This document shows, one piece after another, positions 1 to 64,000 of a stretch of 64,000 nucleotides of DNA (the stretch's first letter is position 1; each line of letters begins with the position of its first letter). The notes beneath the pieces are model-generated. The model saw nothing but the letters and a program-made list of their open reading frames with translations, was not told the origin of the DNA and searched no databases. The stretch spans positions 800,001 through 864,000 of the forward strand of contig OZ244717.1 of assembly GCA_965218975.1 (NCBI GenBank), read 5' to 3'. This stretch comes from Candidatus Oxydemutatoraceae bacterium (GTDB taxonomy: Bacteria; Pseudomonadota; Gammaproteobacteria; Poriferisulfidales; Oxydemutatoraceae). Both the position numbers and the translations under genes were made by a program.

Positions 1-12
1 GAATTTCGCCCG

Positions 13-954
13 ATGAAGCGTTGGCTATTACTCCGGTTAGTCAATTTAGAAGCAAATCTTTTTAACAAAATCAAGCCGCGTTCTTGGCATAAAAAGTTAG
101 GGGGTATAAATATCAGAGAGGAAGTCCAAGCCTATCTGCATGAAGATTCCAAAGTGATGTATCTTGCGATTCACAAATCGGCAAGCACATCGCTGAGGCG
201 CACTTTTCTGGGCAGTGAGACAGTGCGGGAGCAGCTCGACCAAGAAAAGAAAAAAGCATCGCATAATTGCAAGGTTTCTTTTACCAGCGGCGATATATCC
301 ATTGCACTTATTTTCAGCAAGGGTAGTAGTAGTAGTAGAAGGATATTCGCAGATAGCAAAATAAGAGCGCTATCCGATTTTGAGGGTGGCGGCACGTTAT
401 CTATTTCCAGTTATGACAAAGAGGGGAAGTTCAATGCTCGCAAGGTCGGCATAGAGGAAATTAACGCTTATTTCATTTTTACTTTCGCACGTAATCCTTT
501 CGCTAGATTTGTTTCTTGCTTTGTCGACAAATATCCCCCCCCTCGTTCCGGTTCAGACCAACACACTTTCAGGGATAATATTTTCCCGTACATTTATAGA
601 GTGCGTAATTTTTTGGATTTGGCACGTAGAGTTTCCCGCTTACCTCACAGTTATTTGGATAGGCATCTTCTACCGCAATTTTTTCATATAGAGAGATTCA
701 CCCGCTATGGCTGCAAGCTTGATTTTATCGGCAAAGTGGAAAATATTGCCGAAGATTTTGCACCGATCCGGGAAAAGTATGGTTTATTACCGTTAGAAAC
801 GGTGAATCAAAAATTACGTCTCAGGCGGCAAAACTGGCAAGATTATTACACGCCTAAAACAGCAAAACTAGTTTATGGCATATACCGCAAAGACTTTGAA
901 CTTTTTGGTTATGAAGAAGAGTACCCCAAACTTTTGGCTTATCTGCGGCGATAG
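13..954 (+). CDS. Sulfotransferase family 2 protein
   Basis: PAPS-binding-like motif IHKSASTSLR, plus FTFARNPFARFVSCF, DRHLLPQ, DFIGKVENIAEDF and C-terminal YRKDFELFGY, all typical of Sulfotransfer_2 proteins. Start may lie outside the window. Confidence 0.8.
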   Translation: MKRWLLLRLVNLEANLFNKIKPRSWHKKLGGINIREEVQAYLHEDSKVMYLAIHKSASTSLRRTFLGSETVREQLDQEKKKASHNCKVSFTSGDISIALIFSKGSSSSRRIFADSKIRALSDFEGGGTLSISSYDKEGKFNARKVGIEEINAYFIFTFARNPFARFVSCFVDKYPPPRSGSDQHTFRDNIFPYIYRVRNFLDLARRVSRLPHSYLDRHLLPQFFHIERFTRYGCKLDFIGKVENIAEDFAPIREKYGLLPLETVNQKLRLRRQNWQDYYTPKTAKLVYGIYRKDFELFGYEEEYPKLLAYLRR

Positions 955-1632
955 ATGGAATTTTAGTCGCCAACATAAAAAGTTAGCTGAGCATTTATAA
1001 AATGAGAGTAACAGCAAACGGTATTCCAAAGATTATTTGGATGATGTGGTATCCGAACCCTACGCAATCCTCTCAATCTTGGAACGCCGCTCCTGATCAT
1101 GCTGGCAATCATGGCGTTGCCATAACCGCGACTGGAAAGTCACTTTAATCAACGAGCGAAACTTTTCACAATCGGAGCGGGAGCCGGCGACTCGGCTTAC
1201 TGTTCCGGTATGACAATCCGCAATCAGGCAAAATATGTTCAAATGCAATACCAAAGTAATCAGTATCGTCGCACGACGGTGATCGTTCTTTATGATTGAA
1301 GCGAAATTGTCGCGACAGTAAGCTGGAGTACGCCATACAGCGAGTCTCACAGGTCAGACTGTTCCGGCGGGCGGAGTATGAAAACCGTAGCTGGTTCAAA
1401 ACGGACTAAAGTAACGTCAACCGATGTTTTTGAAACGTTAAATTGGGATTTGCGGATTTTATGTATATAATTTCTTTCCGAGAAGAGAAGGGTTGATTCG
1501 GCTAGGTTAAGGAGCAAGGCAAGGCGTTATTGCCTGTGTGATTGTAGTCCGTGCCGCATCATCATAGAATATCGCCTATTTCCTTACTCAATTAGAGATT
1601 ACGATGTGTTTGTTACACTTAAAGACGGCAAA

Positions 1633-2484
1633 ATGCAGAATGAAGCGTATAACTCTACGAATATTGGCGAATATTTAGCATACCAGCGAGAAAAGCAGGG
1701 TCTTTCTCAAGAGAAAGTCGCACAAGGACTGTGTCTGTCGGTCGAACGTGTCCGAATGCTTGAAAAATTAACCGGCGAACCGAGTCTGCACGATGTGTAT
1801 ACGCGAGGCTACTTACGCAGTTACTGTAAATTGCTGAAGCTTGAGTCCGGCATGATGTCTTCGTTGATGAACACCAAAGCGCCGCATTATACCGACGAGT
1901 CGGACACGGTGACGGATGAGCGTACACATGAATTGATTCGAATTTGGGGGTCCGCCGTCATTATCACGGCTATTGTCGGATTGCTTGCGCTATGGTGGAT
2001 AGAGCAAAACAGTAAAATTTCGGGAACTGAAATAATAACGCCGACATATTCCACGCAGGGGACCCCGTCTGACAAAATACCCAATGAATCATTTATTCCG
2101 ATGCCCGATTTAATTTCTAGTAGAACGGCGACCTCCGCCTTTGAAACAACCGGACAGTCGGAGCAGTTATCGACGCCGGATGTAACTAAAGGCGAGGATG
2201 CGATATTTCGGGGAGTGCGCAATGATGCGAGTAGCCATTTGACTTCTTTGACAATCTACGCGGATAAACAATGTTGGACTTACATCTCCGATCGGGTTGG
2301 CAATGTGATTGTGAATCGTTTGCTTGAACCTGGCTATCGACGAACGGTATTCGGATTTGCCCCGTTTAAGGTTAAATTCGGTGATGCAACCGGAATCCGA
2401 TTATGGGTGAATGATGAACCTTACAATCTGCACCGGCATATTTCGTCACTCCGTACTGCGTTTTTTGAACTGCAGGTTAAATGA
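1633..2484 (+). CDS. rodZ: Cytoskeleton protein RodZ (HTH + TM + DUF4115)
   Basis: N-terminal HTH (GEYLAYQREKQGLSQEKVA...YTRGYLRSYCKLL), single TM segment, C-terminal beta domain, position upstream of hisS. Alternative GTG start at 1606. Confidence 0.85.
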   Translation: MQNEAYNSTNIGEYLAYQREKQGLSQEKVAQGLCLSVERVRMLEKLTGEPSLHDVYTRGYLRSYCKLLKLESGMMSSLMNTKAPHYTDESDTVTDERTHELIRIWGSAVIITAIVGLLALWWIEQNSKISGTEIITPTYSTQGTPSDKIPNESFIPMPDLISSRTATSAFETTGQSEQLSTPDVTKGEDAIFRGVRNDASSHLTSLTIYADKQCWTYISDRVGNVIVNRLLEPGYRRTVFGFAPFKVKFGDATGIRLWVNDEPYNLHRHISSLRTAFFELQVK

Positions 2485-2505
2485 CGTATTAATACGGGTT
2501 TCGGA

Positions 2506-3879
2506 GTGGAAAGAGTTCAATCGGTTAAAGGAATGCATGACGCCTTACCTGAGCAGGTATGCGCGTGGCGTTTGATTGAAAGTCGCGCAAGCGAATTACT
2601 CAATGGCTATGGCTATCGTGAGATACGGCTACCAATCCTTGAGAAGGCCGAATTATTTAGGCGTTCGATCGGTGATGTAACCGATATTGTTGAGAAGGAA
2701 ATGTACACATTTAAGGATGTGGGTGAGGATTTATTGAGCCTGCGTCCGGAAGGCACTGCAAGTTGCGTACGTGCATGCTTACAGCATGGTTTGATCGGCA
2801 AAGGTCGGCGGGAGCGGCTTTGGTATAGCGGACCTTTTTTCCGCCGTGAACGCCCGCAGAAAGGGCGTTACCGACAGTTTTATCAAATAGGAGCGGAGGC
2901 CTTTGGCTTTGAAAGGCCTGATATTGACGCTGAGCTCATCATTCTTCTTGATTCTTTAATTACCCATAGATTGCCTGTGATCGGCGATTTTTCGATTGAG
3001 ATCAACACGCTTGGCAACGCCAAGTCGCGAGTGCGCTATCGTGCCGTTTTGACTGATTATTTAAAGAGATACGAAAAAGAGATGGACGAAAATGCGCGAA
3101 AACGGATACTGACCAATCCATTACGTGTATTAGATAGCAAAGATGAAAAAACCCAAAAGATTGTTTGCGACGCGCCGAAGATTGAAGATTTTTTGGATGA
3201 TCCTTCCCGCAAACATTTTGATCGGTTGCAAACTCTATTACAAAAAGCCGGAGTCGTTTACCGTGTGAATCCCCATTTAGTGCGCGGACTTGATTACTAC
3301 ACGCACACTGTTTTCGAGCTTGTTTTGTCGGGTGTAACCGACGGCGGTTACGCATTGTGTGCCGGCGGGCGTTACGATAATCTGGTTGAACAGTTAGGCG
3401 GAATGTCAGTTCCCGCAGTTGGCTTTGCTATTGGGGCGGACCGTCTGGCTTTGCACTTGGGGCGGCAAAATCCGCTGCCTCAATCGGCGGACATTTATGT
3501 CGTCGCGGTCGGAAGAGAGGCTGAGGATTACGCCCAAAGTTTTATTGCAAAATTGCGCAAAAATATGTTTCTCAATGAACAAAGCAATCTAAAATTCATT
3601 CGTGATCAGCGCCAAAAGGATTTGAACAGAAGAGATATTTATCCGCAACCGAAACGTGAGCCACGCATTGTCGTCAATATCGGCGGTGAAAAAATCAGTT
3701 CGCAATTAAAAAAAGCCAACAAGTCGGGTGCGTCTATCGCACTGATTTTCGGGGATGAAGAAATGGCGAGTCGGACTGTAACGGTTAAGTTTATGCGATC
3801 ATCGTGCGATCAGGAATGCATTCCCGCCGCTGATATTTGCGAACAATTAAGCGCATGGCAATCCAAAGGGCTGTGGTAG
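2506..3879 (+). CDS. hisS: Histidine--tRNA ligase
   Basis: Motifs DIVEKEMYTF, LRPEGTA, FRRERPQKGRYRQF, LVRGLDYY, GGRYD. Confidence 0.98.
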   Translation: MERVQSVKGMHDALPEQVCAWRLIESRASELLNGYGYREIRLPILEKAELFRRSIGDVTDIVEKEMYTFKDVGEDLLSLRPEGTASCVRACLQHGLIGKGRRERLWYSGPFFRRERPQKGRYRQFYQIGAEAFGFERPDIDAELIILLDSLITHRLPVIGDFSIEINTLGNAKSRVRYRAVLTDYLKRYEKEMDENARKRILTNPLRVLDSKDEKTQKIVCDAPKIEDFLDDPSRKHFDRLQTLLQKAGVVYRVNPHLVRGLDYYTHTVFELVLSGVTDGGYALCAGGRYDNLVEQLGGMSVPAVGFAIGADRLALHLGRQNPLPQSADIYVVAVGREAEDYAQSFIAKLRKNMFLNEQSNLKFIRDQRQKDLNRRDIYPQPKREPRIVVNIGGEKISSQLKKANKSGASIALIFGDEEMASRTVTVKFMRSSCDQECIPAADICEQLSAWQSKGLW

Positions 3880-3916
3880 AATCAGTTGGTTTTTAAGTAG
3901 CACCAAGAGGGATACT

Positions 3917-4555
3917 ATGGCAAAAAAGCGATCGGTTTTCCGCGTCGGTACCGAACGTACCGAAGAGGAAACGCTGACGGCGGCACAAGCTTGGTGGAAG
4001 CAGCGCTGGCCGGCAATTATCGGTGGGTTGGCGCTTGGTATTACCGGAGTCGGCGGTTGGTACGGTTGGCAAAATTATGTGGAAAATCGGCGTCAGACGG
4101 CGTCGGAAATCTACCTGGATCTTGTTCGGCAAGAAGATTCGGTCGAAAGTGTAAAACTGCTTGCGCAGTTGGAAAATTATCCGGGCACGGTGTATTTATC
4201 GCTTGGAAAAATGCAACGTACGCGTACTTTGGTCGAGGAAGGTGATTTGGAAAAAGCGGCGGAGTATTTGCAGTGGGTCATTGACCATTCACCGCAAAGT
4301 GCGATGGTTTTACTTGCGGAGTACCGACTGTTACGGGTCTTCCTGGCTCAGGGAAAGTATCAGGAAGTTTTCGATATATTGCAAGAATATAACTACAGCA
4401 TTGCCGCAGAATCTTATTTTCTTGAGCTGAAAGGCGATGCATTGGTCGGTTTGGGTCGTTATAACGAAGCAGTGAGCGAATATCGGAAAGCGTTATCCGA
4501 TAATCCTAATCCGACTGCTCTACTCCGGATGAAGCTCGATAACCTTGGCGGTTGA
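3917..4555 (+). CDS. yfgM: YfgM-family ancillary SecYEG translocon subunit (TPR)
   Basis: N-terminal EEE..WWK plus TM segment, TPR-like helices (ELKGDALV), located between hisS and bamB. Confidence 0.85.
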   Translation: MAKKRSVFRVGTERTEEETLTAAQAWWKQRWPAIIGGLALGITGVGGWYGWQNYVENRRQTASEIYLDLVRQEDSVESVKLLAQLENYPGTVYLSLGKMQRTRTLVEEGDLEKAAEYLQWVIDHSPQSAMVLLAEYRLLRVFLAQGKYQEVFDILQEYNYSIAAESYFLELKGDALVGLGRYNEAVSEYRKALSDNPNPTALLRMKLDNLGG

Positions 4556-5768
4556 TTTCTGCAAACGACGTAATCGAGTCATTCGATTCGGTATTATACC
4601 GGCGTTATTCGGTTCATTGCTGACTGCTTGCGGTTGGCTGTCCGACTTTAACCGGCGGTTAGTCAATGACGAAGACGAAGACTGGCGGATTGCCGCGCTT
4701 GAAGATTTTTCCGAACGTTTGAAATTAAAAAAAGTATGGTCGCAGTCTATAGGCGATGCGCGAGGCACGACGTTACGACGTCAGCTATTACTGCAAGGTA
4801 ATGTCGTGTTCGGCTGTGGCCCGGATGGGAATGTGTTTGCTTTTTCAGCGCGTGACGGGAAACGTTTGTGGAGTCGCGAGTTTGACACCGAGACTTCTTT
4901 TTGCATCGGCGGTAGCGGACAGGCATTAATGATTGGCGCTATCACGGGTGAAGTGATTGCTTTTTCAGTAAAAAACGGTAATCAGCTATGGCGTACTCGT
5001 TTACGCGGCGGGGCGATTAGTGCTATATCAAAAGTCCGCAACGGCAAAGTTTTAGTCCGTAGCGCTAAGGGGAATATTACTGCCTTATCAGCGCGTAATG
5101 GTAAAACACAATGGCAGATAAAAGAGAAACTGCCGTCGCTGACGCTGCGGGGCATGAGTGTTCCGGTTTTATATGAGCAACAAGCGCTGGTCGGTCTCGA
5201 TGACGGGCGGTTGGTAATACTGTCGTTTGAAGATGGTCGAGTACTCCGGGAAATTCGTGTCGGGCTGATTAAAGAAGGCGACGATCTTGACCGGATTGTT
5301 GACATTGACGGAAAGATTGAAGTGCGTGACGGAATATTTTATGTTACCAGCTACCAGGGACGTACAATCGCGTTTGATCTGCAAAGAAATTCAATATTGT
5401 GGTTCGCCGAAGTAAGCTCTTATCAAGGAGTGGCGCTTGGCAAGGATCATGTTTATTTGGTCAATTCTAATGGCGAATTATTAAAGCTTGATCGCTATGT
5501 CGGTAGCGAAGTATGGACGAATGCGGCATTTTCAATACGCGACTTAACGGTTCCTTTGGCGCTTGGTCAATGGATTGTTGTCGGTAGTGACGACGGCTAT
5601 CTCTACTGGATTGATGCGGAAGACGGTAAGATTGTAGCGCGTTTTAACTCCCGCGATGAGATTGTTAGTCCTCCGCTGCGGTTTGGCAATCAAGTGATCG
5701 CAGTGGATCGCGACGGGGATTTGTTCGCGGTTAAAATAACCGCACGTCTTATTGCCACTAAGAATTGA
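4545..5768 (+). CDS. bamB: Outer membrane protein assembly factor BamB
   Basis: Lipobox LLTAC, PQQ-like beta-propeller repeats, SLTLRGMSVP, DRIVDIDG; conserved synteny. Confidence 0.9.
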   Translation: MAVDFCKRRNRVIRFGIIPALFGSLLTACGWLSDFNRRLVNDEDEDWRIAALEDFSERLKLKKVWSQSIGDARGTTLRRQLLLQGNVVFGCGPDGNVFAFSARDGKRLWSREFDTETSFCIGGSGQALMIGAITGEVIAFSVKNGNQLWRTRLRGGAISAISKVRNGKVLVRSAKGNITALSARNGKTQWQIKEKLPSLTLRGMSVPVLYEQQALVGLDDGRLVILSFEDGRVLREIRVGLIKEGDDLDRIVDIDGKIEVRDGIFYVTSYQGRTIAFDLQRNSILWFAEVSSYQGVALGKDHVYLVNSNGELLKLDRYVGSEVWTNAAFSIRDLTVPLALGQWIVVGSDDGYLYWIDAEDGKIVARFNSRDEIVSPPLRFGNQVIAVDRDGDLFAVKITARLIATKN

Positions 5769-7095
5769 TACAGTGTTAAAAGTCGCGATTGTCGGGCGTC
5801 CGAACGTTGGTAAGTCCACTTTGTTTAATTCTCTGGTCCGTGCCCGTGAAGCGCTGGTTGCGGAAGTTGCAGGTTTGACGCGCGATCGCCGCTATGGGAT
5901 TGGCGATTATGGAAAACATCAGTGGCTATTAATTGATACCGGCGGTATTGTTTTTGATGGTGTCGGTTTGGAGCGGCAGATTCTTTGGCAAACACGATTA
6001 GCTATTGATGAGGCCGATTTAATTTGCTTAGTGGTGTGCGCACAAGAAGGGCTGGTACCGTTGGATTTGATGATCGTTGAGGAATTACGCCGCACAAGCA
6101 AACCGCTGTGGTTGATTATGAATAAGCTCGACGGTCGTGATGAGTCGTTCATTCAGGCGGAATTCTCGAAACTGGGTATCCGGCCAAGCTTCTGCGCCAC
6201 GGCATTACACGGCAGATATGTAGACAATCTACGCCAAACGCTTGCCGAATACAGTGCGGATTACACAAATGGTGCTGTGTCGCAGAATACGGATGAGACG
6301 ACAATACGGCTGGCTTTCTTAGGCCGCCCGAATGCCGGCAAGTCGACTTTAATTAATAAAATTCTTGGTGAGGAACGTTTACTGACTTCGGATCGAGGCG
6401 GCACGACGCGAGACAGTATCGCCGTGTCTTTTAAGTGTAACGATATACAGTTTCTCTTAATTGATACTGCCGGAATAAGGCGGCGTAAAGCGACCACCGA
6501 TGCGGAGAAACTCAGTGTGCTTAATGCGTTTGAAAATGCGTTGGCGTCGGATGTCGCGATACTGGTTTGCTCTGCAGAAGAAGTTGCCGAGCAAGATGCT
6601 TCGCTTGCAGCACAGGCTTTGAAGGCCGGTTGCGCTTTAGTTGTTGCGCTGAACAAAAGTGATTTGATAAGCCGGGATAACCGCGTCGCATTGCGCGACG
6701 CTATTGATCGGCGGCTACGCTTTTTACGTCGTTTTGACATTGTATTCGTTTCGGCATTGAACGGTAGCGGGATTGAACGATTATTACGGGCGGCGCAAAA
6801 AGCGTGGCAAGCGGCGCAGACGCGTCTGACCGCATCGCAATGTACACGTATGTTGCAATCTGCGGTTTCATCACATCAGCCGCCGTTGGTCGGAGGTGGT
6901 CATGTAAAGTTACGCTATGCTCACCAAGGAGGGGTGCGTCCGCCTCGTTTTATTATTTACGGAAGTCGTGTTGATCGTCTGACATATTCATACCGACGCT
7001 ATCTGGAAAACTTCTTCCGCAAGGAACTACATTTAGTCGGCACGCCATTGGCGCTAGAGTTTCGCCGCACTGAAAATCCCTACCGCAAGCAGTAG
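5752..7095 (+). CDS. der: Ribosome biogenesis GTPase Der (EngA)
   Basis: Two G domains (GRPNVGKS/TRD/DTGG and GRPNAGKS/TRD/DTAG) and a C-terminal KH-like domain. True start may be the GTG at 5773. Confidence 0.96.
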   Translation: MPLRIDTVLKVAIVGRPNVGKSTLFNSLVRAREALVAEVAGLTRDRRYGIGDYGKHQWLLIDTGGIVFDGVGLERQILWQTRLAIDEADLICLVVCAQEGLVPLDLMIVEELRRTSKPLWLIMNKLDGRDESFIQAEFSKLGIRPSFCATALHGRYVDNLRQTLAEYSADYTNGAVSQNTDETTIRLAFLGRPNAGKSTLINKILGEERLLTSDRGGTTRDSIAVSFKCNDIQFLLIDTAGIRRRKATTDAEKLSVLNAFENALASDVAILVCSAEEVAEQDASLAAQALKAGCALVVALNKSDLISRDNRVALRDAIDRRLRFLRRFDIVFVSALNGSGIERLLRAAQKAWQAAQTRLTASQCTRMLQSAVSSHQPPLVGGGHVKLRYAHQGGVRPPRFIIYGSRVDRLTYSYRRYLENFFRKELHLVGTPLALEFRRTENPYRKQ

Positions 7096-7127
7096 CGGTA
7101 TGATTGGATGCAGTTATAGAAAACCGG

Positions 7128-7517
7128 TTAAGGCAGCGGCGTTTTTGCGGGCGGTTGCCAATTCGGCGCTTGGTGTTCAACGATAACCGTCGTATGGAGT
7201 CCGCCGCGAACATTGAACTTCGCGGTTAAGCGCATAAAACGCGGGGCGATGGCTACGCAAAGATGCCGGAGTATTTCGTTGCTGACTTTTTCGTGAAATG
7301 CACCGTGATCGCGAAATGACCAAAAATAATTTTTGAGGCTTTTTAACTCCAAGCATAGTTGATCGGGCATGTATTCAATTTTAATTGTGGCAAAATCAGG
7401 TTGACCGGTGAGCGGGCATAAGCAAGTAAATTCCTGTGTTTCAATGCGGATCAAATAATCCCTATTTTTGGCGGGATTTTCAAAGGTTTGCAAGTTTATA
7501 TCGGGGTTTTCCGACAT
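7128..7517 (-). CDS. queF: NADPH-dependent 7-cyano-7-deazaguanine reductase (short type I)
   Basis: [30 protein letters not shown] motifs. Confidence 0.96.
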
Positions 7518-7576
7518 TTGGTTTATACTGTTATAAATTTGGAAATTATAGCCATTTTTGAATAAACAAGGTAACC

Positions 7577-10500
7577 ATGAGACTCGAGAAGATTCATCTT
7601 GGTGGCTTCAAGTCTTTTGCAGATGCGGTTTCTGTAGAATTGAAAGATCAGATGATTGGGATTGTCGGTCCCAACGGATGCGGTAAATCAAATGTTGTCG
7701 ATGCTGTCCGTTGGGTGATGGGCGAAGCTTCCCGCCATATCCGTGCGATGAATCTTGAAGATGTTATTTTTAGCGGCACAATCAGCCGCAAGCCGGTTGA
7801 GCAAGCATTTGTCGAGCTTATTTTTGATAATGCTCAGGGCAAGTGCGGCGTACAGTACGCTCAATACGGTGAAATATCAATCCGCCGAACAGTGTCGCGC
7901 GATCGCGATTCAAAATACTATATCAACGGAAAACGTTGTCGACGTAAAGATATTGCCGATATTTTCTTCGGCACCGGTCTGGGCGCGAATAGTTATGCGA
8001 TTATTGAACAGGGAATGATTTCGCGTATTGTTGAAGCGAAACCCGATGAGATGCGTTCTTATGTTGAAGAAGCGGCAGGTGTTTCAAAATATAAAGAACG
8101 CCGCAAAGAAACGGAAATCCATATTCGTCACACCCGCGATAACCTTGATCGGGTGATGGATATTCGCGAGGAAATAGATAAACAATTACGCAAACTAAAG
8201 AGACAAGTGCGGGAAGCGAAACGATATGCGCAATTGAAGTCGAAAAAAGACATGCTGCGGGCGGGTTTGATGCTGATGCGGCTGCGTTATTATGAAGCCG
8301 AGCAGAAAAATGCAAAGAAAGTTTTATCCGAGAAACGGATGAGTTTTGACCAAAGCGAAGTATCCATACAAGCGACGGAGGCAAAGATTGAACGGCAGCG
8401 CACAGACTTGGAAATGGCAAATAATAAGTTGCATACAGTGAGGGAGGCGCTATATCGCTTGGATGCCAAAGCAACCGCTTTAGAAAGTGAAATCACTTCT
8501 CAGGAACAAGACGCCGAGCGGATTCGGCGAGAGCAAAAAGAGATTGAAGAAACATTGCGGGATATTTCTAGTGAGTTGCGAACCGAGCGGGAAAGGTATC
8601 AGAAATTTGAAGCCCGTGTCGCCGAGTTGCAAATCATTCGCGAGCGATTAACCGATGATACCGCCGCCAATCGGGAGAATGCCGAGGATAGTGAAAATGA
8701 GTTGAATAAGTTATACAAAATGCGCGATCGTCATCACAGCGAGTCGCGTGAATCTTCGGAAAAACTAAAAGTTGAGAAAGCGCGCGGCGAACTATATCGA
8801 CAATCGATATCGGAAATAGATAAAAGCGAAAGTGAGATTGATAAACAACGTGAAGAAATTGATCCGTTTTTATTGGAGGCGGAAAAAAAAGAAAATATAC
8901 ATCGCTTGAAACATAGCCGCTATGAAGCGGAGCAAAGTTTGCAGATGCTTGAGCAGGCATCCGCCGATATCAAACGTTTACGCGGCTGTGTGCAAGCACT
9001 GAGCGGAAAGCTCAACGAAGGACAGGTGCAGGCACAGGAAGCGCAAGGGCAAATTTCTTCGTTGGAAGTGTTACAGGAAGCGGCGCTTGGTCATGATACC
9101 GAATCTTTTTATGTCTGGTTAGAAGAAGCGGAGTTGTCCGATAAGGACTTAGTGTCTGAAAATATTGCAGTGGAACGCGGTTGGGAGGATGCGGTCGAAC
9201 TTGTGTTAAGTGCCTTTTTGGGCGGCGTCAGAATTGATTCGTTGGACCGGCAGGCACAAAATCTGGATTCTTTTAATCAGGGAAATTTGGTTCTGATTGA
9301 ATCAAGTCTGTCGGTTGCATCCGCCGGACAGGAGACGCTTGCCGACAAAGTATCAAGCGAAATCGGATTACACGATTGGTTGTCACGGGTGTTACTTGCC
9401 GAAAATATCACCGATGCAATGACGAGACGTCATTCATTGAGCGTCGGCGAATCTATTGTTACCCGCGACGGCGCTTGGGTCGGAAAGAATTGGCTGCAGC
9501 TACGCCGCTTTAGCCAAGGTGACGAAGGAGTATTGATGCGCAAGACTAAAATTGAGTCTCTGCGTAGGCAGCTTGATGAGCTACAGGAGTCGTCTGATGC
9601 GGTGAAGCGCGAACTGAACCAAGCTCATATTGATTTGTCTGCACAAGAAGCGGTACGCGACCGCGAGCAGGAGCGACGGCTTGCTTATTTGAAAGAAATT
9701 GCAACGCTTGAATCGAAAATCACCCATTGCGATGAGCAAATAGATCAACAATGTGCGCGGTCGGAAAAATTGGATCAGATGAAAGCGGAAATTGCGCTAC
9801 GCCGCGAACGGTTAATCGTCGAGCATCGCCAATCGCGCCGAGAGTACGAACAAGCGCAGGCGCAAGTGCAAGAAATGAATACCCGCTTTGATGAGCTTGC
9901 CAAAAATATTATGCGACAGGCAAATAAACTTGCCGAGACGAAGCGTTTATTTCATCAAACGCGCGACACCCTGCATCAAGCGGAAATAGAAAACGAGTCG
10001 GCGCGGGTGAATTTAGCTGCCGCGCAGAAACATATTGAACAACTGCAACGTCAAGAAGCATCATTGAAACAACATCAGACAATTTTGCTGGAGTCTATGA
10101 ATCACTTGACCGCGCCCTTATCCGATAGCCAGCGGCAACACGGACAATTGCTCAAGGAGCACCTTGATTCTGATGAAAAACTTGCCGGCGCCAACCGAAA
10201 TGTATCGGCGAAGCAGGCAAAAATTGGCGAACTGGAAAGTGAACGTAATCGGTTGCGTGAACAATTCGATGCGAGACGCAAAGCGAACGAAGACGCGCAT
10301 GCCGCTTTGCAAGTCAGCGTTGCGCGCTACCATGACGCGAAAGCGGCATTTGATAAATTCGCCGTTGATATTGTCGAGGTTGAAGCAAGTTTGAGGGCAG
10401 ACGTAACGGTTCAGGCACAGGAAGCGGCATTGCAGGAGGTGCAAGAGAAGCTTGGTCGGCTCGGTGCGATTAACTTGGTTGCGCTGGGTGAATTTAATGA

Positions 10501-11074
10501 GTTGAGTGAACGCAAAACTTTTATAGATTTACAATACAAGGATTTGACTTCGGCGCTGAGTAATTTGGAAGCGGTGATTAAGAAAATTGATCATGAGACC
10601 CGTAGCCGCTTTAAGAAGACGTTCGAACGCATCAATGAAAATCTGCGCAAACTGTTTCCCGCATTATTCGGCGGCGGAGAGGCTTACTTGGAAATGACCG
10701 AATCGGATTTGCTAAACACCGGAATTACGGTGATGGCGAAGCCCCCGGGGAAACGCTTGTCGACGATACAGCTCATGTCGGGCGGTGAGAAAGCGCTTGC
10801 CGCGGCCGCTGTCGTATTTTCGATCTTTGAATTGAATCCTGCGCCATTTTGTCTTCTTGATGAGGTAGATGCGCCGCTTGACGAGCACAACATTGAGCGT
10901 TTTTGCAGTATGATCAAAGATATGAGTCGCCGTATTCAGTTTGTTATGATTACGCATAGTAAGCTGACGATGGAGTATATGGATAGTCTGATCGGTATTA
11001 CGATGTATGAGGCAGGGGTATCAAGATTGGTATCGGTTGATATGGACGAAGCATTAAAGATGGCATCCGCCTAG
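7577..11074 (+). CDS. smc: Chromosome segregation protein SMC
   Basis: Walker [10 protein letters not shown], long coiled coils with hinge, MSGGEK signature, [10 protein letters not shown]. Confidence 0.97.
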
Positions 11075-11077
11075 TCA

Positions 11078-13782
<2,705 letters not shown>

Positions 13783-13953
13783 ATTTAAGAGTGAGACCAC
13801 GAGACTATTTGGCCGTTATATATCTTTATTTTAGATAAGTAAATTATTTTTTAACATTTTTATTTATATAAAGTTTGTCGGATAATGCCCCTAATGGTGT
13901 TGTCATGTTCGTTTGACAATAGATTTTTAACAGAAATTAAGAGGTGTATAGCG

Positions 13954-14292
13954 ATGAAAATGGTGGTTGCGGTGATTCAACCGCATCAGCTTGACAATAT
14001 TCGTGAAGCTTTGTCCGATGCCGGCGTGCACGGAATGACGGCGATGGATGTCAAGGGCTTTGGCCGGCAGAAAGGTCATACTGAGATATATCGTTCCTCG
14101 GAATATGTAGTTTATTTTCTACCGAAAGTGAAACTTGAAATTGCAGTTTCCGACGATCAAGTGGAACGAGCAATTGAAATTATATCTAAAACAGCCAACA
14201 CCGGGAAAATCGGTGATGGAAAAATATTTGTTTTACCGCTGGAACAAGTTATTCGAATTCGTACCGGCGAAAAAGGAGAGGAGGCACTGTAA
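13954..14292 (+). CDS. glnK: P-II nitrogen regulatory protein
   Basis: 112 aa from the ATG at 13954 (GAGG RBS upstream); GFGRQKGHTE, TGKIGDGKIFV, IRIRTGE; directly upstream of amtB. Confidence 0.95.
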   Translation: MKMVVAVIQPHQLDNIREALSDAGVHGMTAMDVKGFGRQKGHTEIYRSSEYVVYFLPKVKLEIAVSDDQVERAIEIISKTANTGKIGDGKIFVLPLEQVIRIRTGEKGEEAL

Positions 14293-14295
14293 ATC

Positions 14296-15585
14296 ATGAT
14301 ACGGTATTTGAAAAAAAATCTAGTTTTATTTCCGGTATTCCTTCCGACAGTGTCGTTTGCCGATACATTAGATACCGGTGACACGGCATGGCTGTTGGTA
14401 TCAACCGCATTAGTGTTGTTTATGACGATCCCGGGCTTATCGCTGTTCTATGCCGGCTTAGTACGGAGTAAAAATGTCTTGTCTGTATTAATGCAGTGTT
14501 TTTCAATCACTTGCCTTGCTTCATTTACATGGTTGCTTTTCGGATACAGTTTGTCGTTTGGTGATGGCGGCGGACTGAACGCGTTTATCGGAGGCTTGGA
14601 AAACTTTCTGTTAATGGATGTTACGCGCGAAGCGGTTTCCGGAACAATACCGGAAACAGTATTTGTGATGTTCCAAATGACATTTGCAATTATCACACCT
14701 GCATTGGTCATCGGAGCTTTTGCCGAAAGAATGCGATTTTCTGCGATGATGCTATTTACCTTGTTTTGGTTGTTCTTAGTTTACTTCCCTATCTGTCATC
14801 AAGTATGGGGAGGCGGATGGCTCTCTGAAATGGGTCTGTTGGACTTTGCCGGAGGTACGGTCGTGCATTTGACCGCAGGTGTCGGCGCGCTGGTTGCCGC
14901 TTTAGTGTTGGGACCGCGCAGCGGTTTTGGCAAAGTTAACATGTCGCCGCATAACCTGGCCATATCGGTTGCCGGAGCGGGAATGCTATGGGTTGGTTGG
15001 TTCGGTTTTAATGCCGGCAGTGCGGTTGCGGCAAACGGGGATGCGGGAATGGCTATGTTAACCACCCACATTAGTGCGGCAGTGGCATCATTGGTCTGGA
15101 TGTTCTTGGAATGGATGAAATACGGTAAGCCTAGCGTGCTCGGCATTGTAACCGGGATGGTCGCAGGTCTAGGTTCGATTACACCGGCATCCGGATTTGT
15201 CGGTCCGGTCGGAGCATTGATAATCGGTGTTTCCGCCGGCGCAATCTGCTTTATGGTGACAAACTTTATGAAGAGAAAATTAAAGGTTGACGATTCGCTT
15301 GATGTTTTTCCGGTCCACGGCATCGGAGGGATTCTTGGCACTTTACTGCTTGCGGTGTTTATCTCCGAATCATTTGGCGGCGTCGGCTACGGTGATGGAA
15401 TGACGCTGATCGGTCAGCTCAAAGCACAGTTGACAGGCGTTGTTTTTGTAATAGTCTGGACTGCGGTGGCGACTTTCGTCAGCCTAAAAGTGGTCGGGAT
15501 GATTACACCGGCCCGAGTGGCGGAAGACACTGAAGAGAAAGGTTTGGATATTACTGAACACGACGAGAAAGGTTACATCTTGTAG
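14296..15585 (+). CDS. amtB: Ammonium transporter
   Basis: FQMTFAIIT, DFAGGTVVH, WVGWFGFNAGS, DDSLDVFPVHG. Confidence 0.97.
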   Translation: MIRYLKKNLVLFPVFLPTVSFADTLDTGDTAWLLVSTALVLFMTIPGLSLFYAGLVRSKNVLSVLMQCFSITCLASFTWLLFGYSLSFGDGGGLNAFIGGLENFLLMDVTREAVSGTIPETVFVMFQMTFAIITPALVIGAFAERMRFSAMMLFTLFWLFLVYFPICHQVWGGGWLSEMGLLDFAGGTVVHLTAGVGALVAALVLGPRSGFGKVNMSPHNLAISVAGAGMLWVGWFGFNAGSAVAANGDAGMAMLTTHISAAVASLVWMFLEWMKYGKPSVLGIVTGMVAGLGSITPASGFVGPVGALIIGVSAGAICFMVTNFMKRKLKVDDSLDVFPVHGIGGILGTLLLAVFISESFGGVGYGDGMTLIGQLKAQLTGVVFVIVWTAVATFVSLKVVGMITPARVAEDTEEKGLDITEHDEKGYIL

Positions 15586-15588
15586 CCT

Positions 15589-16278
15589 TCATTGGCACGC
15601 AATGATATGGCTGGCAAGTTCGGATAATTGTTGTTGGCGATCTTGCGCATATTGAATGTCGAAGATCGGAACATCGGTCAAGCTTGCCAGCTCCTTTGGG
15701 TTATTCCAATCGCAACGATCTGCTTTGAAGTCCGGCGAAGCGGATAGCCGGTTGATTGCTACTGCGAGTACTTTTATACGGCGTCTTTGCGCCGCTTCCA
15801 ATGTCAGCAGCGTTGAACTAAGGCAGCCGAGTCGATTGGGGCATACCAATAATAGAGGCAGTTGCAATTGTTGTGCTAAGTCCGCATTCAAACCGTCTTG
15901 GGCAATAGGCGAGTAAAATCCGCCGGCGCCTTCAATCAATGAAAAAGCGGTAGTATCCGTCGCGCATGCTGCGACCAAATCGGCAATTCGCAGAGGGATA
16001 TTTGCCAATTCCGCAGCGCGTGCCGGCGAAGCGGCGGCTTGCAGGCGATAACGGCAAACCTGCTCTAAAGTTTCGATGTAACCGGCGGCAGCAAGTAGCA
16101 TTTGAGCATCTTCGGCAAACAGATGTCCGTTTTGATCATGGCAGCCGCTTTCAACCGGTTTACGTACTTTCAATGGCAGCAAGTGTGCTTGTAGGAGAGG
16201 TATAAGCCGGCAAGCGAGCCAAGTTTTGCCGACACCGGTATCGGTTGCGGTGATAAATATCCCGCGCTTGTTCATCAT
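15589..16278 (-). CDS. bioD: Dethiobiotin synthase
   Basis: FITATDTGVGKT, KPVESG, IEGAGG, RLGCLS motifs. Confidence 0.94.
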   Translation of the reverse strand: MMNKRGIFITATDTGVGKTWLACRLIPLLQAHLLPLKVRKPVESGCHDQNGHLFAEDAQMLLAAAGYIETLEQVCRYRLQAAASPARAAELANIPLRIADLVAACATDTTAFSLIEGAGGFYSPIAQDGLNADLAQQLQLPLLLVCPNRLGCLSSTLLTLEAAQRRRIKVLAVAINRLSASPDFKADRCDWNNPKELASLTDVPIFDIQYAQDRQQQLSELASHIIACQ

Positions 16279-17162
16279 ACCGTCGGGTGAATCAACATGG
16301 TTTTTACCTGCTGATATTTTTGGGCGGTTTGCTGAATAATTTCTTGCGGTAGTTTCGGTGCGGGCGGAGTTTTGTTCCAGTCCGAAGATTCCAGATAATC
16401 GCGCACGAATTGCTTGTCGAAGCTTGCCGGACTTTTACCGACTTGATATCGTTCAAGGTCCCAAAAACGGGATGAGTCGGGTGTGAGCACTTCGTCAATC
16501 AGCATGAGCTGCCCGTCCCCGGATAAGCCGAATTCAAACTTGGTATCGGCAATAATAATACCTTTCTGTAGTGCATAATCTGCCGCGAATTGATAAATTT
16601 TAAGCGCGTAATCGCGAACCTGCCGCGCAAATTCTTCGCCGAGAGAAGTGATCATCGTTTGAAATCCGACATTTATATCATGGTTGCCGACCGACGCTTT
16701 GGTTGAGGGGGTAAAAATTGGCTCGTCTAACTTTTGTGCAAGCCGCATATTTTTTGGTAGGCGAATACCGCATATCGCGCGATGATTTTGATAATCTTTC
16801 CAACCGGAACCCGCAAGATAGCCACGGACAATGGCTTCAAACGGGAGCGGTTTTACAGATCGGATGACGCTGCTGCGTTGCGCTAGCGCGCGACGCATAT
16901 CGACAGATAATTCGGATATGTCGGTTACTGTCTTGTCTGTGAGATGGTTGGGTATTAAATGTTGAGTTTTAACGAACCAGAAATGGCTCAGCTGCGTTAA
17001 AACTTCTCCTTTCCCAGGAATCGAATCGGGTAAAGTCACGTCAAACGCCGAAATGCGATCGCTTGCAACCATCAATAGGTGATGGTCGTCTAAAGCATAT
17101 AAATCGCGCACTTTACCGCGGTGTAACAGCGGTAGCCCGACATGAAAAGATTTATTTCCCAT
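16275..17162 (-). CDS. purC: SAICAR synthetase
   Basis: GKVRDLY, SDRISAFD, ADTKFEFG, DEVLTPDSSRFW, DKQFVRDYL. Confidence 0.97.
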   Translation of the reverse strand: MGNKSFHVGLPLLHRGKVRDLYALDDHHLLMVASDRISAFDVTLPDSIPGKGEVLTQLSHFWFVKTQHLIPNHLTDKTVTDISELSVDMRRALAQRSSVIRSVKPLPFEAIVRGYLAGSGWKDYQNHRAICGIRLPKNMRLAQKLDEPIFTPSTKASVGNHDINVGFQTMITSLGEEFARQVRDYALKIYQFAADYALQKGIIIADTKFEFGLSGDGQLMLIDEVLTPDSSRFWDLERYQVGKSPASFDKQFVRDYLESSDWNKTPPAPKLPQEIIQQTAQKYQQVKTMLIHPTV

Positions 17163-17235
17163 CCGATAAATAATACCGCGTCTTGTTTAATGATAAAATA
17201 AAAATTTACCTGTCTGACACGAGTATTCGGAGATC

Positions 17236-17724
17236 ATGAACCAAGCTAAAGTAGGAATTATTATGGGTAGCGACAGTGATTGGTCGGTGATGCGTCTTGC
17301 CGCCGAACAGCTAAAGGAGCTGTCGGTTGTGATTGAAAAGCAGGTTGTGTCCGCCCATCGCACACCGCGGATGATGTTTGAATATGCGCAATCTGCTGAG
17401 GCGCGAGGTTTGAAATGTATCATTGCCGGCGCCGGAGGCGCCGCGCACTTACCTGGGATGGTTGCTGCGCTGACTAGTCTGCCGGTCCTTGGTGTACCGA
17501 TCCCGAGCCAACATTTTTCCGGACAAGATTCATTGCTTTCTATCGTGCAAATGCCGAAGGGCACTCCGGTTGCCACTTTTGCCGTCGGTGAGGCCGGCGC
17601 AATCAATGCCGCACTCTTTGCGTGCAAAATACTGAGTTTCAATGACCGAGCGCTACGCGAAAAATTATGCCGGATGAGTGAGGCACAAACAAAAAAAGTG
17701 AAAAACATAAAACTAACGGATTAG
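17236..17724 (+). CDS. purE: N5-CAIR mutase
   Basis: [34 protein letters not shown]. Confidence 0.97.
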
Positions 17725-17760
17725 TCCGCAAAGGTCTCTAATATTGCCGCTGATATCGCC

Positions 17761-18906
17761 ATGCCGACGACAATTTTGCCGAATTCAAACTTAGGCGTTT
17801 TCGGTGGCGGCCAATTGGGCAGGATGTTCGTTTGTGCGGCGCGCACCATGGGGTACCGCACGACAGTTTTTGATCCTGATCCGGAAAGTCCCGCGGGTAA
17901 AATTGCCGACCGACACCTGTGCGCCGCTTATGATGATGAAGCCGTTTTACACCAATTTGCCGAATCCTGCGCGGCGATAACGATTGAGTTTGAGAATATA
18001 CCTATTGCTGCACTCAATGCGATACAATCGAAAACGCGTCTGTTGTCGGCGGACAATGTGTTGCCGATCATTCAAGATCGGCACTTAGAAAAAACTTTTT
18101 TATCTGAGAGCGGAATTAAAACCGCTAATTTCCACGCGGTCCTGCAAGCTGCGGACATTGCCGCTGCCGAGTCTTTGTTCGCTTCAAGCGCGATTCTTAA
18201 AACGGCGCGTCTAGGTTATGACGGCAAAGGCCAGTATGTGGTAGATAGCGTATCGGCGGCTGAACAAGCGTTCGCCGAATTGAACGGCCGCGCGTGTATT
18301 CTTGAAGAGAAGATTGATTTTAAGTGCGAATTGTCGGTTATTGTTGCGCGCGCTGAAGATGGCACGGTCGTATGTTACCCGCCGTCGGAGAATGAGCACC
18401 GTGGCGGAATTTTGCATCTGAGTAAAGTTCCGGCAGATTGCGGCTCGACAATAACACGGCGGGCGCGACATATTGCGCAAAATGTTGCTCGGGCATTGCA
18501 ATATTGCGGCGTGTTAGCGGTAGAATTTTTTGTCACTCGGGATAATCAATTGCTTGTCAATGAAATTGCGCCGCGTCCGCATAATAGCGGACACTATACG
18601 ATTGATGCTTGTACCGTTTCTCAGTTTGAACAACAAGTGCGTATGATGTGCGGTTTGCCGGCGGGAGATGTGCGGTTATTATCCCCCGTTGTGATGGTTA
18701 ATATTCTTGGTGATATTTGGAGAGATCATCAGGTTTCGCCGGATTGGAAACCGATACTGCAGCATCCTTGTGCAAAGTTGCATCTGTATGGAAAACAAAC
18801 AGCGCGTGCCGGACGCAAGATGGGGCATTTTTGTATTTTGGACTCTGATCCCGATCGCGCCGAGCAGCAAGCGCGAACATTGTATGCGGCATTACACGAC
18901 GAATGA
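17761..18906 (+). CDS. purK: N5-CAIR synthase
   Basis: GGGQLGRM, EFENIP, GYDGKGQ, NEIAPRPHNSGH, GRKMGH. Confidence 0.97.
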   Translation: MPTTILPNSNLGVFGGGQLGRMFVCAARTMGYRTTVFDPDPESPAGKIADRHLCAAYDDEAVLHQFAESCAAITIEFENIPIAALNAIQSKTRLLSADNVLPIIQDRHLEKTFLSESGIKTANFHAVLQAADIAAAESLFASSAILKTARLGYDGKGQYVVDSVSAAEQAFAELNGRACILEEKIDFKCELSVIVARAEDGTVVCYPPSENEHRGGILHLSKVPADCGSTITRRARHIAQNVARALQYCGVLAVEFFVTRDNQLLVNEIAPRPHNSGHYTIDACTVSQFEQQVRMMCGLPAGDVRLLSPVVMVNILGDIWRDHQVSPDWKPILQHPCAKLHLYGKQTARAGRKMGHFCILDSDPDRAEQQARTLYAALHDE

Positions 18907-18910
18907 AACG

Positions 18911-19906
18911 ATGCCGATCGGTGTATTTGAAGCTTTCCGGATTTACCAGAGCCAAGGCGGTTTTCATGCCGCGATAGAATCGTTGCGAATCAGTGATTTG
19001 ACTCCGGGGGATGTGGTTATTCGAGTTCGATATTCGGCAATTAATTATAAAGATGCCCTTGCGGGCAGCGGGAATGCGCCAATTCTTCGCAAAAGCCCTT
19101 TGAACGGCGGTATCGATCTTGCCGGCACGGTTCTTGAAAGCGATTCTCATCGTTATGCACCGGGTGATGATGTATTTGTTCAAGGCGCCGGATTGAGTGA
19201 GATATATGACGGTGGCTTTTCACACTACGCACGTTTGCCGGCAGAAATCTTATTGCCGTTATTGAATACTTTAAGCGCATGCGATGTGATGACGATCGGC
19301 ACTGCCGGGTTTACCGCGGCACTGTGTATTGATCGGATGCGTAACAACGGACAGTCTCCGGAGACGGGACCTGTATTAGTGACCGGCGCAAGCGGCGGCG
19401 TCGGCAGTTTTGCCGTATGTTTATTATCCCAGCTTGGTTACGAATGTATTGCTGTCAGTCGCAAACCTAGCGCAAAAGAGTATCTTGTATCACTTGGCGC
19501 TAGCAAGGTGATCGCTGAAGTTGAAGAAACTTCCGCAGCGTTGACAAAGCAGCAATGGGGCGGCGCGATTGACACGCTTGGCGGAAATACATTGGCGGCG
19601 GTGATTAAAGGGACGCGAATGCACGGTAATGTCGTCAGCGTCGGACTGGTGCAATCGGCGCAATTATCCGTATCGGTGATGCCGTTCATTGTCAGAGGTG
19701 TTAATCTGTTAGGTGTAACGTCGGCAAATTGTCCAATGCAAACTCGCCGATATATTTGGCGATTGCTGACAAGTGAAATGAAACCGGAGCGCTTGGATAG
19801 AATCGCCAACGAAGCGGTCGGGTTAAGCAATTTGCCAACCCAATTCCGGCGGTTGCTTGCCGGCGAAGTATGCGGACGAGTACTGGTAGATTTGAGTCTT
19901 GTCTGA
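18911..19906 (+). CDS. acuI: YhdH/AcuI-family MDR oxidoreductase (acryloyl-CoA reductase)
   Basis: YSAINYKDALA, GIDLAG, GTAGFTAAL, VTGASGGVGS, MPFIVRGVNLLG. Start set at the ATG at 18911 just after purK; the longer ORF from 18707 overlaps purK. Confidence 0.82.
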   Translation: MPIGVFEAFRIYQSQGGFHAAIESLRISDLTPGDVVIRVRYSAINYKDALAGSGNAPILRKSPLNGGIDLAGTVLESDSHRYAPGDDVFVQGAGLSEIYDGGFSHYARLPAEILLPLLNTLSACDVMTIGTAGFTAALCIDRMRNNGQSPETGPVLVTGASGGVGSFAVCLLSQLGYECIAVSRKPSAKEYLVSLGASKVIAEVEETSAALTKQQWGGAIDTLGGNTLAAVIKGTRMHGNVVSVGLVQSAQLSVSVMPFIVRGVNLLGVTSANCPMQTRRYIWRLLTSEMKPERLDRIANEAVGLSNLPTQFRRLLAGEVCGRVLVDLSLV

Positions 19907-19963
19907 TAAGCCGCGCGATTTGTAGTAAAATGTCTCCAATTGTATTGTTTAAGGGGATAACAG

Positions 19964-20281
19964 ATGGAGTCGACCGAACGAATCAAAAAACAAGTTGAGG
20001 AAAATGCGATCATCATTTATATGAAAGGCACGCCGCAACTGCCGCAATGCGGTTTTTCCGGCCGAGCGGTACAAGCATTACAGCAATGCGGCAAAGAATT
20101 CGCCTATGTCAATATTCTGATGGACCGGGAAATCTTTCAAAATCTGCCTCAATTCTCTAATTGGCCGACTTTCCCGCAGATTTTTGTAAAAGGCGAATTA
20201 ATCGGCGGTTGCGATATCGTTTTAGACCTGTTTGAAAAAGGTGAATTACAAAAGATGGTTGATGTGGCGACATCGGCCTAA
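19964..20281 (+). CDS. grxD: Monothiol glutaredoxin Grx4
   Basis: MKGTPQLPQCGFS, WPTFPQ, GGCDI. Confidence 0.96.
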   Translation: MESTERIKKQVEENAIIIYMKGTPQLPQCGFSGRAVQALQQCGKEFAYVNILMDREIFQNLPQFSNWPTFPQIFVKGELIGGCDIVLDLFEKGELQKMVDVATSA

Positions 20282-20314
20282 CACCAAGATAAAAGTAAAA
20301 GTAATAGAGCTGCG

Positions 20315-20845
20315 ATGCAGATCGGCGATATAGAAATCGGTGATAATCCTCCGCATGTAGTTAATGCCATCATTGAAATTCCCGCGCAATCCGGCCCGGT
20401 TAAATATGAGTTGGATAAAAACAGCGGGGCAATTTATGTTGATCGTTTCATCAATGTGCCAATGTATTACCCGTGCAACTACGGATTTATTCCGCACACT
20501 TTATCCGAAGACGGCGATCCGGTTGATGTGTTGGTTGCAACTCCAGTACCGGTGCTGACCGGTGCGGTGATTGCTTGTCGTCCTGTCGGGGGGTTGGAGA
20601 TGACTGATGAATCGGGGCGCGATATTAAACTTTTGGCGGTACCTGCGGCGAAGATGAACGGCGGCTATGACGATGTGGCGTCAATATTTGATTTGCCCGA
20701 AGCGATACGTTTGCAGATTGAGCATTTTTTCAGATATTACAAAAAACTTGAGTCAGGTAAGTGGGTTGAAATAGGCGAATGGTTTGAAATCGAGATCGCC
20801 CATCAAGAAATCCGCTCAAGTATCCGACGTTATCCGTCTTCGTAA
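20315..20845 (+). CDS. ppa: Inorganic pyrophosphatase (family I)
   Basis: KYELDK, YPCNYGFIPHTLSEDGDPVDV, FFRYYKKLE. Confidence 0.97.
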   Translation: MQIGDIEIGDNPPHVVNAIIEIPAQSGPVKYELDKNSGAIYVDRFINVPMYYPCNYGFIPHTLSEDGDPVDVLVATPVPVLTGAVIACRPVGGLEMTDESGRDIKLLAVPAAKMNGGYDDVASIFDLPEAIRLQIEHFFRYYKKLESGKWVEIGEWFEIEIAHQEIRSSIRRYPSS

Positions 20846-20848
20846 GCG

Positions 20849-22702
20849 ATGCGTTTTCGCGGCAAATCAATTTTTCAACGCCGCTTGATTATCGCAACGG
20901 TTGTTATCGTACTTTTAAAAATTTCTTTGATTGCGCATTTATTTGTCTTACAAACGCAACAGCGCTTGCTTTACGCCACAATGGCGGATGAAAACCGTCT
21001 GCGTGTGTCGGCGGTTGCGCCGACACGCGGCTTAATTTACGATCGTAACGGCGAACCGCTGGCACGTAACCAAACTGTTTATCGTTTGGAGGTTCGATCG
21101 GCGGCGGTGGTTGATCGAGATAAACTGCGCACCATGCTGCCGAAGCTGATTGTATTAAATGATAAGCAGATTTCTCTTTTGGAGCGAGAACTTTCTCGGC
21201 ATTCTTCGCTGAAGAGTGTGGTTGTCAAAGATCGTTTAAGCAATGAAGAAGTTGCAAAATTTGCTGTCAACCGTCATCACTTCATTGGCGCGGCGGTGAT
21301 TGGCGAACCTAATCGTTATTACCCTCACGGCGAAGTTTTTTCTCATGCCATCGGTTACCTTAGTAAGTTGACGTCCCAAGACTTTCGAACGGTTGATGCG
21401 CGCAAATACCGTCATTCGGGGCACATAGGAAGGACCGGAATTGAGCGTCGCTATGAGGATGTTCTATATGGGGAAATCGGATTGGATACGATCGAAGTGA
21501 ATGCGGAAGGTCGTACATTGAGGACAGTGAGACGACGCAGTCCGATCGCCGGCAGTGACGTTATGTTGACTTTGGATAAGAATCTGCAGGAGCTTGCCTA
21601 CCAAGCGATGGGTGATATGGTAGGTGCCGTAGTCGCGTTGGATCCGCGTAATGGTGAAGTTTTGGCATTGGTGAGTAAGCCTGCATTTGATCCTAATCAA
21701 CTGTTTCAAGGTATTAGCGCACAAGCATATCAGGCGATGCTCAATCAGCCCGATCGCCCTTTTTTTAACCGAGCGATTTCCGGGCAATATCCGCCGGGAT
21801 CAACGATTAAACCGGTTGTTGCGTTGGCAGGGCTGCACTATGGCGTCACATCGGCACACTACCAGATGTATGCCGGACCGAATTTCGCATTGCCCGGAAG
21901 CAAACGCCGGTTTCGTGACTGGCGAAAGCAGGGACACGGCTGGGTGGACTTGCAAGACTCTATTGCGCAATCCTGCGATGTGTTTTTTTATGATTTGTCG
22001 CATAGAATCGGGATTGATCGCTTGCAGGAAACATTTCGGCAATTCGGGCTAGGAAACGCGACAGACATTGATTTACCTAATGAACAGAGAGGTTTAGTGC
22101 CGTCGCGCGAATGGAAAAGAAGAACTCATCGCCTACCGTGGTACCCGGAAGAAACAATTATTTCCGGAATCGGTCAAGGTTACTTGTTAGCAACCCCGCT
22201 GCAACTGGCAGTGATGACCGCTACGATCGCTACTCGCGGTATTCAGTCGCAACCGCAGATGGTTCGGGCAGTTCGCACTGCAGGACAGGTCGAATGGCGA
22301 TTGAAAGAATTGATCGTCAAAAATCGTTTGCATTTTTCCTCCGCACATTGGAAGAGCATTGTCGATGGGATGATTGATGCGGTGCATCGTCCGAATGGCA
22401 CCGCTTATTCAATCGGTCACGATGCGCCTTATATGATGGCGGGGAAGACCGGTACCGTACAATTGTATCAACTAAGCCAAGATGAAGAGTATGATAAGCA
22501 AGCGATTGACAAATCTTTGCGTGACCACGCGCTATTTGTCGTTTTCGCGCCGGTGCAGGACCCGACTATAGTCGTTGCGGTGGTTGGCGAAAATGCAGGC
22601 AGCGGTTCGCGGTCTGCCGCGCCGGTCGCGCGTAGTGTCCTCGATGCTTATTTTGGAGCTGTGCATTCTGCTGATCGCGGTAAAGGACAATCCGCCGGCT
22701 AA
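20849..22702 (+). CDS. mrdA: Penicillin-binding protein 2
   Basis: PTRGLIYDRNG, YPPGSTIK (SxxK), SCD, GKTGT motifs; upstream of rodA. Confidence 0.95.
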   Translation: MRFRGKSIFQRRLIIATVVIVLLKISLIAHLFVLQTQQRLLYATMADENRLRVSAVAPTRGLIYDRNGEPLARNQTVYRLEVRSAAVVDRDKLRTMLPKLIVLNDKQISLLERELSRHSSLKSVVVKDRLSNEEVAKFAVNRHHFIGAAVIGEPNRYYPHGEVFSHAIGYLSKLTSQDFRTVDARKYRHSGHIGRTGIERRYEDVLYGEIGLDTIEVNAEGRTLRTVRRRSPIAGSDVMLTLDKNLQELAYQAMGDMVGAVVALDPRNGEVLALVSKPAFDPNQLFQGISAQAYQAMLNQPDRPFFNRAISGQYPPGSTIKPVVALAGLHYGVTSAHYQMYAGPNFALPGSKRRFRDWRKQGHGWVDLQDSIAQSCDVFFYDLSHRIGIDRLQETFRQFGLGNATDIDLPNEQRGLVPSREWKRRTHRLPWYPEETIISGIGQGYLLATPLQLAVMTATIATRGIQSQPQMVRAVRTAGQVEWRLKELIVKNRLHFSSAHWKSIVDGMIDAVHRPNGTAYSIGHDAPYMMAGKTGTVQLYQLSQDEEYDKQAIDKSLRDHALFVVFAPVQDPTIVVAVVGENAGSGSRSAAPVARSVLDAYFGAVHSADRGKGQSAG

Positions 22703-22707
22703 AATCC

Positions 22708-23829
22708 ATGTCTCGGGTGAGCGATAATTTTTCTTCCGTACAAGGTACATTTATGCGGACGGATGTTGATCGTGCCTTGTGGTTGTTGCTGATTACACTG
22801 ACATTGTTTAGCTGCATCATGCTATACAGCAGCAGCAAGCAGGATATTGAACTAGTTTTGCATCAAGGGGTCAAAATCCTAATCGGCTTTTCTTTGATGG
22901 CGGCATTGATGCGGGTACCGATAAATGTTTACCGTTGGTGGGCGCCATGGTTTTATGCGAGTGGCATCTTATTATTGTGTATATTATTTTTGTTCGGCAA
23001 TCCGATTAAAGGTGCGCAACGATGGCTTGATCTTGGGATTGTTCGTTTTCAGCCCTCCGAGATATTAAAAATCGCAACTCCGCTGCTGTTATGTTTGATC
23101 GTGACTTCGGAATCGTCGCATGTACGCTCAATGCGCTTTTTCTTAGCGGCATTGCTGCTGACGATTCCGGTCGTTTTAGTCGCTATCCAACCTGATCTCG
23201 GCACTGCATTTCTTATTGCAATCTCCGGGTTGATAGTGATTTTTCTCGCTGGCATCGCTTGGAAATGGATTTTGGGATTGATTGTTGCCGGTGTACTCGT
23301 AACTCCACTGATTTGGAGTTTGTTGTTGGATTATCAAAAGAAACGCCTTTTGACTTTTTTAAACCCTGAGCAAGACCCTTTTAATAGCGGATACCATATT
23401 ATTCAGTCAAAAATTGCCATCGGTTCCGGAGGTTTATGGGGCAAAGGCTGGTTAAATGGGACGCAATCGCAGTTGGATTTTATTCCCGAGCGTTCAACGG
23501 ATTTTATCTTTGCTGCGTTTGCCGAAGAGTTCGGTTTTATTGGCGTATGCGTTTTGCTTCTGACTTATTTTTTGATTATCGGCTATGGTATTCGCATCGC
23601 TGTCAATGCCGCTGATGAATTCGACAGATTGCTTGCCGCAAGTCTAATTTTGGCTTTTGCAGCTTATGTCTTTGTAAATATCAGTATGGTCAGTGGAATC
23701 GTACCGGTTGTCGGTGTACCATTGCCGCTGATTAGTTATGGTGGCACTTCAATGATTACTTTATTGGCATCGTTTGGAATCTTAATGGCAGTCTCAAGAC
23801 AACGTATGTTTCTGAAACAGAAACACTAA
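22708..23829 (+). CDS. rodA: Rod shape-determining protein RodA (SEDS)
   Basis: GAQRWL, FQPSE, QPDLGT, TDFIF, PLISYGGTS. Confidence 0.96.
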   Translation: MSRVSDNFSSVQGTFMRTDVDRALWLLLITLTLFSCIMLYSSSKQDIELVLHQGVKILIGFSLMAALMRVPINVYRWWAPWFYASGILLLCILFLFGNPIKGAQRWLDLGIVRFQPSEILKIATPLLLCLIVTSESSHVRSMRFFLAALLLTIPVVLVAIQPDLGTAFLIAISGLIVIFLAGIAWKWILGLIVAGVLVTPLIWSLLLDYQKKRLLTFLNPEQDPFNSGYHIIQSKIAIGSGGLWGKGWLNGTQSQLDFIPERSTDFIFAAFAEEFGFIGVCVLLLTYFLIIGYGIRIAVNAADEFDRLLAASLILAFAAYVFVNISMVSGIVPVVGVPLPLISYGGTSMITLLASFGILMAVSRQRMFLKQKH

Positions 23830-23847
23830 AGAAACAGCGACAAAATT

Positions 23848-24861
23848 TTGAAATTACAGTTTTACATTTTTCTAGTTATAGGCCTAGTGAGTGTCGGCTA
23901 TTCCATCGGCGTGTATGCGGACGGGTATATTACTCGTCCCGAAGTACAAGCATATATTGGCGATCTGATTCGGGAACATCAATTTGATGAAGCTCGGCTG
24001 ACGCAATTGTTTCGGGAAGTCAAAAAGCAAAACCGGGTTTTACAAATTATTGAAAAACCGGCAGAGAGTAAACCTTGGTATCTCTACCGGAGGCATTTCG
24101 TCAATTCCAACTACATTGACAGAGGGGTGTTATTTTGGCTTCGTCATCAGGCGCTTTTGAGAAAAATTGAAAAGCAACATCAAATTCCGACTGAGATTAT
24201 TCTTGCCATCATAGGTATAGAAACGATTTATGGTGAAAATACGGGCCGCTTTCCAGTGATTGACACCCTCGTAACTTTGAGTTTTGATTATCCGAGACGT
24301 AGTAAATTTTTCCGCAAAGAGCTGACCGATATGTTGCTTCTAGTACGCGAAGAAGGCTATTCGAACTACCGCAGTTTCAAAAGTTCTTATGCCGGTGCGA
24401 TGGGCATCGGGCAATTTATTCCGAGTAGCTACCGCAGGTATGCGGTTGACTTTGACGGTGACGGGCATCGTGATTTATGGGGCAGTATCCCGGACGCCGT
24501 TGCCAGCGTTGCCAATTATTTGGCACGCCATGGTTGGCAGCCCGATCAGCCGGTCGCCAACGTCGTTCATTTTACCGAGCAAAAGAAGGTATTGCGCGAT
24601 CAACTAAACGCCCGGCTTAGACCGCATCTGGGAATGGCTGAGGCGGCTGATCTAGGCATTATTGACCCGCAATCTTCGATTAGTAATCAGTTTGCTTTGT
24701 TTTCTCTTGAGATTGGCAAAGGACATTATCAGTATTGGGCGGGGTACCAAAATTTTTATACTATTACCCGCTATAATCATAGCCGTCGCTATGCAATGGC
24801 AGTCTATCTATTGAGCCAGGCGATCAAAGAGAAATATCTGGCGCGTGTTGGGGAGAGATAA
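23848..24861 (+). CDS. mltB: Lytic murein transglycosylase B
   Basis: IIGIETIYG, SYAGAMGIGQFIPSSY, VDFDGDG, ITRYNHS. Confidence 0.95.
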   Translation: MKLQFYIFLVIGLVSVGYSIGVYADGYITRPEVQAYIGDLIREHQFDEARLTQLFREVKKQNRVLQIIEKPAESKPWYLYRRHFVNSNYIDRGVLFWLRHQALLRKIEKQHQIPTEIILAIIGIETIYGENTGRFPVIDTLVTLSFDYPRRSKFFRKELTDMLLLVREEGYSNYRSFKSSYAGAMGIGQFIPSSYRRYAVDFDGDGHRDLWGSIPDAVASVANYLARHGWQPDQPVANVVHFTEQKKVLRDQLNARLRPHLGMAEAADLGIIDPQSSISNQFALFSLEIGKGHYQYWAGYQNFYTITRYNHSRRYAMAVYLLSQAIKEKYLARVGER

Positions 24862-24864
24862 GGT

Positions 24865-25398
24865 ATGCATTATCGGTATCGTTTGTATTCCGGCGCTATC
24901 ATGGGATTGCTTGTCATCGCTGTCCTATCCGGTTGCGCAGGGAAATCGGCTTATCGGCATGAGGTTCAGCCTATTGTCAAATCGGAAGTGCGACGAATCA
25001 TGCCGTCGGCGGTTTGTTCAGGAACGTCTGCCACTTATGTTGTGAAAAATAAAAGGTATTGGGTGCGTCCCGCCGAAGTTGGGCAGATTGAACACGGGTT
25101 GGCATCTTGGTACGGAGAACCGTTTCATGGACGGCGCACTGCAAGCGGCGAAATCTTTGATATGTACCGTCGCACCGCCGCACATAGAACTTTGCCGATG
25201 TTTTCGACGGTTGAAGTTATCAATTTGAAAAATTTACGTAAAATCGTCGTATCAATTAATGATAGAGGGCCTTTTATCAAAGATCGCCATATTGATTTGT
25301 CTTATTTTGCTGCTAAAGAATTAGGGATGTTGAACGCAGGCGTTGTTCCGGTGGAAATTAAGGTATTAGCTCTTCCGAAGCAAGAAAGCTTGGGTTGA
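24865..25398 (+). CDS. rlpA: Septal ring lytic transglycosylase RlpA family lipoprotein (no SPOR domain)
   Basis: Lipobox LSGC; GLASWYG..FHGRRTASGE, TAAHRTLP, INDRGPF, IDLS. Confidence 0.92.
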   Translation: MHYRYRLYSGAIMGLLVIAVLSGCAGKSAYRHEVQPIVKSEVRRIMPSAVCSGTSATYVVKNKRYWVRPAEVGQIEHGLASWYGEPFHGRRTASGEIFDMYRRTAAHRTLPMFSTVEVINLKNLRKIVVSINDRGPFIKDRHIDLSYFAAKELGMLNAGVVPVEIKVLALPKQESLG

Positions 25399-25405
25399 TC
25401 GTAAA

Positions 25406-26584
25406 GTGATTCGGTGTCTTTTTCTTTCCAACGGTGCGCTGCCGAGTAAGAGATTTATACGCATCTCATTGCTTGGTATTTTTCTGTTGTTGCCGTTCTC
25501 GGTAACCGCTTACGAGGCAATCGTTCCCGACCCACCGCTGTTGTCGGCAGAAAGTTATATTTTGATGGACTATCACACGGCGATGGTACTGGCAGAAAAG
25601 CGTGCGGATGCGGCACATTCCCCGGCTAGTCTGACTAAAGTGATGACCGCCTATGTCGTATATCAAGCGTTGGAAGACGGATTGATTCATTTAAGCGATC
25701 AAGTAAATATCAGCCGGAAAGCACGCCAAGCAATCGGTTCGCGAATGTTTGTTGAGCAAGGATCAAAGGTTGCGGTTGAAGATCTGTTACTCGGTGTTGT
25801 TGTCCAGTCGGGTAACGATGCGAGTATTGCGCTTGCCGAATATGTCGGCGGATCAGAGGCGGGATTTGCCGACCTGATGAATGCGCAGGCAAATCGATTA
25901 GGTTTGACCAATTCTTATTTCATGAATGCCACCGGTTTGTCTGAAAAAAACCACTATATGACCGCACGCGATAATGCAATATTGATCCGGTCTCTGATTC
26001 AAAAATTTCCGACACATTACCGTGTTTATGCGCAAAAGGAATATATCTATAACAACATCCGTCAGTACAACCGCAATCAGCTGTTGTGGAGAAATCTAGG
26101 TGTTGACGGAGTGAAGACCGGCTATACCGAAGCTGCCGGCTATTGTTTTTCGGCATCGGCAAAACGTGACGGGATGCGTTTAATCGCCGTTATTTTAGGT
26201 AGTTCCGGCGAACAGCAGCGACTAGTAGATGCCGAGCGCCTATTTAACTACGGCTTTCGGTTTTATAAGACTTATCGCCTGTATCAAGCGGGCAAATCTC
26301 TGCATCAATTGCGTGTTTGGGGTGGTAAGCAAAAGTATGTTCGTGTAGGAGTGCCGCAAGATTTTTATGTTACGGTGCCGCGCAACGCGACCGGTCAACT
26401 AGAGGTCGAGAAAACTATTCATCAAGCGGTTGATGCGCCGGTAAACTATCATCAGCCCCTTGGCGTTGTTGCTGTTAATGTGACGGAAAAATCCTCGCAG
26501 TCAATGCCTTTAGTAGCGTTAACCCCAGTGCAAAAAGGTAGTTGGATCATTCGTTTGTATGATGCTTTCTTAAAACTATTTTGA
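25406..26584 (+). CDS. dacA: D-alanyl-D-alanine carboxypeptidase (PBP5/6)
   Basis: PASLTKVMT (SxxK), QSGNDA, GVKTGYT; C-terminal PBP5 domain. Confidence 0.92.
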   Translation: MIRCLFLSNGALPSKRFIRISLLGIFLLLPFSVTAYEAIVPDPPLLSAESYILMDYHTAMVLAEKRADAAHSPASLTKVMTAYVVYQALEDGLIHLSDQVNISRKARQAIGSRMFVEQGSKVAVEDLLLGVVVQSGNDASIALAEYVGGSEAGFADLMNAQANRLGLTNSYFMNATGLSEKNHYMTARDNAILIRSLIQKFPTHYRVYAQKEYIYNNIRQYNRNQLLWRNLGVDGVKTGYTEAAGYCFSASAKRDGMRLIAVILGSSGEQQRLVDAERLFNYGFRFYKTYRLYQAGKSLHQLRVWGGKQKYVRVGVPQDFYVTVPRNATGQLEVEKTIHQAVDAPVNYHQPLGVVAVNVTEKSSQSMPLVALTPVQKGSWIIRLYDAFLKLF

Positions 26585-27441
26585 ATCGATTGTCTGCGAT
26601 CGCCTATTTGAACGGCAAATTTTTCCCACTGGAAGAATGTCGTATTTCGGTATTGGACCGTGGGTTTCTATTTGGCGATGGGATCTATGAAGTCATTCCG
26701 GTATATAACCGCAGTGTATTTGAATCCGAGTTGCATTTTGAACGGATGCGCCGAGGGCTTGAAAGAATAGGTATTGCTGTGCCACAGACTGATGCGAAAT
26801 GGCTGGATATTTTTGCCCGCTTAATCCGCGACTCGAAGTGTGACAACTTAGCAATTTATTTACAGATAACCCGCGGTGTCGCACCGCGTAGCCATTACGT
26901 TGTCGATCATATACAACCGACTACATTCGCAATGACTATGGCACTTAGTCGCACGGCAGATGATGTTCTGTGTCAGGGAACCACTGCGATTACCGCCGAA
27001 GATACACGTTGGCATCATTGCGATATCAAAACAATCAGCTTGGCGGCAAATGTCTTATTGCGTAAAAAGGCAGTTGAGGCAAATGCTTACGAGGTCATTT
27101 TGTTTCGTGATAAAGTTTTAACCGAAGGTGCGGCAGCAAATGTCCTTATTGTTTTCGGCACATCTGTTGCTGAGGCGCAGCTTGCGACTCCTCCTAAGGA
27201 TAATTGGATTTTGCCGGGTATCACCCGTGAGGTGGTAAAGCGTCTCGCCGTTGAGCATTCGATTCCGTTTGTTGAAAGACGAATTAGCGAAGAAGAAATA
27301 AAAGCGGCGGACGAAGTATGGCTGACGAGCTCTACCAAAGAAATTTTACCGGTGGTTTCAATTGACGGCCGAACGATTGGCGGCGGAAAACCCGGAGTGG
27401 TACGAGCGCAGTTTAGCCGGTGGTTAAATGCGCTTAAATGA
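26581..27441 (+). CDS. dat: D-amino acid aminotransferase (class IV PLP)
   Basis: DRGFLFGDGIYEV, YLQITRG, DIKTISL, ILPGITR; follows dacA. Confidence 0.88.
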   Translation: MNRLSAIAYLNGKFFPLEECRISVLDRGFLFGDGIYEVIPVYNRSVFESELHFERMRRGLERIGIAVPQTDAKWLDIFARLIRDSKCDNLAIYLQITRGVAPRSHYVVDHIQPTTFAMTMALSRTADDVLCQGTTAITAEDTRWHHCDIKTISLAANVLLRKKAVEANAYEVILFRDKVLTEGAAANVLIVFGTSVAEAQLATPPKDNWILPGITREVVKRLAVEHSIPFVERRISEEEIKAADEVWLTSSTKEILPVVSIDGRTIGGGKPGVVRAQFSRWLNALK

Positions 27442-27581
27442 CCGGGGGATCAGCACAACCCTATTGTCGGCAGCGATTACGAATATCACTGATTGCGGTG
27501 GCGGTGATCATTGCTCCGGACCGTGCTCAACTTGGGGTGTTCTCGATGGGAATTATATACATTCCTAGACAAAGGGGGCAC

Positions 27582-27610
27582 TCGACAAACTCTATCACGC
27601 TTTGTAGTAT
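27582..27610 (+). promoter_or_regulatory. Putative sigma70 promoter for first passenger gene
   Basis: TCGACA-17 bp-TAGTAT, with the ATG 6 nt downstream (possibly leaderless). Confidence 0.4.
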
Positions 27611-27616
27611 CGTCGC

Positions 27617-28174
27617 ATGCCGAAAACATTCTTGGAGAAAACAAAGGGCATATTACGGTTCTTTGGTTGGGAAGCCTTTCAAGCGTGGGTACTCCCATCA
27701 TTATCTGTACCGGTGGCTGTCGTGATAGGTTGGTTGTCATCAGCCCCGTGGTTTTTAGTTTATCTAGGAGCACTGTTCGCCTTTGCAATGACCGCGACTG
27801 GCCTCTTGCGATTTAGTGAATGGCGATTCAAAGTCACGGCACATCACAAGCTGTCATTCTCAAAAATTCTGTTACAGAAAGTGGTATCGGACGAAGGACA
27901 GATGCATAGTATCAAATTTGGTTTTTATCTGTACAACGCAGCCTCTTTCCCTATTGAGTACATCATTCAAGAGATAAGAACCGATTTAGATGGAGAGTAC
28001 TCGCCGAACAAGGAGCATGAGAAGGATGCTTATGTGATTCCGGCATTTGCGTTTGGTTGGTTTTACAATCATGCCATCCCTTTAAGACTTGATCATCCTA
28101 CAGGGAAGTTTGTAGAGGGTGGGCTTCATGCCAAACTCAAGTATGGTCGCCCACAAAACCCTGTCTGCGAATAG
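27617..28174 (+). CDS. Hypothetical membrane protein (IS passenger; possibly truncated)
   Basis: 185-aa ORF with two N-terminal hydrophobic segments. The frame stays open for 24 more codons after the TAG, to a TAA ending at 28249. Confidence 0.6.
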   Translation: MPKTFLEKTKGILRFFGWEAFQAWVLPSLSVPVAVVIGWLSSAPWFLVYLGALFAFAMTATGLLRFSEWRFKVTAHHKLSFSKILLQKVVSDEGQMHSIKFGFYLYNAASFPIEYIIQEIRTDLDGEYSPNKEHEKDAYVIPAFAFGWFYNHAIPLRLDHPTGKFVEGGLHAKLKYGRPQNPVCE

Positions 28175-28301
28175 GAGATCAAGCAAAAGATTATCGTGAA
28201 GTTTAATAATGACGGCGATGTAGAGAACATAGAGTGTTACGACTTATAATCGTCACGAATCTATCAAGGGATGGCCCTTTGCATTTCAGAACTCAAAACT
28301 C

Positions 28302-28330
28302 TTGACACCAACTCCTATTTTTGGTAGATT
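28302..28330 (+). promoter_or_regulatory. Putative sigma70 promoter of transposase copy 1
   Basis: TTGACA-17 bp-TAGATT, followed by AAGGAG before the start codon. Confidence 0.6.
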
Positions 28331-29308
28331 ACTAGACAACAGATAACGACCAAATAAGGAGTGAAGCACATGCCGAAGAAAGCCCCTGGAAAGCATTACC
28401 GAAACGGAATCAGCCTTGTTGAACTGATTGACCGATTCCCTAATGAAGCCTCAGCGCGAGCATGGTTTGAATCTATTCGATGGGCGAAAGGCAGGACGTG
28501 TCCCTACTGTGCATCCGAACACACCAACCCCGTCCCGAACGACAATCCCATGCCTTACCATTGCACGACCTGTCGGAAGTATTTCAGCGTGAGAACGGGA
28601 ACGGTGATGCAATCCAGTAATCTTCCCTTGAGAAAGTGGGTGATCGGGTTCTATCTGATGTCCACAAACCTCAAAGGCGTGTCCAGCATGAAACTGCATC
28701 GGGATTTGAAGGTGACGCAAAAGACGGCGTGGATGATGGCTCAAAAGATTCGGCAAGCATGGGATATGGACAAGGCCTCATTGACTGGGCCGGTCGAAGT
28801 GGACGAGACCTATATCAGGGGGAAAGAGAAGAACAAACACCAGAGCCGGAAGCCGAAGAAACTCAGAGGAACCACGGGGAAGCAGGCCGTCTTGGGGCTG
28901 CGTTCACGTGAGGGTCAGATCACGGCCAAGCCGATTCCAGGCACGGATAGGCAGACATTGTGGGGCGAGATTCAACAGCATGTCGAAAAAGGGAGTACCC
29001 TCTACACGGATGATCATGGAGCCTATCGTGGGTTTGGACTTGTCTGATTACGACCATCATGTGGTCAATCATTCAGCCAAGCAGTATGTGGACGGACAGG
29101 CCCACACCAACGGGATTGAGTCCTTTTGGGCCTTACTGAAACGTGGCTACCACGGGACGTTTCACAAAATGAGTGTCAAACACCTTCATCGTTACGTGAA
29201 TGAATTTGCCGGACGCCATAACATTCGTGAATCAGACACGATTGAACAGATGACATTCTTGGCTCAAGGTGTGGTGGGGAAACGTCTGCCCTATAGGGAG
29301 TTGGTGGC
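28303..29308 (+). repeat. 1,006-bp direct repeat copy 1 (promoter + IS1595 transposase); copy 2 at 31112-32117
   Basis: Direct comparison at offset 2809; at least six substitutions seen. Confidence 0.95.
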
Positions 29309-29312
29309 GTAA
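28361..29312 (+). pseudogene. IS1595-family transposase, frameshifted (copy 1)
   Basis: Zn ribbon CPYC...CTTC, VEVDETY, YTDD, HTNGIESFW, YVNEF. Split into ORFs 28361-29047 and 28908-29312 at CGTGGGTTTGGAC (~29027-29039). Confidence 0.9.
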
Positions 29313-29329
29313 TTGGAACATTTCGTAAG

Positions 29330-30316
29330 ATGAAGAATAACCCACTGCCACGACTCGATAGATCACCAGAATTGCGGAGCAAATTGTTGCCGTATTGTCG
29401 TCTTCAATTAGGAGATATTTGGGTGGATAAAGTGCGTGGTCATCGTGTTGGTTGTCTTGATGCTTCAAATCGTATGGCTGTAGACAGTATTATGGCTGGG
29501 GAACAGGCACAGTTGGCGATTCATGATCCACCGTATAATCTTGCAGCGTTTGAAAAAAGATCAATAACAGAATTTATATCTTGGTGTCAGACATGGGTAT
29601 CTCATACTTACAACGTATTAGCTCCTAATTCTTCGTTATATGTCTGGATCGGTGCTGATCAAAATGATGGATTTCAACCTTTACCCGATTTTGTTCTCAT
29701 GATGCGTGATCAATCTTTTCGTCCACGAAGTCTCATTACGATGAGAAATCAACGAGGATACGGTACTCAAAAAAATTGGATGGCTATTCGCCAAGAGTTA
29801 CTTTATTACACAAAAGGAAATCCTCATTTCTATGTTGATGCCGAATACACAGATATCCCCAAAATCCTTCGTGGGTATTATAAAGAAGTCAATGGTAAGA
29901 CTACGGAAAATCTGGAACGAAGTCGTTCAGATACAATTCGAGCAGGTAATGTTTGGGTTGATGTTCAGCAAATATTTTATCGAATGGAGGAAAATGTTTC
30001 AGGGTGCTACGCACAAAAGCCCATAAAGTGTATTGATAGAATTGTTCGAGCAAGTTCTTCCCCTCATGATGTCGTGATTGATTTTTTTGCACACTCAGGA
30101 ACGACTTTGATTGTATCTGAATTGCTCAACCGAAAATCCTTTACATTTGATGTTGATCCGATCTATGCCGAAATAACAATTCGTCGCCTTGAGCGATTTC
30201 GCTCTACGGGTCTCACGGGATGGCAAAATGGGAATCCTTTTGAGAAGGATGTACCCCACATCGGACTTGGGGAAATAATCATCCCTGAAACTGATTTCCA
30301 AGATACACTTTTTTGA
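29330..30316 (+). CDS. Site-specific DNA methyltransferase (N6A/N4C, beta class)
   Basis: Catalytic DPPY precedes the SAM-binding DFFAHSGTT; QKP motif. Confidence 0.9.
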   Translation: MKNNPLPRLDRSPELRSKLLPYCRLQLGDIWVDKVRGHRVGCLDASNRMAVDSIMAGEQAQLAIHDPPYNLAAFEKRSITEFISWCQTWVSHTYNVLAPNSSLYVWIGADQNDGFQPLPDFVLMMRDQSFRPRSLITMRNQRGYGTQKNWMAIRQELLYYTKGNPHFYVDAEYTDIPKILRGYYKEVNGKTTENLERSRSDTIRAGNVWVDVQQIFYRMEENVSGCYAQKPIKCIDRIVRASSSPHDVVIDFFAHSGTTLIVSELLNRKSFTFDVDPIYAEITIRRLERFRSTGLTGWQNGNPFEKDVPHIGLGEIIIPETDFQDTLF

Positions 30317-30326
30317 GTTTTATCTT

Positions 30327-31136
30327 ATGGAGCGTTTAGAAAAGGTGCTCAATGGCTTGTTGATGCAGCTTTCTAATGAGAGCGACATCAGAGACAGACT
30401 CAGCAATCTTAAATCGGTCTATCCATTCAATGAGTATGAATACATTATATCCCATCTGCTTGCAATGAATGTTCTCACCTTGGATGGTTATTTTGAACTC
30501 CGAGATGAATACATGGAAAGAAATATGTTTCTTTATATTTTTGAAATCAGTGCACCTCGAACTTTTGGAGAATCATGGGCTCAAGGGCATTTGAAAGAGC
30601 TAGTGCAAAGTTTAAAAAAACCATCAAAGAAAATAGACCCAAATTATTCCAGTCAATATGATTTTTATTTAGATGGAATTCGCATTGAAGTAAAAGCCTC
30701 ACGTGTAGTTGATGCGAATTCCGATGAACCGCTTTATGTGAAAGCCCTTTCGTCAGATTCAAAGAAAGAATTCTGGATGAACTTTCAACAAGTGAAACCA
30801 GATTGCTGTGATGTTTTTGTTTGGATCGCTGTTTGGCGTGATGTCATTCAGTATTGGGTATTATCGTCTAATGAAGTCAAAAGAAACCCATATTATTCAC
30901 AAGGCCAACATCGTGGAAATGTCGGTGAAGGTCAATTACATGTCAAACAAGATAATATCGAGGAATTTAAAGACTATAGGGCACAATCTAACAAGATTGA
31001 GGAATCAATTCGTCGTGCATATGTTCGACAAAAAGGAATAACAATGAGCTATGTAAAGCCACAAGATGTTGTCAGTCCACAAGAGCGGTGGAAACTTAGT
31101 CACGTCCTCTATGACACCAACTCCTATTTTTGGTAG
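30327..31136 (+). CDS. Putative PD-(D/E)xK restriction endonuclease; C-terminus fused to a fragment of another gene
   Basis: YDFYLDGIRIEVKAS nuclease-like motif; follows an MTase. Most of the last ~35 aa derive from the 5' region of the gene at 34049, the rest from the transposase promoter region. Confidence 0.62.
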   Translation: MERLEKVLNGLLMQLSNESDIRDRLSNLKSVYPFNEYEYIISHLLAMNVLTLDGYFELRDEYMERNMFLYIFEISAPRTFGESWAQGHLKELVQSLKKPSKKIDPNYSSQYDFYLDGIRIEVKASRVVDANSDEPLYVKALSSDSKKEFWMNFQQVKPDCCDVFVWIAVWRDVIQYWVLSSNEVKRNPYYSQGQHRGNVGEGQLHVKQDNIEEFKDYRAQSNKIEESIRRAYVRQKGITMSYVKPQDVVSPQERWKLSHVLYDTNSYFW

Positions 31137-31169
31137 ATTACTAGACAACAGATAACGACCAAATAAGGA

Positions 31170-32121
31170 GTGAAGCACATGCCGAAGAAAGCCCCTGGAA
31201 AGCATTACCGAAACGGAATCAGCCTTGTTGAACTGATTGACCGATTCCCTAATGAAGCCTCAGCGCGAGCATGGTTTGAATCTATTCGATGGGCGAAAGG
31301 CAGGACGTGTCCCTACTGTGCATCCGAACACACCAACCCCGTCCCGAACGACAATCCCATGCCTTACCATTGCACGACCTGTCGGAAGTATTTCAGCGTG
31401 AAAACGGGAACGGTGATGCAATCCAGTAATCTTCCCTTGAGAAAGTGGGTGATCGGGTTCTATCTGATGTCCACAAACCTCAAAGGCGTGTCCAGCATGA
31501 AACTGCATCGGGATTTGAAGGTGACGCAAAAAACGGCGTGGATGATGGCTCAAAAGATTCGGCAAGCATGGGATATGGACAAGGCCTCATTGACTGGGCC
31601 GGTCGAAGTGGACGAGACCTATATCGGGGGGAAAGAGAAGAACAAACACCAGAGCCGGAAGCCGAAGAAACTCAGAGGAACCACGGGGAAGCAGGCCGTC
31701 TTGGGGCTGCGTTCACGTGAGGGTCAGATCACGGCCAAGCCGATTCCAGGCACGGATAGGCAGACATTGTGGGGCGAGATTCAACAGCATGTCGAAAAAG
31801 GGAGTACCCTCTACACGGATGATCATGGAGCCTATCGTGGGTTTGGACTTGTCTGATTACGACCATCATGTGGTCAATCATTCAGCCAAGCAGTATGTGG
31901 ACGGACAGGCCCACACCAACGGGATTGAGTCCTTTTGGGCCTTACTGAAACGTGGCTACCACGGGACGTTTCACAAAATGAGTGTCAAACACCTTCATCG
32001 TTACGTGAATGAATTTGCCGGACGCCATAACATTCGTGAATCAGACACGATTGAACAAATGACGTTCTTGGCGCAAGGTGTGGTGGGGAAACGTCTGCCC
32101 TATAGGGAGTTGGTGGCATGA
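31170..32121 (+). pseudogene. IS1595-family transposase, frameshifted (copy 2)
   Basis: Near-identical to copy 1 with the same frameshift; has DETYIGG. Stop overlaps the start of the next MTase (ATGA). Confidence 0.9.
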
Positions 32122-33092
32122 AAGAAAGAGCACCAAGAAATCAAACATTGACATGTAGTTTGGAGGAAAAAACGCATTTGTCTGCTAAAATCCTTTATGC
32201 GGATAATCTGAATCATGGTGAGAATGTTGGTGAAAAAATCATTTGTGGTGACATATTTAAGGTTGTAGAAAACCTTCCCCAAAAGTTTGTTGATCTATTG
32301 ATTTTGGACCCCCCCTACAATCTCTCGAAAAACTATAATGGGCATCTTTTCAAAGAAAAAGATAAAGTCGAATACCAAGAATGGTTCGAGCGTGTTGTTT
32401 TGCTTTTAACTCCGACACTGAAATCAACTGCAACCGTATATGTTTGCTCTGATTGGAAAACCTCTATTCTTATTGTTCCAATCCTCGAAACATATTTTCA
32501 TGTTCGCAACCGAATCACTTGGGAGAGAGAAAAAGGACGTGGAGCGAGATCGAATTGGAAAAACAACACTGAGGACATCTGGTTCTGTACGGTTTCCAAT
32601 GATTATTACTTCGATGTGGCTTCTGTAAAATTGAAGCGAAAGGTACTTGCACCATACAGGGTTAACGAGAAACCTAAAGATTGGTATCAGGACGAAAATG
32701 GGAATTATCGTCTCACTTACCCTTCTAACATTTGGACTGATGTAACTATTCCCTTTTGGTCAATGCCTGAAAATACTGATCACCCTACTCAGAAACCTGA
32801 AAAACTCATCGCCAAACTTGTTCTTGCTAGTTCAAAAGAGGGAGATTTTGTATTCGATCCATTTTTGGGTAGTGGAACGACAACCACGATTGCTAAAAAA
32901 CTCGGAAGGAATTTTTGTGGGATAGACATCAATGAGGAGTACTGCTGCTGGGCAGTTAAACGTCTAAAAATGGCCGCTTCCGATAGGACAATTCAAGGAT
33001 ATGTAGACGGCGTTTTTTGGGAGAGAAATTCTCTTGCTGAGCAGCCTGTGAACGTAGCACAATCTTTAAAACAAGAAAAACTTTTGTTGTGA
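32118..33092 (+). CDS. Site-specific DNA methyltransferase (N6A/N4C, beta class)
   Basis: LDPPYN, HPTQKPEKL, DPFLGSGTT, GIDINEEY. Confidence 0.92.
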   Translation: MKERAPRNQTLTCSLEEKTHLSAKILYADNLNHGENVGEKIICGDIFKVVENLPQKFVDLLILDPPYNLSKNYNGHLFKEKDKVEYQEWFERVVLLLTPTLKSTATVYVCSDWKTSILIVPILETYFHVRNRITWEREKGRGARSNWKNNTEDIWFCTVSNDYYFDVASVKLKRKVLAPYRVNEKPKDWYQDENGNYRLTYPSNIWTDVTIPFWSMPENTDHPTQKPEKLIAKLVLASSKEGDFVFDPFLGSGTTTTIAKKLGRNFCGIDINEEYCCWAVKRLKMAASDRTIQGYVDGVFWERNSLAEQPVNVAQSLKQEKLLL

Positions 33093-33757
33093 AATCATCT
33101 TTTTATTACGACGGTCATTATCAAGATGTGGCTGATAAAATTAGAGACTATATCAATGCCTCTCCCGATTTTCTTTCTCCTCAAACAATTGGGAGTCCTA
33201 GAGCTACCGGAGATGCAATAGAATCACTGATTTCAGAAAAGTTTGATACGTTTTTGGGTGACTGGTGTGTTGAATATTCAAGTGATTTTGCTCGTAGGGC
33301 CATGGCTGATCTTGCCTTCACCGATAAGGAACAATTCTATTCTGTTGTTGATGTAAAGACACATAGAGAGAACACGGTATTTAACATGCCGAATCTGACA
33401 TCCGTAGAAAGATTAGCAAGGTTTTATAAAGCGGATGTCAATGTGTTTTCGTTGATCATGGTGAAATATATCATCGACAAGACTCATTTTAGAGCTACGG
33501 AAGTCATTTATTCTCCTATTGAATATCTGGACTGGGGGTGTTTAACGGTAGGCGCATTAGGATGGGGACAGATTCAAATAGCCAATTCCAATTACATTAA
33601 AATAAATCATGGGTATTCACGTAAAAAATGGATGCTTCAATTTTGTGATGTCATGCTCGATTTCTATCCCAAAGAAATTCTGAAAATAAAGGATCGTACA
33701 GGGAGATTTGACACGGTGAAAGCCTATTGGGAAGCAAAAGAAGATGTGTGGAATTGA
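33089..33757 (+). CDS. Putative PD-(D/E)xK restriction endonuclease
   Basis: GDAIE...MADLAF...VVDVKT resembles a PD-(D/E)xK core; GTGA overlap with the upstream MTase. Confidence 0.6.
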   Translation: MKSSFYYDGHYQDVADKIRDYINASPDFLSPQTIGSPRATGDAIESLISEKFDTFLGDWCVEYSSDFARRAMADLAFTDKEQFYSVVDVKTHRENTVFNMPNLTSVERLARFYKADVNVFSLIMVKYIIDKTHFRATEVIYSPIEYLDWGCLTVGALGWGQIQIANSNYIKINHGYSRKKWMLQFCDVMLDFYPKEILKIKDRTGRFDTVKAYWEAKEDVWN

Positions 33758-33808
33758 GAGCATGGAATTCTGTCTTGAATAAGGACTTTGATCAAGTAAC
33801 AATTCATT

Positions 33809-33973
33809 ATGAAACCCCCTAAAAAGACCACCAAACCCAAACGTCCCCGTGGTCGTCCAGTGATACGAATCATCGAGAAGATTGACGCGCCACCCGAAGA
33901 GATTGTCAAAGCCGTCTTTCGGGTGGCGGACCGAAAGCAGAGTGATCGGAATAATGGTAGTCGTGGCACTTGA
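33809..33973 (+). CDS. Small basic protein with AT-hook-like KRPRGRP motif (54 aa; absent from the ORF track)
   Basis: Manual translation: MKPPKKTTKPKRPRGRPVIRIIEKIDAPPEEIVKAVFRVADRKQSDRNNGSRGT. Confidence 0.55.
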   Translation: MKPPKKTTKPKRPRGRPVIRIIEKIDAPPEEIVKAVFRVADRKQSDRNNGSRGT

Positions 33974-33977
33974 GCGT

Positions 33978-34006
33978 TTGACACATTCAAAGCGTAACTG
34001 TACTAT
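33978..34006 (+). promoter_or_regulatory. Putative sigma70 promoter for last passenger gene
   Basis: TTGACA-17 bp-TACTAT. Confidence 0.55.
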
Positions 34007-34048
34007 CATTTCTGGATGTTTCGTCAGGGGCAGCGAAAAGGAATAACA

Positions 34049-34342
34049 ATGAGCTATGTAAAGCCACAAGATGTTGTCAGTCCACAAGAGCGGTGGAAAC
34101 TTAGTCGCGTCCTCTATGACGGCGGAGAGGGTGAGTGGTCTGCCGCAACAGGGTCGTGGAAGAACGACGAGACGGGGGAGGGGAAGGTTCTGGCTATTCG
34201 CTGGAATGGAGAGGGGGAGAATGCAATAGGGCACCCACAATCGTCCGGCCATGCCGTATGGTTTATCGTTCCCGACAAATTGGCGTGCGTCTTACGAGTA
34301 GTGATTAAAGTGATTGCTCTTCTGTCGAAGCGATTAAAGTGA
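34049..34342 (+). CDS. Hypothetical protein ('gene X', IS1595 passenger)
   Basis: AAAGGA RBS before the ATG at 34049; sequence includes SP..RW..VLYDGG..W..LAIRWNG..GHP..WFIVP. Partial copies at 31031-31115 and 36333-36457. Confidence 0.7.
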   Translation: MSYVKPQDVVSPQERWKLSRVLYDGGEGEWSAATGSWKNDETGEGKVLAIRWNGEGENAIGHPQSSGHAVWFIVPDKLACVLRVVIKVIALLSKRLK

Positions 34343-34360
34343 TTGATTTTCTGTCGAAGC
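34303..34360 (+). repeat. 29-bp tandem repeat x2 just inside the IS1595 right end
   Basis: GATTAAAGTGATTGCTCTTCTGTCGAAGC followed by GATTAAAGTGATTGATTTTCTGTCGAAGC. Confidence 0.8.
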
Positions 34361-34463
34361 CGTGAAGAATTATGTCTAGAAATGTATATAATTCCCTTCT
34401 CGATCTAGCTAGCCTCTCAAGCCATCATCATGATGCGATGATGATAACACTGTAGCGAATCGG

Positions 34464-34796
34464 TCAAATATTCTTTGAGTTGAATCTGCTTAGTCTTTTG
34501 AAATTTTCCGGAATGCCGATATCCTCCCATATTCCGGTGTATTGTTCGCCGCTGACCCGATTTGTTTCAATCGCAGGTTTCAGCACCTCGGTTAGCTGAA
34601 ACGGCCGTTGCGATTGCGGTTCAAATAATGCTGCGCGGTAATAGCCGATTCCAGAGAAAGTCAAGCGCAAGTCCGAATGCGGATGATTCATACAAACGGT
34701 ACCATTTTTCAAATGAAAATCCCCCTGACGATGGTGAGGCGGATTAGGTACCAAAATCAGATACGCGAGGCATTGTTCGGGTAGAGTAATTGGTTT
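34464..34796 (-). pseudogene. Duplicated 3' fragment of murU (part of the TSD)
   Basis: Identical to the C-terminal part of the gene at 36579-37256; cut off by the IS end at 34797. Confidence 0.88.
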
Positions 34797-36332
34797 CTTG
34801 ACTTCGTAGGTTTTGACCTTTGGGCAAAAAATAAATCCTTTATTATCATAGGGTTACCCGGACGCTGCCGAAAAACCCTATTGTAGTGCCCCCAGGCTTG
34901 TTTTCACTTGGATTTAGGGTTATCATTCGGGTCTATGTACTTGCGTGAAAAATATGATCCCGAACGTGGCCGCACTCGCTTGCAGATTGTACGTTCCGTG
35001 CGCACTGCCGATGGTCCCCGTCAGCGTGTGGTGCGGCATATCGGCACTGCCGACAGTCCCGAGCAGCTTGCATCTTTGCGCAAGCTCGGCGAGGTCACCT
35101 TGGAAGAGCTGCGCCAAGCCGGTACAGCACAGCAATCGCTGTTCACACCAAAGCAGTACGCGGATCTCGCAGCTGAGGCACGGCGCGCACCGCGTTTGGC
35201 GCGCTTCGGGGTAGATCTTGCCGAATGCCGTGAGGAGATGCGGCTGATACTTGGGGTGCGCGAGGCGTTCACGCAGATTTATTCGCACTTGGGTTGGAAC
35301 CAGGTGTTGGGGCGCGGCGCACAGTAGCGAACCGCATCCTGCGCGAGCTGGTACTGGCGCGTATCGCACAGCCGCAGAGCAAGCGCGCTACGGTGTGCGA
35401 GCTCGAACGAAGCGGCGTTTCGCTCAATCTCGACCGGGTTTACCAGACTATGGATCACCTTGAGGAGGCGGTGATCGCACGCATCCGGGAACAGTCTCAT
35501 CAGGCGGCACAAAAGTTGTATGATCAGCCCCTCAAGGTGTTCTTCTTTGATTGCACGACCCTGTACTTCGAGAGCGAGCAAGAGGACCCGTTGCGCGCGA
35601 AAGGTTATAGTAAGGACGGCAAGCCGCACCGCTGCCAGGTGTTACTGGCACTGATGACGACCTGCGACGGTCTGCCGGTGGACTACGCACTGTTGCCGGG
35701 CAACACCTTTGAGGGCAAAACCTTGATGCAGGCAGTGACAAGTCTGCAACAGAGACATCCGGGTGCTGTATTTACAGTAGTGGCCGATGCGGCGCGTTGG
35801 GACGGCCTGCGCGCAATCATCGCACACGGCAACGAGGAGATGGCGCCAAAGGAATTGCTGTCGCAGTACCGTCGGTTGTGGGAAGTAGAACATTGCTTTC
35901 GCACTAACAAGCATGACCTTTGCATCCGCCCGATCTTTCACTGGAAGCCGCGGCGTATCCAGGCGCACATTGCGATCTGCTATATGGCCTTCTGCTGCTT
36001 GCAGCAGCTGCGCCGGCGGCTCAAAGCGCTAGGCTTCCCGATGAGCGCGGAGCGGGTCCGGCGCGAGCTCGACACCTTGCAGTTGAGCATCTTGGCACAT
36101 ACCGACACACAGAAGCGGTATGCGATGCCGAGCCGCGCGAGCGCAGACGCCAACAGGATCTACCGTAGTGTCGGCCTGAAATGGAACGAAGCTCCGTTCC
36201 CGCTTCCCGACAAGTCACGCCCTGGGGGAAGCTGAGCGCGGAGGGCTACAAACAACACCGTAATGTAGTGCCCTTGAGAATCCTGAAGGCAATAATATCA
36301 ATCACTTACGAGACAAAACCTACGAAGTCAAG
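34797..36332 (+). mobile_element. IS1634-family insertion sequence (defective)
   Basis: 19-bp perfect TIRs CTTGACTTCGTAGGTTTTG / CAAAACCTACGAAGTCAAG, IS1634-type transposase, long flanking duplication. Confidence 0.9.
34935..36235 (+). pseudogene. IS1634-family transposase, frameshifted and probably internally deleted
   Basis: FFDCTTLYFE, GYSKDGK, PGNTFE, VVADA, YRRLWEVEHCFR..K, IRPIFHW. Frameshift at the G-run ~35309-35312. VVADA runs directly into ARWDG, where a long region is expected. Confidence 0.85.
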
Positions 36333-36578
36333 AGAATCCGCTTGGTCATCCAATTTCCCGCTCTCGTCCCGTATGGTTTATCGTTCCCGACAAATTGGCG
36401 TGCGTCTTACGAGTAGTGATTAAAGTGATTGCTCTTCTGTCGAAGCGATTAAAGTGATTGATTTTCTGTCGAAGCCGTGAAGAATTATGTCTAGAAATGT
36501 ATATAATTCCCTTCTCGATCTAGCTAGCCTCTCAAGCCATCATCATGATGCGATGATGATAACACTGTAGCGAATCGG

Positions 36579-37256
36579 TCAAATATTCTTTGAGTTGAAT
36601 CTGCTTAGTCTTTTGAAATTTTCCGGAATGCCGATATCCTCCCATATTCCGGTGTATTGTTCGCCGCTGACCCGATTTGTTTCAATCGCAGGTTTCAGCA
36701 CCTCGGTTAGCTGAAACGGCCGTTGCGATTGCGGTTCAAATAATGCTGCGCGGTAATAGCCGATTCCAGAGAAAGTCAAGCGCAAGTCCGAATGCGGATG
36801 ATTCATACAAACGGTACCATTTTTCAAATGAAAATCCCCCTGACGATGGTGAGGCGGATTAGGTACCAAAATCAGATACGCGAGGCATTGTTCGGGTAGA
36901 GTAATTGGTTTGGGTTGCCAATCCGTATAAATGTCGCTGTTTATTACCAGCCATGGACTATCGCCGAGCAAAGGCAGCGCTTTGCGAATTCCGCCACCGG
37001 TTCCCAGTCGTTGATCCCCTTCATCCGACCAGCGGATACGTACACCATAACGATTGCCGTCGCCTAAATCATTCATAATTTTTGTGCGCAAATGAGAAAC
37101 ATTGATTACAATCTCATTGAATTGGGCTTGTTTAAGTCGTCGGATATGTCTTCCAATTAAAGTTTCCCCACCGATTTTTAACAGAGGTTTGGGCGTGGTA
37201 TCAGTCAAAGGTCTGAGCCGTTCGCCGCGTCCGGCAGACAGAATCATCGCTTTCAT
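36579..37256 (-). CDS. murU: N-acetylmuramate alpha-1-phosphate uridylyltransferase
   Basis: MKAMILSAGRGERLRPLTDTTPKPLL, GTGGGI, VPNPPHHRQGDF; downstream of amgK. Start set at the ATG at 37256. Confidence 0.88.
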   Translation of the reverse strand: MKAMILSAGRGERLRPLTDTTPKPLLKIGGETLIGRHIRRLKQAQFNEIVINVSHLRTKIMNDLGDGNRYGVRIRWSDEGDQRLGTGGGIRKALPLLGDSPWLVINSDIYTDWQPKPITLPEQCLAYLILVPNPPHHRQGDFHLKNGTVCMNHPHSDLRLTFSGIGYYRAALFEPQSQRPFQLTEVLKPAIETNRVSGEQYTGIWEDIGIPENFKRLSRFNSKNI

Positions 37257-38227
37257 TTCTTGCTTGGCAGCTGACGTATCAATTCGCATACATCCGCAAA
37301 TTCCGGATCATGCTTCAAACCATCAGTAATGTAGCGGAGAGTGTGTGGAATGTCTTTTAAATAACCGGCTTTATTGTCACGATGATATAAACGCGCAAAA
37401 ATGCCGCTTGCTTTGAAATGCCTTTGTGCCCCCATTAAGTTGAAGCGATGCTTGAAAGTTTCAGAGGTGAAATTACTTGTTGAATAATTGGGCGATCGTT
37501 CCTGAAAATAGCTAACCCATCCGTCAATCTTATCTGGCGACCAAGCAATGTAGCAATCTTTGAGTAGCGATACCAAATCATACGTTATCGGGCCGGCCAC
37601 TGCATCTTGGTAATCTAGTACGCCAATTGTATCTTCTGCTTCAATCAGCAGTAAGTTACGCGAATGATAGTCGCGATGAATAAATACCGCAGGTTGTGTC
37701 GCCGCATTTTCCGCAAGTTTTTTGAATGCGGTTTCAAAGATCCGCCGGTGACGTGTTCCCAATTCGATTCTCAGATGTTTAGCGCAATACCATTGCGGAA
37801 ATAAACGCATTTCATCCATTAACGAGGTCTCGTCAAATAGCGGCAGCCCGTTAAAGTCTGCGGTTTGAATTTTCAGCAACGCATCAATTGCTTTACGATA
37901 AAGCCGGTCGGCATTTTTTTCGTTTAAGCAATTTAAGAATAGTGTGTCGCCGAGGTCATCTAGTAATAAAAAACCACATTGAATGTTTTGTGAATGAATA
38001 GCCGGGACACGAACGCCGGCTTGCATCAGACGCTGCGTAACATCAATAAAACCGGTGCAGTCTTCTTTCGCCGGCGGAGCGTCCATTAGAATATAGCATC
38101 CTGCGTCGCAGACAATTCTGAAGTAACGTCTGAAACTTGCATCATTCGTTAAAGGAACAAATTCATGCAGCGAGTGTCCGAGTGTTCCTGTAAGCCAACG
38201 CTTTGCCAATTCTTCTCTATTTTGCAT
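37253..38227 (-). CDS. amgK: Anomeric MurNAc/GlcNAc kinase (APH family)
   Basis: DASFRRYFR, MDAPP, HRDYHSRNL, DYQDAVAGP, YDLVSLLKDCY; paired with murU. Confidence 0.88.
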   Translation of the reverse strand: MQNREELAKRWLTGTLGHSLHEFVPLTNDASFRRYFRIVCDAGCYILMDAPPAKEDCTGFIDVTQRLMQAGVRVPAIHSQNIQCGFLLLDDLGDTLFLNCLNEKNADRLYRKAIDALLKIQTADFNGLPLFDETSLMDEMRLFPQWYCAKHLRIELGTRHRRIFETAFKKLAENAATQPAVFIHRDYHSRNLLLIEAEDTIGVLDYQDAVAGPITYDLVSLLKDCYIAWSPDKIDGWVSYFQERSPNYSTSNFTSETFKHRFNLMGAQRHFKASGIFARLYHRDNKAGYLKDIPHTLRYITDGLKHDPEFADVCELIRQLPSKK

Positions 38228-38265
38228 AAAAGGCTGTTCCGGTTCAAAAACGATAGTATTATAGT

Positions 38266-40062
38266 GTGCGGATTGAACGATTTATTGTGATAGATTTTCA
38301 AATCAACGTAGAAAGTAGCGATACTTTACATTCTCTTTTCCAAAAACGTGTCAAAAAATCTCCTGACGCTCCGGCTTACTGTCAGTTTAATCCGTCTTCA
38401 GACATGTGGAAAACCTACACTTGGCACGAGTGTTCCGAGCAAGTCGCGCGGTATCGGCAGGCAATGCTGAGAGAAGGTTTAACCGCTGGTGATCGAGTTG
38501 CAATGATGTTGCACAATTGTATCGAATGGGTAGTTTTTGATCAGGCGGCGTTGAGTTTGGGCCTAGTAACTGTTCCTCTGTTTAGCGAAGATAATGCGAA
38601 TAGCTGTGCTTATATTCTGCGCGATGCCGGGGTACGTTTATTATTGGTTGGGAATCAACGTCAGTTAGAGAAAATTCAATCGCAAAGGGAATTTGCGACA
38701 GACTTAAGTAGAGTGGTTTGCTGCGAGACTTTGACGACTTGCGGGAATAGCAGTGTCGTATGTCTTGCCGATTGGCTCGCTGCATCCGATGTCCGAGCAA
38801 GCGAAGCCGACTGTTTTACAGGAGAAGAAACTTCTGCAATATCTGCCGACACATTGGCGACATTGGTTTATACATCGGGCACCACCGGACAGCCTAAAGG
38901 CGTGATACTTACGCACAAAAATATTGTTTCAAATGTTCGATTCGTCAGCCGAATATTTGATTTTCACTCGGATGATCTGTTTCTTTCTTTTTTGCCTTTG
39001 TCGCACATTTTTGAACGAGTTGCGGGTTATTACATGACGATGTTGTTCGGTTCTCGCGTTGTTTTTGTGCGGTCGATTGCCAAGCTGCAGGAAGATCTTT
39101 GCCGGCATCGTCCCACAGTATTGTTATCGGTGCCAAGAATTTACGAACGCATCCATACAAAATTACGACAGAAGTTTTCGTTACCACCCCTGCGTTTATT
39201 GTTACGGTTATGCGTCGCAATCGGTTATAGACGTTATCGGCGCATGCAAATAGGGAAGCCGATATATTGGTTAAAACCGGCATGGTGGGTTTGCGATAAA
39301 ATTGTTGCCGAAAAAATACGTGCAATCCTTGGTGGCAGAATTCGTTGCGCCGTCGTGGGGGGAGCGCCGATGCCGGCGGAAATTGCGCACATCTTTCTTG
39401 CTTGCGGTGTTCCGATTTATCAAGGGTACGGTTTGACCGAAGCGTCGCCGGTGGTTGCCGTCAACCGACCGCAGAACAATTTACCTGAGAGCATCGGTCC
39501 TCCTATCCCCGAGATAGAAGTTCGGATAGATGAGCGGCATGAATTGCTGACACGTAGTGATTGTGTGATGCAAGGGTATTGGGGTTTGCCCGAGGCGAGC
39601 AAGCAGGCAATTGATAAACATGGGTGGTTGCACACAGGCGATATGGCAAGTATGGATCAAGAAAAAAGGCTGTTTATTACCGGACGGATTAAAGAAATTA
39701 TTGTGATGAGCAATGGTGAGAAAGTGCCGCCGGTAGATATCGAGATGGCAATTACATCGGCAGGACTGGTTTCGCAGGCGATGGTTTATGGAGAAGGTCG
39801 CCCTTTTTTAATTGCTTTGGTAGTGCCGGTCGAGGAAATGATAGGATATGAGGATACGGTGACACTCAGTGCGGCACTGAGAAAAGCAATCGCAAAAGAG
39901 TTAAAAAATTTCCCCGTGTATGCGCGTATTCGCCGTGTACTGATTGTGCAAGCGCCTTGGACAGTTGAAAATGGCATGTTAACACCGACTTTGAAATTAA
40001 AGCGCGCATCAATTATTGCCGCGCACCAAAATGAGATCGAAGCGGTTTATCGTGCGTTTTAG
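38266..40062 (+). CDS. Long-chain-fatty-acid--CoA ligase (AMP-dependent synthetase)
   Basis: YTSGTTGQPKG, GYGLTE, WLHTGD, LTPTLKLKR. Confidence 0.9.
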   Translation: MRIERFIVIDFQINVESSDTLHSLFQKRVKKSPDAPAYCQFNPSSDMWKTYTWHECSEQVARYRQAMLREGLTAGDRVAMMLHNCIEWVVFDQAALSLGLVTVPLFSEDNANSCAYILRDAGVRLLLVGNQRQLEKIQSQREFATDLSRVVCCETLTTCGNSSVVCLADWLAASDVRASEADCFTGEETSAISADTLATLVYTSGTTGQPKGVILTHKNIVSNVRFVSRIFDFHSDDLFLSFLPLSHIFERVAGYYMTMLFGSRVVFVRSIAKLQEDLCRHRPTVLLSVPRIYERIHTKLRQKFSLPPLRLLLRLCVAIGYRRYRRMQIGKPIYWLKPAWWVCDKIVAEKIRAILGGRIRCAVVGGAPMPAEIAHIFLACGVPIYQGYGLTEASPVVAVNRPQNNLPESIGPPIPEIEVRIDERHELLTRSDCVMQGYWGLPEASKQAIDKHGWLHTGDMASMDQEKRLFITGRIKEIIVMSNGEKVPPVDIEMAITSAGLVSQAMVYGEGRPFLIALVVPVEEMIGYEDTVTLSAALRKAIAKELKNFPVYARIRRVLIVQAPWTVENGMLTPTLKLKRASIIAAHQNEIEAVYRAF

Positions 40063-40098
40063 GTTATCGCCCCGGCATATTACAAGTACAATAATGCG

Positions 40099-40776
40099 AT
40101 GAAACACAAAGGTTGCTTTTTTGCCGGCGTTGCTTACTTTTCATTGGTAAGTTTGATTCCGGTCGTATCGGCGACTCAAGACAGTCCGCATCCGGTCTTC
40201 GACGTTACCGAAGAAAAGTATCGTGCGCCGATTGATTTGACATCGGAATCTCTTGAAGATTTGCTCGCATTAAAAGAGTTTTATTTACGCGAAATGAAAA
40301 TTTTGATGCAGGCGGTGGAAACTAAAACCGATCAAAAAAAATTATTTGATGCGTTACTCGAATATGATCTCAAGCGGTTAGAGATTATTCAGGTCATTCC
40401 GAAAATTGTCCGAGTCTATGGCATCCGCGGCGAGCTAATGCAAAGTTTGTTCAAATACCGTGAAACCATTCAGCATATATATGATGATTATCATCCGCAG
40501 CTAGAGACACTTGAGGATTACAAAGCATACGATTTTCGTATAGGTATGGCGTATGCGTCGATGTTTGCAACGATTATGAACACCGATCATGAGCTGTATC
40601 AACGACTACGTAATGATATGACAAACAAAACGACAACTATCGGCGACTATGTAGAAAGTTTGGATCAATCATATATTAACGTTGAAAGGGTTAACTCCGA
40701 AGTCAGGGAATTTCATCTAGTGCGGCAAATTGACAAAGAATTGGAGCGAATTAATCAGGAAATAGAAGAGCGTTAA
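40099..40776 (+). CDS. Hypothetical exported helical protein
   Basis: 225-aa ORF with an N-terminal signal-peptide-like segment (..PVVSA-TQ); no motif recognised. Confidence 0.65.
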   Translation: MKHKGCFFAGVAYFSLVSLIPVVSATQDSPHPVFDVTEEKYRAPIDLTSESLEDLLALKEFYLREMKILMQAVETKTDQKKLFDALLEYDLKRLEIIQVIPKIVRVYGIRGELMQSLFKYRETIQHIYDDYHPQLETLEDYKAYDFRIGMAYASMFATIMNTDHELYQRLRNDMTNKTTTIGDYVESLDQSYINVERVNSEVREFHLVRQIDKELERINQEIEER

Positions 40777-40871
40777 TGTTTTATTTTGTAAGCGCTGCCG
40801 AACAAGTTTAAGGATATTTTCGATATCGATATCCGATCATTCGCAACAAGTAATTTTCTTTTCCGAAGCAA

Positions 40872-40998
40872 CAGCGGTCGCTTGAATCAAGCGGTCGGTG
40901 TGCCGTTGCAGGCATTTCTTGTATTGTCTCCTATTCTTTGTATTTTCTTTGTGAAAATTTAACCTGTCCAACCTAATTCGGTGGCGATGTAATTAATT
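40872..40998 (+). repeat. Degenerate long direct repeat (TSD), left copy; right copy at 58784-58941
   Basis: CAGCGGTCGCTTGAATCA...AATTAATT on both flanks. The left copy lacks 31 bp and has several substitutions; it includes the last 40 nt of ppc (40959-40998). Confidence 0.85.
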
Positions 40999-41111
40999 CT
41001 TGACTTCGTAGGTTTTGGCTCGTAAGTGATTGCCCATGAGTGATTGTGCCAATTGCCCTCAGGATTCTTAGGGGCATTACATTGACAGTGTTGCTTGCGA
41101 CGCTCCCGTGC

Positions 41112-41275
41112 TCAGCTTCCTCCAGGACGTGACTTGCTCGGAAGCGGGAACGGAGCTTCGTCCCATTTCAGACTGACGCTACGGTAAATCCTGTTGGCGT
41201 CCGCGCTCGCGCGGCTCGGCATCGCATACCGCTCGAGCATGTCGGTACGTACCAAGATGCTCAACTGCAAGGCGT
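41112..41275 (-). pseudogene. 3' remnant of IS1634-family transposase
   Basis: LQLSILVRTDMLERYAMPSRASADANRIYRSVSLKWDEAPFPLPSKSRPGGS matches the C-terminus of the ORF ending at 36235. Confidence 0.88.
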
Positions 41276-41630
41276 TGTATAGTGCCGGATACATATGGGA
41301 CTCACGGCACGATTCAAAAAGGTGACCGATATGCAATATCAACACATCAGCCACCGCATCAAAGGTTTCTATATGAGCCAATTTAGCTTCAAGAATGGAG
41401 GCTCATGAGCGCTCTAATCTTCAACAGAAATATGCTGCCCTCATTTATGGGAGGGTGTAACCCCCGAACGCATTCAAGCTCGGTCGCAGTACTTTGTACC
41501 GCTAGCGCCGACGTTATCGCCGCATTGGACTCAGTGCATTGCATGACCGCACCAAAGCGCCGTGCAAGAGGCGTCGGCGGGTCTGGCCGCAACCGATTCA
41601 GTGTGAAACCGTTTTGCGCTTGTTGCCGTG

Positions 41631-41680
41631 TTGTCGGCGGATTGTGCCGGATTGTCGGCGGATTGTGCCGGATTGTCGGC
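41631..41680 (+). repeat. 21-bp tandem repeat (TTGTCGGCGGATTGTGCCGGA) x~2.4
   Basis: Read directly from the sequence. Confidence 0.8.
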
Positions 41681-41690
41681 AAAGTGCCTG

Positions 41691-41991
41691 TCACCCATGA
41701 CGCGACTGGGTTCTGTCAACAAGCCCCAGCCCCGACGTCCTTGTCGGGTCGTTCACTGCTGAAAACCAATCGGTTTTCCGGGCGCGTCTCACCCATGACG
41801 CGACTGAGTTCTGTCAATGAGCGCCAGCCCCGACATCCTTGTCGAGCCGTTCACCGCTGAAAACCAATTGGTTTTCCGGGCGCGTCTCACCCATGATGAG
41901 ACTTGGTTCTGTCAATGAGCGCCAGCCCCGACGTCCTTGTCGAGTCGTTCACCGCTGAAAACCAATTGGTTTTCAGCGGTGCATCTCACCC
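41691..41991 (+). repeat. 98-bp tandem repeat x3, each unit with a GAAAACCAAT(T/C)GGTTTTC palindrome
   Basis: Units start at 41691, 41789 and 41887; the right-hand element has only one unit. Confidence 0.88.
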
Positions 41992-42424
41992 TGCACCGCC
42001 CTCATGCCGGCAACGGACAGAATGCACCGGTCCGAATGTTGCTGCCGAATGCTTCCCCGGAAGCTCTTCAAGAATCCCATTTAGGGTGGTATCGTACATC
42101 TTGTTGACTGACATTAAACACATGTGCTAAAGTCTGTAAAATAATTCGGATTCATAAACATTACTCATACTCATGCGAAAGCAAGGCCGATCGCACACAA
42201 AATTAAATTTGCGAACGAAATATTGGGTTCAATACCGGTGGTTCAATACCGGTGCTGATTTTTCAACATGAATGTAAGCGTGAACATAATGCCGTATATA
42301 ATGACAGTCGGCGGTGCCGAGAGTCGTTTGCAGAATGAGCGACTGCGAATGTTTTACTGCGCAAACGTCAAGCGGGCCCTTGAGCGTATTTTCGGCTTGG
42401 CGGGCATTGCGGTTTATTGACAAG

Positions 42425-45400
42425 ATGTTGAAGTTTTGTTGCTCCCGAGCGTTGCCGCGCGCGCAAAGTTTTTCCTTCGGTTTGTGTCTGTTGGCCGTAT
42501 TGATTGCTTCGGTCTATGTTGAACCTGCCCACGCTCAGACTGCGCCTGCAATCATTGACATCAATATCGTATCGCAACCGGCATTGGGAGGCACCTACCT
42601 TTTCGACGAGACGATCGAAGTGGCGCTGACGTTCGACGAGACAGTGATTGTAACCGGCGTGCCGCTGATCGAGCTGAATATCGGCGGCCCGAGCACGGCG
42701 CGTTACGTTAGCGGCAGCGGCAGGGATACGCTGATATTCGCCTATACGGTTGAGGCGGATGTCTTCGACGGTGGCGCCGGTATCAGCGTTGTGGAAAACG
42801 CGTTGGCGCAAGACGGCGATATAGACATGGGGCACCGTGGCGGGGCCGGGGTTGCCATTGTTTCTGACGATGACACCCCGATTAACCTTTCCAATTCGGC
42901 GCGGGATTTTCCCGATGTCAGAGTTGATGGTAGAGACAACCCGACACTCACCGCCATTGATATCGTATCGCAACCGGCATTGGGAGGCACCTACCTTTTC
43001 GGCGAGACGATCGAAGTGGCGCTGACGTTCGACGAGACAGTGACTGTAACCGGCGTGCCGCTGATCGAGCTGAATATCGGCGGCCCGAGAACGGCGCGTT
43101 ACGTTCGCGGCAGCGGCAACGATACGCTGATATTCGCCTATACGGTTGAGGCGGATGTCTTCGACGATGGCGACGGTATCAGCGTTGTGGAAAACACGTT
43201 GGCGCAAGACGGCGATATAAACATGGGGCACCGCGGCGGGGCCGGGGTTGCCATTGTTTCTGACGATGACACCCCGATTGACCTTTCCAATTCGGCGCGG
43301 GATTTTCCCGATGTCAGAGTTGATGGTAGAGACAACCCGACACTCACCGCCATTGATATCGTATCGCAACCGGCATCGGGGGACACCTACCTTTTCGACG
43401 AGACGATCGAAGTGGCGCTGACGTTCGACGAGACAGTGACTGTAACCGGCGTGCCGCTGATCGAGCTGAATATCGGCGGCCCGAGAACGGCGCGTTACGT
43501 TCGCGGCAGCGGCAGCGATACGCTGATATTCGCCTATACGGTTGAGGCGGATGTCTTCGACGATGGCGACGGTATCAGCGTTGTGGAAAACACGTTGGCG
43601 CAAGACGGCGATATAAACATGGGGCACCGCGGCGGGGCCGGGGTTGCCATTGTTTCTGACGATGACACCCCGATTAACCTTTCCAATTCGGCGCGGGATT
43701 TTCCCGATGTCAGAGTTGATGGTAGAGACAACCCGACACTCACCGCCATTGATATCGTATCGCAACCGGCATTGGGAGGCACCTACCTTTTCGACGAGAC
43801 GATCGAAGTGGCGCTGACGTTCGACGAGACAGTGACTGTAACCGGCGTGCCGCTGATCGAGCTGAATATCGGCGGCCCGAGCACGGCGCGTTACGTTCGC
43901 GGCAGCGGCAGCGATACGCTGATATTCGCCTATACGGTTGAGGCGGATGTCTTCGACGATGGCGACGGTATCAGCGTTGTGGAAAACACGTTGGCGCAAG
44001 ACGGCGATATAAACATGGGGCACCGCGGCGGGGCCGGGGTTGCCATTGTTTCTGACGATGACACCCCGATTGACCTTTCCAATTCGGCGCAGGATTTTCC
44101 CGATGTCAGAGTTGATGGTAGCGACAACCCGACACTATTGTTGCTCGGTTACACTGGCTTCTATGCATTGGTGGGTGACTTTTTTACTGCGGGAAGGGAA
44201 CTCGCGATGCCGTTGATAACCGGCCCGAATGCGAACGGATATTTGCTGCAGAGTGTCGAACTGCCGGTTACCCGTCCTGACGTGGCCGGCTTCTCCGATC
44301 TGACCGTTGCTTTGCGGTCTGCTTCGGAGGACGGCCCGGGCGACGTGCTTGCGACTTTTACCGCTCCGGGTGATGATGTTTCCGGCCGGCCGACGTTCAC
44401 GCTGCCCTCGAGAGCGTTCCTGCAGCCGAACACCACTTATTTTATAAGTTATCTCAATAATAGCACCGCTACTTTCAACTTTTTCGCTGCTCAAATAGGT
44501 GACCTGGAAACCGGATCGTTCGAATGGATCAGCGCTATCTCACCAAATTGTGGAGCCAATGACCCCACTATTACCCTATGCTTGTATATACGCGATATGC
44601 CAAGTGCTCCGTGGGGGGGGGCTCCTTTAATAACGGGGGTTCCCGCGGAATACTTCGGAGCGCTTATCACCCGTACCGAAGTTCGAATCATCGATATCGT
44701 ATCGCAACCGGCATCGGGGGACACCTACCTTTTCGACGAGACGATTGAAGTGGCGCTGACGTTTGACGAGACAGTGACTGTAACCGGCGTGCCGCTGATC
44801 GAGCTGAATATCGGCGGCCCGAGCACGGCGCGTTACGTTAGCGGCAGCGGCAGCGATACGCTGATATTCGCCTATACGGTTGAGGCGGATGTCTTCGACG
44901 GTGGCGCCGGTATCAGCGTTGTGGAAAACGCGTTGGCGCAAGACGGCGATATAGACATGGGGCACCGCGGCGGGGCCGGGGTTGCCATTGTTTCTGACGA
45001 TGACACCCCGATTAACCTTTCCAATTCGGCGCGGAATTTCCCCGATGTCTTTGTGGACGGCAGGCTCCTTTGCGCCCGCACACTACAGGTTCGAGAAGCG
45101 ATTCTCAACGCGCTTCCCGGTGTAACCGATTGCGCGGCGATAACCGATGCCGATCTGAACTCTATCATTGAGCTGGATCTGGCCGAAATGGAAATTACCG
45201 CCCTAAAGGTGAGGGACTTTGCCGGACTCGCAGCTATGACGACGCTGAATCTAAGCTTGAATGAACTATCGAGTTTGCCTGCCGGTGTGTTCAATGGTCT
45301 CGTTGCTCTTACAGCGTTAAATTTGAATAATAACCAACTGTCGGACTTATCTGCCGGAATATTTAATTTTCTTCCGACTTCACTGACGGAGTTAACTTTG

Positions 45401-48400
45401 CACGAGAATGAATTGTCGCCTGCAGCGTTCCCCGATGGTGTATTTGAACGCTTCAGGTCGCTTAGATCAATTACTTTGTTCGGCAATCCCGGAAGCGATT
45501 CCTTCAGGCCATTGGCAAATGCCGGGCCTGAGCGGACAGTTAGAGTTGGCGAAACGGTTACGTTGGATGGTATTGCTACCGACGGCGGTCCGTTCGGGAC
45601 TAACCTTATCTTCGCATGGTTGCAAGCCGAAGAGGATGCTATACCGATTACATTGACCGGTGCGGATACCGCTACACCTACGTTCATTGTGCCGACGGAC
45701 GCGCCGGTCGGGAGCGTTTTCCGGTTTGATCTGAGAGTGACCGGTAGGGGCGAATATCGTGCAAGCGCCCAAGCTCCGGCGGAGCACCTTACCACCTACG
45801 ACCGAACGACAGTGACGGTTACGATACTCGCGCCGACGGGTCTGTCAGCGACAGCGGGTCATAAACGGGTAATACTCGAATGGATGACGGGCGACGGCGG
45901 CGGCAGCGCGATCACGCACTATCAATATCGGCAGAAAGCAGACGGTGAGGATTTCAGTGGATGGATGAATATTCCGGACGGCGATGATGCCGACAGCGAC
46001 GCCGGCAACGAGACGAGTTATACGGTTACCGGTCTGACGAACGGCACGAGCTACCTCTTCCAAGTGCGTGCGGTGAATGCTCTTGGCGCGCACAGCGAGG
46101 CCACGGCTGAGGTTGGTGCGAGACCGTTCTTGATTGAAATCGCTACTGGTGATTTGGCTATTACGGATTTTTATGCCGGCCCTTTTTCTGGCCTTCTGGA
46201 TATTACACCAAACGAGCAGGTGATTGCGCGTCCGGTGTTCGTCTTTGTCGGGTTTATCGGTGGCGTCCGGATGAGTGGTATTGAGCCAGATGAGATCGAA
46301 ATTGGGAACGGTGAGATTTTGCTGGTGAGAGTCGGTGACGAATGCGGCTTCGCCACCCCGGTCCCAGATAACGTTATCTGTATAGAGATACTCCCGACCG
46401 GGCCGAATGGTTCTCAGCTTACGATGAGTCTTCCTGCCGATGTTGCCGATCTAGGCAATGCCGCGGCGCCGGATTTCTATCGCCGGGAAATCGTTCGTTC
46501 GGACGGTATCATGGCAGAGGCCGTCTCAATGCCTGACGGTCCGATTCTCACATCGGAGCCGTTCGTAGTTACTTTTACTTTCAGCGGCGACGGAATATTA
46601 ATAGGAATAAGAGGGGCTGCGGCGGATAATGTTCCGTTCCCTTTGGAGGATTACTTGGAGCCTGAGGAAATTGAGGTAGTTTATAGTCCCCCTGCACCGT
46701 CCGGTGGTACTTTTATTCGTCTTGAGGTTTCCAATTCCAGTGCTAGTATGGGACATACTAATATTGATATTACCCTTCGGGCAAGGCAGCGCTATGAGGG
46801 TGTGCTGACTGTAATTTTACCTGCCGGCTCGGCTCGCAACATTTATGGGGATTCCTTACCTGAGACAAGTTTCTCAATCGAAGTCGACACTTTCCACCCG
46901 ATTGGCATTGTTGCGTCTTCAACTTTTGTGGTGGAAGGTACGACAGCAGTATTTACACTGATGCGAGACGGTCTAATAGATAGAGAGACGGAAGTAACGG
47001 TAGAAGTAACCGAGACGAACGAAATGGTGGCCGCTGCGGATGAAGGAAGGAAGAGTGTAGCATTCGCTGCGGGCTCAAGCACGGCAATATTTTCAGTTCC
47101 GACTGTTGAGGATATTTCGGATGAAGACGACAGTGTGGTTACGGTTCGAGTGAACGAGGTTGGTTCTGATTATGTAGTAGATATGACACAAAACATTGCT
47201 ACGGTGACGATACGAGACAACGATGCTGTGCCCGATGCACCGGCGGACTTAGCAGCCGCGGCGGGCGATACGTACGCGGTCCTAAGTTGGGATGCGCCTG
47301 CCGACCCCGGCGCTTCGCCGATTGAGCGTTACGAATATCGCGCGAGTAGCGACGCCGGAACGGTTTGGAATCCGGATTGGACCGACGCCGGCGATGCGAC
47401 GAGCGGAGTTAGGACTCAAGTCGTATCAAACTTAACTAACGATACGGAATACACATTTGAAGTGCGTGCGGTCAGCGCAATAGGCAACGGCACGACCGCG
47501 CAAGTCACGGCGACACCGAGCTCCGCGACGGCGGTATTCATCCTGATGTTTAACCCGACCGAATATACGGTCAATGAAAGCGAAGGGCGGGTTGAACTCA
47601 CGCTCAGACTGACCGGCGTCGGGCGTGCGCCGCAGGATAAAGTGACCGTTACTGTCTCGACACGCGACGGCAGCGCGGTCACTCCTCAGAAGTATGCGGC
47701 TATTAATAATGCGACGATTGTCTTTGAACCCGAAGAGGGCGTGACCGAGTTAACGCAAACGGTGACGGTTCAGATTGTCAATGACATCGTTTTGACCCCC
47801 GATGATCAGAGCTTTTCGGTGGTTATTACGGATGGAACGGCGGCGCATTCCGACGATACGGTCGTGATTGATCGGGGTCGCAGCGAAGCGACGGTGACTA
47901 TCTTCGATGACGGTGTAGGTCCTAGGTGGGATTATACGCAGGAATTGCCTAGTACCGTTAATGAAAGCACGGCCATGAATACGGTTTCAATCCGGTTGGG
48001 TCAGGGAGAAGGGCTTTTCGATGGGATTTATACAATTATGCTTGAGGTGGGGGGAACGGCGACGTTCGGGGAGGATTATATAATAGAGTTTGTCAGCGGG
48101 AGGAATGTAGGATCGAGAACGCTGCCGTTCACGAAAGGCGACCGTTTGATGCGACCGATTGAGTTCATGGATGGGCGTGATGATGAGAGTGGTATACATA
48201 TACGAGAGTTAAGGTTGCGCTTAGTGGTGACGGATGACACGGTGTATGAAGCGGATGAGACGATTGAGTTGCGCTTAACTACGAGCCACCCGGCCGCTAC
48301 GGTAAGCGACGATACGACGCAGACAATCACGCTCATCGACAACGATACGACGCCGGTATTGTCTCTATCGGTCGGTGCGATTGTTATCGACGAAGGGGCA

Positions 48401-51400
48401 TCGGTTGATATTACAGTGATGACGACCGCGACCGGGTCGGTATATGCCGAAGATCAAACAATTACGTTAGAGTTTACCGGCGATGCGATGCCTGAGGACG
48501 ACTATACGGTATCGGTCGACGGTTCGCCGTTGTCGTCGCCGTATGAGTTGACTTTGCCGGCGGGGGCCTCTTCGGTAACCGCGACGATAACGGCAACAGA
48601 AGACACGGAAATTGAGGCGGATGAAACGATTACACTAACCGCGCGGCATGAAGGCGACACAATCGGCGAGGAAACAATTATGATCACCGACAATGATGCC
48701 GACGTGGTGACGTACACGGTCTCGTTCGATCCGACCGAGTATACGGTCAATGAAAGTGACGGGCAGGTTGAACTCACGCTCACACTGATCGACGAAGGGC
48801 GTGACCCGCGCGGCGTTGTGAGCGTGGCTGTCGTGACACGCGGCAACAGCGCACTCGGCTCTCTGGATTATGTAACTGTGCCCTCTAATAATCCGAATCT
48901 GGTCGAATTTAACCCTGGCGACGTTCGCCTAATGTCTGTAATTCAGATTCTCGATGATGCTATTCTCGAAACCGAAGAAATCTTTGAGGTGCTTATTTTC
49001 AGTGTATCAGCGGAGCATTCCGACGATGAGGTGGTGATCGGTCTCGGTCAAGACGAAGCGACGGTGACCATCGTCGATGATGATGCGGAGCTGAACGCGG
49101 CGCCGGTATTTACGAGTTCGTTAAGTTTTGAGGTCAACGAAGGGCAGACGGTAGTGGGCATGGTGACGGCTGAGGATGCGAACATAGAAGACGAGGTGAT
49201 GTATTCTATTACCGGCGATGCGGATGATGTTTTGTTTGCAATTGACCCGTCTTCGGGCGAGTTGAGTTTCGCCGCTGCACCGGACTTTGAGAATCCGACG
49301 GATGCGGATATGAACAACAACTACATGCTCACGGTGGCGGCAATCGGCGGCACGAACGTTCGGGCATTGACGACGACGCAAGCGATTACGGTGACGGTGC
49401 TTGATGTGCCTACGACGATTACGATTACGGCGGACGAGGCAGAGGTCACAGAAGGCGAATCGGCGGTATTTGTATTTGAGCGGACCGACGCGACGGATGC
49501 GCCGGCATTGACAGTGAACATTACGGTAGATGCGACCGTCGGAGTGCTTGCGGATGCGGCGCCTGAAATGGTGACTTTTGACGCCGGTTCTGCGACAGCG
49601 GAGCTCAGTCTTGCCACCGACGACGATACGCTTGAAGAAGACGACAGCGTAGTGACGGTTACCATCATAGACGATGTGGGCTATAGGATCGGTATTGAGA
49701 ACAGTGCTTCGGTGCGTGTTGTCGACGACGACGTCAACGTGGCACCGGTATTCAGCAGTTCGGAAAGTTTTGAGGTCAACGAAGGGCAGACAGTAGTCGG
49801 CACAGTGACGGCTGAGGATGCGAACCCGCAAGACGAGGTGATGTATTCGGTTACCGGCGGTGTGGATGAGGCCTTGTTCACCATCGACTCGTCTTCGGGC
49901 GAGTTGAGCTTCACAACCGCACCGGACTATGAGAATCCGATGGATGCGGATATGAACAACAACTACATGCTCACGGTGACAGCGAGCGGCGGCACGGACG
50001 CTCGGGCGTTGACGACGACACAAGCGATTACGGTGACGGTGCTTGATGTGGTGACTACGATCACGATTACGGCGGACGAGGCAGAGGTCATAGAAGGCGA
50101 ATCGGCGGTATTTGTATTTGAGCGGACCGACGCGACGGATGCGCCGGTATTGGCGGTGAACATTACGGTAGATGATCCCGACGGGGTGCTTGCGGCAACG
50201 GCACCTGAAATGGTGACTTTTGACGCCGGTTCTGCGACAGCGGAGCTCAGTCTTGCCACCGACGACGATACGCTTGAAGAGGACGACAGCGTAGTGACGG
50301 TTACCATCATAGACGATGTGGGCTATAGGATCGGTATTGAGAACAGTGCTTCGGTGCGTGTTGTCGACAATGATGCCGTACCCGGTGCGCCGGCGGAGTT
50401 AGCAGCCGCGGCGGGCGACACGCACGCGGTCCTAAGTTGGGATGCGCCTGCCGACCCCGGCACTTCGCCGATCAACCATTACGAATATCGCGCGAGTAGC
50501 GACGCCGGAACGGTTTGGGATCCGGACTGGACAAGCGCCGGCGATGCGACGAGTGAGGTCAGGACTCAAATCGTAACCGATTTGACCAACGACACGGAAT
50601 ACACATTTGAAGTGCGTGCGGTCAGTGCAGCGGGCAACGGCGCAGCCGCACAAGTCACGGCGACACCGAGCTCCGCGACGGCGGTATTCATTCTGACGTT
50701 TGACCCGAGTGAATATATGGTCAATGAAAGCGAAGGGCGGGTTGAACTCACGCTCAGACTGACCGGCGTCGGGCGTGCACCGCAGGACGCTGTGACCGTG
50801 ACTTTCTCGGCACGTGACGGCAGCGCAATCGCCTTTGAAGATTATTCGGGTCAACAAGTTGAGAATGCTGAAGTCGTCTTTAGTTCCGCGAATGCTCAAT
50901 TATCAGAAACGCTTAACATTCCTATTGTTGATGACATCGTTTTTGAACCCGATGACGAGAGCTTTTCGGTGGTTATTGACAATGTGTCGGCGGCGCATTC
51001 CGACGATACGGTCGTGATTGATCGGGGTCGCAGCGAAGCGACGGTGACCATCGTCGATGACGGTTTAGCCCCTATTTGGAATTTACAAGAGTTGCCGAGC
51101 ATTGTTAATGAAAGCACGGCCATGGATACGGTTTCAATCATATTGCAAAACGAGGGAGAGGCTCTCGTAGAGTTTTATACGATTATGCTTGAGGTGGGGG
51201 GAACGGCGACGTTCGGGGAGGATTATATAATAGAGTTTGTTAATGCGTTCATACTAACGGGAGGAAGTGCAACAATAATACCGTTGACGGAAGGCGAACT
51301 TTTGATGCGACCGATTGAGATTCGAGATGGGCCTACTATAAGTCTAGGGGTTTTAAGTTTCCGCTTAGTGGTAACGGATGACACGGTGTATGAAGCGGAT

Positions 51401-54400
51401 GAGACGATTGAGTTACGTCTCAGCGTGACGGGCCACCCGGCCGCTACGGTAAGCGACGATACGACGCAGACAATCACGCTCATCGACAACGATACGACGC
51501 CGGTATTGTCTCTATCGTCTCTATCGGTCGGTGCAACCGAAATCAATGAAGGCGCATCGACCGATGTTGTAGTGGAAATCACGAACGAATCGGTATATGC
51601 CGAAGATCAAACAATTGCGTTAGAGTTTACCGGCGATGCGATGCCTGAGGACGACTATACGGTATCGGTCGACGGTTCGCCGTTGCCGTCGCCGTATGAG
51701 TTGACTTTACCGGCGGGGGCCTCTTCGGTAACCGCGACGATAACGGCAACAGACGACACGGAAATTGAAGTGGATGAAACGATTACGATTACCGCGCGGC
51801 ATGAAGGCGACACAATCGGCGAGGAAACAATTACGATCACCAGCAACGATGCCGACGTGGCGACGTTCACGGTCTCGTTTGATCCGGCCGAGTATACGGT
51901 CAATGAAAGTGACGGGCAGGTTGAACTCACACTCACACTGATCGGCGAAGGGCGCGGTCCGCAGGATGATGTAACCGTGACTTTCTCGGCACGTGACGGC
52001 AGCGCAGTCACCTTTGAAGATTATGTGGGTCAACAAGTTGAGAATGCTGAAGTCGTCTTTAGTTCCGCGAATGCTCAATTATCAGCAACGCTTAACATTC
52101 CTATTGTTGATGACATCGTTTTTGAACCCGATGACGAGGTCTTTTCGGTGGTTATTGACGATGTAACGGCGGCGCATTCCGACGATACGGCCATGATTGA
52201 TCAAGGCGAAGCGACGGTTACCATCGTTGACAACGATGATGAGCCGGAGTTAGTTTTGTCGGTGGACATGACTGCCATTGATGAAGGGGCATCGGTTGCT
52301 ATTAGAATAGAGATCACGAGCGAAGAGCTCACGACCGAATCGGTATTTGCTGAGGATCAAACGATTACGTTAGAGTTTGACGGCACGGCAACGGAGGACG
52401 ACTATACGGTATCGGTTGACGGCTCGCCGCATGAGTTGATTTTGAAGGCAGAAGAATTTGAGGCAAGTGCAACGATCATGGCGCTAATAGACGACATGAC
52501 GGCTGAGGGGAATGAGACGATTATGATTACCGCCCGGCATGAAGGCGAAATGATCGGCGAGGAAACGATCACGATCATTGATAACGTGGCGCCGGTATTC
52601 AGTGGAGAGGTGATATTTGAGATTGAAGAGGGCCTGACGATGGTCGGCACGATGACGGCTGAGGATGCGAACCCGCAAGACGAGGTGAGGTATTCGGTTA
52701 CCGGCGACGGTGCGGATGATGCCCTGTTTGATATCGACCCGTCTTCGGGCGAGTTGAGCTTCACAACCGCACCGGACTATGAGAATCCGATGGATGCGGA
52801 TACGGATAACGTTTATATGCTCATTGTGACGGCGGTCGGCGGCACGGACGTTCGGGCGTTGACGACGACGCAAGCGATTACGGTGACGGTGCTTGATGTG
52901 GTGACTACGATCACGATTACGGCAGACGAGGCAGAGGTCACGGAAGGCGAGTCGGCGGTATTTGTATTTGAGCGGACCGACGCGACGGATGCGCCGGTAT
53001 TGGCGGTGAACATTACGGTAGATGATCCCGACGGGGTGCTTGCGGCAGCGGCACCTGAAATGGTGACTTTTGACGCCGGTTCTGCGACAGCGGAGCTCAG
53101 TCTTGCCACCGACGACGATACGCTTGAAGAAGACGACAGCACGGTGACGGTTACCATCATAGACGATGTGGGCTATAGGATCGGTATTGAGAACAGTGCT
53201 TCGGTGCGTGTTGTCGACGACGACGTCAACGTGGCGCCGGCATTCACCAGTGCAGCAAGTTTTGAGGTCAACGAAGGGCAGACAGTAGTCGGCACGGTGA
53301 CGGCTGAGGATGCGAACATAGAGGACGAGGTGACGTATTCGATTACCGGCGGTGCGGATGATGCCTTGTTTGATATCGACTCGTCTTCGGGCGAACTGAG
53401 CTTCACAACCGCACCGGACTTTGAGAATCCGACGGATGCGGATATGAACAACAACTACATGCTCACGGTGACGGCGAGCGGCGGCACGGACGCTCGAGCG
53501 TTGACGACGACACAAGCGATTACGGTGACGGTGCTTGATGTGGCTACGACGATTACGATTACGGCGGACGAGGCAGAGGTCATAGAAGGCGAATCGGCGG
53601 TATTTGTATTTGAGCGGACCGACGCGACGGATGCGCCGGTATTGGCGGTAAACATTACGGTAGATGATCCCGACGGGGTGCTTGCGGCAACGGCACCTGA
53701 AATGGTGACTTTTGACGCCGGTTCTGCGACAGCGGAGCTCAGTCTTGCCACCGACGACGATACGCTTGAAGAAGACGACAGCGTAGTGACGGTTACCATC
53801 ATAGACGGTGCGGACTATAGGATCGGTATTGAGAACAGTGCTTCGGTGCGTGTTGTCGACGACGACGTCAACGTGGCGCCGGCATTCATCAGTGCAGCAA
53901 GTTTTGAGGTCAACGAAGGGGAGACGGTAGTCGACACGGTGACGGCTGCGGATGCGAATATAGAAGACGAGGTGATGTATTCGGTTACCGGCGGTGCGGA
54001 TGACGCCTTGTTTGATATCGACTCGTCTTCGGGCGAACTGAGCTTCACAACCGCACCGGACTATGAGAATCCGACGGATGTGGATACGGATAACGTTTAT
54101 ATGCTCATCGTGGCGGCAATCGGCGGCACGGACGTTCGGGCATTGACAACAACGCAAGCGATTACGGTGACGGTGCTTGATGTGGTGACTACGATTACGA
54201 TTACGGCAGACGAGGCAGAGATCACGGAAGGCGAGTCGGCGGTATTTGTATTTGAGCGGACCGACGCGACGGATGCGCCGGTATTGGCGGTGAACATTAC
54301 GGTAGACGATTCCGGCGGGGTGCTTGCGGCAGCGGCACCTGAAATGGTGACTTTTGACGCCGGTTCTGCGACAACGGAGCTCAGTCTTGCCACCGACGAC

Positions 54401-57400
54401 GATACGCTTGAAGAAGACGACAGCACGGTGACGGTTACCGTCATAGGCGGTATGGATTATGCGGTCGGTATTGAGAACAGTGCTTCGGTGCGTGTTGTCG
54501 ACGACGACGTCAACGTGGCACCGGCATTCATCAGTGCAGCAAGTTTTGAGGTCAACGAAGGGCAGACAGTAGTCGGCACAGTGACGGCTGAGGATGCGAA
54601 CATAGAGGACGAAGTGACGTATTTGATTACCGGTGACGGTGCAGATGATGCCTTGTTTGATATTGACTCGTCTTCGGGCGAACTGAGCTTCACAACCGCA
54701 CCGGACTATGAGAATCCGGTGGATGCGGATGAAGACAATAACTACATGCTCACGGTGACGGCGAGCGGCGGCACGGACGCTCGGGCGTTGACGACGACGC
54801 AAGCGATTACGGTGGCGGTGCTTGATGTGGCTACGACGATTACGATTACGGCGGCAGAGCCGATGGTAACGGAAGGCGAGCCGGCGGTGTTCGTGTTTGA
54901 GGGGACCGACGCGTCGGATTTGTTTGTGTTCTTTACGGTAGTTGAGTCCGGCGAGGTGCTTGTGGCTCCAACGCCTTCTGGTATTTCTTTTGGACCTGCT
55001 TCCGAGACAGTGATGCTCAGCGTTGCCACCATTGATGATACGCTTGAAGAAGACGACAGCACGGTGACGGTTACCATTGGTGTCGACGATATGGGTTTTT
55101 ATGAAGTCGGTATTGAGAACAGTGCTTCGGTGCGTGTTGTCGACAACGACGTCAACGTGGCGCCGGTATTCACCAGTGCAGCAAGTTTTGAGGTCAACGA
55201 AGGGGAGACGGTAGTCGGCACGGTGACGGCTGCGGATGCGAACATAGAAGACGAAGTGACGTATTCGATTACCAACGGTGCGGATGATGCCCTGTTTGAC
55301 ATTAACCCGTCTTCGGGCGAGTTGAGTTTCGCCATCGCACCGGACGTTGAGGCGGATAAGGTTTATATGCTCACGGTGACGGCGACCGGCGGCACGGACG
55401 CTCGGGCATTGACAACAACGCAAGAGATTGAGGTGACGGTGCTGGATGTGCCGACTACAATTACGATTACGGCGGACGAGGCAGAGGTCATAGAAGGCGA
55501 ACCGGCGATGCTTACACTCAGCCGGACAGACGCGACGGATGCGCCGGCATTGACAGTGAACATTACGGTAGATGCGACCGTCGGAGTGCTTGCGGATGCG
55601 GCGCCTGAAATGGTGACTTTTGACGCCGGTTCTGCGACAACGATGCTCAGCCTTGCCACCGTCATTGATGATACGTTCGGTGTCAGAACGGTGACGGTTA
55701 CCGTGAACGACGGTGTGGATTATGAGGTCGGTATTGAGAATAGCGCCGAGGTGCGGGTGGTTGACAAGGATGTCGTGCCCGGTGCGCCGGCGAATTTGGC
55801 AGCCGAGGCGGGCGACACACAGGCGGTCCTAAGTTGGGACGTACCTGCCGATTCCGGCACTGCGCCGATCGACCGCTACGAATATCGCGTGAGTGCCGAC
55901 GGCGGGAATATTTGGGATCCGGACTGGACGGCCGCCGGTGATGCGACGAGCGAAGTCGGAACTCAAATCGTATCGAACTTAGTCAACGGCACGGAATACA
56001 CATTTGAAGTGCGTGCGGTCAGTGCGGCGGGCAACAGCGCAGCCGCACGCATCACGGCAACACCGATAGTTGATGATACAGGGGCTAGCCTAACTTTACG
56101 CCGCATAGGCGACAAAAATGGCTATGATTTGATTGCCGATGTGCTCGCAAACGCCGAGGTGTCGGCAGACGGCAGTTTTGAAGTGGCGGTAGGTTCCGAC
56201 ATCGTATCGTGCACCGGTTGTGATAGCTTGGAAGCGTTTACAGCCTGCGAGGATACAAGCCAATTATGCCCGCTTAAATTTGATGATGAAAACCGGCGGC
56301 TATTTTTGCAGCAATTGGGCTTTACCGCAGTGATTTGGCGTGCGAAAGATGCAAACGGTAATATTTTCACCGGCGGTGCGGAAATTACGGATTATGACAT
56401 TGACGGCAGTTTGGAAGGTGTCGCATTTGCTCAACTATTTTATGTCGCACCGATTGTAGGTCTTGCGAATCGGAGTCAATATATCCCTCAAGACAGCAGT
56501 TCGACGATTACGATTGAGATTGATGTCCGGTCTGCCGAACTCGAACTCGAACTCGAACTTGGGCTTGAGGCAGAAGACTTTTCTGTAGAAGGAACATTGC
56601 CTCCTTGGACTTTCACTTCTATGCCTCTAGCTGTAATAGCGGATGGCGCTGCGTTAGAAGATGGCAATAGCGCGACAATCAGGCTGCTTGAGAACGACCT
56701 GAGTATGGATAGCGAAATGCCGGGTCTCCCGACGCTGTCTAATCCGGGAAGCGAAACTGATATTATGGTGGTCTATAACGATCCTTCCACACGTTTTTAT
56801 ACTGTAACTCGTAGTTTATTTATAGTTCGCGAACTTGACGTGCCGGCTTCATTCGGATTCAGGGTTCCGTTTAGAGTATTGGCTCTGGTCGATAATGAGG
56901 AAAGACGTTATGTGAAAGTGTCGGAGTTGGCTGATCAGGGCTTAACGTTCAAATCAACTCCGGCGGAGACCGGTGTACTCGTACGAGGCGAGTGGACGGT
57001 TAACATCATTGACGACTTGACGAATCCCGAGAGCGAGGCCTTTGAGATTCCGGCCTGTCCGGACGACACCACCGAGTGTTCGGTTATGGGTAATTTTACC
57101 CCGACGGAAGAAACTCCTCTGGTTATAAGAGGTGTCTTTGCCGGCGCCGGTTTTGATGCGAATAGTAGTGAGAGATTGACGACGACAATAACACAAACAA
57201 TATACGTCAATATAGTTGATGATCAATTATTGCCGGATAGGATAGACGATCTGGACGTTGACGGAGTTCGAGATGTCTATGCGGCTGGTGATGATAGCGC
57301 GATGAGCAATGTGAAGTTTAACAGAGATAATAGAGAGTTTCTTTATGCCGGAGATGAGACGGAGAACGATAGAGGGTTGACTTTAATTATTACCACAGGG

Positions 57401-58069
57401 GACGGTAAAGATGGCGAGGAGGACGGTTCAGCCATTCAAAAACCCGCTGTAGGTCTATTTTCAGTGGTAATAAGGTCGGTGACGGAAAATGCAATGCCGC
57501 ATTGGTCTGCGCTGATTGCCGAGAGCGAGGAGGATGCCGAAATAATAGGGATTGGCACACCACCGGCCTACGCAGGCAGCGGTGTCTATGATTTTGAAGT
57601 AATTTTTGATGTGGATAACTTTGACTTGCAAGCGCGGGTGGTTATTCCGCAACGTGAACCTATAGTCGAAGGCTCGGTCTATTACGAATATATCAATGGC
57701 GATTGGTGGGAGATTGATATGTCCGAAGCCGATCGTACCTATTCGGCGCCGAGGACTTCAGACAATCCTTGCCCAAGTCCCGATGCTATAGCGTATTGGA
57801 CGCCGGGTCTCAATGCGGGCCATCGCTGTGTGCTGCTGGAGGTCACAGATGGCGGGTTGAATGATGCCGATAGTGAAGCAAACGGCATTGTTGCAAATAC
57901 GGGTGCGATCGGCGGTAGCAGTGTCGTCGTCGATAGACGGCGCGGCGGCGGCGGTGCGGTCGGCTTGTGGTGGCTGCTTCTGTTCGTCGGTATCATTTTG
58001 GCGGCGATGGTCTTGAAACGCCGGAATGCAAGACCGACGCGGCGGATTTCACTTCAAAGTTTGCGCTAA
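42425..58069 (+). CDS. Giant repetitive surface protein/adhesin (LRR, PKD-like, FN3, Calx-beta, cadherin; GlyGly-CTERM anchor)
   Basis: Signal peptide from the ATG at 42425 (..VEPAHA-QT); five 132-aa repeats; LRRs (LNLSLNELSSLPAGVFNGL); FN3 (LTNGTSYLFQVRAVN); Calx-beta (VTIVDDD); cadherin (APDFENPTDADMNNNY); C-terminal GGGGAVGLWWLLL..KRR. The ORF is open from 42314. Confidence 0.92.
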   Translation: MLKFCCSRALPRAQSFSFGLCLLAVLIASVYVEPAHAQTAPAIIDINIVSQPALGGTYLFDETIEVALTFDETVIVTGVPLIELNIGGPSTARYVSGSGRDTLIFAYTVEADVFDGGAGISVVENALAQDGDIDMGHRGGAGVAIVSDDDTPINLSNSARDFPDVRVDGRDNPTLTAIDIVSQPALGGTYLFGETIEVALTFDETVTVTGVPLIELNIGGPRTARYVRGSGNDTLIFAYTVEADVFDDGDGISVVENTLAQDGDINMGHRGGAGVAIVSDDDTPIDLSNSARDFPDVRVDGRDNPTLTAIDIVSQPASGDTYLFDETIEVALTFDETVTVTGVPLIELNIGGPRTARYVRGSGSDTLIFAYTVEADVFDDGDGISVVENTLAQDGDINMGHRGGAGVAIVSDDDTPINLSNSARDFPDVRVDGRDNPTLTAIDIVSQPALGGTYLFDETIEVALTFDETVTVTGVPLIELNIGGPSTARYVRGSGSDTLIFAYTVEADVFDDGDGISVVENTLAQDGDINMGHRGGAGVAIVSDDDTPIDLSNSAQDFPDVRVDGSDNPTLLLLGYTGFYALVGDFFTAGRELAMPLITGPNANGYLLQSVELPVTRPDVAGFSDLTVALRSASEDGPGDVLATFTAPGDDVSGRPTFTLPSRAFLQPNTTYFISYLNNSTATFNFFAAQIGDLETGSFEWISAISPNCGANDPTITLCLYIRDMPSAPWGGAPLITGVPAEYFGALITRTEVRIIDIVSQPASGDTYLFDETIEVALTFDETVTVTGVPLIELNIGGPSTARYVSGSGSDTLIFAYTVEADVFDGGAGISVVENALAQDGDIDMGHRGGAGVAIVSDDDTPINLSNSARNFPDVFVDGRLLCARTLQVREAILNALPGVTDCAAITDADLNSIIELDLAEMEITALKVRDFAGLAAMTTLNLSLNELSSLPAGVFNGLVALTALNLNNNQLSDLSAGIFNFLPTSLTELTLHENELSPAAFPDGVFERFRSLRSITLFGNPGSDSFRPLANAGPERTVRVGETVTLDGIATDGGPFGTNLIFAWLQAEEDAIPITLTGADTATPTFIVPTDAPVGSVFRFDLRVTGRGEYRASAQAPAEHLTTYDRTTVTVTILAPTGLSATAGHKRVILEWMTGDGGGSAITHYQYRQKADGEDFSGWMNIPDGDDADSDAGNETSYTVTGLTNGTSYLFQVRAVNALGAHSEATAEVGARPFLIEIATGDLAITDFYAGPFSGLLDITPNEQVIARPVFVFVGFIGGVRMSGIEPDEIEIGNGEILLVRVGDECGFATPVPDNVICIEILPTGPNGSQLTMSLPADVADLGNAAAPDFYRREIVRSDGIMAEAVSMPDGPILTSEPFVVTFTFSGDGILIGIRGAAADNVPFPLEDYLEPEEIEVVYSPPAPSGGTFIRLEVSNSSASMGHTNIDITLRARQRYEGVLTVILPAGSARNIYGDSLPETSFSIEVDTFHPIGIVASSTFVVEGTTAVFTLMRDGLIDRETEVTVEVTETNEMVAAADEGRKSVAFAAGSSTAIFSVPTVEDISDEDDSVVTVRVNEVGSDYVVDMTQNIATVTIRDNDAVPDAPADLAAAAGDTYAVLSWDAPADPGASPIERYEYRASSDAGTVWNPDWTDAGDATSGVRTQVVSNLTNDTEYTFEVRAVSAIGNGTTAQVTATPSSATAVFILMFNPTEYTVNESEGRVELTLRLTGVGRAPQDKVTVTVSTRDGSAVTPQKYAAINNATIVFEPEEGVTELTQTVTVQIVNDIVLTPDDQSFSVVITDGTAAHSDDTVVIDRGRSEATVTIFDDGVGPRWDYTQELPSTVNESTAMNTVSIRLGQGEGLFDGIYTIMLEVGGTATFGEDYIIEFVSGRNVGSRTLPFTKGDRLMRPIEFMDGRDDESGIHIRELRLRLVVTDDTVYEADETIELRLTTSHPAATVSDDTTQTITLIDNDTTPVLSLSVGAIVIDEGASVDITVMTTATGSVYAEDQTITLEFTGDAMPEDDYTVSVDGSPLSSPYELTLPAGASSVTATITATEDTEIEADETITLTARHEGDTIGEETIMITDNDADVVTYTVSFDPTEYTVNESDGQVELTLTLIDEGRDPRGVVSVAVVTRGNSALGSLDYVTVPSNNPNLVEFNPGDVRLMSVIQILDDAILETEEIFEVLIFSVSAEHSDDEVVIGLGQDEATVTIVDDDAELNAAPVFTSSLSFEVNEGQTVVGMVTAEDANIEDEVMYSITGDADDVLFAIDPSSGELSFAAAPDFENPTDADMNNNYMLTVAAIGGTNVRALTTTQAITVTVLDVPTTITITADEAEVTEGESAVFVFERTDATDAPALTVNITVDATVGVLADAAPEMVTFDAGSATAELSLATDDDTLEEDDSVVTVTIIDDVGYRIGIENSASVRVVDDDVNVAPVFSSSESFEVNEGQTVVGTVTAEDANPQDEVMYSVTGGVDEALFTIDSSSGELSFTTAPDYENPMDADMNNNYMLTVTASGGTDARALTTTQAITVTVLDVVTTITITADEAEVIEGESAVFVFERTDATDAPVLAVNITVDDPDGVLAATAPEMVTFDAGSATAELSLATDDDTLEEDDSVVTVTIIDDVGYRIGIENSASVRVVDNDAVPGAPAELAAAAGDTHAVLSWDAPADPGTSPINHYEYRASSDAGTVWDPDWTSAGDATSEVRTQIVTDLTNDTEYTFEVRAVSAAGNGAAAQVTATPSSATAVFILTFDPSEYMVNESEGRVELTLRLTGVGRAPQDAVTVTFSARDGSAIAFEDYSGQQVENAEVVFSSANAQLSETLNIPIVDDIVFEPDDESFSVVIDNVSAAHSDDTVVIDRGRSEATVTIVDDGLAPIWNLQELPSIVNESTAMDTVSIILQNEGEALVEFYTIMLEVGGTATFGEDYIIEFVNAFILTGGSATIIPLTEGELLMRPIEIRDGPTISLGVLSFRLVVTDDTVYEADETIELRLSVTGHPAATVSDDTTQTITLIDNDTTPVLSLSSLSVGATEINEGASTDVVVEITNESVYAEDQTIALEFTGDAMPEDDYTVSVDGSPLPSPYELTLPAGASSVTATITATDDTEIEVDETITITARHEGDTIGEETITITSNDADVATFTVSFDPAEYTVNESDGQVELTLTLIGEGRGPQDDVTVTFSARDGSAVTFEDYVGQQVENAEVVFSSANAQLSATLNIPIVDDIVFEPDDEVFSVVIDDVTAAHSDDTAMIDQGEATVTIVDNDDEPELVLSVDMTAIDEGASVAIRIEITSEELTTESVFAEDQTITLEFDGTATEDDYTVSVDGSPHELILKAEEFEASATIMALIDDMTAEGNETIMITARHEGEMIGEETITIIDNVAPVFSGEVIFEIEEGLTMVGTMTAEDANPQDEVRYSVTGDGADDALFDIDPSSGELSFTTAPDYENPMDADTDNVYMLIVTAVGGTDVRALTTTQAITVTVLDVVTTITITADEAEVTEGESAVFVFERTDATDAPVLAVNITVDDPDGVLAAAAPEMVTFDAGSATAELSLATDDDTLEEDDSTVTVTIIDDVGYRIGIENSASVRVVDDDVNVAPAFTSAASFEVNEGQTVVGTVTAEDANIEDEVTYSITGGADDALFDIDSSSGELSFTTAPDFENPTDADMNNNYMLTVTASGGTDARALTTTQAITVTVLDVATTITITADEAEVIEGESAVFVFERTDATDAPVLAVNITVDDPDGVLAATAPEMVTFDAGSATAELSLATDDDTLEEDDSVVTVTIIDGADYRIGIENSASVRVVDDDVNVAPAFISAASFEVNEGETVVDTVTAADANIEDEVMYSVTGGADDALFDIDSSSGELSFTTAPDYENPTDVDTDNVYMLIVAAIGGTDVRALTTTQAITVTVLDVVTTITITADEAEITEGESAVFVFERTDATDAPVLAVNITVDDSGGVLAAAAPEMVTFDAGSATTELSLATDDDTLEEDDSTVTVTVIGGMDYAVGIENSASVRVVDDDVNVAPAFISAASFEVNEGQTVVGTVTAEDANIEDEVTYLITGDGADDALFDIDSSSGELSFTTAPDYENPVDADEDNNYMLTVTASGGTDARALTTTQAITVAVLDVATTITITAAEPMVTEGEPAVFVFEGTDASDLFVFFTVVESGEVLVAPTPSGISFGPASETVMLSVATIDDTLEEDDSTVTVTIGVDDMGFYEVGIENSASVRVVDNDVNVAPVFTSAASFEVNEGETVVGTVTAADANIEDEVTYSITNGADDALFDINPSSGELSFAIAPDVEADKVYMLTVTATGGTDARALTTTQEIEVTVLDVPTTITITADEAEVIEGEPAMLTLSRTDATDAPALTVNITVDATVGVLADAAPEMVTFDAGSATTMLSLATVIDDTFGVRTVTVTVNDGVDYEVGIENSAEVRVVDKDVVPGAPANLAAEAGDTQAVLSWDVPADSGTAPIDRYEYRVSADGGNIWDPDWTAAGDATSEVGTQIVSNLVNGTEYTFEVRAVSAAGNSAAARITATPIVDDTGASLTLRRIGDKNGYDLIADVLANAEVSADGSFEVAVGSDIVSCTGCDSLEAFTACEDTSQLCPLKFDDENRRLFLQQLGFTAVIWRAKDANGNIFTGGAEITDYDIDGSLEGVAFAQLFYVAPIVGLANRSQYIPQDSSSTITIEIDVRSAELELELELGLEAEDFSVEGTLPPWTFTSMPLAVIADGAALEDGNSATIRLLENDLSMDSEMPGLPTLSNPGSETDIMVVYNDPSTRFYTVTRSLFIVRELDVPASFGFRVPFRVLALVDNEERRYVKVSELADQGLTFKSTPAETGVLVRGEWTVNIIDDLTNPESEAFEIPACPDDTTECSVMGNFTPTEETPLVIRGVFAGAGFDANSSERLTTTITQTIYVNIVDDQLLPDRIDDLDVDGVRDVYAAGDDSAMSNVKFNRDNREFLYAGDETENDRGLTLIITTGDGKDGEEDGSAIQKPAVGLFSVVIRSVTENAMPHWSALIAESEEDAEIIGIGTPPAYAGSGVYDFEVIFDVDNFDLQARVVIPQREPIVEGSVYYEYINGDWWEIDMSEADRTYSAPRTSDNPCPSPDAIAYWTPGLNAGHRCVLLEVTDGGLNDADSEANGIVANTGAIGGSSVVVDRRRGGGGAVGLWWLLLFVGIILAAMVLKRRNARPTRRISLQSLR
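42564..44135 (+). repeat. 396-bp intragenic tandem repeat x4 (fifth copy at ~44694-45060)
   Basis: ATATCGTATCGCAACCGGCAT recurs at 42564, 42960, 43356, 43752 and 44694. Confidence 0.95.
49094..55760 (+). repeat. ~642-bp cadherin + Calx-beta-like module repeats (two blocks, about 7 copies)
   Basis: Recurrent NVAP..FEVNEG..APD(F/Y)ENP..TITITADEAEV..IENSASVRVVD with a period of 642-645 bp; interrupted at ~50370-52580 by FN3/Calx-beta units. Confidence 0.85.
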
Positions 58070-58145
58070 AGCTGATCTGCCCGGTATGTATTTGATGCCG
58101 GTTTAAGTCGGATACAATACTCCCGCAGCGAGTGTACGATGCCAC

Positions 58146-58687
58146 TGTACGATGGCACCCTAAATAGGATTCTTGAAGCGCTTCCAGAGAAGCGTTCGGC
58201 AGTAACATTCGGATCAGTGCTTTCTGTCCGTTGGCGGCATGAGGGCGGTGCAAAGGGTGAGACGCGCCCGGAAAACCGATCGGTTTTCAGCGACGAACGA
58301 CCCGACAAGGACGTCGGGACCGGGCCGGGGTTCATTCATAGAACCAAGTCTCGTCATGAACGACAAACACTGTGCCGACAACCCGTCGGCGCCTCTTGCG
58401 CGGCGCTTTGCCGCGATCATGCAATGCACTGAGTCCAATGCGGCGATAATGTCGGCACCGGCGGTACAAAGTACTGCGACCGACCTTGAATGCGTTAGGA
58501 GGTTACACCCTCCCAAAATGAGGACAGCATATTTCTGTCGAGGCTTAGAGCGCTCGTGAACCTCCATTTTGTTGGCTAAATTGGTTCATATAGAAACCTT
58601 TGATGCGGTGGCCAATGTGTTGATATTGCATATCGGTCACCTTTTTGAGTTAAGCTGTGAGTCCCCATGTGTATACGGCACTATACA
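58146..58687 (-). mobile_element. Non-coding TGT...ACA element (MITE-like), right copy, inverted
   Basis: TGTACGATGGCACC ... CGGCACTATACA; reverse complement aligns with 41276-42098. The inner end is partly duplicated at 58133-58145. Confidence 0.65.
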
Positions 58688-58782
58688 CTCTAGGACACTA
58701 CAACGGTTTTTTGGCGGAAGTTGGGTAACCCTATGAAAAATAAAGGATTTATTTCTCAATCTAGACAAAACCTACGAAGTCA

Positions 58783-58813
58783 ACAGCGGTCGCTTGAATC
58801 AGGCGACCGCTGT
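58783..58813. terminator. Strong hairpin downstream of ppc (possible terminator)
   Basis: ACAGCGGTCGCTTG-AAT-CAGGCGACCGCTGT; no clear U-tract. The stem is decayed in the duplicated copy at ~40871-40901. Confidence 0.35.
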
Positions 58814-58901
58814 GCCGTTGCAGGCATTTCTTGTATTAAATGAGAGCATTATTTTTTTCACCATAATTGTCTCCTATTCTTTGTATTTTCTTTGTGAAAA
58901 T

Positions 58902-61640
58902 TTAACCTGTCCAACCTAATCCGGTGGCGATGCAATTAATTGACAACAATAGCGCAACCAGTTTTTTTTGATAGACTTCTTCCTGATCGGGGCTTAAACT
59001 GCGGAACTCTTCTACCAATTTAACTTGTTCCATACCTGCCTGATCCACAACAGCCTTACGTCGTTGCAAGTAGCGCAAAAAGTATGGGAATCTTTCGCAT
59101 AGCGTTTTTTCCCCAGTGATTTTCAGCAGCATTTCAATACTCAATAAATACTCTTCTCGGATTAGTTCGAAGATTGTATCTCGGATGGTTCGATCCGTTA
59201 CCAGACCGGCGTATGCGCGGGCAATTTCAAGATTGACTTGCAATAGATTTCTTTCCACTTCATTGACGATTAATGCAAGCGGAGGATAGCACTGTGACAT
59301 TTTAATTAGCAAGGGTAATTCTTTTTGTTCAACCATATACCGAACCGCAGCGCCAAAACCAAACCAACCCGGCACCATCATACGATTTTGCGACCATGCA
59401 AACACCCATGGAATGGCGCGTAAGTCGTCTAGAGATTGACTGTTTGAACGGCGTGCGGGACGTGAACCGATTTTTAGCAGTTTCAACTCTTCGATGGGGC
59501 TTGCCTGCCGATAAAATTCAACCAACCCTTTCTGTGCCGCCAATTTTCGATATCTCGCGTATGACGTCTGTGCCATTGTTTCCATTATTGCGCGGTAGGA
59601 ATCGGGATATGTATCGTCGCTGTTAAACTCTGTCAGTAGGACTTGTTTGAGTGTGCCGACGCATAAGGCTTCCAGATGATATTCTGCGGTACCGCGGTTG
59701 GCATATTTCGCGGATACGACTTCGCCTTGTTCGGTCACGCGCATTTTTTTGGTGATCGTTAGAGGAGGTTGCGCCAAAACCGCTTCATCAATCGGAGCGC
59801 CGCCGCGACTACTAGACCCGCCGCGACCATGAAAAAATGACACATGGATTCCGAGTTCTTTTCCGCTATCGTGTAGCTTGGATTGCGCTTTATTCAACTC
59901 CCAGTTGGAGCAGAAAAATCCCCCGTCTTTATTAGAATCCGAATAGCCGATCATGATTTCTTGGAGGTGATTATTTGTAGCAATCGTGCGTTTTACGACG
60001 GCACATTCGAATACTTCCTTTAAAGTGCTCGGTCCGCGGCGCAAATCGCCGATTGTTTCTAACAGCGGAACAATCAGGATATTGCAATGTTTATTATGAT
60101 TCTTGCCGGAAAACAATCCGGCAAATTTTGCTAACAGGTACGCATTAAGCCAATCGGCGCTTGATTGCGTCATGCTTAAAATGAAATGATTAATTTCACG
60201 ATCGCGCAGGGTACGCTTTGTATTACCAATGGTATAAAAAGTATTTAAGGTCTCGGTTGTCGGTTCCGACAATGTCGGCCATTCAGGCAATCGTTCCCAT
60301 GGAGCATCGATTTGTTCAATCAACCATTGTCGGTACGCGTTCACGTCGGAAGGTAGTTGTTGTTTAGTTTTTTCCAGCAACTCATGCAACGTGTCGTTAA
60401 TGCGTTGTGAATGTTCTCTAAAATCAATCCCAAACGTATGAAATCCGAAACTCTTAGATTTTTTAATCAGTTGTAAAACATCATAGTAAGCGATTTCCTC
60501 AGCACCTATGTCGCACAAGCAACGATAAATCACTTCTAATTCATCGCAGAAATCATCAATGTGACTATACTGCGGAGTACCCCGACTGTGCCAGGTGTGT
60601 TCTAGTTTATCCAACATGCATTTTAAGTACTGCCGAAATAGCTCACCGGGATTACGCGCTTGGATTTCTTCTTGTTGCTTGGTTTCGGCAAATAGTTTGT
60701 TTAATTCCGACTTAAAATAATCCGGCACTTTGACGGCATGTTCGGCAATGCTGAAGTGGGAAAGCAGCGTTCGAAGCTCGCGGTACAGGTGTGTAAACGC
60801 GGCAGTGCGCGCGGTTTGTAAGGCTTTGGCTGAGATATCCGCGGTTACAAAAGGGTTCCCGTCACGGTCCCCTCCGATCCACGAACCGAATTGCAAGCGC
60901 GGAAGTTGAGTACCGGTGCGATGTTCAGGATAAAATTTGCCAAGCGCTGTATCTAGACGTAGATGTAGCGTGTTTATTGCATCAAATATCGAACTTTCGA
61001 AAAAATATAATCCCCAAGCAATTTCATCCTCGACTGATGGTTTTTCCCGACGAATTTCGCCGGTCATCCATAACAAATCTATTTCTCCGTACAGTTGCAC
61101 AATCAGTTTATTACGCTCGTTCGGAGTCCAACGTTCTAACTCCAACTGTTTTAGCAACAGGTAAATGCGGCGATGTATCTTAAGTACCGTGATACGCTTT
61201 GCTTCGGTCGGATGAGCGGTAATGACGGGTTCAATATATAGTTGTTCGAGATTTTTACGAATATTGGTATATGGAATGCCTAACTTTTTTGTTTCGCATA
61301 ACAGTTGCGCAAAAGTGTTGTCGTTATATTCGGTTCCCAAATAGGTTTCAATTTCACGTCGCCGTCGGATGGAAGTGTTTTCTTCAAGAATGTTGATTAA
61401 TTGAAACCAAATGCTCCGTGCCTGCATCGTGTACAGTAACTCCTGATCGTCGGCGGGGCGTTTTTCTCCTTCGAATAAAGGTCTGATTTCAGGGTGTCGT
61501 TTGTCGATAATACGTAGGAGTAAATCCTTAAATAATTGTTTTAGATTTTCAGCGTATCTGTAAGCATATTCCCGAATTTCCTCAATATCCGAACCTTGAG
61601 CAGGTGGCGCTGCCGGTTCGAAATGAGGAAACTTTTGCAT
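58902..61640 (-). CDS. ppc: Phosphoenolpyruvate carboxylase
   Basis: VITAHPTE, SWIGGDRDGNP, MIGYSDSNKDGG, FHGRGGSSSRGG, LRAIPWVFAW; C-terminus GLGWTG. Confidence 0.96.
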   Translation of the reverse strand: MQKFPHFEPAAPPAQGSDIEEIREYAYRYAENLKQLFKDLLLRIIDKRHPEIRPLFEGEKRPADDQELLYTMQARSIWFQLINILEENTSIRRRREIETYLGTEYNDNTFAQLLCETKKLGIPYTNIRKNLEQLYIEPVITAHPTEAKRITVLKIHRRIYLLLKQLELERWTPNERNKLIVQLYGEIDLLWMTGEIRREKPSVEDEIAWGLYFFESSIFDAINTLHLRLDTALGKFYPEHRTGTQLPRLQFGSWIGGDRDGNPFVTADISAKALQTARTAAFTHLYRELRTLLSHFSIAEHAVKVPDYFKSELNKLFAETKQQEEIQARNPGELFRQYLKCMLDKLEHTWHSRGTPQYSHIDDFCDELEVIYRCLCDIGAEEIAYYDVLQLIKKSKSFGFHTFGIDFREHSQRINDTLHELLEKTKQQLPSDVNAYRQWLIEQIDAPWERLPEWPTLSEPTTETLNTFYTIGNTKRTLRDREINHFILSMTQSSADWLNAYLLAKFAGLFSGKNHNKHCNILIVPLLETIGDLRRGPSTLKEVFECAVVKRTIATNNHLQEIMIGYSDSNKDGGFFCSNWELNKAQSKLHDSGKELGIHVSFFHGRGGSSSRGGAPIDEAVLAQPPLTITKKMRVTEQGEVVSAKYANRGTAEYHLEALCVGTLKQVLLTEFNSDDTYPDSYRAIMETMAQTSYARYRKLAAQKGLVEFYRQASPIEELKLLKIGSRPARRSNSQSLDDLRAIPWVFAWSQNRMMVPGWFGFGAAVRYMVEQKELPLLIKMSQCYPPLALIVNEVERNLLQVNLEIARAYAGLVTDRTIRDTIFELIREEYLLSIEMLLKITGEKTLCERFPYFLRYLQRRKAVVDQAGMEQVKLVEEFRSLSPDQEEVYQKKLVALLLSINCIATGLGWTG

Positions 61641-61670
61641 CCTGGCTCTATGGGCAAGGCCCAGCGACGC

Positions 61671-62651
61671 TTAAGCGATTTTGTCTTTAAGCGGCTGGTT
61701 GCTCAGATAGGCGCGTAGATTTTCCAGCACGCGCATACCCATTGCAATGCGGGTTTCTGCGGAAGCGCTTCCAAGGTGCGGTAGTAACACAGCGTTTTCA
61801 AGATTGAGAAAGCCGGGATTCAGTTGAGGTTCCCCTTCAAATACATCCAGTCCGGCTCCGGCGATTTGTTTCTTCTGCAAGGCGGAAATCAATGCCTGAT
61901 TATCAACCACGTCGCCACGTGCGGTATTAATTAAGTAAGCATGTTTTTGCATTTTGTCGAGCATTTTTTCATTGATCAGATGATGAGTCTCTTTGCTACC
62001 GGGGCAGTGTATCGACACAAAGTCGGATTGTGCAAGTAAGTCCTCAAGAGAGTCGCAAGCTTGTGCATCATATTGAGCGGCAACTTCCGGCGCCATTTCA
62101 AACGGGTTATAGTAAAGGATACGCATTCCGAATCCAAAATGCGCTTTCTGAGCCACCGCCGTCGCAATCCGCCCGAAGCCGACCAAACCTAAAGTTTTGC
62201 CGGTGACTTTTGTGCCGATCATATGTGTCGGTCGCCAGCCTGTCCAACCACCGGAACGAACTTGCCGCTCGCCTTCTCCCGTACGGCGGGCAATCATTAA
62301 TAGTAAAGTCATCGCAATATCGGCGGTGCAGTCGGTGAGTACTTCGGGAGTGTTGGAAATCGCAATGCCCGCCGCTTTTGCCGCGTCCAAATCAATGTGA
62401 TTGAAGCCGACACCGAAGTTGCCTAAGAATTTGCACTGAATATCCGGAATACTAAGGGCTTCTGCGTTCAAGGAATCGGTTACAGTCGGCAGCACGCATT
62501 CGGCGCTACGCAGTGCGTTTTGCAGCTCTTCTTTATTCAACGGACGATCATCTTCATTTAGAACAACATCGTCCGAAATGGTTTTCAGATCTTCTTCGAC
62601 CGCTTTTGGCCAACGGCGAGTAACGATAATTTTTGGCGCACGCATCATCAC
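61671..62651 (-). CDS. D-2-hydroxyacid dehydrogenase (glyoxylate/hydroxypyruvate reductase-like)
   Basis: GVGFNHID, NTPEVLT, GFGRI, INTARG, GLDVFEGEP, LPHLGSA. Confidence 0.88.
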   Translation of the reverse strand: MMMRAPKIIVTRRWPKAVEEDLKTISDDVVLNEDDRPLNKEELQNALRSAECVLPTVTDSLNAEALSIPDIQCKFLGNFGVGFNHIDLDAAKAAGIAISNTPEVLTDCTADIAMTLLLMIARRTGEGERQVRSGGWTGWRPTHMIGTKVTGKTLGLVGFGRIATAVAQKAHFGFGMRILYYNPFEMAPEVAAQYDAQACDSLEDLLAQSDFVSIHCPGSKETHHLINEKMLDKMQKHAYLINTARGDVVDNQALISALQKKQIAGAGLDVFEGEPQLNPGFLNLENAVLLPHLGSASAETRIAMGMRVLENLRAYLSNQPLKDKIA

Positions 62652-63535
62652 AATGCCTGCAAAGATTGTTTCATGGTTGATCCGAGTTCGGAAGGATTAG
62701 GTGCGATCACGGCGCCGGCTTCCTGTAAAATTTCCACTTTCTCTGCCGCAGATTCGCCTTTCCCTGAAACAATCGCACCGGCATGTCCCATGCGCCTTCC
62801 TTTCGGAGCTGTCAGTCCGGCGATATAAGCGATCACTGGCTTTTTCATTTCCGTTTTGATGTACTCGGCAGCTTCAGCTTCTTGTGGTCCGCCAATTTCA
62901 CCGATCATCATCACAGCCGCAGTTTCCGGATCTGCATTAAATAAACGCAAGATATCCGTATGCGAACTGCCGTTAATCGGATCACCGCCGATACCGACGC
63001 TGGTCGAAATGCCGATATTTTTCGCTTTGAGTTGTGATGCCGCCTCATAACCTAGGGTCCCTGAACGCGCGACAACGCCGATGTTTCCCAGCATATAAAT
63101 ATGCCCCGGCATGATCCCCAGCAGCGCTCTCCCCGGAGTGATCGTTCCGGCACAGTTCGGACCGGTCAGTATCATTTTATCTTCTTTACGATAGCGCCGC
63201 ATAAATCGCTTGACGCGCATCATATCCAGTGTCGGGATGCCGTCGGTAATACATACACAATAGCGGATGCTAGCGTCGGCTGCTTCCATAATCGAATCGG
63301 CGGCAGCGGCGGCGGGTACAAATACAATGCTAGTGTCCGCTTCGGTGACGGCAACCGCTTCTTTCATTGTGTTAAACACCGGTCGATCAAGATGGGTTTT
63401 ACCGCCTTTACCCGGAGTAACTCCACCGACAATATTGGTACCGTACTCTATCATTTCTTTTGCATGAAAAGTACCGATTCTACCGGTGAACCCTTGCACA
63501 AGGACTTTGCTTTTTTCAGTAAGTAATATCGCCAT
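62648..63535 (-). CDS. mtkB: Malate--CoA ligase (malate thiokinase) alpha subunit, SucD family
   Basis: SucD fold (GGVTPGKGG, GPNC, MGHAGA) with MtkB-like segments FHAKEMI, DMMRVKRFMRRY, LGIMPGHIY, RSGTLGYEAA. Confidence 0.75.
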   Translation of the reverse strand: MAILLTEKSKVLVQGFTGRIGTFHAKEMIEYGTNIVGGVTPGKGGKTHLDRPVFNTMKEAVAVTEADTSIVFVPAAAAADSIMEAADASIRYCVCITDGIPTLDMMRVKRFMRRYRKEDKMILTGPNCAGTITPGRALLGIMPGHIYMLGNIGVVARSGTLGYEAASQLKAKNIGISTSVGIGGDPINGSSHTDILRLFNADPETAAVMMIGEIGGPQEAEAAEYIKTEMKKPVIAYIAGLTAPKGRRMGHAGAIVSGKGESAAEKVEILQEAGAVIAPNPSELGSTMKQSLQAL

Positions 63536-63565
63536 TTTCCGTTACCGTTTTGTGTAAATTGATAT

Positions 63566-64000
63566 TTATTGTGCCGCCGCTGCCACCGCTTTCTCGGCAG
63601 CCTCCGCAAGCGTGTCGGCCGAAATGATCGGCAAGTTGCTGTCAATCAGCATTTTTCTGCCCAACTCGACGTTGGTTCCCGATAAGCGAACGATTAACGG
63701 TACGCGAACATCAAGTTGCCGCACCGCTCTGATCACTCCTTCGGCAATCCAATCACAGCGGTTAATTCCTGCGTAGATATTCACCAGCAGCGCTTTTACG
63801 TTGGAATCCTCCAGCACCAACTCGAATGCTTTAGCAACGCGTTCGGGTGAGGCGCCACCGCCGATATCCAGAAAGTTTGCCGGTGCGCCGCCGACGTATT
63901 TGATCATATCCATAGTTGCCATTGCCAATCCCGCACCGTTGATCATGCAACCGATGCTTCCGTCTAATCCGACATAACTGAGATCGTGATCGGAGGCGCG
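63566..64000 (-). CDS. mtkA: Malate--CoA ligase beta subunit, SucC family (5' end outside the window)
   Basis: [23 protein letters not shown], and [11 protein letters not shown] (MtkA-like; SucC typically has GI(M/V)RCD). Confidence 0.72.

Follow-up and report, generated by a model that had tools for sequence, protein, structure and literature searches.

The window analysed here is a stretch of 64,000 nucleotides (contig OZ244717.1 of assembly GCA_965218975.1, positions 800,001-864,000 of the forward strand), to which all positions refer. From its sequence, we classify the element within it as an IS1595-family transporter insertion sequence (IS) with two frameshifted copies of the transposase gene. 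The element and its surroundings contain the following features.

26581..27441, +, host gene on the left flank, dat-like aminotransferase of class IV
27540..27547, unstranded, left 8-bp target site duplication (TSD), TTCTCGAT
27548..27571, +, left terminal inverted repeat (TIR), 24 bp
27617..28174, +, slot-1 passenger, 185-aa ORF with a hydrophobic N-terminal half
28302..28330, +, transposase promoter-like site
28370..29312, +, Tnp1, IS1595 transposase pseudogene
29330..30316, +, M1, N6/N4 DNA methyltransferase (DPPY), 328 aa
30327..31136, +, R1, Type II restriction endonuclease family
31031..31115, +, 85-bp duplicate of the orf97 5' end
31179..32121, +, Tnp2, second transposase pseudogene
32118..33092, +, M2, N6/N4 DNA methyltransferase (DPPY), 324 aa
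33089..33757, +, R2, predicted SwaI/HincII/EcoRV-like restriction endonuclease, 222 aa, full length
33809..33973, +, orf54, small basic ORF
34049..34342, +, orf97, small conserved hypothetical gene
34254..34795, unstranded, left copy of a 542-bp direct repeat
34373..34396, -, right TIR
34397..34404, unstranded, right 8-bp TSD, TTCTCGAT
34796..36333, +, IS1634-family element
36334..36368, +, 35-bp remnant of a different orf97 allele
36369..36910, unstranded, right copy of the 542-bp direct repeat
36579..37250, -, host gene, whole murU-like nucleotidyltransferase

The outline given by the original prediction was largely borne out. The 24-bp TIRs are 23/24 identical (one mismatch), with ends nearly identical to those of six relative loci (L054-L056, L058-L060), and the TSD is intact at 8/8 positions, a match expected by chance at about 1.5e-5. 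Unbroken short-read contigs cross the left TSD and TIR in 4/4 runs. Assignment to IS1595 is upheld by Zn-ribbon and ISXO2-like DDE domains (PF12760 and PF12762, above cut-off), and the claimed gene content, namely a membrane ORF, two transposases, two methylase-nuclease pairs and two small genes, is what we found. The TIRs enclose passenger genes, which places the element among the transporter IS (tIS) that Siguier, Gagnevin and Chandler reportedly described for this family in 2009. The proposed location between dat and murU was correct on the dat side (PF01063; best NCBIfam match TIGR01121, below cut-off), while at the right end lies a duplicated 3' fragment of murU only; the whole gene (PF00483) is found further on, with amgK upstream of it (NF045759, below cut-off). 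Searching the genome with the TIR, as had been proposed, returned no further whole-element copy at up to five mismatches. Nor did the interior of the element contain a TIR at that tolerance, so that it is not a compound or pseudo-compound transposon. The dat and murU neighbours occur without an insert in 5/18 family relatives, an empty site by gene order; none was close enough for a DNA-level empty site, the genome being the sole member of its genus among 41 genomes, and no empty-site joint was found in the short-read contigs of the 4/4 runs.

Both predicted transposase genes are present, with the correction that one common extra base has made pseudogenes of the two. Tnp1 matches PF12760/PF12762 and NF033547 in two frames (125 bits for the N part) and carries the base at 29033-29035, a +1 frameshift that is missing from its intact 316-aa relatives in L055 and L056. 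Tnp2, 99.3% identical to Tnp1, has the identical shift at 31842-31844. Neither copy thus retains the intact transposase ORF of an autonomous IS. Short-read contigs from two studies contain the frameshift, and Tnp1 is covered without a gap. Programmed frameshifting was considered and ruled out by the +1 direction, the run of only three T and the single-ORF relatives. Three sigma70-like promoters had also been claimed, and such sites do exist at 27582-27610 before the slot-1 ORF, at 28302 before Tnp1 (TTGACA-17-TAGATT, with TG) and at 33978-34006 before orf97. They are no excess over shuffled sequence, which gives 12.6 +/- 3.5 sites where the region has 14, and conservation in relatives supports only the transposase promoter among the three.

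Each methylase-nuclease pair has the features of a Type II restriction-modification (RM) system, a DPPY methyltransferase beside a nuclease gene, and we predict that the two stacked pairs act as such. M1 (PF01555, E 2.8e-29) and M2 (PF01555, E 2.7e-41) both match the PADLOC MTase_II model, and the start of M2 overlaps the stop of Tnp2. On structural models, both nucleases are predicted to adopt the PD-(D/E)xK fold and to keep an acidic-acidic-Lys triad. R2, whose PADLOC REase_II match is weak, yields a model with a pLDDT of 90 that aligns with R.SwaI (Z 18.4, rmsd 4.1, 211 aligned) and HincII (Z 12.9), and D74, D88 and K90 are invariant; the enzyme has 4182 homologues, and a PDB sequence search returned only a weak match to HincII (E 0.037). 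R1 matches REase_II strongly (E 7.5e-81) and has invariant D112, E121 and K123, a PDB sequence search with it gave no match, and its predicted model is closest to NhoI at Z 10.0. As its top fold matches include NhoI and Eco15I, which we take to be modification-dependent enzymes, the fold does not settle the mode of R1. The most depleted hexamers are CATATG (0.41) and TTTAAA (0.61), and the latter may serve as a lead to the site of R2 only, with its SwaI-like fold, a candidate rather than an assignment.

The 3' end of R1 has been altered. Its native sequence ends at 31032 and continues as a 35-aa fusion tail (pLDDT <50 in the model), produced by in-frame fusion to the 85-bp duplicate of the last gene, orf97. 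The closest homologue, of 97% identity and 244 aa, has a different C-terminus and diverges exactly at 31032/31033. The duplicate is in turn joined through a TGAC microhomology into the -35 box of the Tnp2 promoter, a junction bridged in read set X4 by one short-read contig (31072-31507).

No family in Pfam, NCBIfam or PADLOC was found for the slot-1 ORF, which met only hypothetical proteins in the Atlas and showed no similarity to the slot-1 protein of the relative locus L059. The backbone gene orf54 precedes the right TIR and is conserved across the lineage (21/77 related loci by tblastn, with which DNA alignment agrees). For orf97, with 21 homologues, none of Pfam, NCBIfam, PADLOC or the Atlas gave a family. 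It was also tried as an IS1595 backbone gene and rejected: we regard it as a passenger because 0/80 metagenome loci with a match to it, many on short contigs, showed a transposase match. Its sequence suggests a likely chimeric origin, with parts of two alleles meeting near 34254.

That position is also where the 542-bp direct repeat begins. Its two copies, 100% identical, each comprise the orf97 3' end, the right TIR, the TSD and the murU 3' end, so that the order beyond the right end is the murU 3' fragment, the IS1634 element, a second right TIR (36488-36511) with its TSD, and the whole murU. The IS1634 element (NF033559, 238 bits) has an internal deletion of 376 bp, being 1538 bp rather than 1914 bp long. 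Between it and the right repeat copy lie 35 bp that occur once in the genome, are found in the X1 short-read contigs and are covered in X5. They match 34219-34253 at 18/35 nucleotides, in the same length and frame and with the invariant G and P kept, and are likely, on this sequence comparison, a fossil of earlier cargo.

The nearest relatives of the element occur in Nitrospira MAGs, another phylum, with transposase identities of up to 92% against 68-69% for RecA; ends and layout are common to both, and the cargo differs. Six of the eight nearest loci have identical-type ends, a single transposase and a length of 2.8-3.5 kb, and apart from the methylase fold their cargo shows no relation to M1/R1 or M2/R2. 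TIRs and an 8/8 TSD fully delimit 31/77 related loci, among which 12/31 carry a methylase or restriction gene and 0/31 have two directly repeated transposases. Four further IS1595-methylase units occur in the same genome, and other IS1595-RM units there have a lost or broken nuclease. A homologue of M2/R2 also resides elsewhere in the genome, with its M2-like gene at genome positions 85245-86261 and a stop in its nuclease. The M1/R1 and M2/R2 cassettes themselves seem usually to be free-standing, since homologues at 23 other loci have no IS1595 transposase within 1.5 kb, bar one weak match; in a sample of 251 genomes of the Nitrospira order, M1/R1 was found in 6 and M2/R2 in 16, with no transposase within 1.5 kb of any such locus.

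Two forms of the locus coexist in read sets X1-X4, which belong to one study and perhaps include the assembly's own sample. M1-R1 is present at about full depth (0.85-0.95 x flank). Tnp2-M2-R2 amounts to 58-70% by contig depth, which is not a share of cells, and the remainder joins R1 directly to the terminal ORF. In X1-X4, respectively, M2-R2 has depths of 60.7, 98.6, 23.3 and 8.9 and the skipping joint (31032->33831) depths of 43.5, 41.4, 10.3 and 5, which together make 0.81-0.99 x flank. The depth of the collapsed transposase was 1.55, 1.72 and 1.51 x flank, with 1.58, 1.70 and 1.69 expected from one plus the M2-R2 share. The truncation and fusion of R1 coincide exactly with the branch point of the two forms, and the one-system form is therefore likely ancestral; from unitig break points and the 97% homologue, it appears to hold the native R1 end. 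Since M2-R2 is present in only part of the population, recombination at the site itself is its likely origin, rather than delivery in one jump. Among the short-read contigs listed, none runs through 31032/31033 in the two-system form, and the element from end to end is not covered by any single read or contig listed. Of the other runs, X6, with next to no dat/murU cover, contains a 1883-nt contig of the module from the Tnp end through M2-R2 to orf54, with 20 differences, and X8, of small share, holds pieces of the locus only.

We think it probable that a smaller, one-transposase element arrived and was then remodelled in place by recombination until it held two stacked pairs. A member of the lineage, with the observed structure of TIR, slot-1 gene, promoter and transposase, cargo, orf54 and TIR, would have inserted between dat and murU with an 8-bp TSD, presumably from a donor in another phylum. 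An IS1634 element would then have inserted about 400 bp past the right end, duplicating 577 bp, of which 542 are seen today and 35 presumed. Subsequent replacement of the interior may have stopped at a conserved patch of orf97, so that the 35 bp beyond IS1634 would retain the older allele. The +1 frameshift observed in the transposase could have been gained before or after these two steps. Finally, in part of the population, the 3' end of R1 would have been replaced by the orf97 5' end and Tnp2-M2-R2 through two microhomology joints, either by local duplication or by integration of a circle and exchange through the transposase 3' end and orf54; the two forms are observed, the direction and route of the change being deduced. 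The dead transposase genes likely still provide the cargo promoter.

The original prediction had instead read the locus as a 6.85-kb unit delivered as such. IS1595 as a vehicle for RM genes does hold for the lineage, as the relatives and genomic units above attest, but single delivery fails. A two-system element built elsewhere, transposed whole and then decayed, with the one-system form as a later deletion, would account for everything lying inside one TIR pair with one intact TSD and for the two-system form being the majority in 4/4 runs; we nevertheless find it unlikely, as a single frameshift is common to both transposases, tandem transposases are absent from the delimited relatives, the second module is polymorphic and a different, older interior allele is retained at the IS1634 repeat. 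Moreover, a clean deletion should leave at least one shared letter at the one-system joint, which has 0 and sits where the native R1 C-terminus starts. Still less probable, by some way, is an assembly artefact in which the transposase repeat served to join two strains, or two alleles that carry either M1-R1 or M2-R2, into one contig. A mixed population with repeats of 1 kb, 85 bp and 542 bp invites such errors, as does an element left unspanned, but M1-R1 is at nearly full depth, matched by the sum of M2-R2 and the skipping joint, the transposase depth is one plus the M2-R2 share, and a contig in X4 crosses the TGAC joint.

Continued mobility, through frameshift read-through or another IS1595 transposase acting in trans, is also improbable in our estimation. 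Both TIRs are intact, and the genome does encode an intact 314-aa IS1595 transposase, 43% identical, whose right end matches 17/24 TIR bases; against this, read-through would need a +1 shift at a stretch of just three T, in a gene that is a single ORF in relatives, the element is single-copy and the empty-site joint is absent. A separate matter, compatible with in-place remodelling, is why the cargo is retained. Stacking could be selfish accretion that brings no defence benefit: post-segregational killing might keep each pair in place, or its persistence might be neutral, and both R2 and the tailed R1, downstream of the frameshifted transposases, may be silent. We give this reading a minority chance: RM addiction is established (PMC2853133), nucleases are lost or broken in the other IS1595-RM units and stopped in the resident M2/R2 homologue, and M2-R2 is not fixed, yet M1, M2 and R2 are full length with their catalytic residues, and the change to R1 is confined to a tail modelled as disordered.

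Published IS1595 tIS such as ISNha5, MTnSag1/tISSag10 and tISCpe8 (PMC11891212, PMC5704250) share the DDE transposase, TIRs of about 25 bp, the 8-bp TSD and passengers inside the TIRs; the present element differs in that one TIR pair encloses two frameshifted transposases in direct repeat, and in its cargo of two methylase-nuclease pairs, polymorphic at one site. RM-carrying IS1595 elements have precedent (Furuta, Abe and Kobayashi 2010, PMC2853133, whose supplementary tables may hold more), and the vehicle is unsurprising because such elements are known in outline and common in the lineage. Units from N. gonorrhoeae (26-bp inverted repeats, 8-bp TSD, likely inactivated COG3677 transposase) and X. 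oryzae (65-bp inverted repeats, 8-bp TSD) likewise place RM genes within inverted repeats beside a dead transposase, but carry one system, whereas the present element stacks two, its backbone lineage, with a variable slot, can be traced and intermediate states are visible. Pseudo-compound transposons or translocatable units, such as Tn7560 with the IS1595-family ISApl4 (PMC12561309), also have directly repeated transposase genes around cargo, open to recombination; there each IS is complete with TIRs, while here Tnp2 lacks its own and one pair bounds all. At the E. coli hsd region and Streptococcus DpnI/II/III (PMC2853133, PMC12707154), alternative RM content occupies one chromosomal site within a population, as it does here, where the common flanks are cross-phylum transposon backbone genes and not host core genes. 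The novelty lies in the stacking of cargo within a stranded copy, observed as a polymorphism. Our literature search returned no paper in which IS1595 elements exchange or stack cassettes, and no text on protection by an orphan methylase; the 2009 account may list methylase cargo.

The locus likely displays turnover of a cargo slot in the absence of a working transposase, in a fossil allele, a one-system form and a two-system form, of which the last two coexist in the sampled population. Tentatively, and with the odds against so broad a reading, stranded IS1595 transporters may serve as cassette platforms that need no integrase. Homology arms and a promoter, shared across phyla, would come from the conserved backbone, made up of orf54, orf97 and the promoter and 3' end of the transposase gene, so that RM systems could be swapped and stacked in place after transposase death. 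Orphan methylases can protect against restriction. A restriction barrier that works in one direction might split the population into lineages with one and with two systems, and the M2-like orphan resident in the genome could buffer it. If general, dead transposons would be landing pads that let defence systems pass between phyla and build up as small defence islands, and this locus would be a natural test of whether gain of a restriction system splits a population.

The neighbouring element has its own parallel. IS1634/IS1549 elements make long, variable target duplications, of 8-514 bp in the range given in PMC2266710, and strict repeats of 21-616 bp flank 9/15 paired IS1634 copies in this genome, as the 542-bp repeat does here; the present case differs in that the 35 bp beside the IS mismatch the left copy and would record an earlier cargo.

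The ends of the element lie where the original prediction had placed them:

27548-27571, left TIR, 24 bp, one mismatch relative to the right TIR
34373-34396, right TIR, 24 bp, one mismatch relative to the left TIR

The TSD TTCTCGAT is present at both sides, and the predicted content, comprising a 185-aa hydrophobic ORF, two transposases (Tnp1 and Tnp2), the methyltransferase-nuclease pairs M1/R1 and M2/R2, and the small genes orf54 and orf97, is found inside the TIRs. The element matches every feature tested of the IS1595 family and the transporter IS (tIS) class, bar an intact transposase. A compound transposon was considered and rejected, as the element is without internal TIRs. Among 18 family relatives, the convergent genes dat and murU adjoin without an insert in five, all from one genus, while murU is absent within 1.5 kb of dat in the other 13. 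The anticipated empty site is thus found in gene order; no relative is close enough to show one at the DNA level. The sigma70-like promoters claimed for the region do exist as sites, and that of the transposase is conserved across five relatives, but the region's 14 sites of this kind do not exceed the number in shuffled sequences (12.6 ± 3.5).

Related elements place this one in a widespread lineage. The closest transposases (82-92% identity) occur in Nitrospira/Nitrospirales MAGs, with 75% identity in a Nitrosomonadaceae MAG. Host RecA is nearer to that of the Nitrosomonadaceae genome (77%) than to those of Ruthturnera (73%) or the two Nitrospira genomes (68-69%); the host is therefore likely a proteobacterium, and the element has likely crossed phyla. 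A scan of GTDB genomes yielded 77 related loci, 31 of them with a TIR pair and an 8/8 TSD at their borders. Among the eight nearest, six measure 2.8-3.5 kb, carry one transposase between near-identical TIRs and are arranged as TIR, slot-1 gene, transposase, cargo, orf54, TIR; in seven of the eight the transposase is followed by a methylase that is no close relative of M1 or M2. Two directly repeated transposases were found in none of the 31 delimited relatives. The window's genome contains four further IS1595-methylase units, one of them fully delimited, plus one IS1595 without restriction-modification (RM) genes. The delimited unit is:

G000:C1:1808924-1811587, second fully delimited IS1595 (L008), TIR 23/24, TSD TATTTTAT

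Its transposase and its nuclease-like gene are both frameshifted, and it also holds a methylase. At another locus (G000:C1:352600-356200), where no terminal repeat was found, an IS1595 transposase and methylase lead straight into a CRISPR array. Two related elements (L088 and L109) carry Panacea/SocA antitoxin-domain genes and GmrSD, and the cargo range therefore exceeds Type II RM.

Both transposases of the element are dead. Each has one extra base relative to intact 316-aa relatives, and short-read contigs from three read sets of one study (X1, X3 and X4) and from a run of another (X5) show no gap at this site. The copies are 99.3% identical, and three of their six internal differences fall within the last 65 nt, a pattern that would fit local duplication with the 3' end swapped together with the cargo.

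In all four read sets of the former study (X1-X4), the left flank continues unbroken into the element, the depth of M1-R1 reaches 0.85-0.95 of that of the flank, and M2-R2 is less deeply covered. A contig joining 31032 to 33831, and omitting Tnp2-M2-R2, is present in each run. The share of the two-system form is 0.58, 0.70, 0.69 and 0.64, respectively, where contig depth does not equal the share of cells and the four runs are not independent. The depths of both forms together reach 0.81-0.99 of the flank, and that of the collapsed transposase agrees with 1 plus the two-system share. One- and two-system forms thus coexist. The closest R1 homologue (97%, 244 aa) diverges from R1 exactly at the 31032/31033 branch, past which R1 runs in frame into an 85-bp orf97 duplicate and stops within the Tnp2 promoter. 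Had Tnp2-M2-R2 been cleanly deleted, the joint between 31032 and 33831 should show one or more shared letters, and none is reported. Given the branch point and this joint, it is likely that the one-system form retains R1's native end and that the two-system form is derived from it. A further run, X6, in which dat and murU are almost uncovered, contains the Tnp end-M2-R2-orf54 module on a contig of 1883 nt, with 20 differences, as well as joints with other cargo between Tnp end and orf54; the source of this contig is a possible donor.

A probable trace of earlier content lies beyond the element's right end, next to an IS1634:

34796-36333, IS1634, internally deleted

A perfect 542-bp repeat flanks this IS and takes in the right TIR, the TSD and the murU 3' end. 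Of the genome's 15 paired IS1634 copies, nine have strict repeats that begin at the IS end and are 21-616 bp long, and extracts of a published account describe long variable repeats of this kind for IS1634/IS1549 (PMC2266710). Genome-wide, roughly 15 paired copies have long variable direct repeats, and several further ends are unpaired. Between IS1634 and the repeat lie 35 additional bases, found once in the genome. Eighteen of them agree with the corresponding left-copy bases, the reading frame being the same, and the stretch codes for an allele of orf97 with its invariant residues kept. It is a divergent remnant. The left-copy allele stands at full depth in X1 (113), and both living forms therefore carry it. 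On the simplest reading, a 577-bp duplication would have come first, the interior of the element being replaced later as far as a conserved coding patch at 34254. Separately, repeat depth over 34254-34778 is 1.3 times the flank in X3 vs 1.9 times in X1, and the insertion of IS1634, too, may be polymorphic. Both repeat copies contain a 29-bp tandem duplication (34300-34357) at the orf97 3' end, which alters the C-terminus relative to homologues.

The proposal that IS1595 serves as an RM vehicle agrees with the methylase or restriction gene carried by 12 of the 31 delimited relatives (76 selected ORFs scanned; L060 counted through its identity to L059). Delivery as a single 6.85-kb unit does not agree with the dead transposases, the two coexisting forms and the 35-bp remnant; the order of events and the recombination route we infer. 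RM units bounded by IRs of 26 or 65 bp and by 8-bp TSDs are described in extracts of Furuta et al. 2010 (PMC2853133); in one of them the transposase is likely inactivated. Excerpts of two other papers (PMC11891212, PMC5704250) cite tIS whose passengers are methylases or regulators. Our literature searches found no account of a stranded IS1595 in which cargo is stacked or exchanged.

The methylases M1 and M2 are both of the N6/N4 type. For R1, PADLOC gives a hit to a Type II nuclease model (E 7.5e-81), and the predicted structure has a PD-(D/E)xK core with a disordered fusion tail. R2 is full length, with a predicted fold resembling SwaI (Z 18.4), HincII and EcoRV. Enzyme activity and any defence benefit of the cargo are likewise inferred. 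Both families are large (5300 homologues of R1, 4182 of R2), and in the loci examined IS1595 transposases usually do not adjoin them. The genome also holds a resident homologue of M2/R2 (57%/56% identity), its methylase intact and its nuclease interrupted by a stop:

G000:C1:84592-86261, M2/R2 homologue (L001), 3' of a tRNA-like sequence, no transposase

If it recognises the same site, the resident methylase might make R2 easier to gain as well as to lose, which could account for the M2-R2 polymorphism. GGCC (0.50), TCGA (0.66), CATATG (0.41) and TTTAAA (0.61) are strongly depleted genome-wide. In the orf97 family (L132-L211) the gene is small and conserved and has a promoter-like sequence of its own; it is placed first before other genes in the six loci read, and is possibly a leader of defence operons. 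R1 and orf97 homologues with equal longest-contig sizes (P0142/P0002, 12396; P0147/P0011, 140865) hint that the two travel together elsewhere.

Follow-up and report, generated by a model that had tools for sequence, protein, structure and literature searches.

Boundaries of the element

The locus contains two almost identical transposase copies, each followed by a different pair of methyltransferase and putative nuclease genes, which raises the question whether cargo is exchanged here by an undescribed, integron-like system, as proposed in the preliminary description, or whether the genes belong to a mobile element of a known kind. In the window, i.e. the whole stretch of 64,000 nucleotides that was analysed, a 24-bp inverted repeat (IRL, GGGAATTATATACATTCCTAGACA) was found at 27548..27571 on the plus strand, of which 23 of 24 nt are complementary to 34373..34396. 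The repeat at the latter position (IRR, TGTCTAGAAATGTATATAATTCCC, minus strand) aligns with the IRR located 3' of the small gene orf54 in eight relatives. Directly outside both inverted repeats lies the identical 8-mer TTCTCGAT (27540..27547 and 34397..34404, a perfect 8-bp match), and 8 bp is the length of the target-site duplication in the IS1595 family. The insertion site is intergenic DNA between an aminotransferase gene (26581-27441) and murU, where an insertion as a unit would have left the 24-bp inverted repeats at its ends and the duplicated 8-bp target.

The segment 27548-34396 very probably represents one transporter IS (tIS) of the IS1595 family with a length of 6,849 bp, which moved in as a single unit. 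With inverted repeats at its termini and a duplicated 8-bp target, the element has the build of a classical transposon and is a further member of the already described IS1595 class of tIS, carrying two different putative R-M systems and a duplicated transposase block of its own; the proposal of an integron-like, undescribed system was not supported. Between the ends, the order is IRL, orf185, transposase, M1, R1, a fragment of gene X, transposase, M2, R2, orf54, gene X and IRR, with orf185, M1, R1, M2, R2 and X as passenger genes. The GC content forms a mosaic of 45-47% in the host DNA, 52-53% in the transposase block and 36-42% in the R-M cargo.

The 24-mer inverted repeat family also forms the boundary of all relatives. 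Its pattern was found in 14 of 401 Nitrospiria genomes, while the reversed control gave none. Perfect 8-bp target duplications were present at eight of the nine testable elements (11 examined, two at contig ends), with no target duplication at L075. The ordinary life of an IS family is also apparent from MITE-like derivatives, 383-634 bp in length, that have target duplications.

Conserved backbone and variable cargo

The relatives comprise eight loci from seven of the 401 Nitrospiria genomes, the remainder being metagenome contigs. Nine relative types have two backbone blocks in common, namely promoter and transposase on the one side and orf54 with the right end on the other. The transposases of the eight Nitrospiria loci show amino acid identities of 66-92%, and the DNA similarity of these loci to the window is limited to 28294-29320 and 33812-33933. 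The family backbone consists of IRL, the promoter and transposase block, and orf54 directly followed by IRR, leaving one passenger position from IRL to the promoter and a second one from the transposase stop to orf54, the latter being occupied mostly by DNA methyltransferases or R-M genes.

The DNA between the backbone blocks is empty in two of the nine types (L141/L074/L075 and L142) and filled in seven, with DNA methyltransferases in six. Transposases 91-92% identical to that of the window are followed by unrelated cargo: L135 has an MT-A70 methylase together with two unknown ORFs, L136 a 267-aa N6_N4 methylase. The further cargo consists of a 113-aa unknown protein (L137), methylase-HNH fusions (L138, L139), an N6_N4 methylase with two ORFs (L140) and methylase-like genes determined by tblastn (L076, L098). 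Except for L138 with L139, no DNA similarity was found between the cargos of the relatives. For all seven cargo-bearing elements in which ORFs were called, the start of the first cargo gene lies in the range from 17 nt upstream to 6 nt downstream of the end of the transposase stop codon; in copy A of the window, M1 starts 17 nt after the stop. Since the backbone blocks are constant and the intervening DNA varies, the family is correctly described by "constant transposase, variable cargo".

The right-hand backbone gene orf54 (33809..33973, plus strand) encodes a small basic protein of 54 aa (KPKRPRGRP...IDAPPEEIVKAVF) and adjoins IRR in all relatives; orf54 followed by IRR was found in eight of eight aligned relatives. 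By tblastn, orf54 was found adjoining the transposase or cargo in L129/L137, L132/L141, L133, L074, L075, L076, L098, L135, L136, L139 and L140, and a further copy in L138 was recognized by DNA alignment and ORF call. The family is rare, with 13 representatives among 1.84 billion. As a guess, orf54 might be a DNA-binding accessory or regulator acting at IRR.

Gene X (34049..34342, plus strand), located between orf54 and IRR, encodes a conserved 97-aa protein with 20 homologues, and its N-terminus MSYVKPQDV is kept across the X family. A promoter-like site lies upstream (33978-34006). The AlphaFold model (pLDDT 79.6) comprises three strands and one helix and gave no fold match at E<=0.001. At 31031..31115 (plus strand), a fragment consisting of 13 nt upstream and codons 1-24 duplicates 34036-34120 with 84 of 85 nt identical and thereby contains the ribosome-binding site and the first 24 codons of the gene. 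The statement that both units rejoin the start of gene X is correct with regard to these 85 bp with their single mismatch, but unit 2 does so only after a 278-bp stretch between R2 and X, which holds orf54. Among 39 X loci in other genomes, none has this transposase adjoining or the inverted repeat of the element, and gene X was discarded as the conserved right flank. Of the proposed scaffold of transposase, variable slot and gene X, the constant transposase and the varying DNA after its stop were retained, while the right flank is formed by orf54 and the 24-bp IRR. The prediction for other loci with this transposase agreed with the data in the varied cargo, the methylases in six of nine types and the starts near the stop, but not in the link to X.

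The two transposase blocks

The reported repeat of 1,006 bp is real: 28299-29308 and 31107-32117 show 99.3% identity over 1,011 aligned columns (ungapped start 28303/31112), and these are the only two full copies of the approximately 1-kb repeat in the 2.08-Mb genome, with no other close transposase copy elsewhere in it. As described before, identity ends at the last codon of the transposase frame, with GTGGC/GTAA (29309/29310) in copy A and GTGGC/ATGA (32117/32118) in copy B. Copy A (28299..29312, plus strand) comprises a promoter and the IS1595-family transposase gene, and its edges are the limits of DNA similarity to the eight relatives. Copy B (31112..32121, plus strand) comprises the promoter with an altered -35 (ATGACA) and the same transposase gene. 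The domains Zn_ribbon_IS1595 (PF12760) and DDE_Tnp_IS1595 (PF12762) were detected by Pfam on both ORF halves, and transpos_IS1595 (NF033547) by NCBIfam. The best plasmid matches to the transposase show less than 42% identity and are annotated only as "IS1595 family transposase".

Compared to intact 313-aa homologues, the transposase is broken by a 1-nt insertion in both copies (GGG 29030-29032 and GGG 31839-31841). Since an independent read contig of 1,006 letters spans 28303-29308 without a gap, this frameshift is no assembly slip. It is an inactivation of this copy and does not exclude it from the IS1595 family. Because both copies have the same frameshift, the element has most likely lost its mobility and persists as a carrier of two putative Type II R-M systems.

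At the left edge of copy A, a promoter with strong consensus was predicted (TTGACA-17-TAGATT, 28302-28330), the promoter scan as a whole showing no enrichment with 14 sites compared to 12.6 expected from shuffles. No terminator-like site was found in 28300-34400, including the region between transposase and cargo. Since the cargo is packed against the transposase stop, its genes are probably transcribed from the predicted transposase promoter.

The edges of the 1-kb block coincide exactly with a 12-13-nt inverted repeat (TGACACCAACTCC / GGAGTTGGTGGCA). Together with the transposase frame, which extends to the very end of the block, this could be explained if a simple 1,006-bp IS had inserted twice independently, each time just upstream of a resident R-M operon, resulting in a composite-transposon-like pair. 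However, the inner repeat fades to background in more distant relatives, no target duplication was found around either 1-kb block in the window or at the block edges of eight relatives, and the real inverted repeats and 8-bp duplications lie outside the 1-kb blocks. Moreover, one frameshift is common to both copies, so that the element's own enzyme could not have produced the second copy after the break. Two such insertions are highly improbable. A composite transposon of two complete IS was ruled out, since the 1-kb blocks carry neither the 24-bp inverted repeats nor target duplications.

Cargo genes

Cargo 1 consists of M1 (29330..30316, plus strand), an N6_N4 DNA methyltransferase (Pfam PF01555, E 2.8e-29), and R1 (30327..31136, plus strand, conserved part to 31031), a putative restriction endonuclease. 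In cargo 2, the N6_N4 DNA methyltransferase M2 (32118..33092, plus strand; PF01555, E 2.7e-41) is followed by R2 (33089..33757, plus strand), a putative Type II restriction endonuclease with a weak match to HincII residues 96-168 (E 0.037). The ATG of M2 overlaps the transposase stop (ATGA), as noticed earlier, and the GTG of R2 overlaps the M2 stop (GTGA).

R1 has approximately 5,300 homologues of 228-249 aa, with 70-97% identity among the 120 matches listed, and its conserved part ends with ...AYVRQ. It has no stop codon of its own, and the frame runs through the 5' fragment of X into copy B. Neither a Pfam or NCBIfam match of R1 nor a PDB sequence match of its profile was obtained; a D...EVK motif was recognized by eye only. 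The claim of a different methyltransferase-nuclease pair in each copy is clearly correct for the methyltransferases, which are only 26% identical, and R1 and R2, both putative nucleases, share no significant similarity. The left passenger position is occupied by orf185 (27617..28174, plus strand), which has no Pfam or NCBIfam match and is unrelated to the 181-196-aa gene at this position in L135, L138 and L139 (hhalign probability 0.3%).

Origin of the two-block arrangement and population polymorphism

The second transposase block is an internal duplication, as indicated by the lack of target duplications at either block, the common frameshift and a microhomology joint. The left joint of copy B lies 2-3 nt inside the conserved CTTGAC, the CT of which is lost there and kept in copy A and in eight of eight relatives, and the microhomology CTCT(A)TGAC is common with the left flank of copy A. 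With regard to the order of events, we infer that illegitimate recombination at CTCT(A)TGAC either fused two cargo variants of one element or duplicated a segment, which would explain the presence of two transposase blocks. The joint, which has codon 24 of gene X on one side and the left edge of the transposase block on the other, would not be a product of transposition. Given the same three observations, the two units cannot be regarded as independent slots.

Part of the natural population lacks a segment of 2,798 bp (31033..33830), which comprises the X fragment, copy B of the transposase, M2, R2 and the initial 22 nt of orf54. According to public reads (X1-X4, possibly the assembly's own source), this M2/R2-bearing segment is absent in approximately 40% of the source population. 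In contigs of the public run X1, the joint 31032->33831, known as coordinates, showed a depth of 43.5, while the depth was 60.7 along the M2/R2 path and 105 in the flank; in X4 the values were 5 for the joint and 8.9 for the M2/R2 path. Since X1-X4 are possibly the source of the assembly itself, they provide no independent support. Both haplotypes break at nucleotide 31032 at the R1 end: in the assembly, R1 is joined there to the upstream sequence of X, in the read variant to nt 23 of orf54. No simple one-step history accounts for this.

The two haplotypes in the read contigs and the M2/R2 depth of approximately 58% of the flank would also be expected if two strains with one R-M system each had been merged into a false tandem during assembly. 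Against such an artefact, the depth of M1/R1 (98) equals that of the flank (105), so that cells with M2/R2 also carry M1/R1. In addition, a 436-letter X4 contig crosses the joint between X fragment and copy B (31072-31507) with no differences, and a 35.9-kb contig extends into copy A. An assembly artefact is therefore extremely improbable.

The presence or absence of this segment within one population, with 31032 as joint in both forms, also bears on a transposase-promoter platform with a dedicated slot before gene X, in which defence cargo is swapped by a specific mechanism, integron-like but without integrase. Differing cargo behind 91-99% identical transposases, cargo starts at or a few nt from the transposase stop, and orf54 as a conserved small basic protein are in agreement with such a platform. 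On the other hand, no integrase or other recombinase domain was found in any ORF of 27548-34396 by Pfam and NCBIfam, gene X is linked to neither the transposase nor the inverted repeat at any of the 39 other X loci, and the copy-B joint cuts the edge of a conserved block and looks illegitimate. In alignments of 10 left edges, 10 right edges and 9 orf54 regions, neither recombination sites nor a conserved non-coding motif were found at the cargo boundaries; only promoter, coding parts and inverted repeats are conserved, which contradicts a cargo junction marked by a conserved sequence. Since the conserved blocks are coding or functional modules, selection on these alone would result in the same pattern, and the platform is very unlikely.

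For the tIS lineage, we consider it a speculative and unlikely reading that methylase or R-M modules are in fact swapped recurrently at the transposase stop, the 2.8-kb module entering and leaving at the fixed nucleotide 31032. Such swaps might be carried out by orf54, the small basic protein, or by the transposase if it acts at the inner repeats of 12-13 nt. If true, the elements would be self-mobilising "methylome shufflers" and no mere passive carriers.

Comparison with known systems

R-M genes have been described in units with imperfect terminal inverted repeats and 8-bp duplications, one of which, in Neisseria gonorrhoeae, also contains a transposase-like gene, COG3677 (Furuta, Abe & Kobayashi 2010, PMC2853133). 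The element shares with these the R-M genes within terminal inverted repeats and 8-bp duplications. As far as presented in the portions of PMC2853133 considered, those are single cases without a family backbone, whereas here a backbone extends across nine relative types with changing cargo. The same portions describe R-M insertions with long target duplication, i.e. insertions between direct repeats of >30 bp, of which the empty site has one copy, the insert being free of other mobile elements. Similar to this class, the segment of copy B, M2, R2 and orf54 lies between 85-bp direct repeats of the X start, which exceeds 30 bp. In contrast to it, a transposase block lies within the insert, and the read variant 31032->33831 differs from the simple empty site predicted.

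With integrons, the element has in common a fixed platform bearing a promoter, followed by exchangeable genes seemingly without promoters of their own. It differs by the lack of an integrase and of attI- or attC-like sites, and by DDE transposition with inverted repeats and target duplication.

The tIS of the IS1595 family were reportedly treated by Siguier, Gagnevin & Chandler in 2009. The term tIS denotes IS that carry passenger genes without a role in transposition, and such elements have been described for IS1595 (PMC11891212; 10.1101/2021.05.26.445724). The window element agrees with IS1595 tIS in its Zn-ribbon and DDE (ISXO2-like) transposase, its short terminal inverted repeats, the 8-bp target duplication and the passengers within the inverted repeats. 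Its lineage departs from these tIS by orf54, a second small conserved gene at the right end, by two cargo positions and by a cargo biased to DNA methylases and R-M systems, and the window copy additionally carries a duplicated transposase block and two complete putative Type II R-M pairs.

Ends of the element and the 1-kb repeat

The self-comparison of 26000-42500 showed an identity of 99.3% over 1,011 columns between 28299-29308 and 31107-32117, and 84 of 85 identical nucleotides between 31031-31115 and 34036-34120. Domain searches assigned the product of the 1-kb repeat to the IS1595-family transposases, with a zinc ribbon and an ISXO2-like DDE domain. In the host genome (2.08 Mb) the repeat occurs in two full copies only, copy A (28299-29312) and copy B (31112-32121), together with one distant relative of 190 nt. 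The identity of both copies stops at GTGGC/G versus GTGGC/A, so the repeat ends at the last codon of the transposase, as proposed in the preliminary description. The start of gene X (34049-34342, a 97-aa protein), described there as common to both units, was confirmed by the 84/85 match.

At the edges of the 1-kb block, no target duplications of 6-10 nt were detected in the window copies and eight relatives, and exchanging the flanks of copies A and B did not reveal one either. The 1-kb block does not represent the mobile unit. A 24-bp inverted repeat is located at 27548-27571 (IRL) and 34373-34396 (IRR), and the 8 nt directly outside of it are TTCTCGAT at both ends. Based on these terminal repeats and the identical octamers, 27548-34396 (6,849 bp) was therefore inserted as one unit, a transporter IS (tIS).

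A second, inner inverted repeat of 12-13 nt, TGACACCAACTCC / GGAGTTGGTGGCA, coincides precisely with the borders of the promoter-transposase blocks (28304-28315 with 29297-29309 in copy A, 31113-31124 with 32106-32118 in copy B), where it overlaps the -35 box and the last transposase codons. The two closest relatives retain it (12-13/22 matches), and it falls to background level in more distant ones. In addition, the block contains TAGATTACTAGACA (28322-28335), which overlaps the -10 box, is similar to the inner half of the terminal repeat, TACATTCCTAGACA (27558-27571), and may be a candidate sub-terminal repeat for transposase binding.

Further repeats were observed beside the element. A 543-bp repeat, 100% identical at 34254-34796 and 36369-36911, flanks an IS4-like element (34796-36333; perfect 20-bp inverted repeats, frameshifted DDE_Tnp_1 transposase, GC of about 60%). 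The repeat contains the 3' end of X, the IRR of the tIS, the target duplication and the 3' part of murU, and the IS4-like element leaves a murU fragment (34464-34754) as well as a full murU (36579-37289). The read depth in this region was doubled, with 197 compared to 105 in the public run X1. Three 98-bp tandem repeats follow at 41686-41979, and about 47000-56000 is taken up by long arrays with repeats of 642 bp and 396 bp (giant adhesin region).

Relatives and conserved backbone

The closest intact transposases were found in Nitrospira-type metagenome bins. A protein search of 401 Nitrospiria genomes yielded eight loci in seven genomes with identities of 66-92% (L135-L142), and further relatives were obtained from metagenome contigs (L074, L075, L076 and L098). 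The host of the window belongs to another class than the Nitrospiria relatives. DNA similarity between the window and its relatives is limited to two blocks, namely 28294-29320 with promoter and transposase, and about 33812-33933 with orf54 (33809-33973), a small basic gene. An IRR identical to that of the window, TGTCTAGnAnTGTATATAAnTCCC, follows orf54 within about 10-20 nt in all eight aligned relatives, and a matching IRL was found in each relative element. A perfect 8-bp target duplication was present in eight of the nine testable elements (11 examined) and absent in L075; L141 and L074, which share one site, are located at contig ends and for this reason are outside the count.

The inverted repeat pattern was detected in 14 of the 401 Nitrospiria genomes and in none of the reversed control. 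For 29 of the 34 metagenome loci with at most 64% amino acid identity, the automatic inverted repeat search gave noise only. No full copy was detected in the DNA of 60 host relatives, the best match being 73% over 207 nt, and the IS1595 transposases of the plasmid collection were all distant (below 60%). For orf54, no Pfam or NCBIfam family was found and the Atlas matched unnamed clusters only (score 0.86).

Three pairs of the same 24-bp inverted repeats enclose 383-634 bp without a transposase in Nitrospirales genomes (L151 916-1523, 608 bp; L154 890-1523, 634 bp; L161 1501-1883, 383 bp). Two of them show the perfect 8-bp duplication ATAACAAT and the third shows TTTGTCAA/TTTGTAAA; these pairs look like MITE derivatives of the tIS family. 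The elements L136, L137, L138 and L139 are inserted in the centre of one kind of palindromic repeat, CCTCCTTACAAAGGAGG / CCTCCTTTGTAAAGAGG, which suggests that this repeat is a preferred target in these genomes.

Cargo slots and restriction-modification genes

The right slot, defined as the stretch from the transposase stop to orf54, was compared over nine types of relatives. It is empty in L141/L074/L075, where the transposase stop directly precedes orf54, and in L142, where about 10 nt separate both. The other types comprise a single 113-aa gene of unknown family (L137), an MT-A70 methylase with two small ORFs (L135), N6_N4 methylases (L136, L140), methylase-HNH fusions (L138, L139) and, based on tblastn only, a methylase-like gene (L076/L098). 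The first cargo gene abuts or overlaps the transposase stop in L136, L137, L138, L139, L140 and window copy B, and similarity of the cargo DNA between elements was restricted to L138 with L139. The left slot, from IRL to the promoter, is variable as well: it holds a 181-196-aa gene in L135, L138 and L139, a DUF3800 gene in L137 and other genes in L141 and L142, and is absent in L140. The left-slot passenger of the window, orf185 (27617-28174), is unrelated to the left-slot genes of the relatives, including the gene of L135, L138 and L139. Altogether, a constant transposase with variable cargo at its stop codon holds true across the family, whereas the constant right flank consists of orf54 and IRR and not of gene X.

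In the window, the methyltransferase M1 starts 17 nt past the transposase stop of copy A and is followed by the putative restriction endonuclease R1. The second unit shows the ATGA of the proposed coupling: the ATG of M2 overlaps the transposase stop of copy B, and the start of R2 in turn overlaps the M2 stop. Both M1 and M2 are N6_N4 methylases with 26% identity to each other, and R1 and R2 are unrelated to each other. The R1 family comprises about 5,300 proteins, of which the 120 listed have 228-249 aa and are 70-97% identical; R2 gave a weak HincII match (E 0.037). Accordingly, the claim of a different methyltransferase-nuclease pair in each copy stands with regard to the methylases and the difference of the pairs. 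The nucleases are putative, since R1 gave no family match and its profile no match among PDB sequences.

Transposase frameshift and internal joints

Aligned with intact 313-aa homologues (81-93% identity), both transposase copies show a frame break at ...GAYRG/LD, caused by a single additional G (GGG at 29030-29032 and 31839-31841). As an independent public-run contig of 1,006 letters spans 28303-29308 with 0 gaps, the frameshift is not an assembly slip. Since it is present in both copies, a copy arising after the break cannot be the product of its own enzyme.

At its left joint, copy B has the sequence CTCTATGAC/ACC, compared to ..CTTGAC/ACC in copy A and all eight relatives. The joint lacks the first two conserved bases, which changes the -35 box from TTGACA to ATGACA, and it matches the flank of copy A at 8 of 9 nt. 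Read from these bases, the joint appears to bear the mark of illegitimate, microhomology recombination, which would have linked codon 24 of gene X to the left border of the transposase block.

R1 is conserved up to ...AYVRQ (31031), followed in homologues by 3-9 variable residues and then a stop. In the window R1 has no stop codon and its frame continues into the X fragment. A run of five A's is located at the R1 end (31030-31034); with four A's, R1 would end with ...RQKE and TAA, four bases before the ATG of X. One public-run contig terminates within this run, at 31032. The closest R1 homologue (97%, among the matches listed) and the closest X homologue (73%) are both on contigs of 12,396 bp, and a second R1-like/X-like pair is on contigs of 140,865 bp. 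Because of these matching contig sizes, R1 and X may be natively adjacent rather than linked by a recombination joint.

Polymorphism of the second module

The stretch is present in six public runs (X1-X6), and the contigs of four were aligned to the window; runs X1-X4 may be the source of the window assembly itself, and X6 originates from another study. Some bins of X5 and X6 had no cover, which speaks neither for nor against the layout. In X1 the contig depth was 105 for the flank, 98 for the M1/R1 path, 61-63 for the M2/R2 path and 43.5 for a joint 31032->33831 that skips 2,798 bp; in X4 the M2/R2 path had a depth of 8.9 and this joint one of 5. The depths of the M2/R2 path and the skipping joint add up to the flank depth, which indicates that about 40% of the population lack the 2,798-bp segment. 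The missing segment contains the X fragment, transposase copy B, M2, R2 and the first 22 nt of orf54, resulting, by coordinates, in an in-frame fusion of R1 to orf54 from residue 8 on. A 436-letter contig of X4 crosses the joint of X fragment and copy B with 0 differences, and therefore the tandem form is real. A 1,883-letter contig of X6 matches 32043-33925 (transposase end, M2, R2, orf54) with 20 differences, and a second joint of this run, 32090->33880, resembles a relative without cargo.

In both population forms the breakpoint on the R1 side falls at position 31032, and no single deletion, insertion or crossover could be constructed that explains this without coincidence. A specific mechanism of cargo exchange is considered improbable, and the small chance left to it is owed mainly to this common breakpoint.

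Gene X

Gene X represents a genuine conserved family of 85-139 aa. The preliminary description regarded it as the conserved right flank of a scaffold, which did not hold in other genomes: none of 39 X loci adjoins this transposase or an inverted repeat of the tIS, and neither the N-terminal transposase ORF nor the inverted repeat was matched near X in any of them (0/39). In L061 the C-terminal transposase ORF was weakly matched over 36 aa, at 6.4 kb from X and on the opposite strand, and in L046 a methylase-HNH gene lies directly upstream of X. In the window X is placed between orf54 and IRR, a position that is empty in eight relatives. Contigs of run X6, from the separate study, join the orf54 end to the X upstream region and an X fragment to the IRR region; therefore, X travels with some members of the tIS lineage.

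With regard to function, X gave no Pfam or NCBIfam match and only unnamed clusters in the Atlas, and its AlphaFold model (three strands and one helix) matched no PDB fold at E<=0.001. The neighbours of X were scanned with 96 of 183 extracted ORFs, with two upstream ORFs and one downstream ORF for each locus. A PemK/MazF toxin gene follows X directly (about 100 nt downstream) in 14 of the 39 loci, mostly from Acidobacteriota (L045, L048, L054, L055, L058, L060-L063, L066, L069, L070, L072, L073); in most of these X is located at about 8001-8260, and a fadB-like gene often precedes it. X could act as an antitoxin-type partner of MazF that has escaped recognition.

Comparison with known systems

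The element is an unusually large, internally duplicated tIS of the IS1595 family. Judged by its genes, it carries two predicted Type II restriction-modification systems with putative nucleases and an inactivated transposase, and one of these modules is polymorphic in nature. An undescribed integron-like system, as initially suggested, is not supported, as the whole layout lies inside an ordinary transposon with inverted repeats and 8-bp duplications. Compact IS1595 tIS with a constant backbone, in which the methylase cargo is exchanged more rapidly than the transposase diverges, are one route for complete Type II systems and orphan methylases between distant bacteria. For annotation, the true ends of such elements can be kilobases beyond the obvious transposase repeat, and orf54, the small gene at the far end, together with the 24-bp inverted repeat is a good search handle. 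Furthermore, a restriction-modification module that is present or absent within one population offers a natural case for the gain or loss of defence genes.

This tIS member is new, and the IS1595 tIS class is already known: passages of the TnCentral preprint (10.1101/2021.05.26.445724), PMC9330008 and PMC11891212 define tIS as insertion sequences that contain passenger genes and mention the IS1595 family by name. Parts of Furuta et al. (2010, PMC2853133) report restriction-modification genes in units bounded by inverted repeats with 8-bp duplications; a transposase-like gene is part of one such unit, and restriction-modification insertion with long target duplication is reported as well. As far as these parts describe them, those units and the window tIS are alike in comprising restriction-modification genes within inverted repeats and 8-bp duplications.

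Follow-up and report, generated by a model that had tools for sequence, protein, structure and literature searches.

Long target site duplications (TSDs) of variable size are a known property of some insertion sequences. IS1634 of Mycoplasma mycoides and IS1549 of Mycobacterium smegmatis make TSDs of 8–514 bp, and a table in the same source gives C-----YT as the terminal inverted repeat (TIR) consensus of the IS1634 family (PMC2266710). Transporter IS (tIS) of the IS1595 family, such as MTnSag1/tISSag10 and tISCpe8, carry passengers (PMC5704250). Allelic substitution has been described for restriction-modification (R-M) systems, as has R-M insertion accompanied by a long duplication of the target (PMC2853133). 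The domain movement of TRDs in Type III mod genes proceeds by recombination at 8–117 bp of conserved motif-coding DNA (PMC3467074), and homology-facilitated illegitimate recombination uses a one-sided anchor together with 3–10 bp of microhomology (PMC3240628). The ingredients of the present locus, namely long-TSD IS1634, passenger-carrying IS1595, allelic R-M substitution and short-motif recombination, are all known. The feature found in the window (the whole stretch of 64,000 nucleotides that was analysed) is a real snapshot of gene exchange by an ordinary mechanism, and the claim made at first for its cargo is overstated.

The outer element is an IS1595 transposon that spans 27548–34396, in the interval separating a gene for a class IV aminotransferase from murU. 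Its left TIR (27548–27571, + strand) matches the right TIR (34373–34396) at 23 of 24 positions. The 8-bp TSD TTCTCGAT is present on both sides, at 27540–27547 and, in the left repeat copy, at 34397–34404. The TIR match and the paired TSD bear out the view of the initial annotation that the original ends of IS1595 and its TSD were kept. A TSD of 8 bp is typical of the IS1595 family. All genes of the element lie on the + strand. A passenger ORF of 185 aa without family match (27617–28174) is followed by transposase copy 1 (28361–29312), cargo 1 (29330–31136), transposase copy 2 (31170–32121; NF033547, 127 bits, cut-off 75), cargo 2 (32118–33757), a small 54-aa ORF (33809–33973) and gene X. Both transposase copies are split over two frames, and they differ at 8 sites. 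Each cargo consists of an N6/N4 DNA methylase and a putative restriction gene, which has no family match and is named from its position. The N-terminal part of transposase copy 2 is above the cut-offs of PF12760, PF12762 and NF033547, as expected for IS1595. The passengers between the TIRs are two N6/N4 methylases, four ORFs without family match and the small ORF. The element resembles the described tIS in its IS1595 transposase, its TIRs of about 25 bp, its short target duplication and its passenger genes. Unlike those covered in the source, it holds two transposase copies, each of them split, and two methylase cargos within one pair of ends. No recombinase was matched among the scanned ORFs of the element, and its junctions at 31112, 33831 and 34254 lie at different sequences, unlike those of integron-like site-specific cassettes. 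Near 31031–31115 there is also a 5' fragment of gene X, one SNP away from allele A, that is fused to the end of the putative restriction gene of cargo 1. This gene runs into the fragment at 31044–31115, which joins the second transposase block at 31112 through a 4-bp microhomology.

The inner element is a decayed IS1634-family copy at 34797–36332 (+ strand), the boundaries of which were taken from 14 other two-ended copies. An intact sister copy scored 338 bits on NF033559, the IS1634-type DDE transposase (cut-off 100). The window copy is 97–99% identical to intact copies but broken by a 375-bp deletion between 15-bp repeats and a 1-bp deletion near 35311, and it has 5 private substitutions. 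Its length is 1536 bp, and the copies of the genome measure 1911–1928 bp. The ends, CTTGACTT, and the size agree with the C-----YT consensus and the 1.5–2 kb of the IS1634 family. Exact TSDs of 7, 23, 29, 32, 67, 77, 116, 323, 433 and 618 bp were found for 10 of the 15 two-ended copies in the 2.08-Mb genome, and all ten begin with the base that adjoins the IS. For 3 of the 15, no TSD abutting the IS was found within 15 kb. The TSD sizes are not the 5–6 bp typical of the family and match those of its long-TSD members. The likeness to IS1634 and IS1549 covers the IS1634-family transposase, the length of about 1.9 kb, the ends starting with C.....TT and the variable long TSDs (7–618 bp here) abutting the IS ends. 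The differences from these two elements as described are a TSD with a diverged start, TSDs up to 579 and 618 bp and one duplication of 5.9/7.1 kb. The latter, a direct duplication of 5903/7127 bp, flanks the IS1634 copy at 1074700–1076627 (G000:C1:1068797-1083754, outside the window) and is far larger than the published 8–514 bp (PMC2266710). Its boundaries are exact at both IS ends, and its ends are 95–100% identical, including a first stretch of 489 identical bp. Its middle, which encodes a giant repeat surface protein, has been remodelled.

Genome-wide, the IS1634 copies share SNP blocks as patchwork mosaics, which would point to frequent recombination or conversion among copies. Beside the 5 private substitutions of the window copy, copies with perfect TSDs of at least 23 bp have 0–3, and 10–13 are found in three copies that look older and whose flanks are lost or remodelled. 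Copy 883 has 17 despite an exact 7-bp TSD. The flanks of the copies are without strong target specificity. In the window, the insertion duplicated the 3' end of gene X, the right TIR of IS1595, the 8-bp TSD and the 3' part of murU. Because the target duplication copied this 3' part, murU stays intact at 36579–37289 (− strand; NF045761, 263 bits, cut-off 250).

The two copies of the duplication are in register and measure 579 bp each (36 + 543). The identity covers exactly 543 bp, 34254–34796 on the left and 36369–36911 on the right (both + strand). The left part holds the 3' end of gene X, the right TIR and 8-bp TSD of IS1595 and an orphan murU 3' part, and the right part contains the second IS1595 right end with its TSD at 36512–36519. 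The first 36 bp are different. The allele A patch at 34218–34253 and the allele B patch at 36333–36368 (both + strand) are aligned gap-free and codon by codon with 19/36 identities, and their translations are ENAIGHPQSSGHAVWFIVPD and ENPLGHPISRSRPVWFIVPD, respectively. All 17 differences are confined to 34223–34253, where 14/31 positions are identical, and three of them, at G, H and S codons, are synonymous. The heavily diverged, codon-aligned starts followed by 543 identical bp that the initial annotation had reported are confirmed by these counts. It had also reasoned that the copies of a TSD should begin identical. Since the exact TSDs of ten copies abut the IS, the 36 bp belong to the TSD and its two copies are indeed expected to be identical at the start. 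The objection that the 36 bp might be an IS1634 end, foreseen in the same annotation, is ruled out; other copies stop at the same base and their flanks are unrelated. The 3' end of gene X also contains a short imperfect tandem duplication at 34300–34363 that alters the C-terminus. It is found in both TSD copies and therefore predates the IS1634 insertion or has been homogenised since.

An identity of 19/36 to the left copy is reached by 586 of the 2,080,960 + strand 36-mers of the genome (2.8e-4). The score of the B patch against a gene X profile built from 15 homologues, the window's own gene left out, was reached by none of 200,000 random genome pieces. Chance similarity of the two patches is ruled out by these two measures, and gradual point mutation is ruled out by a patch of 45% identity lying beside 543 identical bp. 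Allele B is therefore truly homologous to gene X, though distantly.

Gene X in the form of allele A encodes 97 aa (34049–34342, + strand) and belongs to a widespread hypothetical family, with 955 representatives at E 0.001 or better and no Pfam or NCBIfam match. Its ESM Atlas clusters are hypothetical only, and its plasmid matches are below 60% identity and annotated as hypothetical. A general linkage of gene X to IS1595 was unsupported; 1 of the 78 loci with at least 3 kb upstream had a match to the window transposase by tblastn, which may miss divergent transposases. In 34223–34253, A and B are 45% identical, and the mean identity of A to 108 distinct homologues from other organisms is 53%. 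A and B are no closer to each other than A is to the homologues of other organisms; one of the alleles came by recombination. The switch between them lies 5 bp before the WFIVP codons and only 2 bp ahead of the Val codon. No other DNA in the aligned part is as well conserved as these codons; their mean identity across homologues is 87%, a value biased by homologue searches that required WFIVP.

The Val before Trp gives a hint on which allele is the older partner. In the genome set it occurs in 6/12 homologues without the 'Q..G' motif of A and in 2/33 with it (p 0.002). The corresponding values are 5/52 and 1/77 (p 0.04) in a second set of 149 proteins, from which 20 without the required motif were left out to give 129 representatives; in the Val statistic as a whole, the rows are related and non-independent. 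Allele B, like the Val-richer homologues, is without the 'Q..G' motif, and the shared repeat part carries Val before Trp. Val is also present in 3/6 homologues of the second set that have Ile at B's Ile position. Exceptions are P0011, which has an A-type motif with Val, and P0049, which has an A-like patch with Ala-Val. By protein comparison with P0002 (45/56 in the N-part and 12/18 in the C-part), the A form is not clearly chimeric. A step in GC content at the switch favours neither view. Together, the residue pattern speaks modestly for B as the original companion of the shared 3' part, to which A would have been joined later at about 34254.

The initial annotation had named a full B allele, in another IS1595 copy or at this locus in sister strains, as a find that would support its view. 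None was found in the genome or in the 30 relatives with gene X DNA, and a 23-base B probe had no exact match in metagenome contigs. The protein search with the B fragment returned, among 4 candidates, only the window's own protein, and the best patch identity to B was 9/12 among the 129 representatives with the motif. Gene X itself was matched in 2 of 399 other scored genomes of the class. An A-type donor was likewise not found in the genome, relatives, metagenome or protein searches. A blastn match to the patch at genome positions 443540–443569 (83% over 30 nt) is not gene X.

Six public runs from two studies contain this stretch, and five were examined, all as short-read contigs. X1–X3 belong to one study, which may include the assembly's own sample, and X5 to the other. 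A contig of 93 bases, present in X1 and X3, matches 36318–36398 (IS end, B patch and repeat start) without any difference, and one of 207 bases connects A to the repeat. The repeat contig of both runs begins at 36369 with about 1.5–2 times the depth of the flank. In X5 (depth about 3), 24 bp of B are connected to the repeat. In X2, a single contig of 702 bases holds A together with the repeat, and the B contig is not listed; graph simplification may drop B. X6 (0.28 of words) has no listed piece on either patch. None of the junction contigs reaches the 31 letters per side of our bridging rule, and the contigs do not phase A with IS and B. Among these contigs, which drop rare variants, B preceded by non-IS sequence and A preceded by the IS end were not found.

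In X1, the depths are 113 for the A contig, 64 for the B contig, 33 and 82 for the right exits, about 61–63 for cargo 2, about 105 for the flank and 43.5 for an alternative path from 31032 to 33831; contig depth is a hint only and not a share of cells. These data suggest that the population is structurally mixed at the locus. The 31032/33831 joint, found in X1 and X3, suggests a variant without the second transposase block and cargo 2, the path rejoining in the small ORF at 33831, and the depths sum roughly to that of the flank. This joint was called at a likeness of at least 80 with a 30-letter side and could come from another organism. Another contig in X1 and X3 (depths 119 and 62) matches 27564–27640, 32014–32090 and 33831 onward at 80% or more. 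It represents a related IS1595 element that was not found in the genome and likely comes from a co-occurring organism. A low-depth contig of X2 has a similar right end with another allele of gene X, and therefore possible donors co-occur. In X1–X3 a SNP near 36894/34779 segregates in the 543-bp repeat. The right exit shows both of its alleles, and subtraction places the SNP in the exit into the IS as well, a hint of conversion between the repeat copies or of exchange between strains. The right flank of X3 (36895–38500) has a depth of 20 and the left (26500–27776) of 36, compared with 125 and 105 in X1; the gap in X3 may reflect a deletion in some members of the population, or noise.

We lean towards an account in which the long TSD was made by IS1634 when IS1595 carried B, and A later overwrote the start of the left copy. 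IS1634 would have inserted into a resident IS1595 bearing allele B, with a target duplication of 579 bp. Recombination with the distant allele A would then have replaced the start of the left copy, with its junction at about 34254, just before the V-W-F-I-V-P codons. The right copy, severed from its 5' half, would retain 36 bp of B. The exchange may have been made by host recombination of the RecA type, with one long anchor and one junction of short homology. We infer the event order, the donor and the host recombination from this arrangement. Matches to recA, comEC, dprA and mutS are present in open frames of the genome; recA, comEC and dprA are common, since the controls match in 10–14 of 14 genomes. 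From the IS1634 mosaics and the remodelled second TSD, the genome appears to recombine actively among repeats. The proposed exchange would resemble homology-facilitated illegitimate recombination in its in-place replacement, its one junction at little or no homology and the presence of competence gene homologues. Unlike in the published cases, a long anchor and a microhomology of 3–10 bp are only presumed here; neither the donor nor a full B element was found.

A possible, though doubtful, alternative is that the A/B switch is older and took place in a sister lineage without IS1634. Allelic recombination in the 543 bp would later have joined A on the left to IS1634 and B on the right, with the other crossover in murU-amgK or further left. 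The TSD would then keep B while neither dating nor placing the exchange. The X1 depths are consistent with it, as they suggest chromosomes with A and a single repeat copy. However, deletion between the 543-bp repeats would also yield IS-free A chromosomes, contig depth is no share of cells, and X3 shows another pattern (B contig 18, right flank 20). No difference separates the two 543-bp copies though the IS looks aged; the rough P of no difference in the repeat beside 5 private IS substitutions is 0.03–0.06. Zero divergence of the repeat and a SNP in more than one repeat exit point to a later exchange across the repeat, which fits the older switch, and 543 bp of perfect homology are an easier substrate than a few bp. 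On the other hand, the in-place switch at 34254 is still needed, and one step is added. In this alternative and in the preferred account alike, the interior at the insertion site was changed in place and the ends were kept. The initial annotation had the interior overwritten after the IS1634 insertion with a crossover near 34254. In-place exchange with a switch at about 34254 survives as the simplest reading, with B modestly favoured as the older allele. The timing after the insertion stays a supposition, because an older switch followed by recombination in the 543 bp would look the same.

The further claim that the IS1595 cargo was replaced, in support of a cargo-swapping model, goes beyond the evidence. 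Just 36 bp of the diverged zone are covered by the TSD, with which a short patch agrees equally well. What the TSD proves is a change within gene X of at least 31 bp and no more than that, and the exchanged tract may be anything from 31 bp to the whole interior. By contig depth, the form without cargo 2 also appears to carry allele A. Because both cargo forms share A by depth, the A/B switch looks like an event distinct from the difference in cargo. Cargo exchange is better indicated by the differences between the two transposase blocks, 5/8 of which fall in their last 64 bp, and by the path rejoining at 33831. A broader reading, which we regard as unlikely, is that this IS1595 lineage is a modular cargo vehicle, the interior of which is exchanged in place at conserved anchors between distantly related elements of different hosts. 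The anchors would be the transposase 3' end, the small ORF at 33831 and the WFIVP codons of gene X, and the TSD would have frozen a piece of a wholly different interior. Less likely still, the diverged start would record two-template filling during formation of the long TSD.

It is very unlikely that the difference arose at insertion, into a heteroduplex or recombination-intermediate target or by two-template filling of the TSD, with copies that were never identical. In a staggered DDE insertion the two TSD copies stem from opposite target strands, which counts in its favour, and the diverged patch abuts the IS end. Exact TSDs in 10 of the 15 copies and a multi-kb one that opens with 489 identical bp speak against it; moreover, a stretch of 45% identity does not pair, and two rare events would be needed at once. 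As of 2008, there was no mechanistic model for these long TSDs according to the source (PMC2266710), which leaves it some room. Slightly more improbable is that A was always resident and that the right 36 bp were imported with the right end of an IS1634 element inserted in a B-type gene X at the homologous position. IS1634 copies seem to exchange sequence freely, and A with the shared C-terminus resembles P0002 throughout. However, a second independent insertion in a homologous gene with its TSD in register would be required, the flanks argue against strong target specificity, and the Val codon fits B-type better. A chimeric assembly of strains or co-occurring organisms is scarcely credible, despite the mixed locus, the B contig unlisted in X2 and the single origin of X1–X3, since the short-read contigs of X1 and X3 contain both junctions, X5 has the joint of B with the repeat, and depth is raised in the repeat contig beginning at 36369; the strain chimera named as a danger in the initial annotation did not materialise.

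The in-place exchange of alleles resembles mod domain movement in that the switch between distant alleles adjoins the most conserved codons of the gene. It differs in that a small hypothetical gene inside a transposon is concerned. As in allelic R-M substitution, R-M-type cargo varies at one locus between conserved flanks. Unlike the described R-M insertion, the long duplication was made by IS1634 and flanks the IS rather than R-M genes. The literature searched, mostly openly accessible journals at the level of titles and abstracts, yielded no account of a TSD that keeps an earlier allele. Long IS1634 TSDs are time stamps that can retain the state of a locus at insertion and expose a later exchange, here between alleles of 45% identity. 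Their use in this way is a useful forensic trick, for which this genome provides several cases. The locus supports the general view that host recombination remodels the interiors of transposons, and it reveals no new machinery. The importance would rise if whole interiors proved to be swapped at fixed anchors in sister strains. Elsewhere in the window, three 98-bp tandem repeats are present at 41686–41979, and a repeat surface protein of 5251 aa (42314–58069) lies between IS remnants.

Follow-up and report, generated by a model that had tools for sequence, protein, structure and literature searches.

The genome of the Candidatus Oxydemutatoraceae bacterium analysed here carries, at the 3' end of the phosphoenolpyruvate carboxylase gene (ppc), a giant gene whose delivery to this site by mobile DNA is supported by a nested arrangement of transposon remnants and by the same site in related genomes. 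From outside in, a direct repeat, two IS1634 ends and two IS481-type elements surround a single giant open reading frame, all within a window of 64,000 nucleotides taken from the 2.081-Mb contig that makes up the inspected assembly. The favoured history, to which a probability of about 0.55 is assigned, is that a segment bounded by IS481 elements and containing the giant gene entered an IS1634 copy already in place, and that one or more deletions occurred in addition. All layers described in the first-pass annotation were found very nearly where it had placed them, the boundaries of the inner elements being right within a few bases. Of its interpretation, the nesting, the single insertion and the arrival of the gene are supported; mobilisation in trans and a general route for giant genes are not supported. 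The locus is a fossil of that arrival and not an active vehicle, because both transposon layers are decayed.

IS1634 shell and flanking duplication

A 1912-bp full copy from the same genome was used as IS1634 reference, the family assignment being obtained through the match of a full copy to NF033559 (338 bits, cut-off 100). The left fragment of the shell (40999..41275, minus strand, 277 bp) matches the IS1634 3' end in reverse complement, with 84% identity to reference positions 1655-1912, and includes the terminal inverted repeat. The right fragment (58688..58783, minus strand, 96 bp) corresponds to the reverse complement of positions ~1-97, with 78-81% identity, and retains its terminal inverted repeat as well. 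The measured lengths agree with the ~280 bp and ~95 bp of remaining IS ends initially estimated, and the IS1634 nature of the termini is borne out by their outermost 17-mers, both identical to those of active copies. The inverted repeats face outward at the two ends (genome positions 841000, plus strand, and 858783, minus strand). About 1.56 kb of the IS1634 interior is missing, with nearly all of the transposase gene, of which roughly the last 53 codons are left, in the left fragment. Every other copy in the genome differs from these two ends by 9-22%.

Fifteen full IS1634 copies were found in the genome, ten of them with open frames of 574-575 aa; nine others, which together with the reference make ten, are 97.6-99.8% identical to it. 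A 567-aa IS1634 transposase is encoded at genome 417712-419623. Perfect direct repeats, 23, 29, 32, 67, 77, 116, 323, 433, 543 and 618 bp long, flank ten of the 15, and nine of these repeats abut both IS ends, the 543-bp one starting 36 bp past the right end. The latter (34254-34796 and 36369-36911) surrounds the comparison copy located in the window at 34797..36332 (plus strand), which has an internal deletion of ~376 bp.

The direct repeat flanking the whole block likewise abuts both IS1634 termini, so that target DNA is present in duplicate at the two ends, over 127 bp at left and 158 bp at right. In the right copy (58784..58941) lie the last 13 codons of ppc (58905-58941) and a perfect 31-nt palindromic hairpin (58783-58813). 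The ppc gene extends over 58902..61640 on the minus strand, and the insertion took place at its 3' end. The left copy (40872..40998) is a decaying version of the same ppc 3' end and downstream hairpin, lacking 31 bp kept at right; the two differ by 6 mismatches over 127 aligned bases, plus the 31-bp gap. BLAST detected just these two copies genome-wide (E 1e-31 and 5e-16). Because ten of 15 full copies are flanked by perfect repeats of 23-618 bp, the repeat is recognized as target DNA duplicated when a single IS1634 copy inserted: one duplication, of a length typical of the IS in this genome, is common to both ends, which therefore belong to one insertion.

Inner IS481-family elements

Two inverted TGT...ACA elements had been claimed inside the shell, and both were found. 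Element A (41276..42098, plus strand) and element B (58146..58687, minus strand) start with the head TGTATAG and finish with the tail TCGTACA, their arms being 87-91% complementary; the inverted-repeat similarity of their termini is weak beyond TGTA. A contains three 98-bp tandem units (41686-41979), B one such unit, and heads, units and tails are shared with other decayed IS481 elements of the genome. Directly against the tail of B lies another IS481-type tail terminus, of which a 13-bp stub is left (58133..58145, minus strand), as read from the sequence. The heads of both elements end exactly at TGTATAG, adjoining IS1634 positions ~1655 (A) and ~97 (B).

The family to which A and B belong counts 39 heads and 83 tails genome-wide; 25 alignments begin at the TGTATAG head position and 74 finish at the TCGTACA tail position. 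Exact 5-bp duplications flank three of its 28 complete copies, compared with ~0.03 expected by chance, and no short target duplication was found at A or B, either singly or as a pair. Within B there is a remnant of 42 aa (58368-58493, minus strand) with matches to positions 23-59 of the IS481 transposase profile (E 7e-4, 19 bits) and to HTH_28 (E 1e-4); Pfam searches of the small ORFs within A and B gave no matches. Genome-wide, 118 fragment matches to the IS481 profile NF033577 were detected inside such elements, the best one scoring 90 bits, and no IS481 transposase above the cut-off of 224 bits was found in the genome. In a tree of 30 heads, A and B fall into the same nine-member subclade, and their relationship as sister copies is unsupported. 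A CTAG target preference was also considered, since CTCTAG adjoins the head of B and a second TGTAT-ended element (genome 2073082) lies at an identical IS1634 position; it was dropped because no CTAG occurs in the flanks of the 28 complete copies. A Rfam search of 40700-42400 returned just two microRNA matches at chance level.

The giant gene

Between the inner elements, as claimed, there is a single giant gene, one ORF of 5251 codons (42314..58069, plus strand, ~15.8 kb). Its probable start is the Met at 42425, which is followed by a stretch resembling a signal peptide, as judged by eye. The upstream region (42099..42424, plus strand), in which promoter-like sites were noted at 42104-42142 and 42263-42290 on the basis of consensus matches only, is common to two paralogs, located at 880 kb and 1839 kb of the genome. 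The encoded product, a giant repeat protein of the cell surface, contains LRR, fn3, Calx-beta, cadherin and choice-of-anchor R and U domains; at its C-terminus the choice-of-anchor U domain is followed by a hydrophobic stretch and then by a basic tail.

Type I-secreted RTX giant adhesins, LapA- or Bap-like, carry RTX repeats and a secretion signal at the C-terminus, and lack an N-terminal signal peptide. The giant protein differs from them at both extremities, in its signal-peptide-like N-terminus and in its anchor-U, hydrophobic and basic C-terminus, and no RTX match (HemolysinCabind) was present among its Pfam hits.

The giant genes of this genome share long stretches at 80-97% identity. It had been suggested that others among them might have the same flanks; this turned out not to be the case for any of the other 19 ORFs of at least 1200 aa. 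A genome scan for IS1634 termini, which detected 48 sites, similarly argues against a general route for giant genes, as the shell at ppc is the sole pair of orphan termini, i.e. termini outside the 15 full copies, to face inward around a cargo.

The same site in relatives and in sequencing runs

The nearest relatives are uncultured gammaproteobacteria of the family Ca. Oxydemutatoraceae, a name for which a literature search returned no papers. The comparison set consisted of the three related genomes that keep the neighbourhood of ppc and the AMP-binding gene. In these, the two genes are separated by 113 bp, 1.2 kb and 3.4 kb, and the giant gene is absent from all three, which supports the proposal that it arrived at the ppc site as cargo. 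The best ppc match among 30 relatives and species-representative genomes has 55-57% identity; at such a distance the empty site is established as conserved synteny and not base by base. A metagenome scan for the locus yielded one distant 2.5-kb contig.

The locus was found in seven sequencing runs from three studies, none of them recorded as RNA, and the contigs of four runs were compared over 57700-59400. In run X3, which may be the source sample, a 270-bp contig bridges element B, the IS end and the repeat, and thus covers the right junction only. No contig joining across an empty site was found in the four runs over that interval; since contigs are prone to drop rare variants, this does not speak against such a site. 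A 31-bp skip (58834>58866) seen in contigs is explained by cross-mapping of the left repeat copy.

A paralogous junction at 879 kb

A paralog located 38 kb away (genome 879279) has an IS-end/element-A joint identical to that of the window, the similarity beginning at the IS terminus; over the left 2 kb of the block it is 96% identical. Its IS end is composed of two unequal parts. Over the outer 192 bp, identity to the window sequence is 88.0%, a value falling among those of unrelated old copies (83-90.6%), whereas the inner 82 bp reach 96.3% and the sequence beyond 96.7-98%; the contrast between outer and inner parts is significant (Fisher p = 1.8e-5). Neither a right IS end nor a flanking duplication is present at the paralog, whose gene is mosaic, combining parts of two or more other giant genes with a unique 3' end. 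Since the outer IS end is 12% divergent and the inside 2-4%, recombination between the loci at 841 kb and 879 kb explains the common joint, the sole apparent sign of a mobile shell, better than a copying of the shell. The same percentages, set beside the 4.6% divergence of the two duplication copies, were also evaluated for dating and are not decisive, as one duplication copy is under selection and the comparison extends over just 130 bp.

Origin of the block

In the favoured history, one IS1634 insertion into the 3' end of ppc would have produced a long target duplication, now of 127 bp, and of 158 bp originally if 31 bp were lost from the left copy afterwards. IS481-family elements would then have transposed into the resident IS1634 copy, a step shown by the TGT...ACA ends, which meet IS1634-internal sequence exactly. 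Along with them would have come the giant gene, as the segment between two IS481 copies in inverted orientation, heads outward, in the manner of a composite transposon; this unit could have been brought in by transposition or through recombination of IS481 copies dispersed in the genome. No duplication surrounds the unit and its outer joints are ~1.56 kb apart in IS coordinates, so that extra events are needed: at least one would have removed IS1634 positions ~98-1654, for instance by deletion between a pair of IS481 copies in direct orientation. Decay of both transposon layers would have followed. The insertion of IS1634 as one event, the precise IS481 joints and the absence of the gene from the corresponding site of relatives are shown; the order of events, and the choice between transposition and recombination for the movement of the unit, are inferred. 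An earlier formulation, by which a composite transposon had landed in and gutted an IS1634 copy, fits the precise IS481 termini on IS1634-internal DNA, and fails as a single simple insertion because the junctions fall at IS positions ~97 and ~1655 and do not share a duplication. Searches of the genome turned up neither a second copy of the whole IS481-bounded unit nor a donor locus in which two inverted elements enclose a giant gene.

A clearly less probable history is that the shell was loaded elsewhere and the entire 17.8-kb block was then transposed into ppc by IS1634 transposase acting in trans, a move similar to that of mobile insertion cassettes, which would itself have made the 127-bp duplication. 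The intact terminal 17-mers, the position of the duplication around the whole block and the supply of transposase from ten of the 15 IS1634 copies are all consistent with it, and so would be the joint repeated at 879279, with similarity starting at the IS terminus, if the paralog were a copy of the shell. The hybrid IS end of the paralog, however, indicates recombination, and the paralog lacks the other IS end and the duplication; the mobilisation in trans offered by the first-pass annotation as one of two routes is thus not supported. Moreover, there is but one inward-facing orphan pair among the 48 terminus matches, and all events of the favoured history are required plus one more, the favoured history being one step shorter than any model in which the shell moves while loaded. 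That the block is still mobilisable, as a 17.8-kb IS1634-ended cassette whose two perfect termini are usable by the roughly ten intact transposase genes of the genome, is considered unlikely; if it were so, a single step could relocate a whole giant surface-protein gene and create a long target duplication, the cassette being far larger than any mobile insertion cassette known to us.

Rather improbable is an exchange in which the IS1634 copy resident at ppc had its interior swapped by homologous recombination through the end sequences (277 bp and 96 bp), the donor having the giant gene already placed between IS1634 fragments and IS481 elements, without any transposition of the gene into the ppc site. 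Recombination did take place between the block at ppc and the locus at 879 kb, with its breakpoint inside an IS1634 end, and the mosaic paralog and the long stretches shared by giant genes at 80-97% identity also favour this reading; yet the homology at right amounts to just 96 bp, no donor with element B joined to the IS1634 left end exists in the genome, and the data do not tell the direction of the exchange between 841 kb and 879 kb. A chimeric join of the assembly through IS copies, IS481-derived elements and giant-gene paralogs seems very improbable. The region is indeed rich in repeats, short-read contigs break within it and the left 2 kb have the 96%-identical paralog, but the genome is assembled in one contig, the 270-bp contig of run X3 matches 58626-58895 without differences, and a misjoin would not produce the symmetry of the block, with its unique outer duplication, correctly oriented IS ends and inverted inner elements.

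Relationship to known mobile elements

Composite transposons of the Tn10 and Tn5 type are bounded by two inverted IS copies. The block resembles them in that inverted copies of the same family bracket the cargo, with the same kind of end outward on both sides. It differs in having bracketing alone, with no duplication around the unit, whose outer joints are 1.56 kb apart in the target; furthermore the IS481 copies are dead, repeat arrays replacing the transposase gene, and the unit occurs once.

The repeat flanking the block is of the kind known for IS1634 and IS1549, reported in PMC2266710 to make variable repeats of 8-514 bp, a range similar to the 23-618 bp of the copies in this genome. Unlike those elements, the block has no transposase, retains only ends of 277 + 96 bp around 17.4 kb of foreign DNA, and occurs in Ca. 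Oxydemutatoraceae, a host that is neither a mycoplasma nor a mycobacterium. The block also resembles mobile insertion cassettes, such as MIC231 of Bacillus cereus (Chen et al. 1999), as defined in PMC6199540 and PMC2266710: in both cases transposase-less IS ends enclose a passenger, a duplication flanks the whole, and cognate transposases are encoded elsewhere in the genome. It differs in that the block is a single instance and its 17.4-kb passenger is itself bounded by another IS family. Copies at several sites, each with its own duplication, which would mark movement while loaded, were not found in the genome.

The locus demonstrates no general or currently active transfer route. It constitutes a readable record of the arrival of a giant gene, made up of two transposon layers and a site devoid of the gene in three relatives, and adds a case to the unexplained long, variable target duplications of IS1634 type. 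Very large 'eukaryote-like' repeat proteins are a frequent feature of bacteria living with animals, and the spread of the corresponding genes is, to our knowledge, poorly documented. The locus does show that dispersed dead IS copies act as recombination anchors, by which the 5' parts of giant genes are shuffled. IS1634 fragments ending against IS481-derived pieces are also located at genome positions 278968, 476817, 1363641 and 1384040, so that nesting of this kind recurs; among the decayed IS481 elements of the genome, A and B are distinguished by being inverted around a gene and nested in an IS1634 relic.

Structure of the block

The window corresponds to bases 800001-864000 of a genome assembled as a single 2.081-Mb contig. 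The outermost layer of the block is a direct repeat (40872-40998 and 58784-58941), whose two copies differ by 6 mismatches over 127 aligned bases and by 31 extra bases in the right one; a genome search revealed these two copies only. Inside it lie two IS1634 end fragments, which form a shell: a right-end fragment (40999-41275), which corresponds in reverse complement to positions 1655-1912 of the 1912-bp IS and is 84% identical to a full copy, and a left-end fragment (58688-58783), reverse complement of IS positions ~1-97, at 78-81% identity. The two terminal 17-mers of the shell are identical to those of active IS1634 copies. Within the right repeat copy are a perfect 31-nt palindrome (58783-58813) and the final 13 codons of ppc. 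One arm of this palindrome accounts for four of the left copy's six mismatches, and for this reason the left copy fits a decaying duplicate.

A full IS1634 copy codes for a 567-aa protein, which scores 338 bits (cut-off 100) against the IS1634-family model NF033559 and also matches Pfam DDE_Tnp_1. When flanks were compared across the genome's 15 full-length copies, perfect direct repeats of 23, 29, 32, 67, 77, 116, 323, 433, 543 and 618 bp were found at ten of them, and at the other five no flanking repeat was detectable by the search. Nine of the ten repeats adjoin both IS ends; at the copy within the window (34254-36911, flanks included), the 543-bp repeat begins 36 bp past the right terminus. 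The IS1634-family element of this genome makes long, variable, perfect target duplications (23-618 bp). De Palmenaer et al. (2008, PMC2266710) describe duplications of usually 5-6 bp for the family, and give IS1634 and IS1549 as the sole two elements known to produce variable ones, of 8-514 bp, with no mechanism proposed as of that account. Since long perfect repeats are usual at full copies of this IS, the repeat flanking the block is the normal footprint of one IS1634-family insertion. The layers described in the first-pass annotation, and their coordinates, proved correct to within a few bases at most. Separate duplications at the two IS ends, which it had named as a sign of independent insertions, are not seen, one repeat being common to both.

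Inner IS481-type elements

Two decayed elements with TGT...ACA termini, A (41276-42098, plus strand) and B (58146-58687, minus strand), lie inverted within the shell, their arms 87-91% complementary. They belong to a family whose members consist of a ~300-bp head starting with TGTATAG, a varying series of 98-bp units, and a ~108-bp tail with TCGTACA at its end. Genome-wide, about 300 matches to the unit, 39 heads and 83 tails were found, with 29 head-to-tail pairs of 0.54-3.4 kb; an exact 5-bp flanking repeat is kept by 3 of 28 complete copies. The IS481 model NF033577 yielded 118 fragment matches in the genome, none above the cut-off (best 90 bits vs 224), and element B contains a 42-aa remnant that aligns with profile positions 23-59 of the same model (E 7e-4) and also matches Pfam HTH_28. 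For IS481-like transposons of parabasalid eukaryotes, PMC10045372 reports TG..CA and TGT...ACA termini and target duplications of roughly 4, 15 or 25 bp, features which it ties to the IS481 family of prokaryotes.

Elements A and B have their heads pointing outward, and both heads end exactly at IS1634-internal sequence, which is what an IS481-type end transposing into IS1634 DNA would leave. A 13-bp tail-terminus stub (58133-58145) adjoins the tail of element B, and near genome positions 1862871 and 1255776 a tail end plus 6 bp is followed by a head; such stubs resemble remnants of element copies once abutted or in tandem.

The site in related genomes

The closest genomes among those searched, from Ca. 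Oxydemutatoraceae and 'uncultured Chromatiales' assemblies, are distant, their ppc being 55-57% identical. Three of these genomes retain the neighbourhood, with the order 295-aa gene, 2-hydroxyacid dehydrogenase, ppc, convergent AMP-binding enzyme gene, phosphotransferase gene and nucleotidyl transferase gene. In these three relatives, ppc is separated from the AMP-binding gene by 113 bp, 1.2 kb and 3.4 kb, and no giant gene is located there. The cargo proposal of the first-pass annotation agrees with this comparison, as none of these three distant, synteny-conserving genomes was found to carry the giant gene here without the IS ends. No empty site matching to the base turned up among the relatives, nor in the sequencing-run contigs compared, which would miss rare alleles. 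The window genome also contains a second, distant ppc homologue (1016920-1019520, 32% identical), and most relatives searched match the window ppc only at 31-36% identity, the level of this second homologue.

Route of arrival

Any model of the block needs at least three events. The composite-transposon route of the first-pass annotation is excluded in its simple form, an insertion of an IS481-bounded composite, by outer joints located at IS1634 positions ~97 and 1655 with no shared duplication. The reading favoured, at a probability of roughly 0.55, retains the IS481-bounded segment: it would have entered an IS1634 copy already resident at the ppc end, part of which would also have been deleted. 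An assembly artefact is very improbable, given the symmetry of the structure and a contig bridging the right junction. Transplantation by recombination through IS homology is doubtful. Movement of the loaded shell in trans, somewhat less doubtful and still unlikely, has one seeming support, a paralog at genome positions 879279-888223 in which the joint of the IS end with element A is identical to that of the window and similarity to the window (95.6% over 1953 bp) starts at the IS terminus. This joint is, however, better read as recombination than as a second copy of the shell.

Window and paralog differ by 24 mismatches across the IS end's outer 201 bp vs 20 in the next 600 bp (Fisher p = 1.8e-5). 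Identity of the paralog to the window is 88.0% across the outer 192 bp, against 83% to 90.6% for other old copies; over the inner 82 bp window and paralog are mutually closest (96.3%). Because the outer part is no closer than old copies and the inner part is mutually closest, the shared joint is best read as a probable recombination event that had one of its breakpoints within the IS end. The 2547-aa gene of the paralog (locus 878500-889500) has a mosaic make-up: identity to the window gene is 96-99% over the 5' 2.5 kb and over a 2.8-kb block, a middle block of 2.4 kb matches a 7845-aa gene (719 kb) at 93-97%, and the last 1.5 kb of its 3' end is unique in the genome. A second shell copy is argued against by the hybrid IS end, by this mosaic gene, and by the right IS end and flanking repeat, neither of which was found at the paralog locus.

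The genome contains 48 matches to IS1634 termini; once those of the 15 full copies are set aside, the pair of the window block is the only one to face inward around cargo. The same flanks, which the first-pass annotation had thought to look for at other giant genes, occur at none besides the window gene: among 20 ORFs of at least 1200 aa, it alone has a second, inverted downstream element and an IS1634 shell. Among known structures, the block is a variant of nested insertion sequences, of a composite-transposon-like unit and of a cassette-like shell, and is a rare readable record of the arrival of a giant surface-protein gene at a site.

Giant genes and IS481 tails

A single ORF of 5251 codons (42314-58069) lies between A and B. 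Its product matches LRR_8, fn3, Calx-beta and cadherin domains in Pfam, with no RTX repeats among the Pfam matches, and choice-of-anchor R and U in NCBIfam. After a Met at 42425 comes a stretch that, judged by eye, resembles a signal peptide; at the C-terminus, a hydrophobic segment precedes a basic tail. The product is predicted to be a large repeat protein, secreted or anchored at the surface, for which the domain content suggests the label 'adhesin'. Other very long open frames code for 19552 aa (928220-986878), 9164 aa (1811645-1839139), 7845 aa (714850-738387) and 5903 aa (1364455-1382166); these four and the window gene have 640-bp repeat units in common, at 80-90% identity.

IS481-element tails are located directly upstream of giant genes, e.g. 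at genome positions 714804, 842098, 880374, 1057760, 1839328 and 1862332, and the heads upstream of several of them belong to one subclade. Among 38 tails with a same-direction ORF of at least 150 aa within 350 bp, six precede ORFs of at least 1200 aa, vs 20 of 1651 ORFs genome-wide (hypergeometric P = 3e-6); counting three paralogous upstream regions once leaves four tails (P = 5e-4). Tails precede giant genes far oftener than expected, and may have a promoter, regulatory or recombination-anchor role.

Other IS1634 fragments

A left-end fragment at genome positions 2073082-2073173 is cut at ~95, nearly the same position as in the window, by a different repeat whose terminus is also ...ATACA; two such fragments cut alike by different repeats suggest a preferred target near position ~95 of IS1634. 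Two 637-bp units (140449-141084 and 149832-150466), 97.8% identical, in direct orientation and 9.4 kb apart, flank a 1587-aa ORF; both open with a perfect IS1634 terminus, the remainder being unrelated to the IS. Two other giant genes have 3' flanks (738554-739002 and 1363641-1364288) that are alike in structure, both containing a short terminus-like stretch, 44 bp, and then an IS1634 right-end fragment with its terminus toward the gene.
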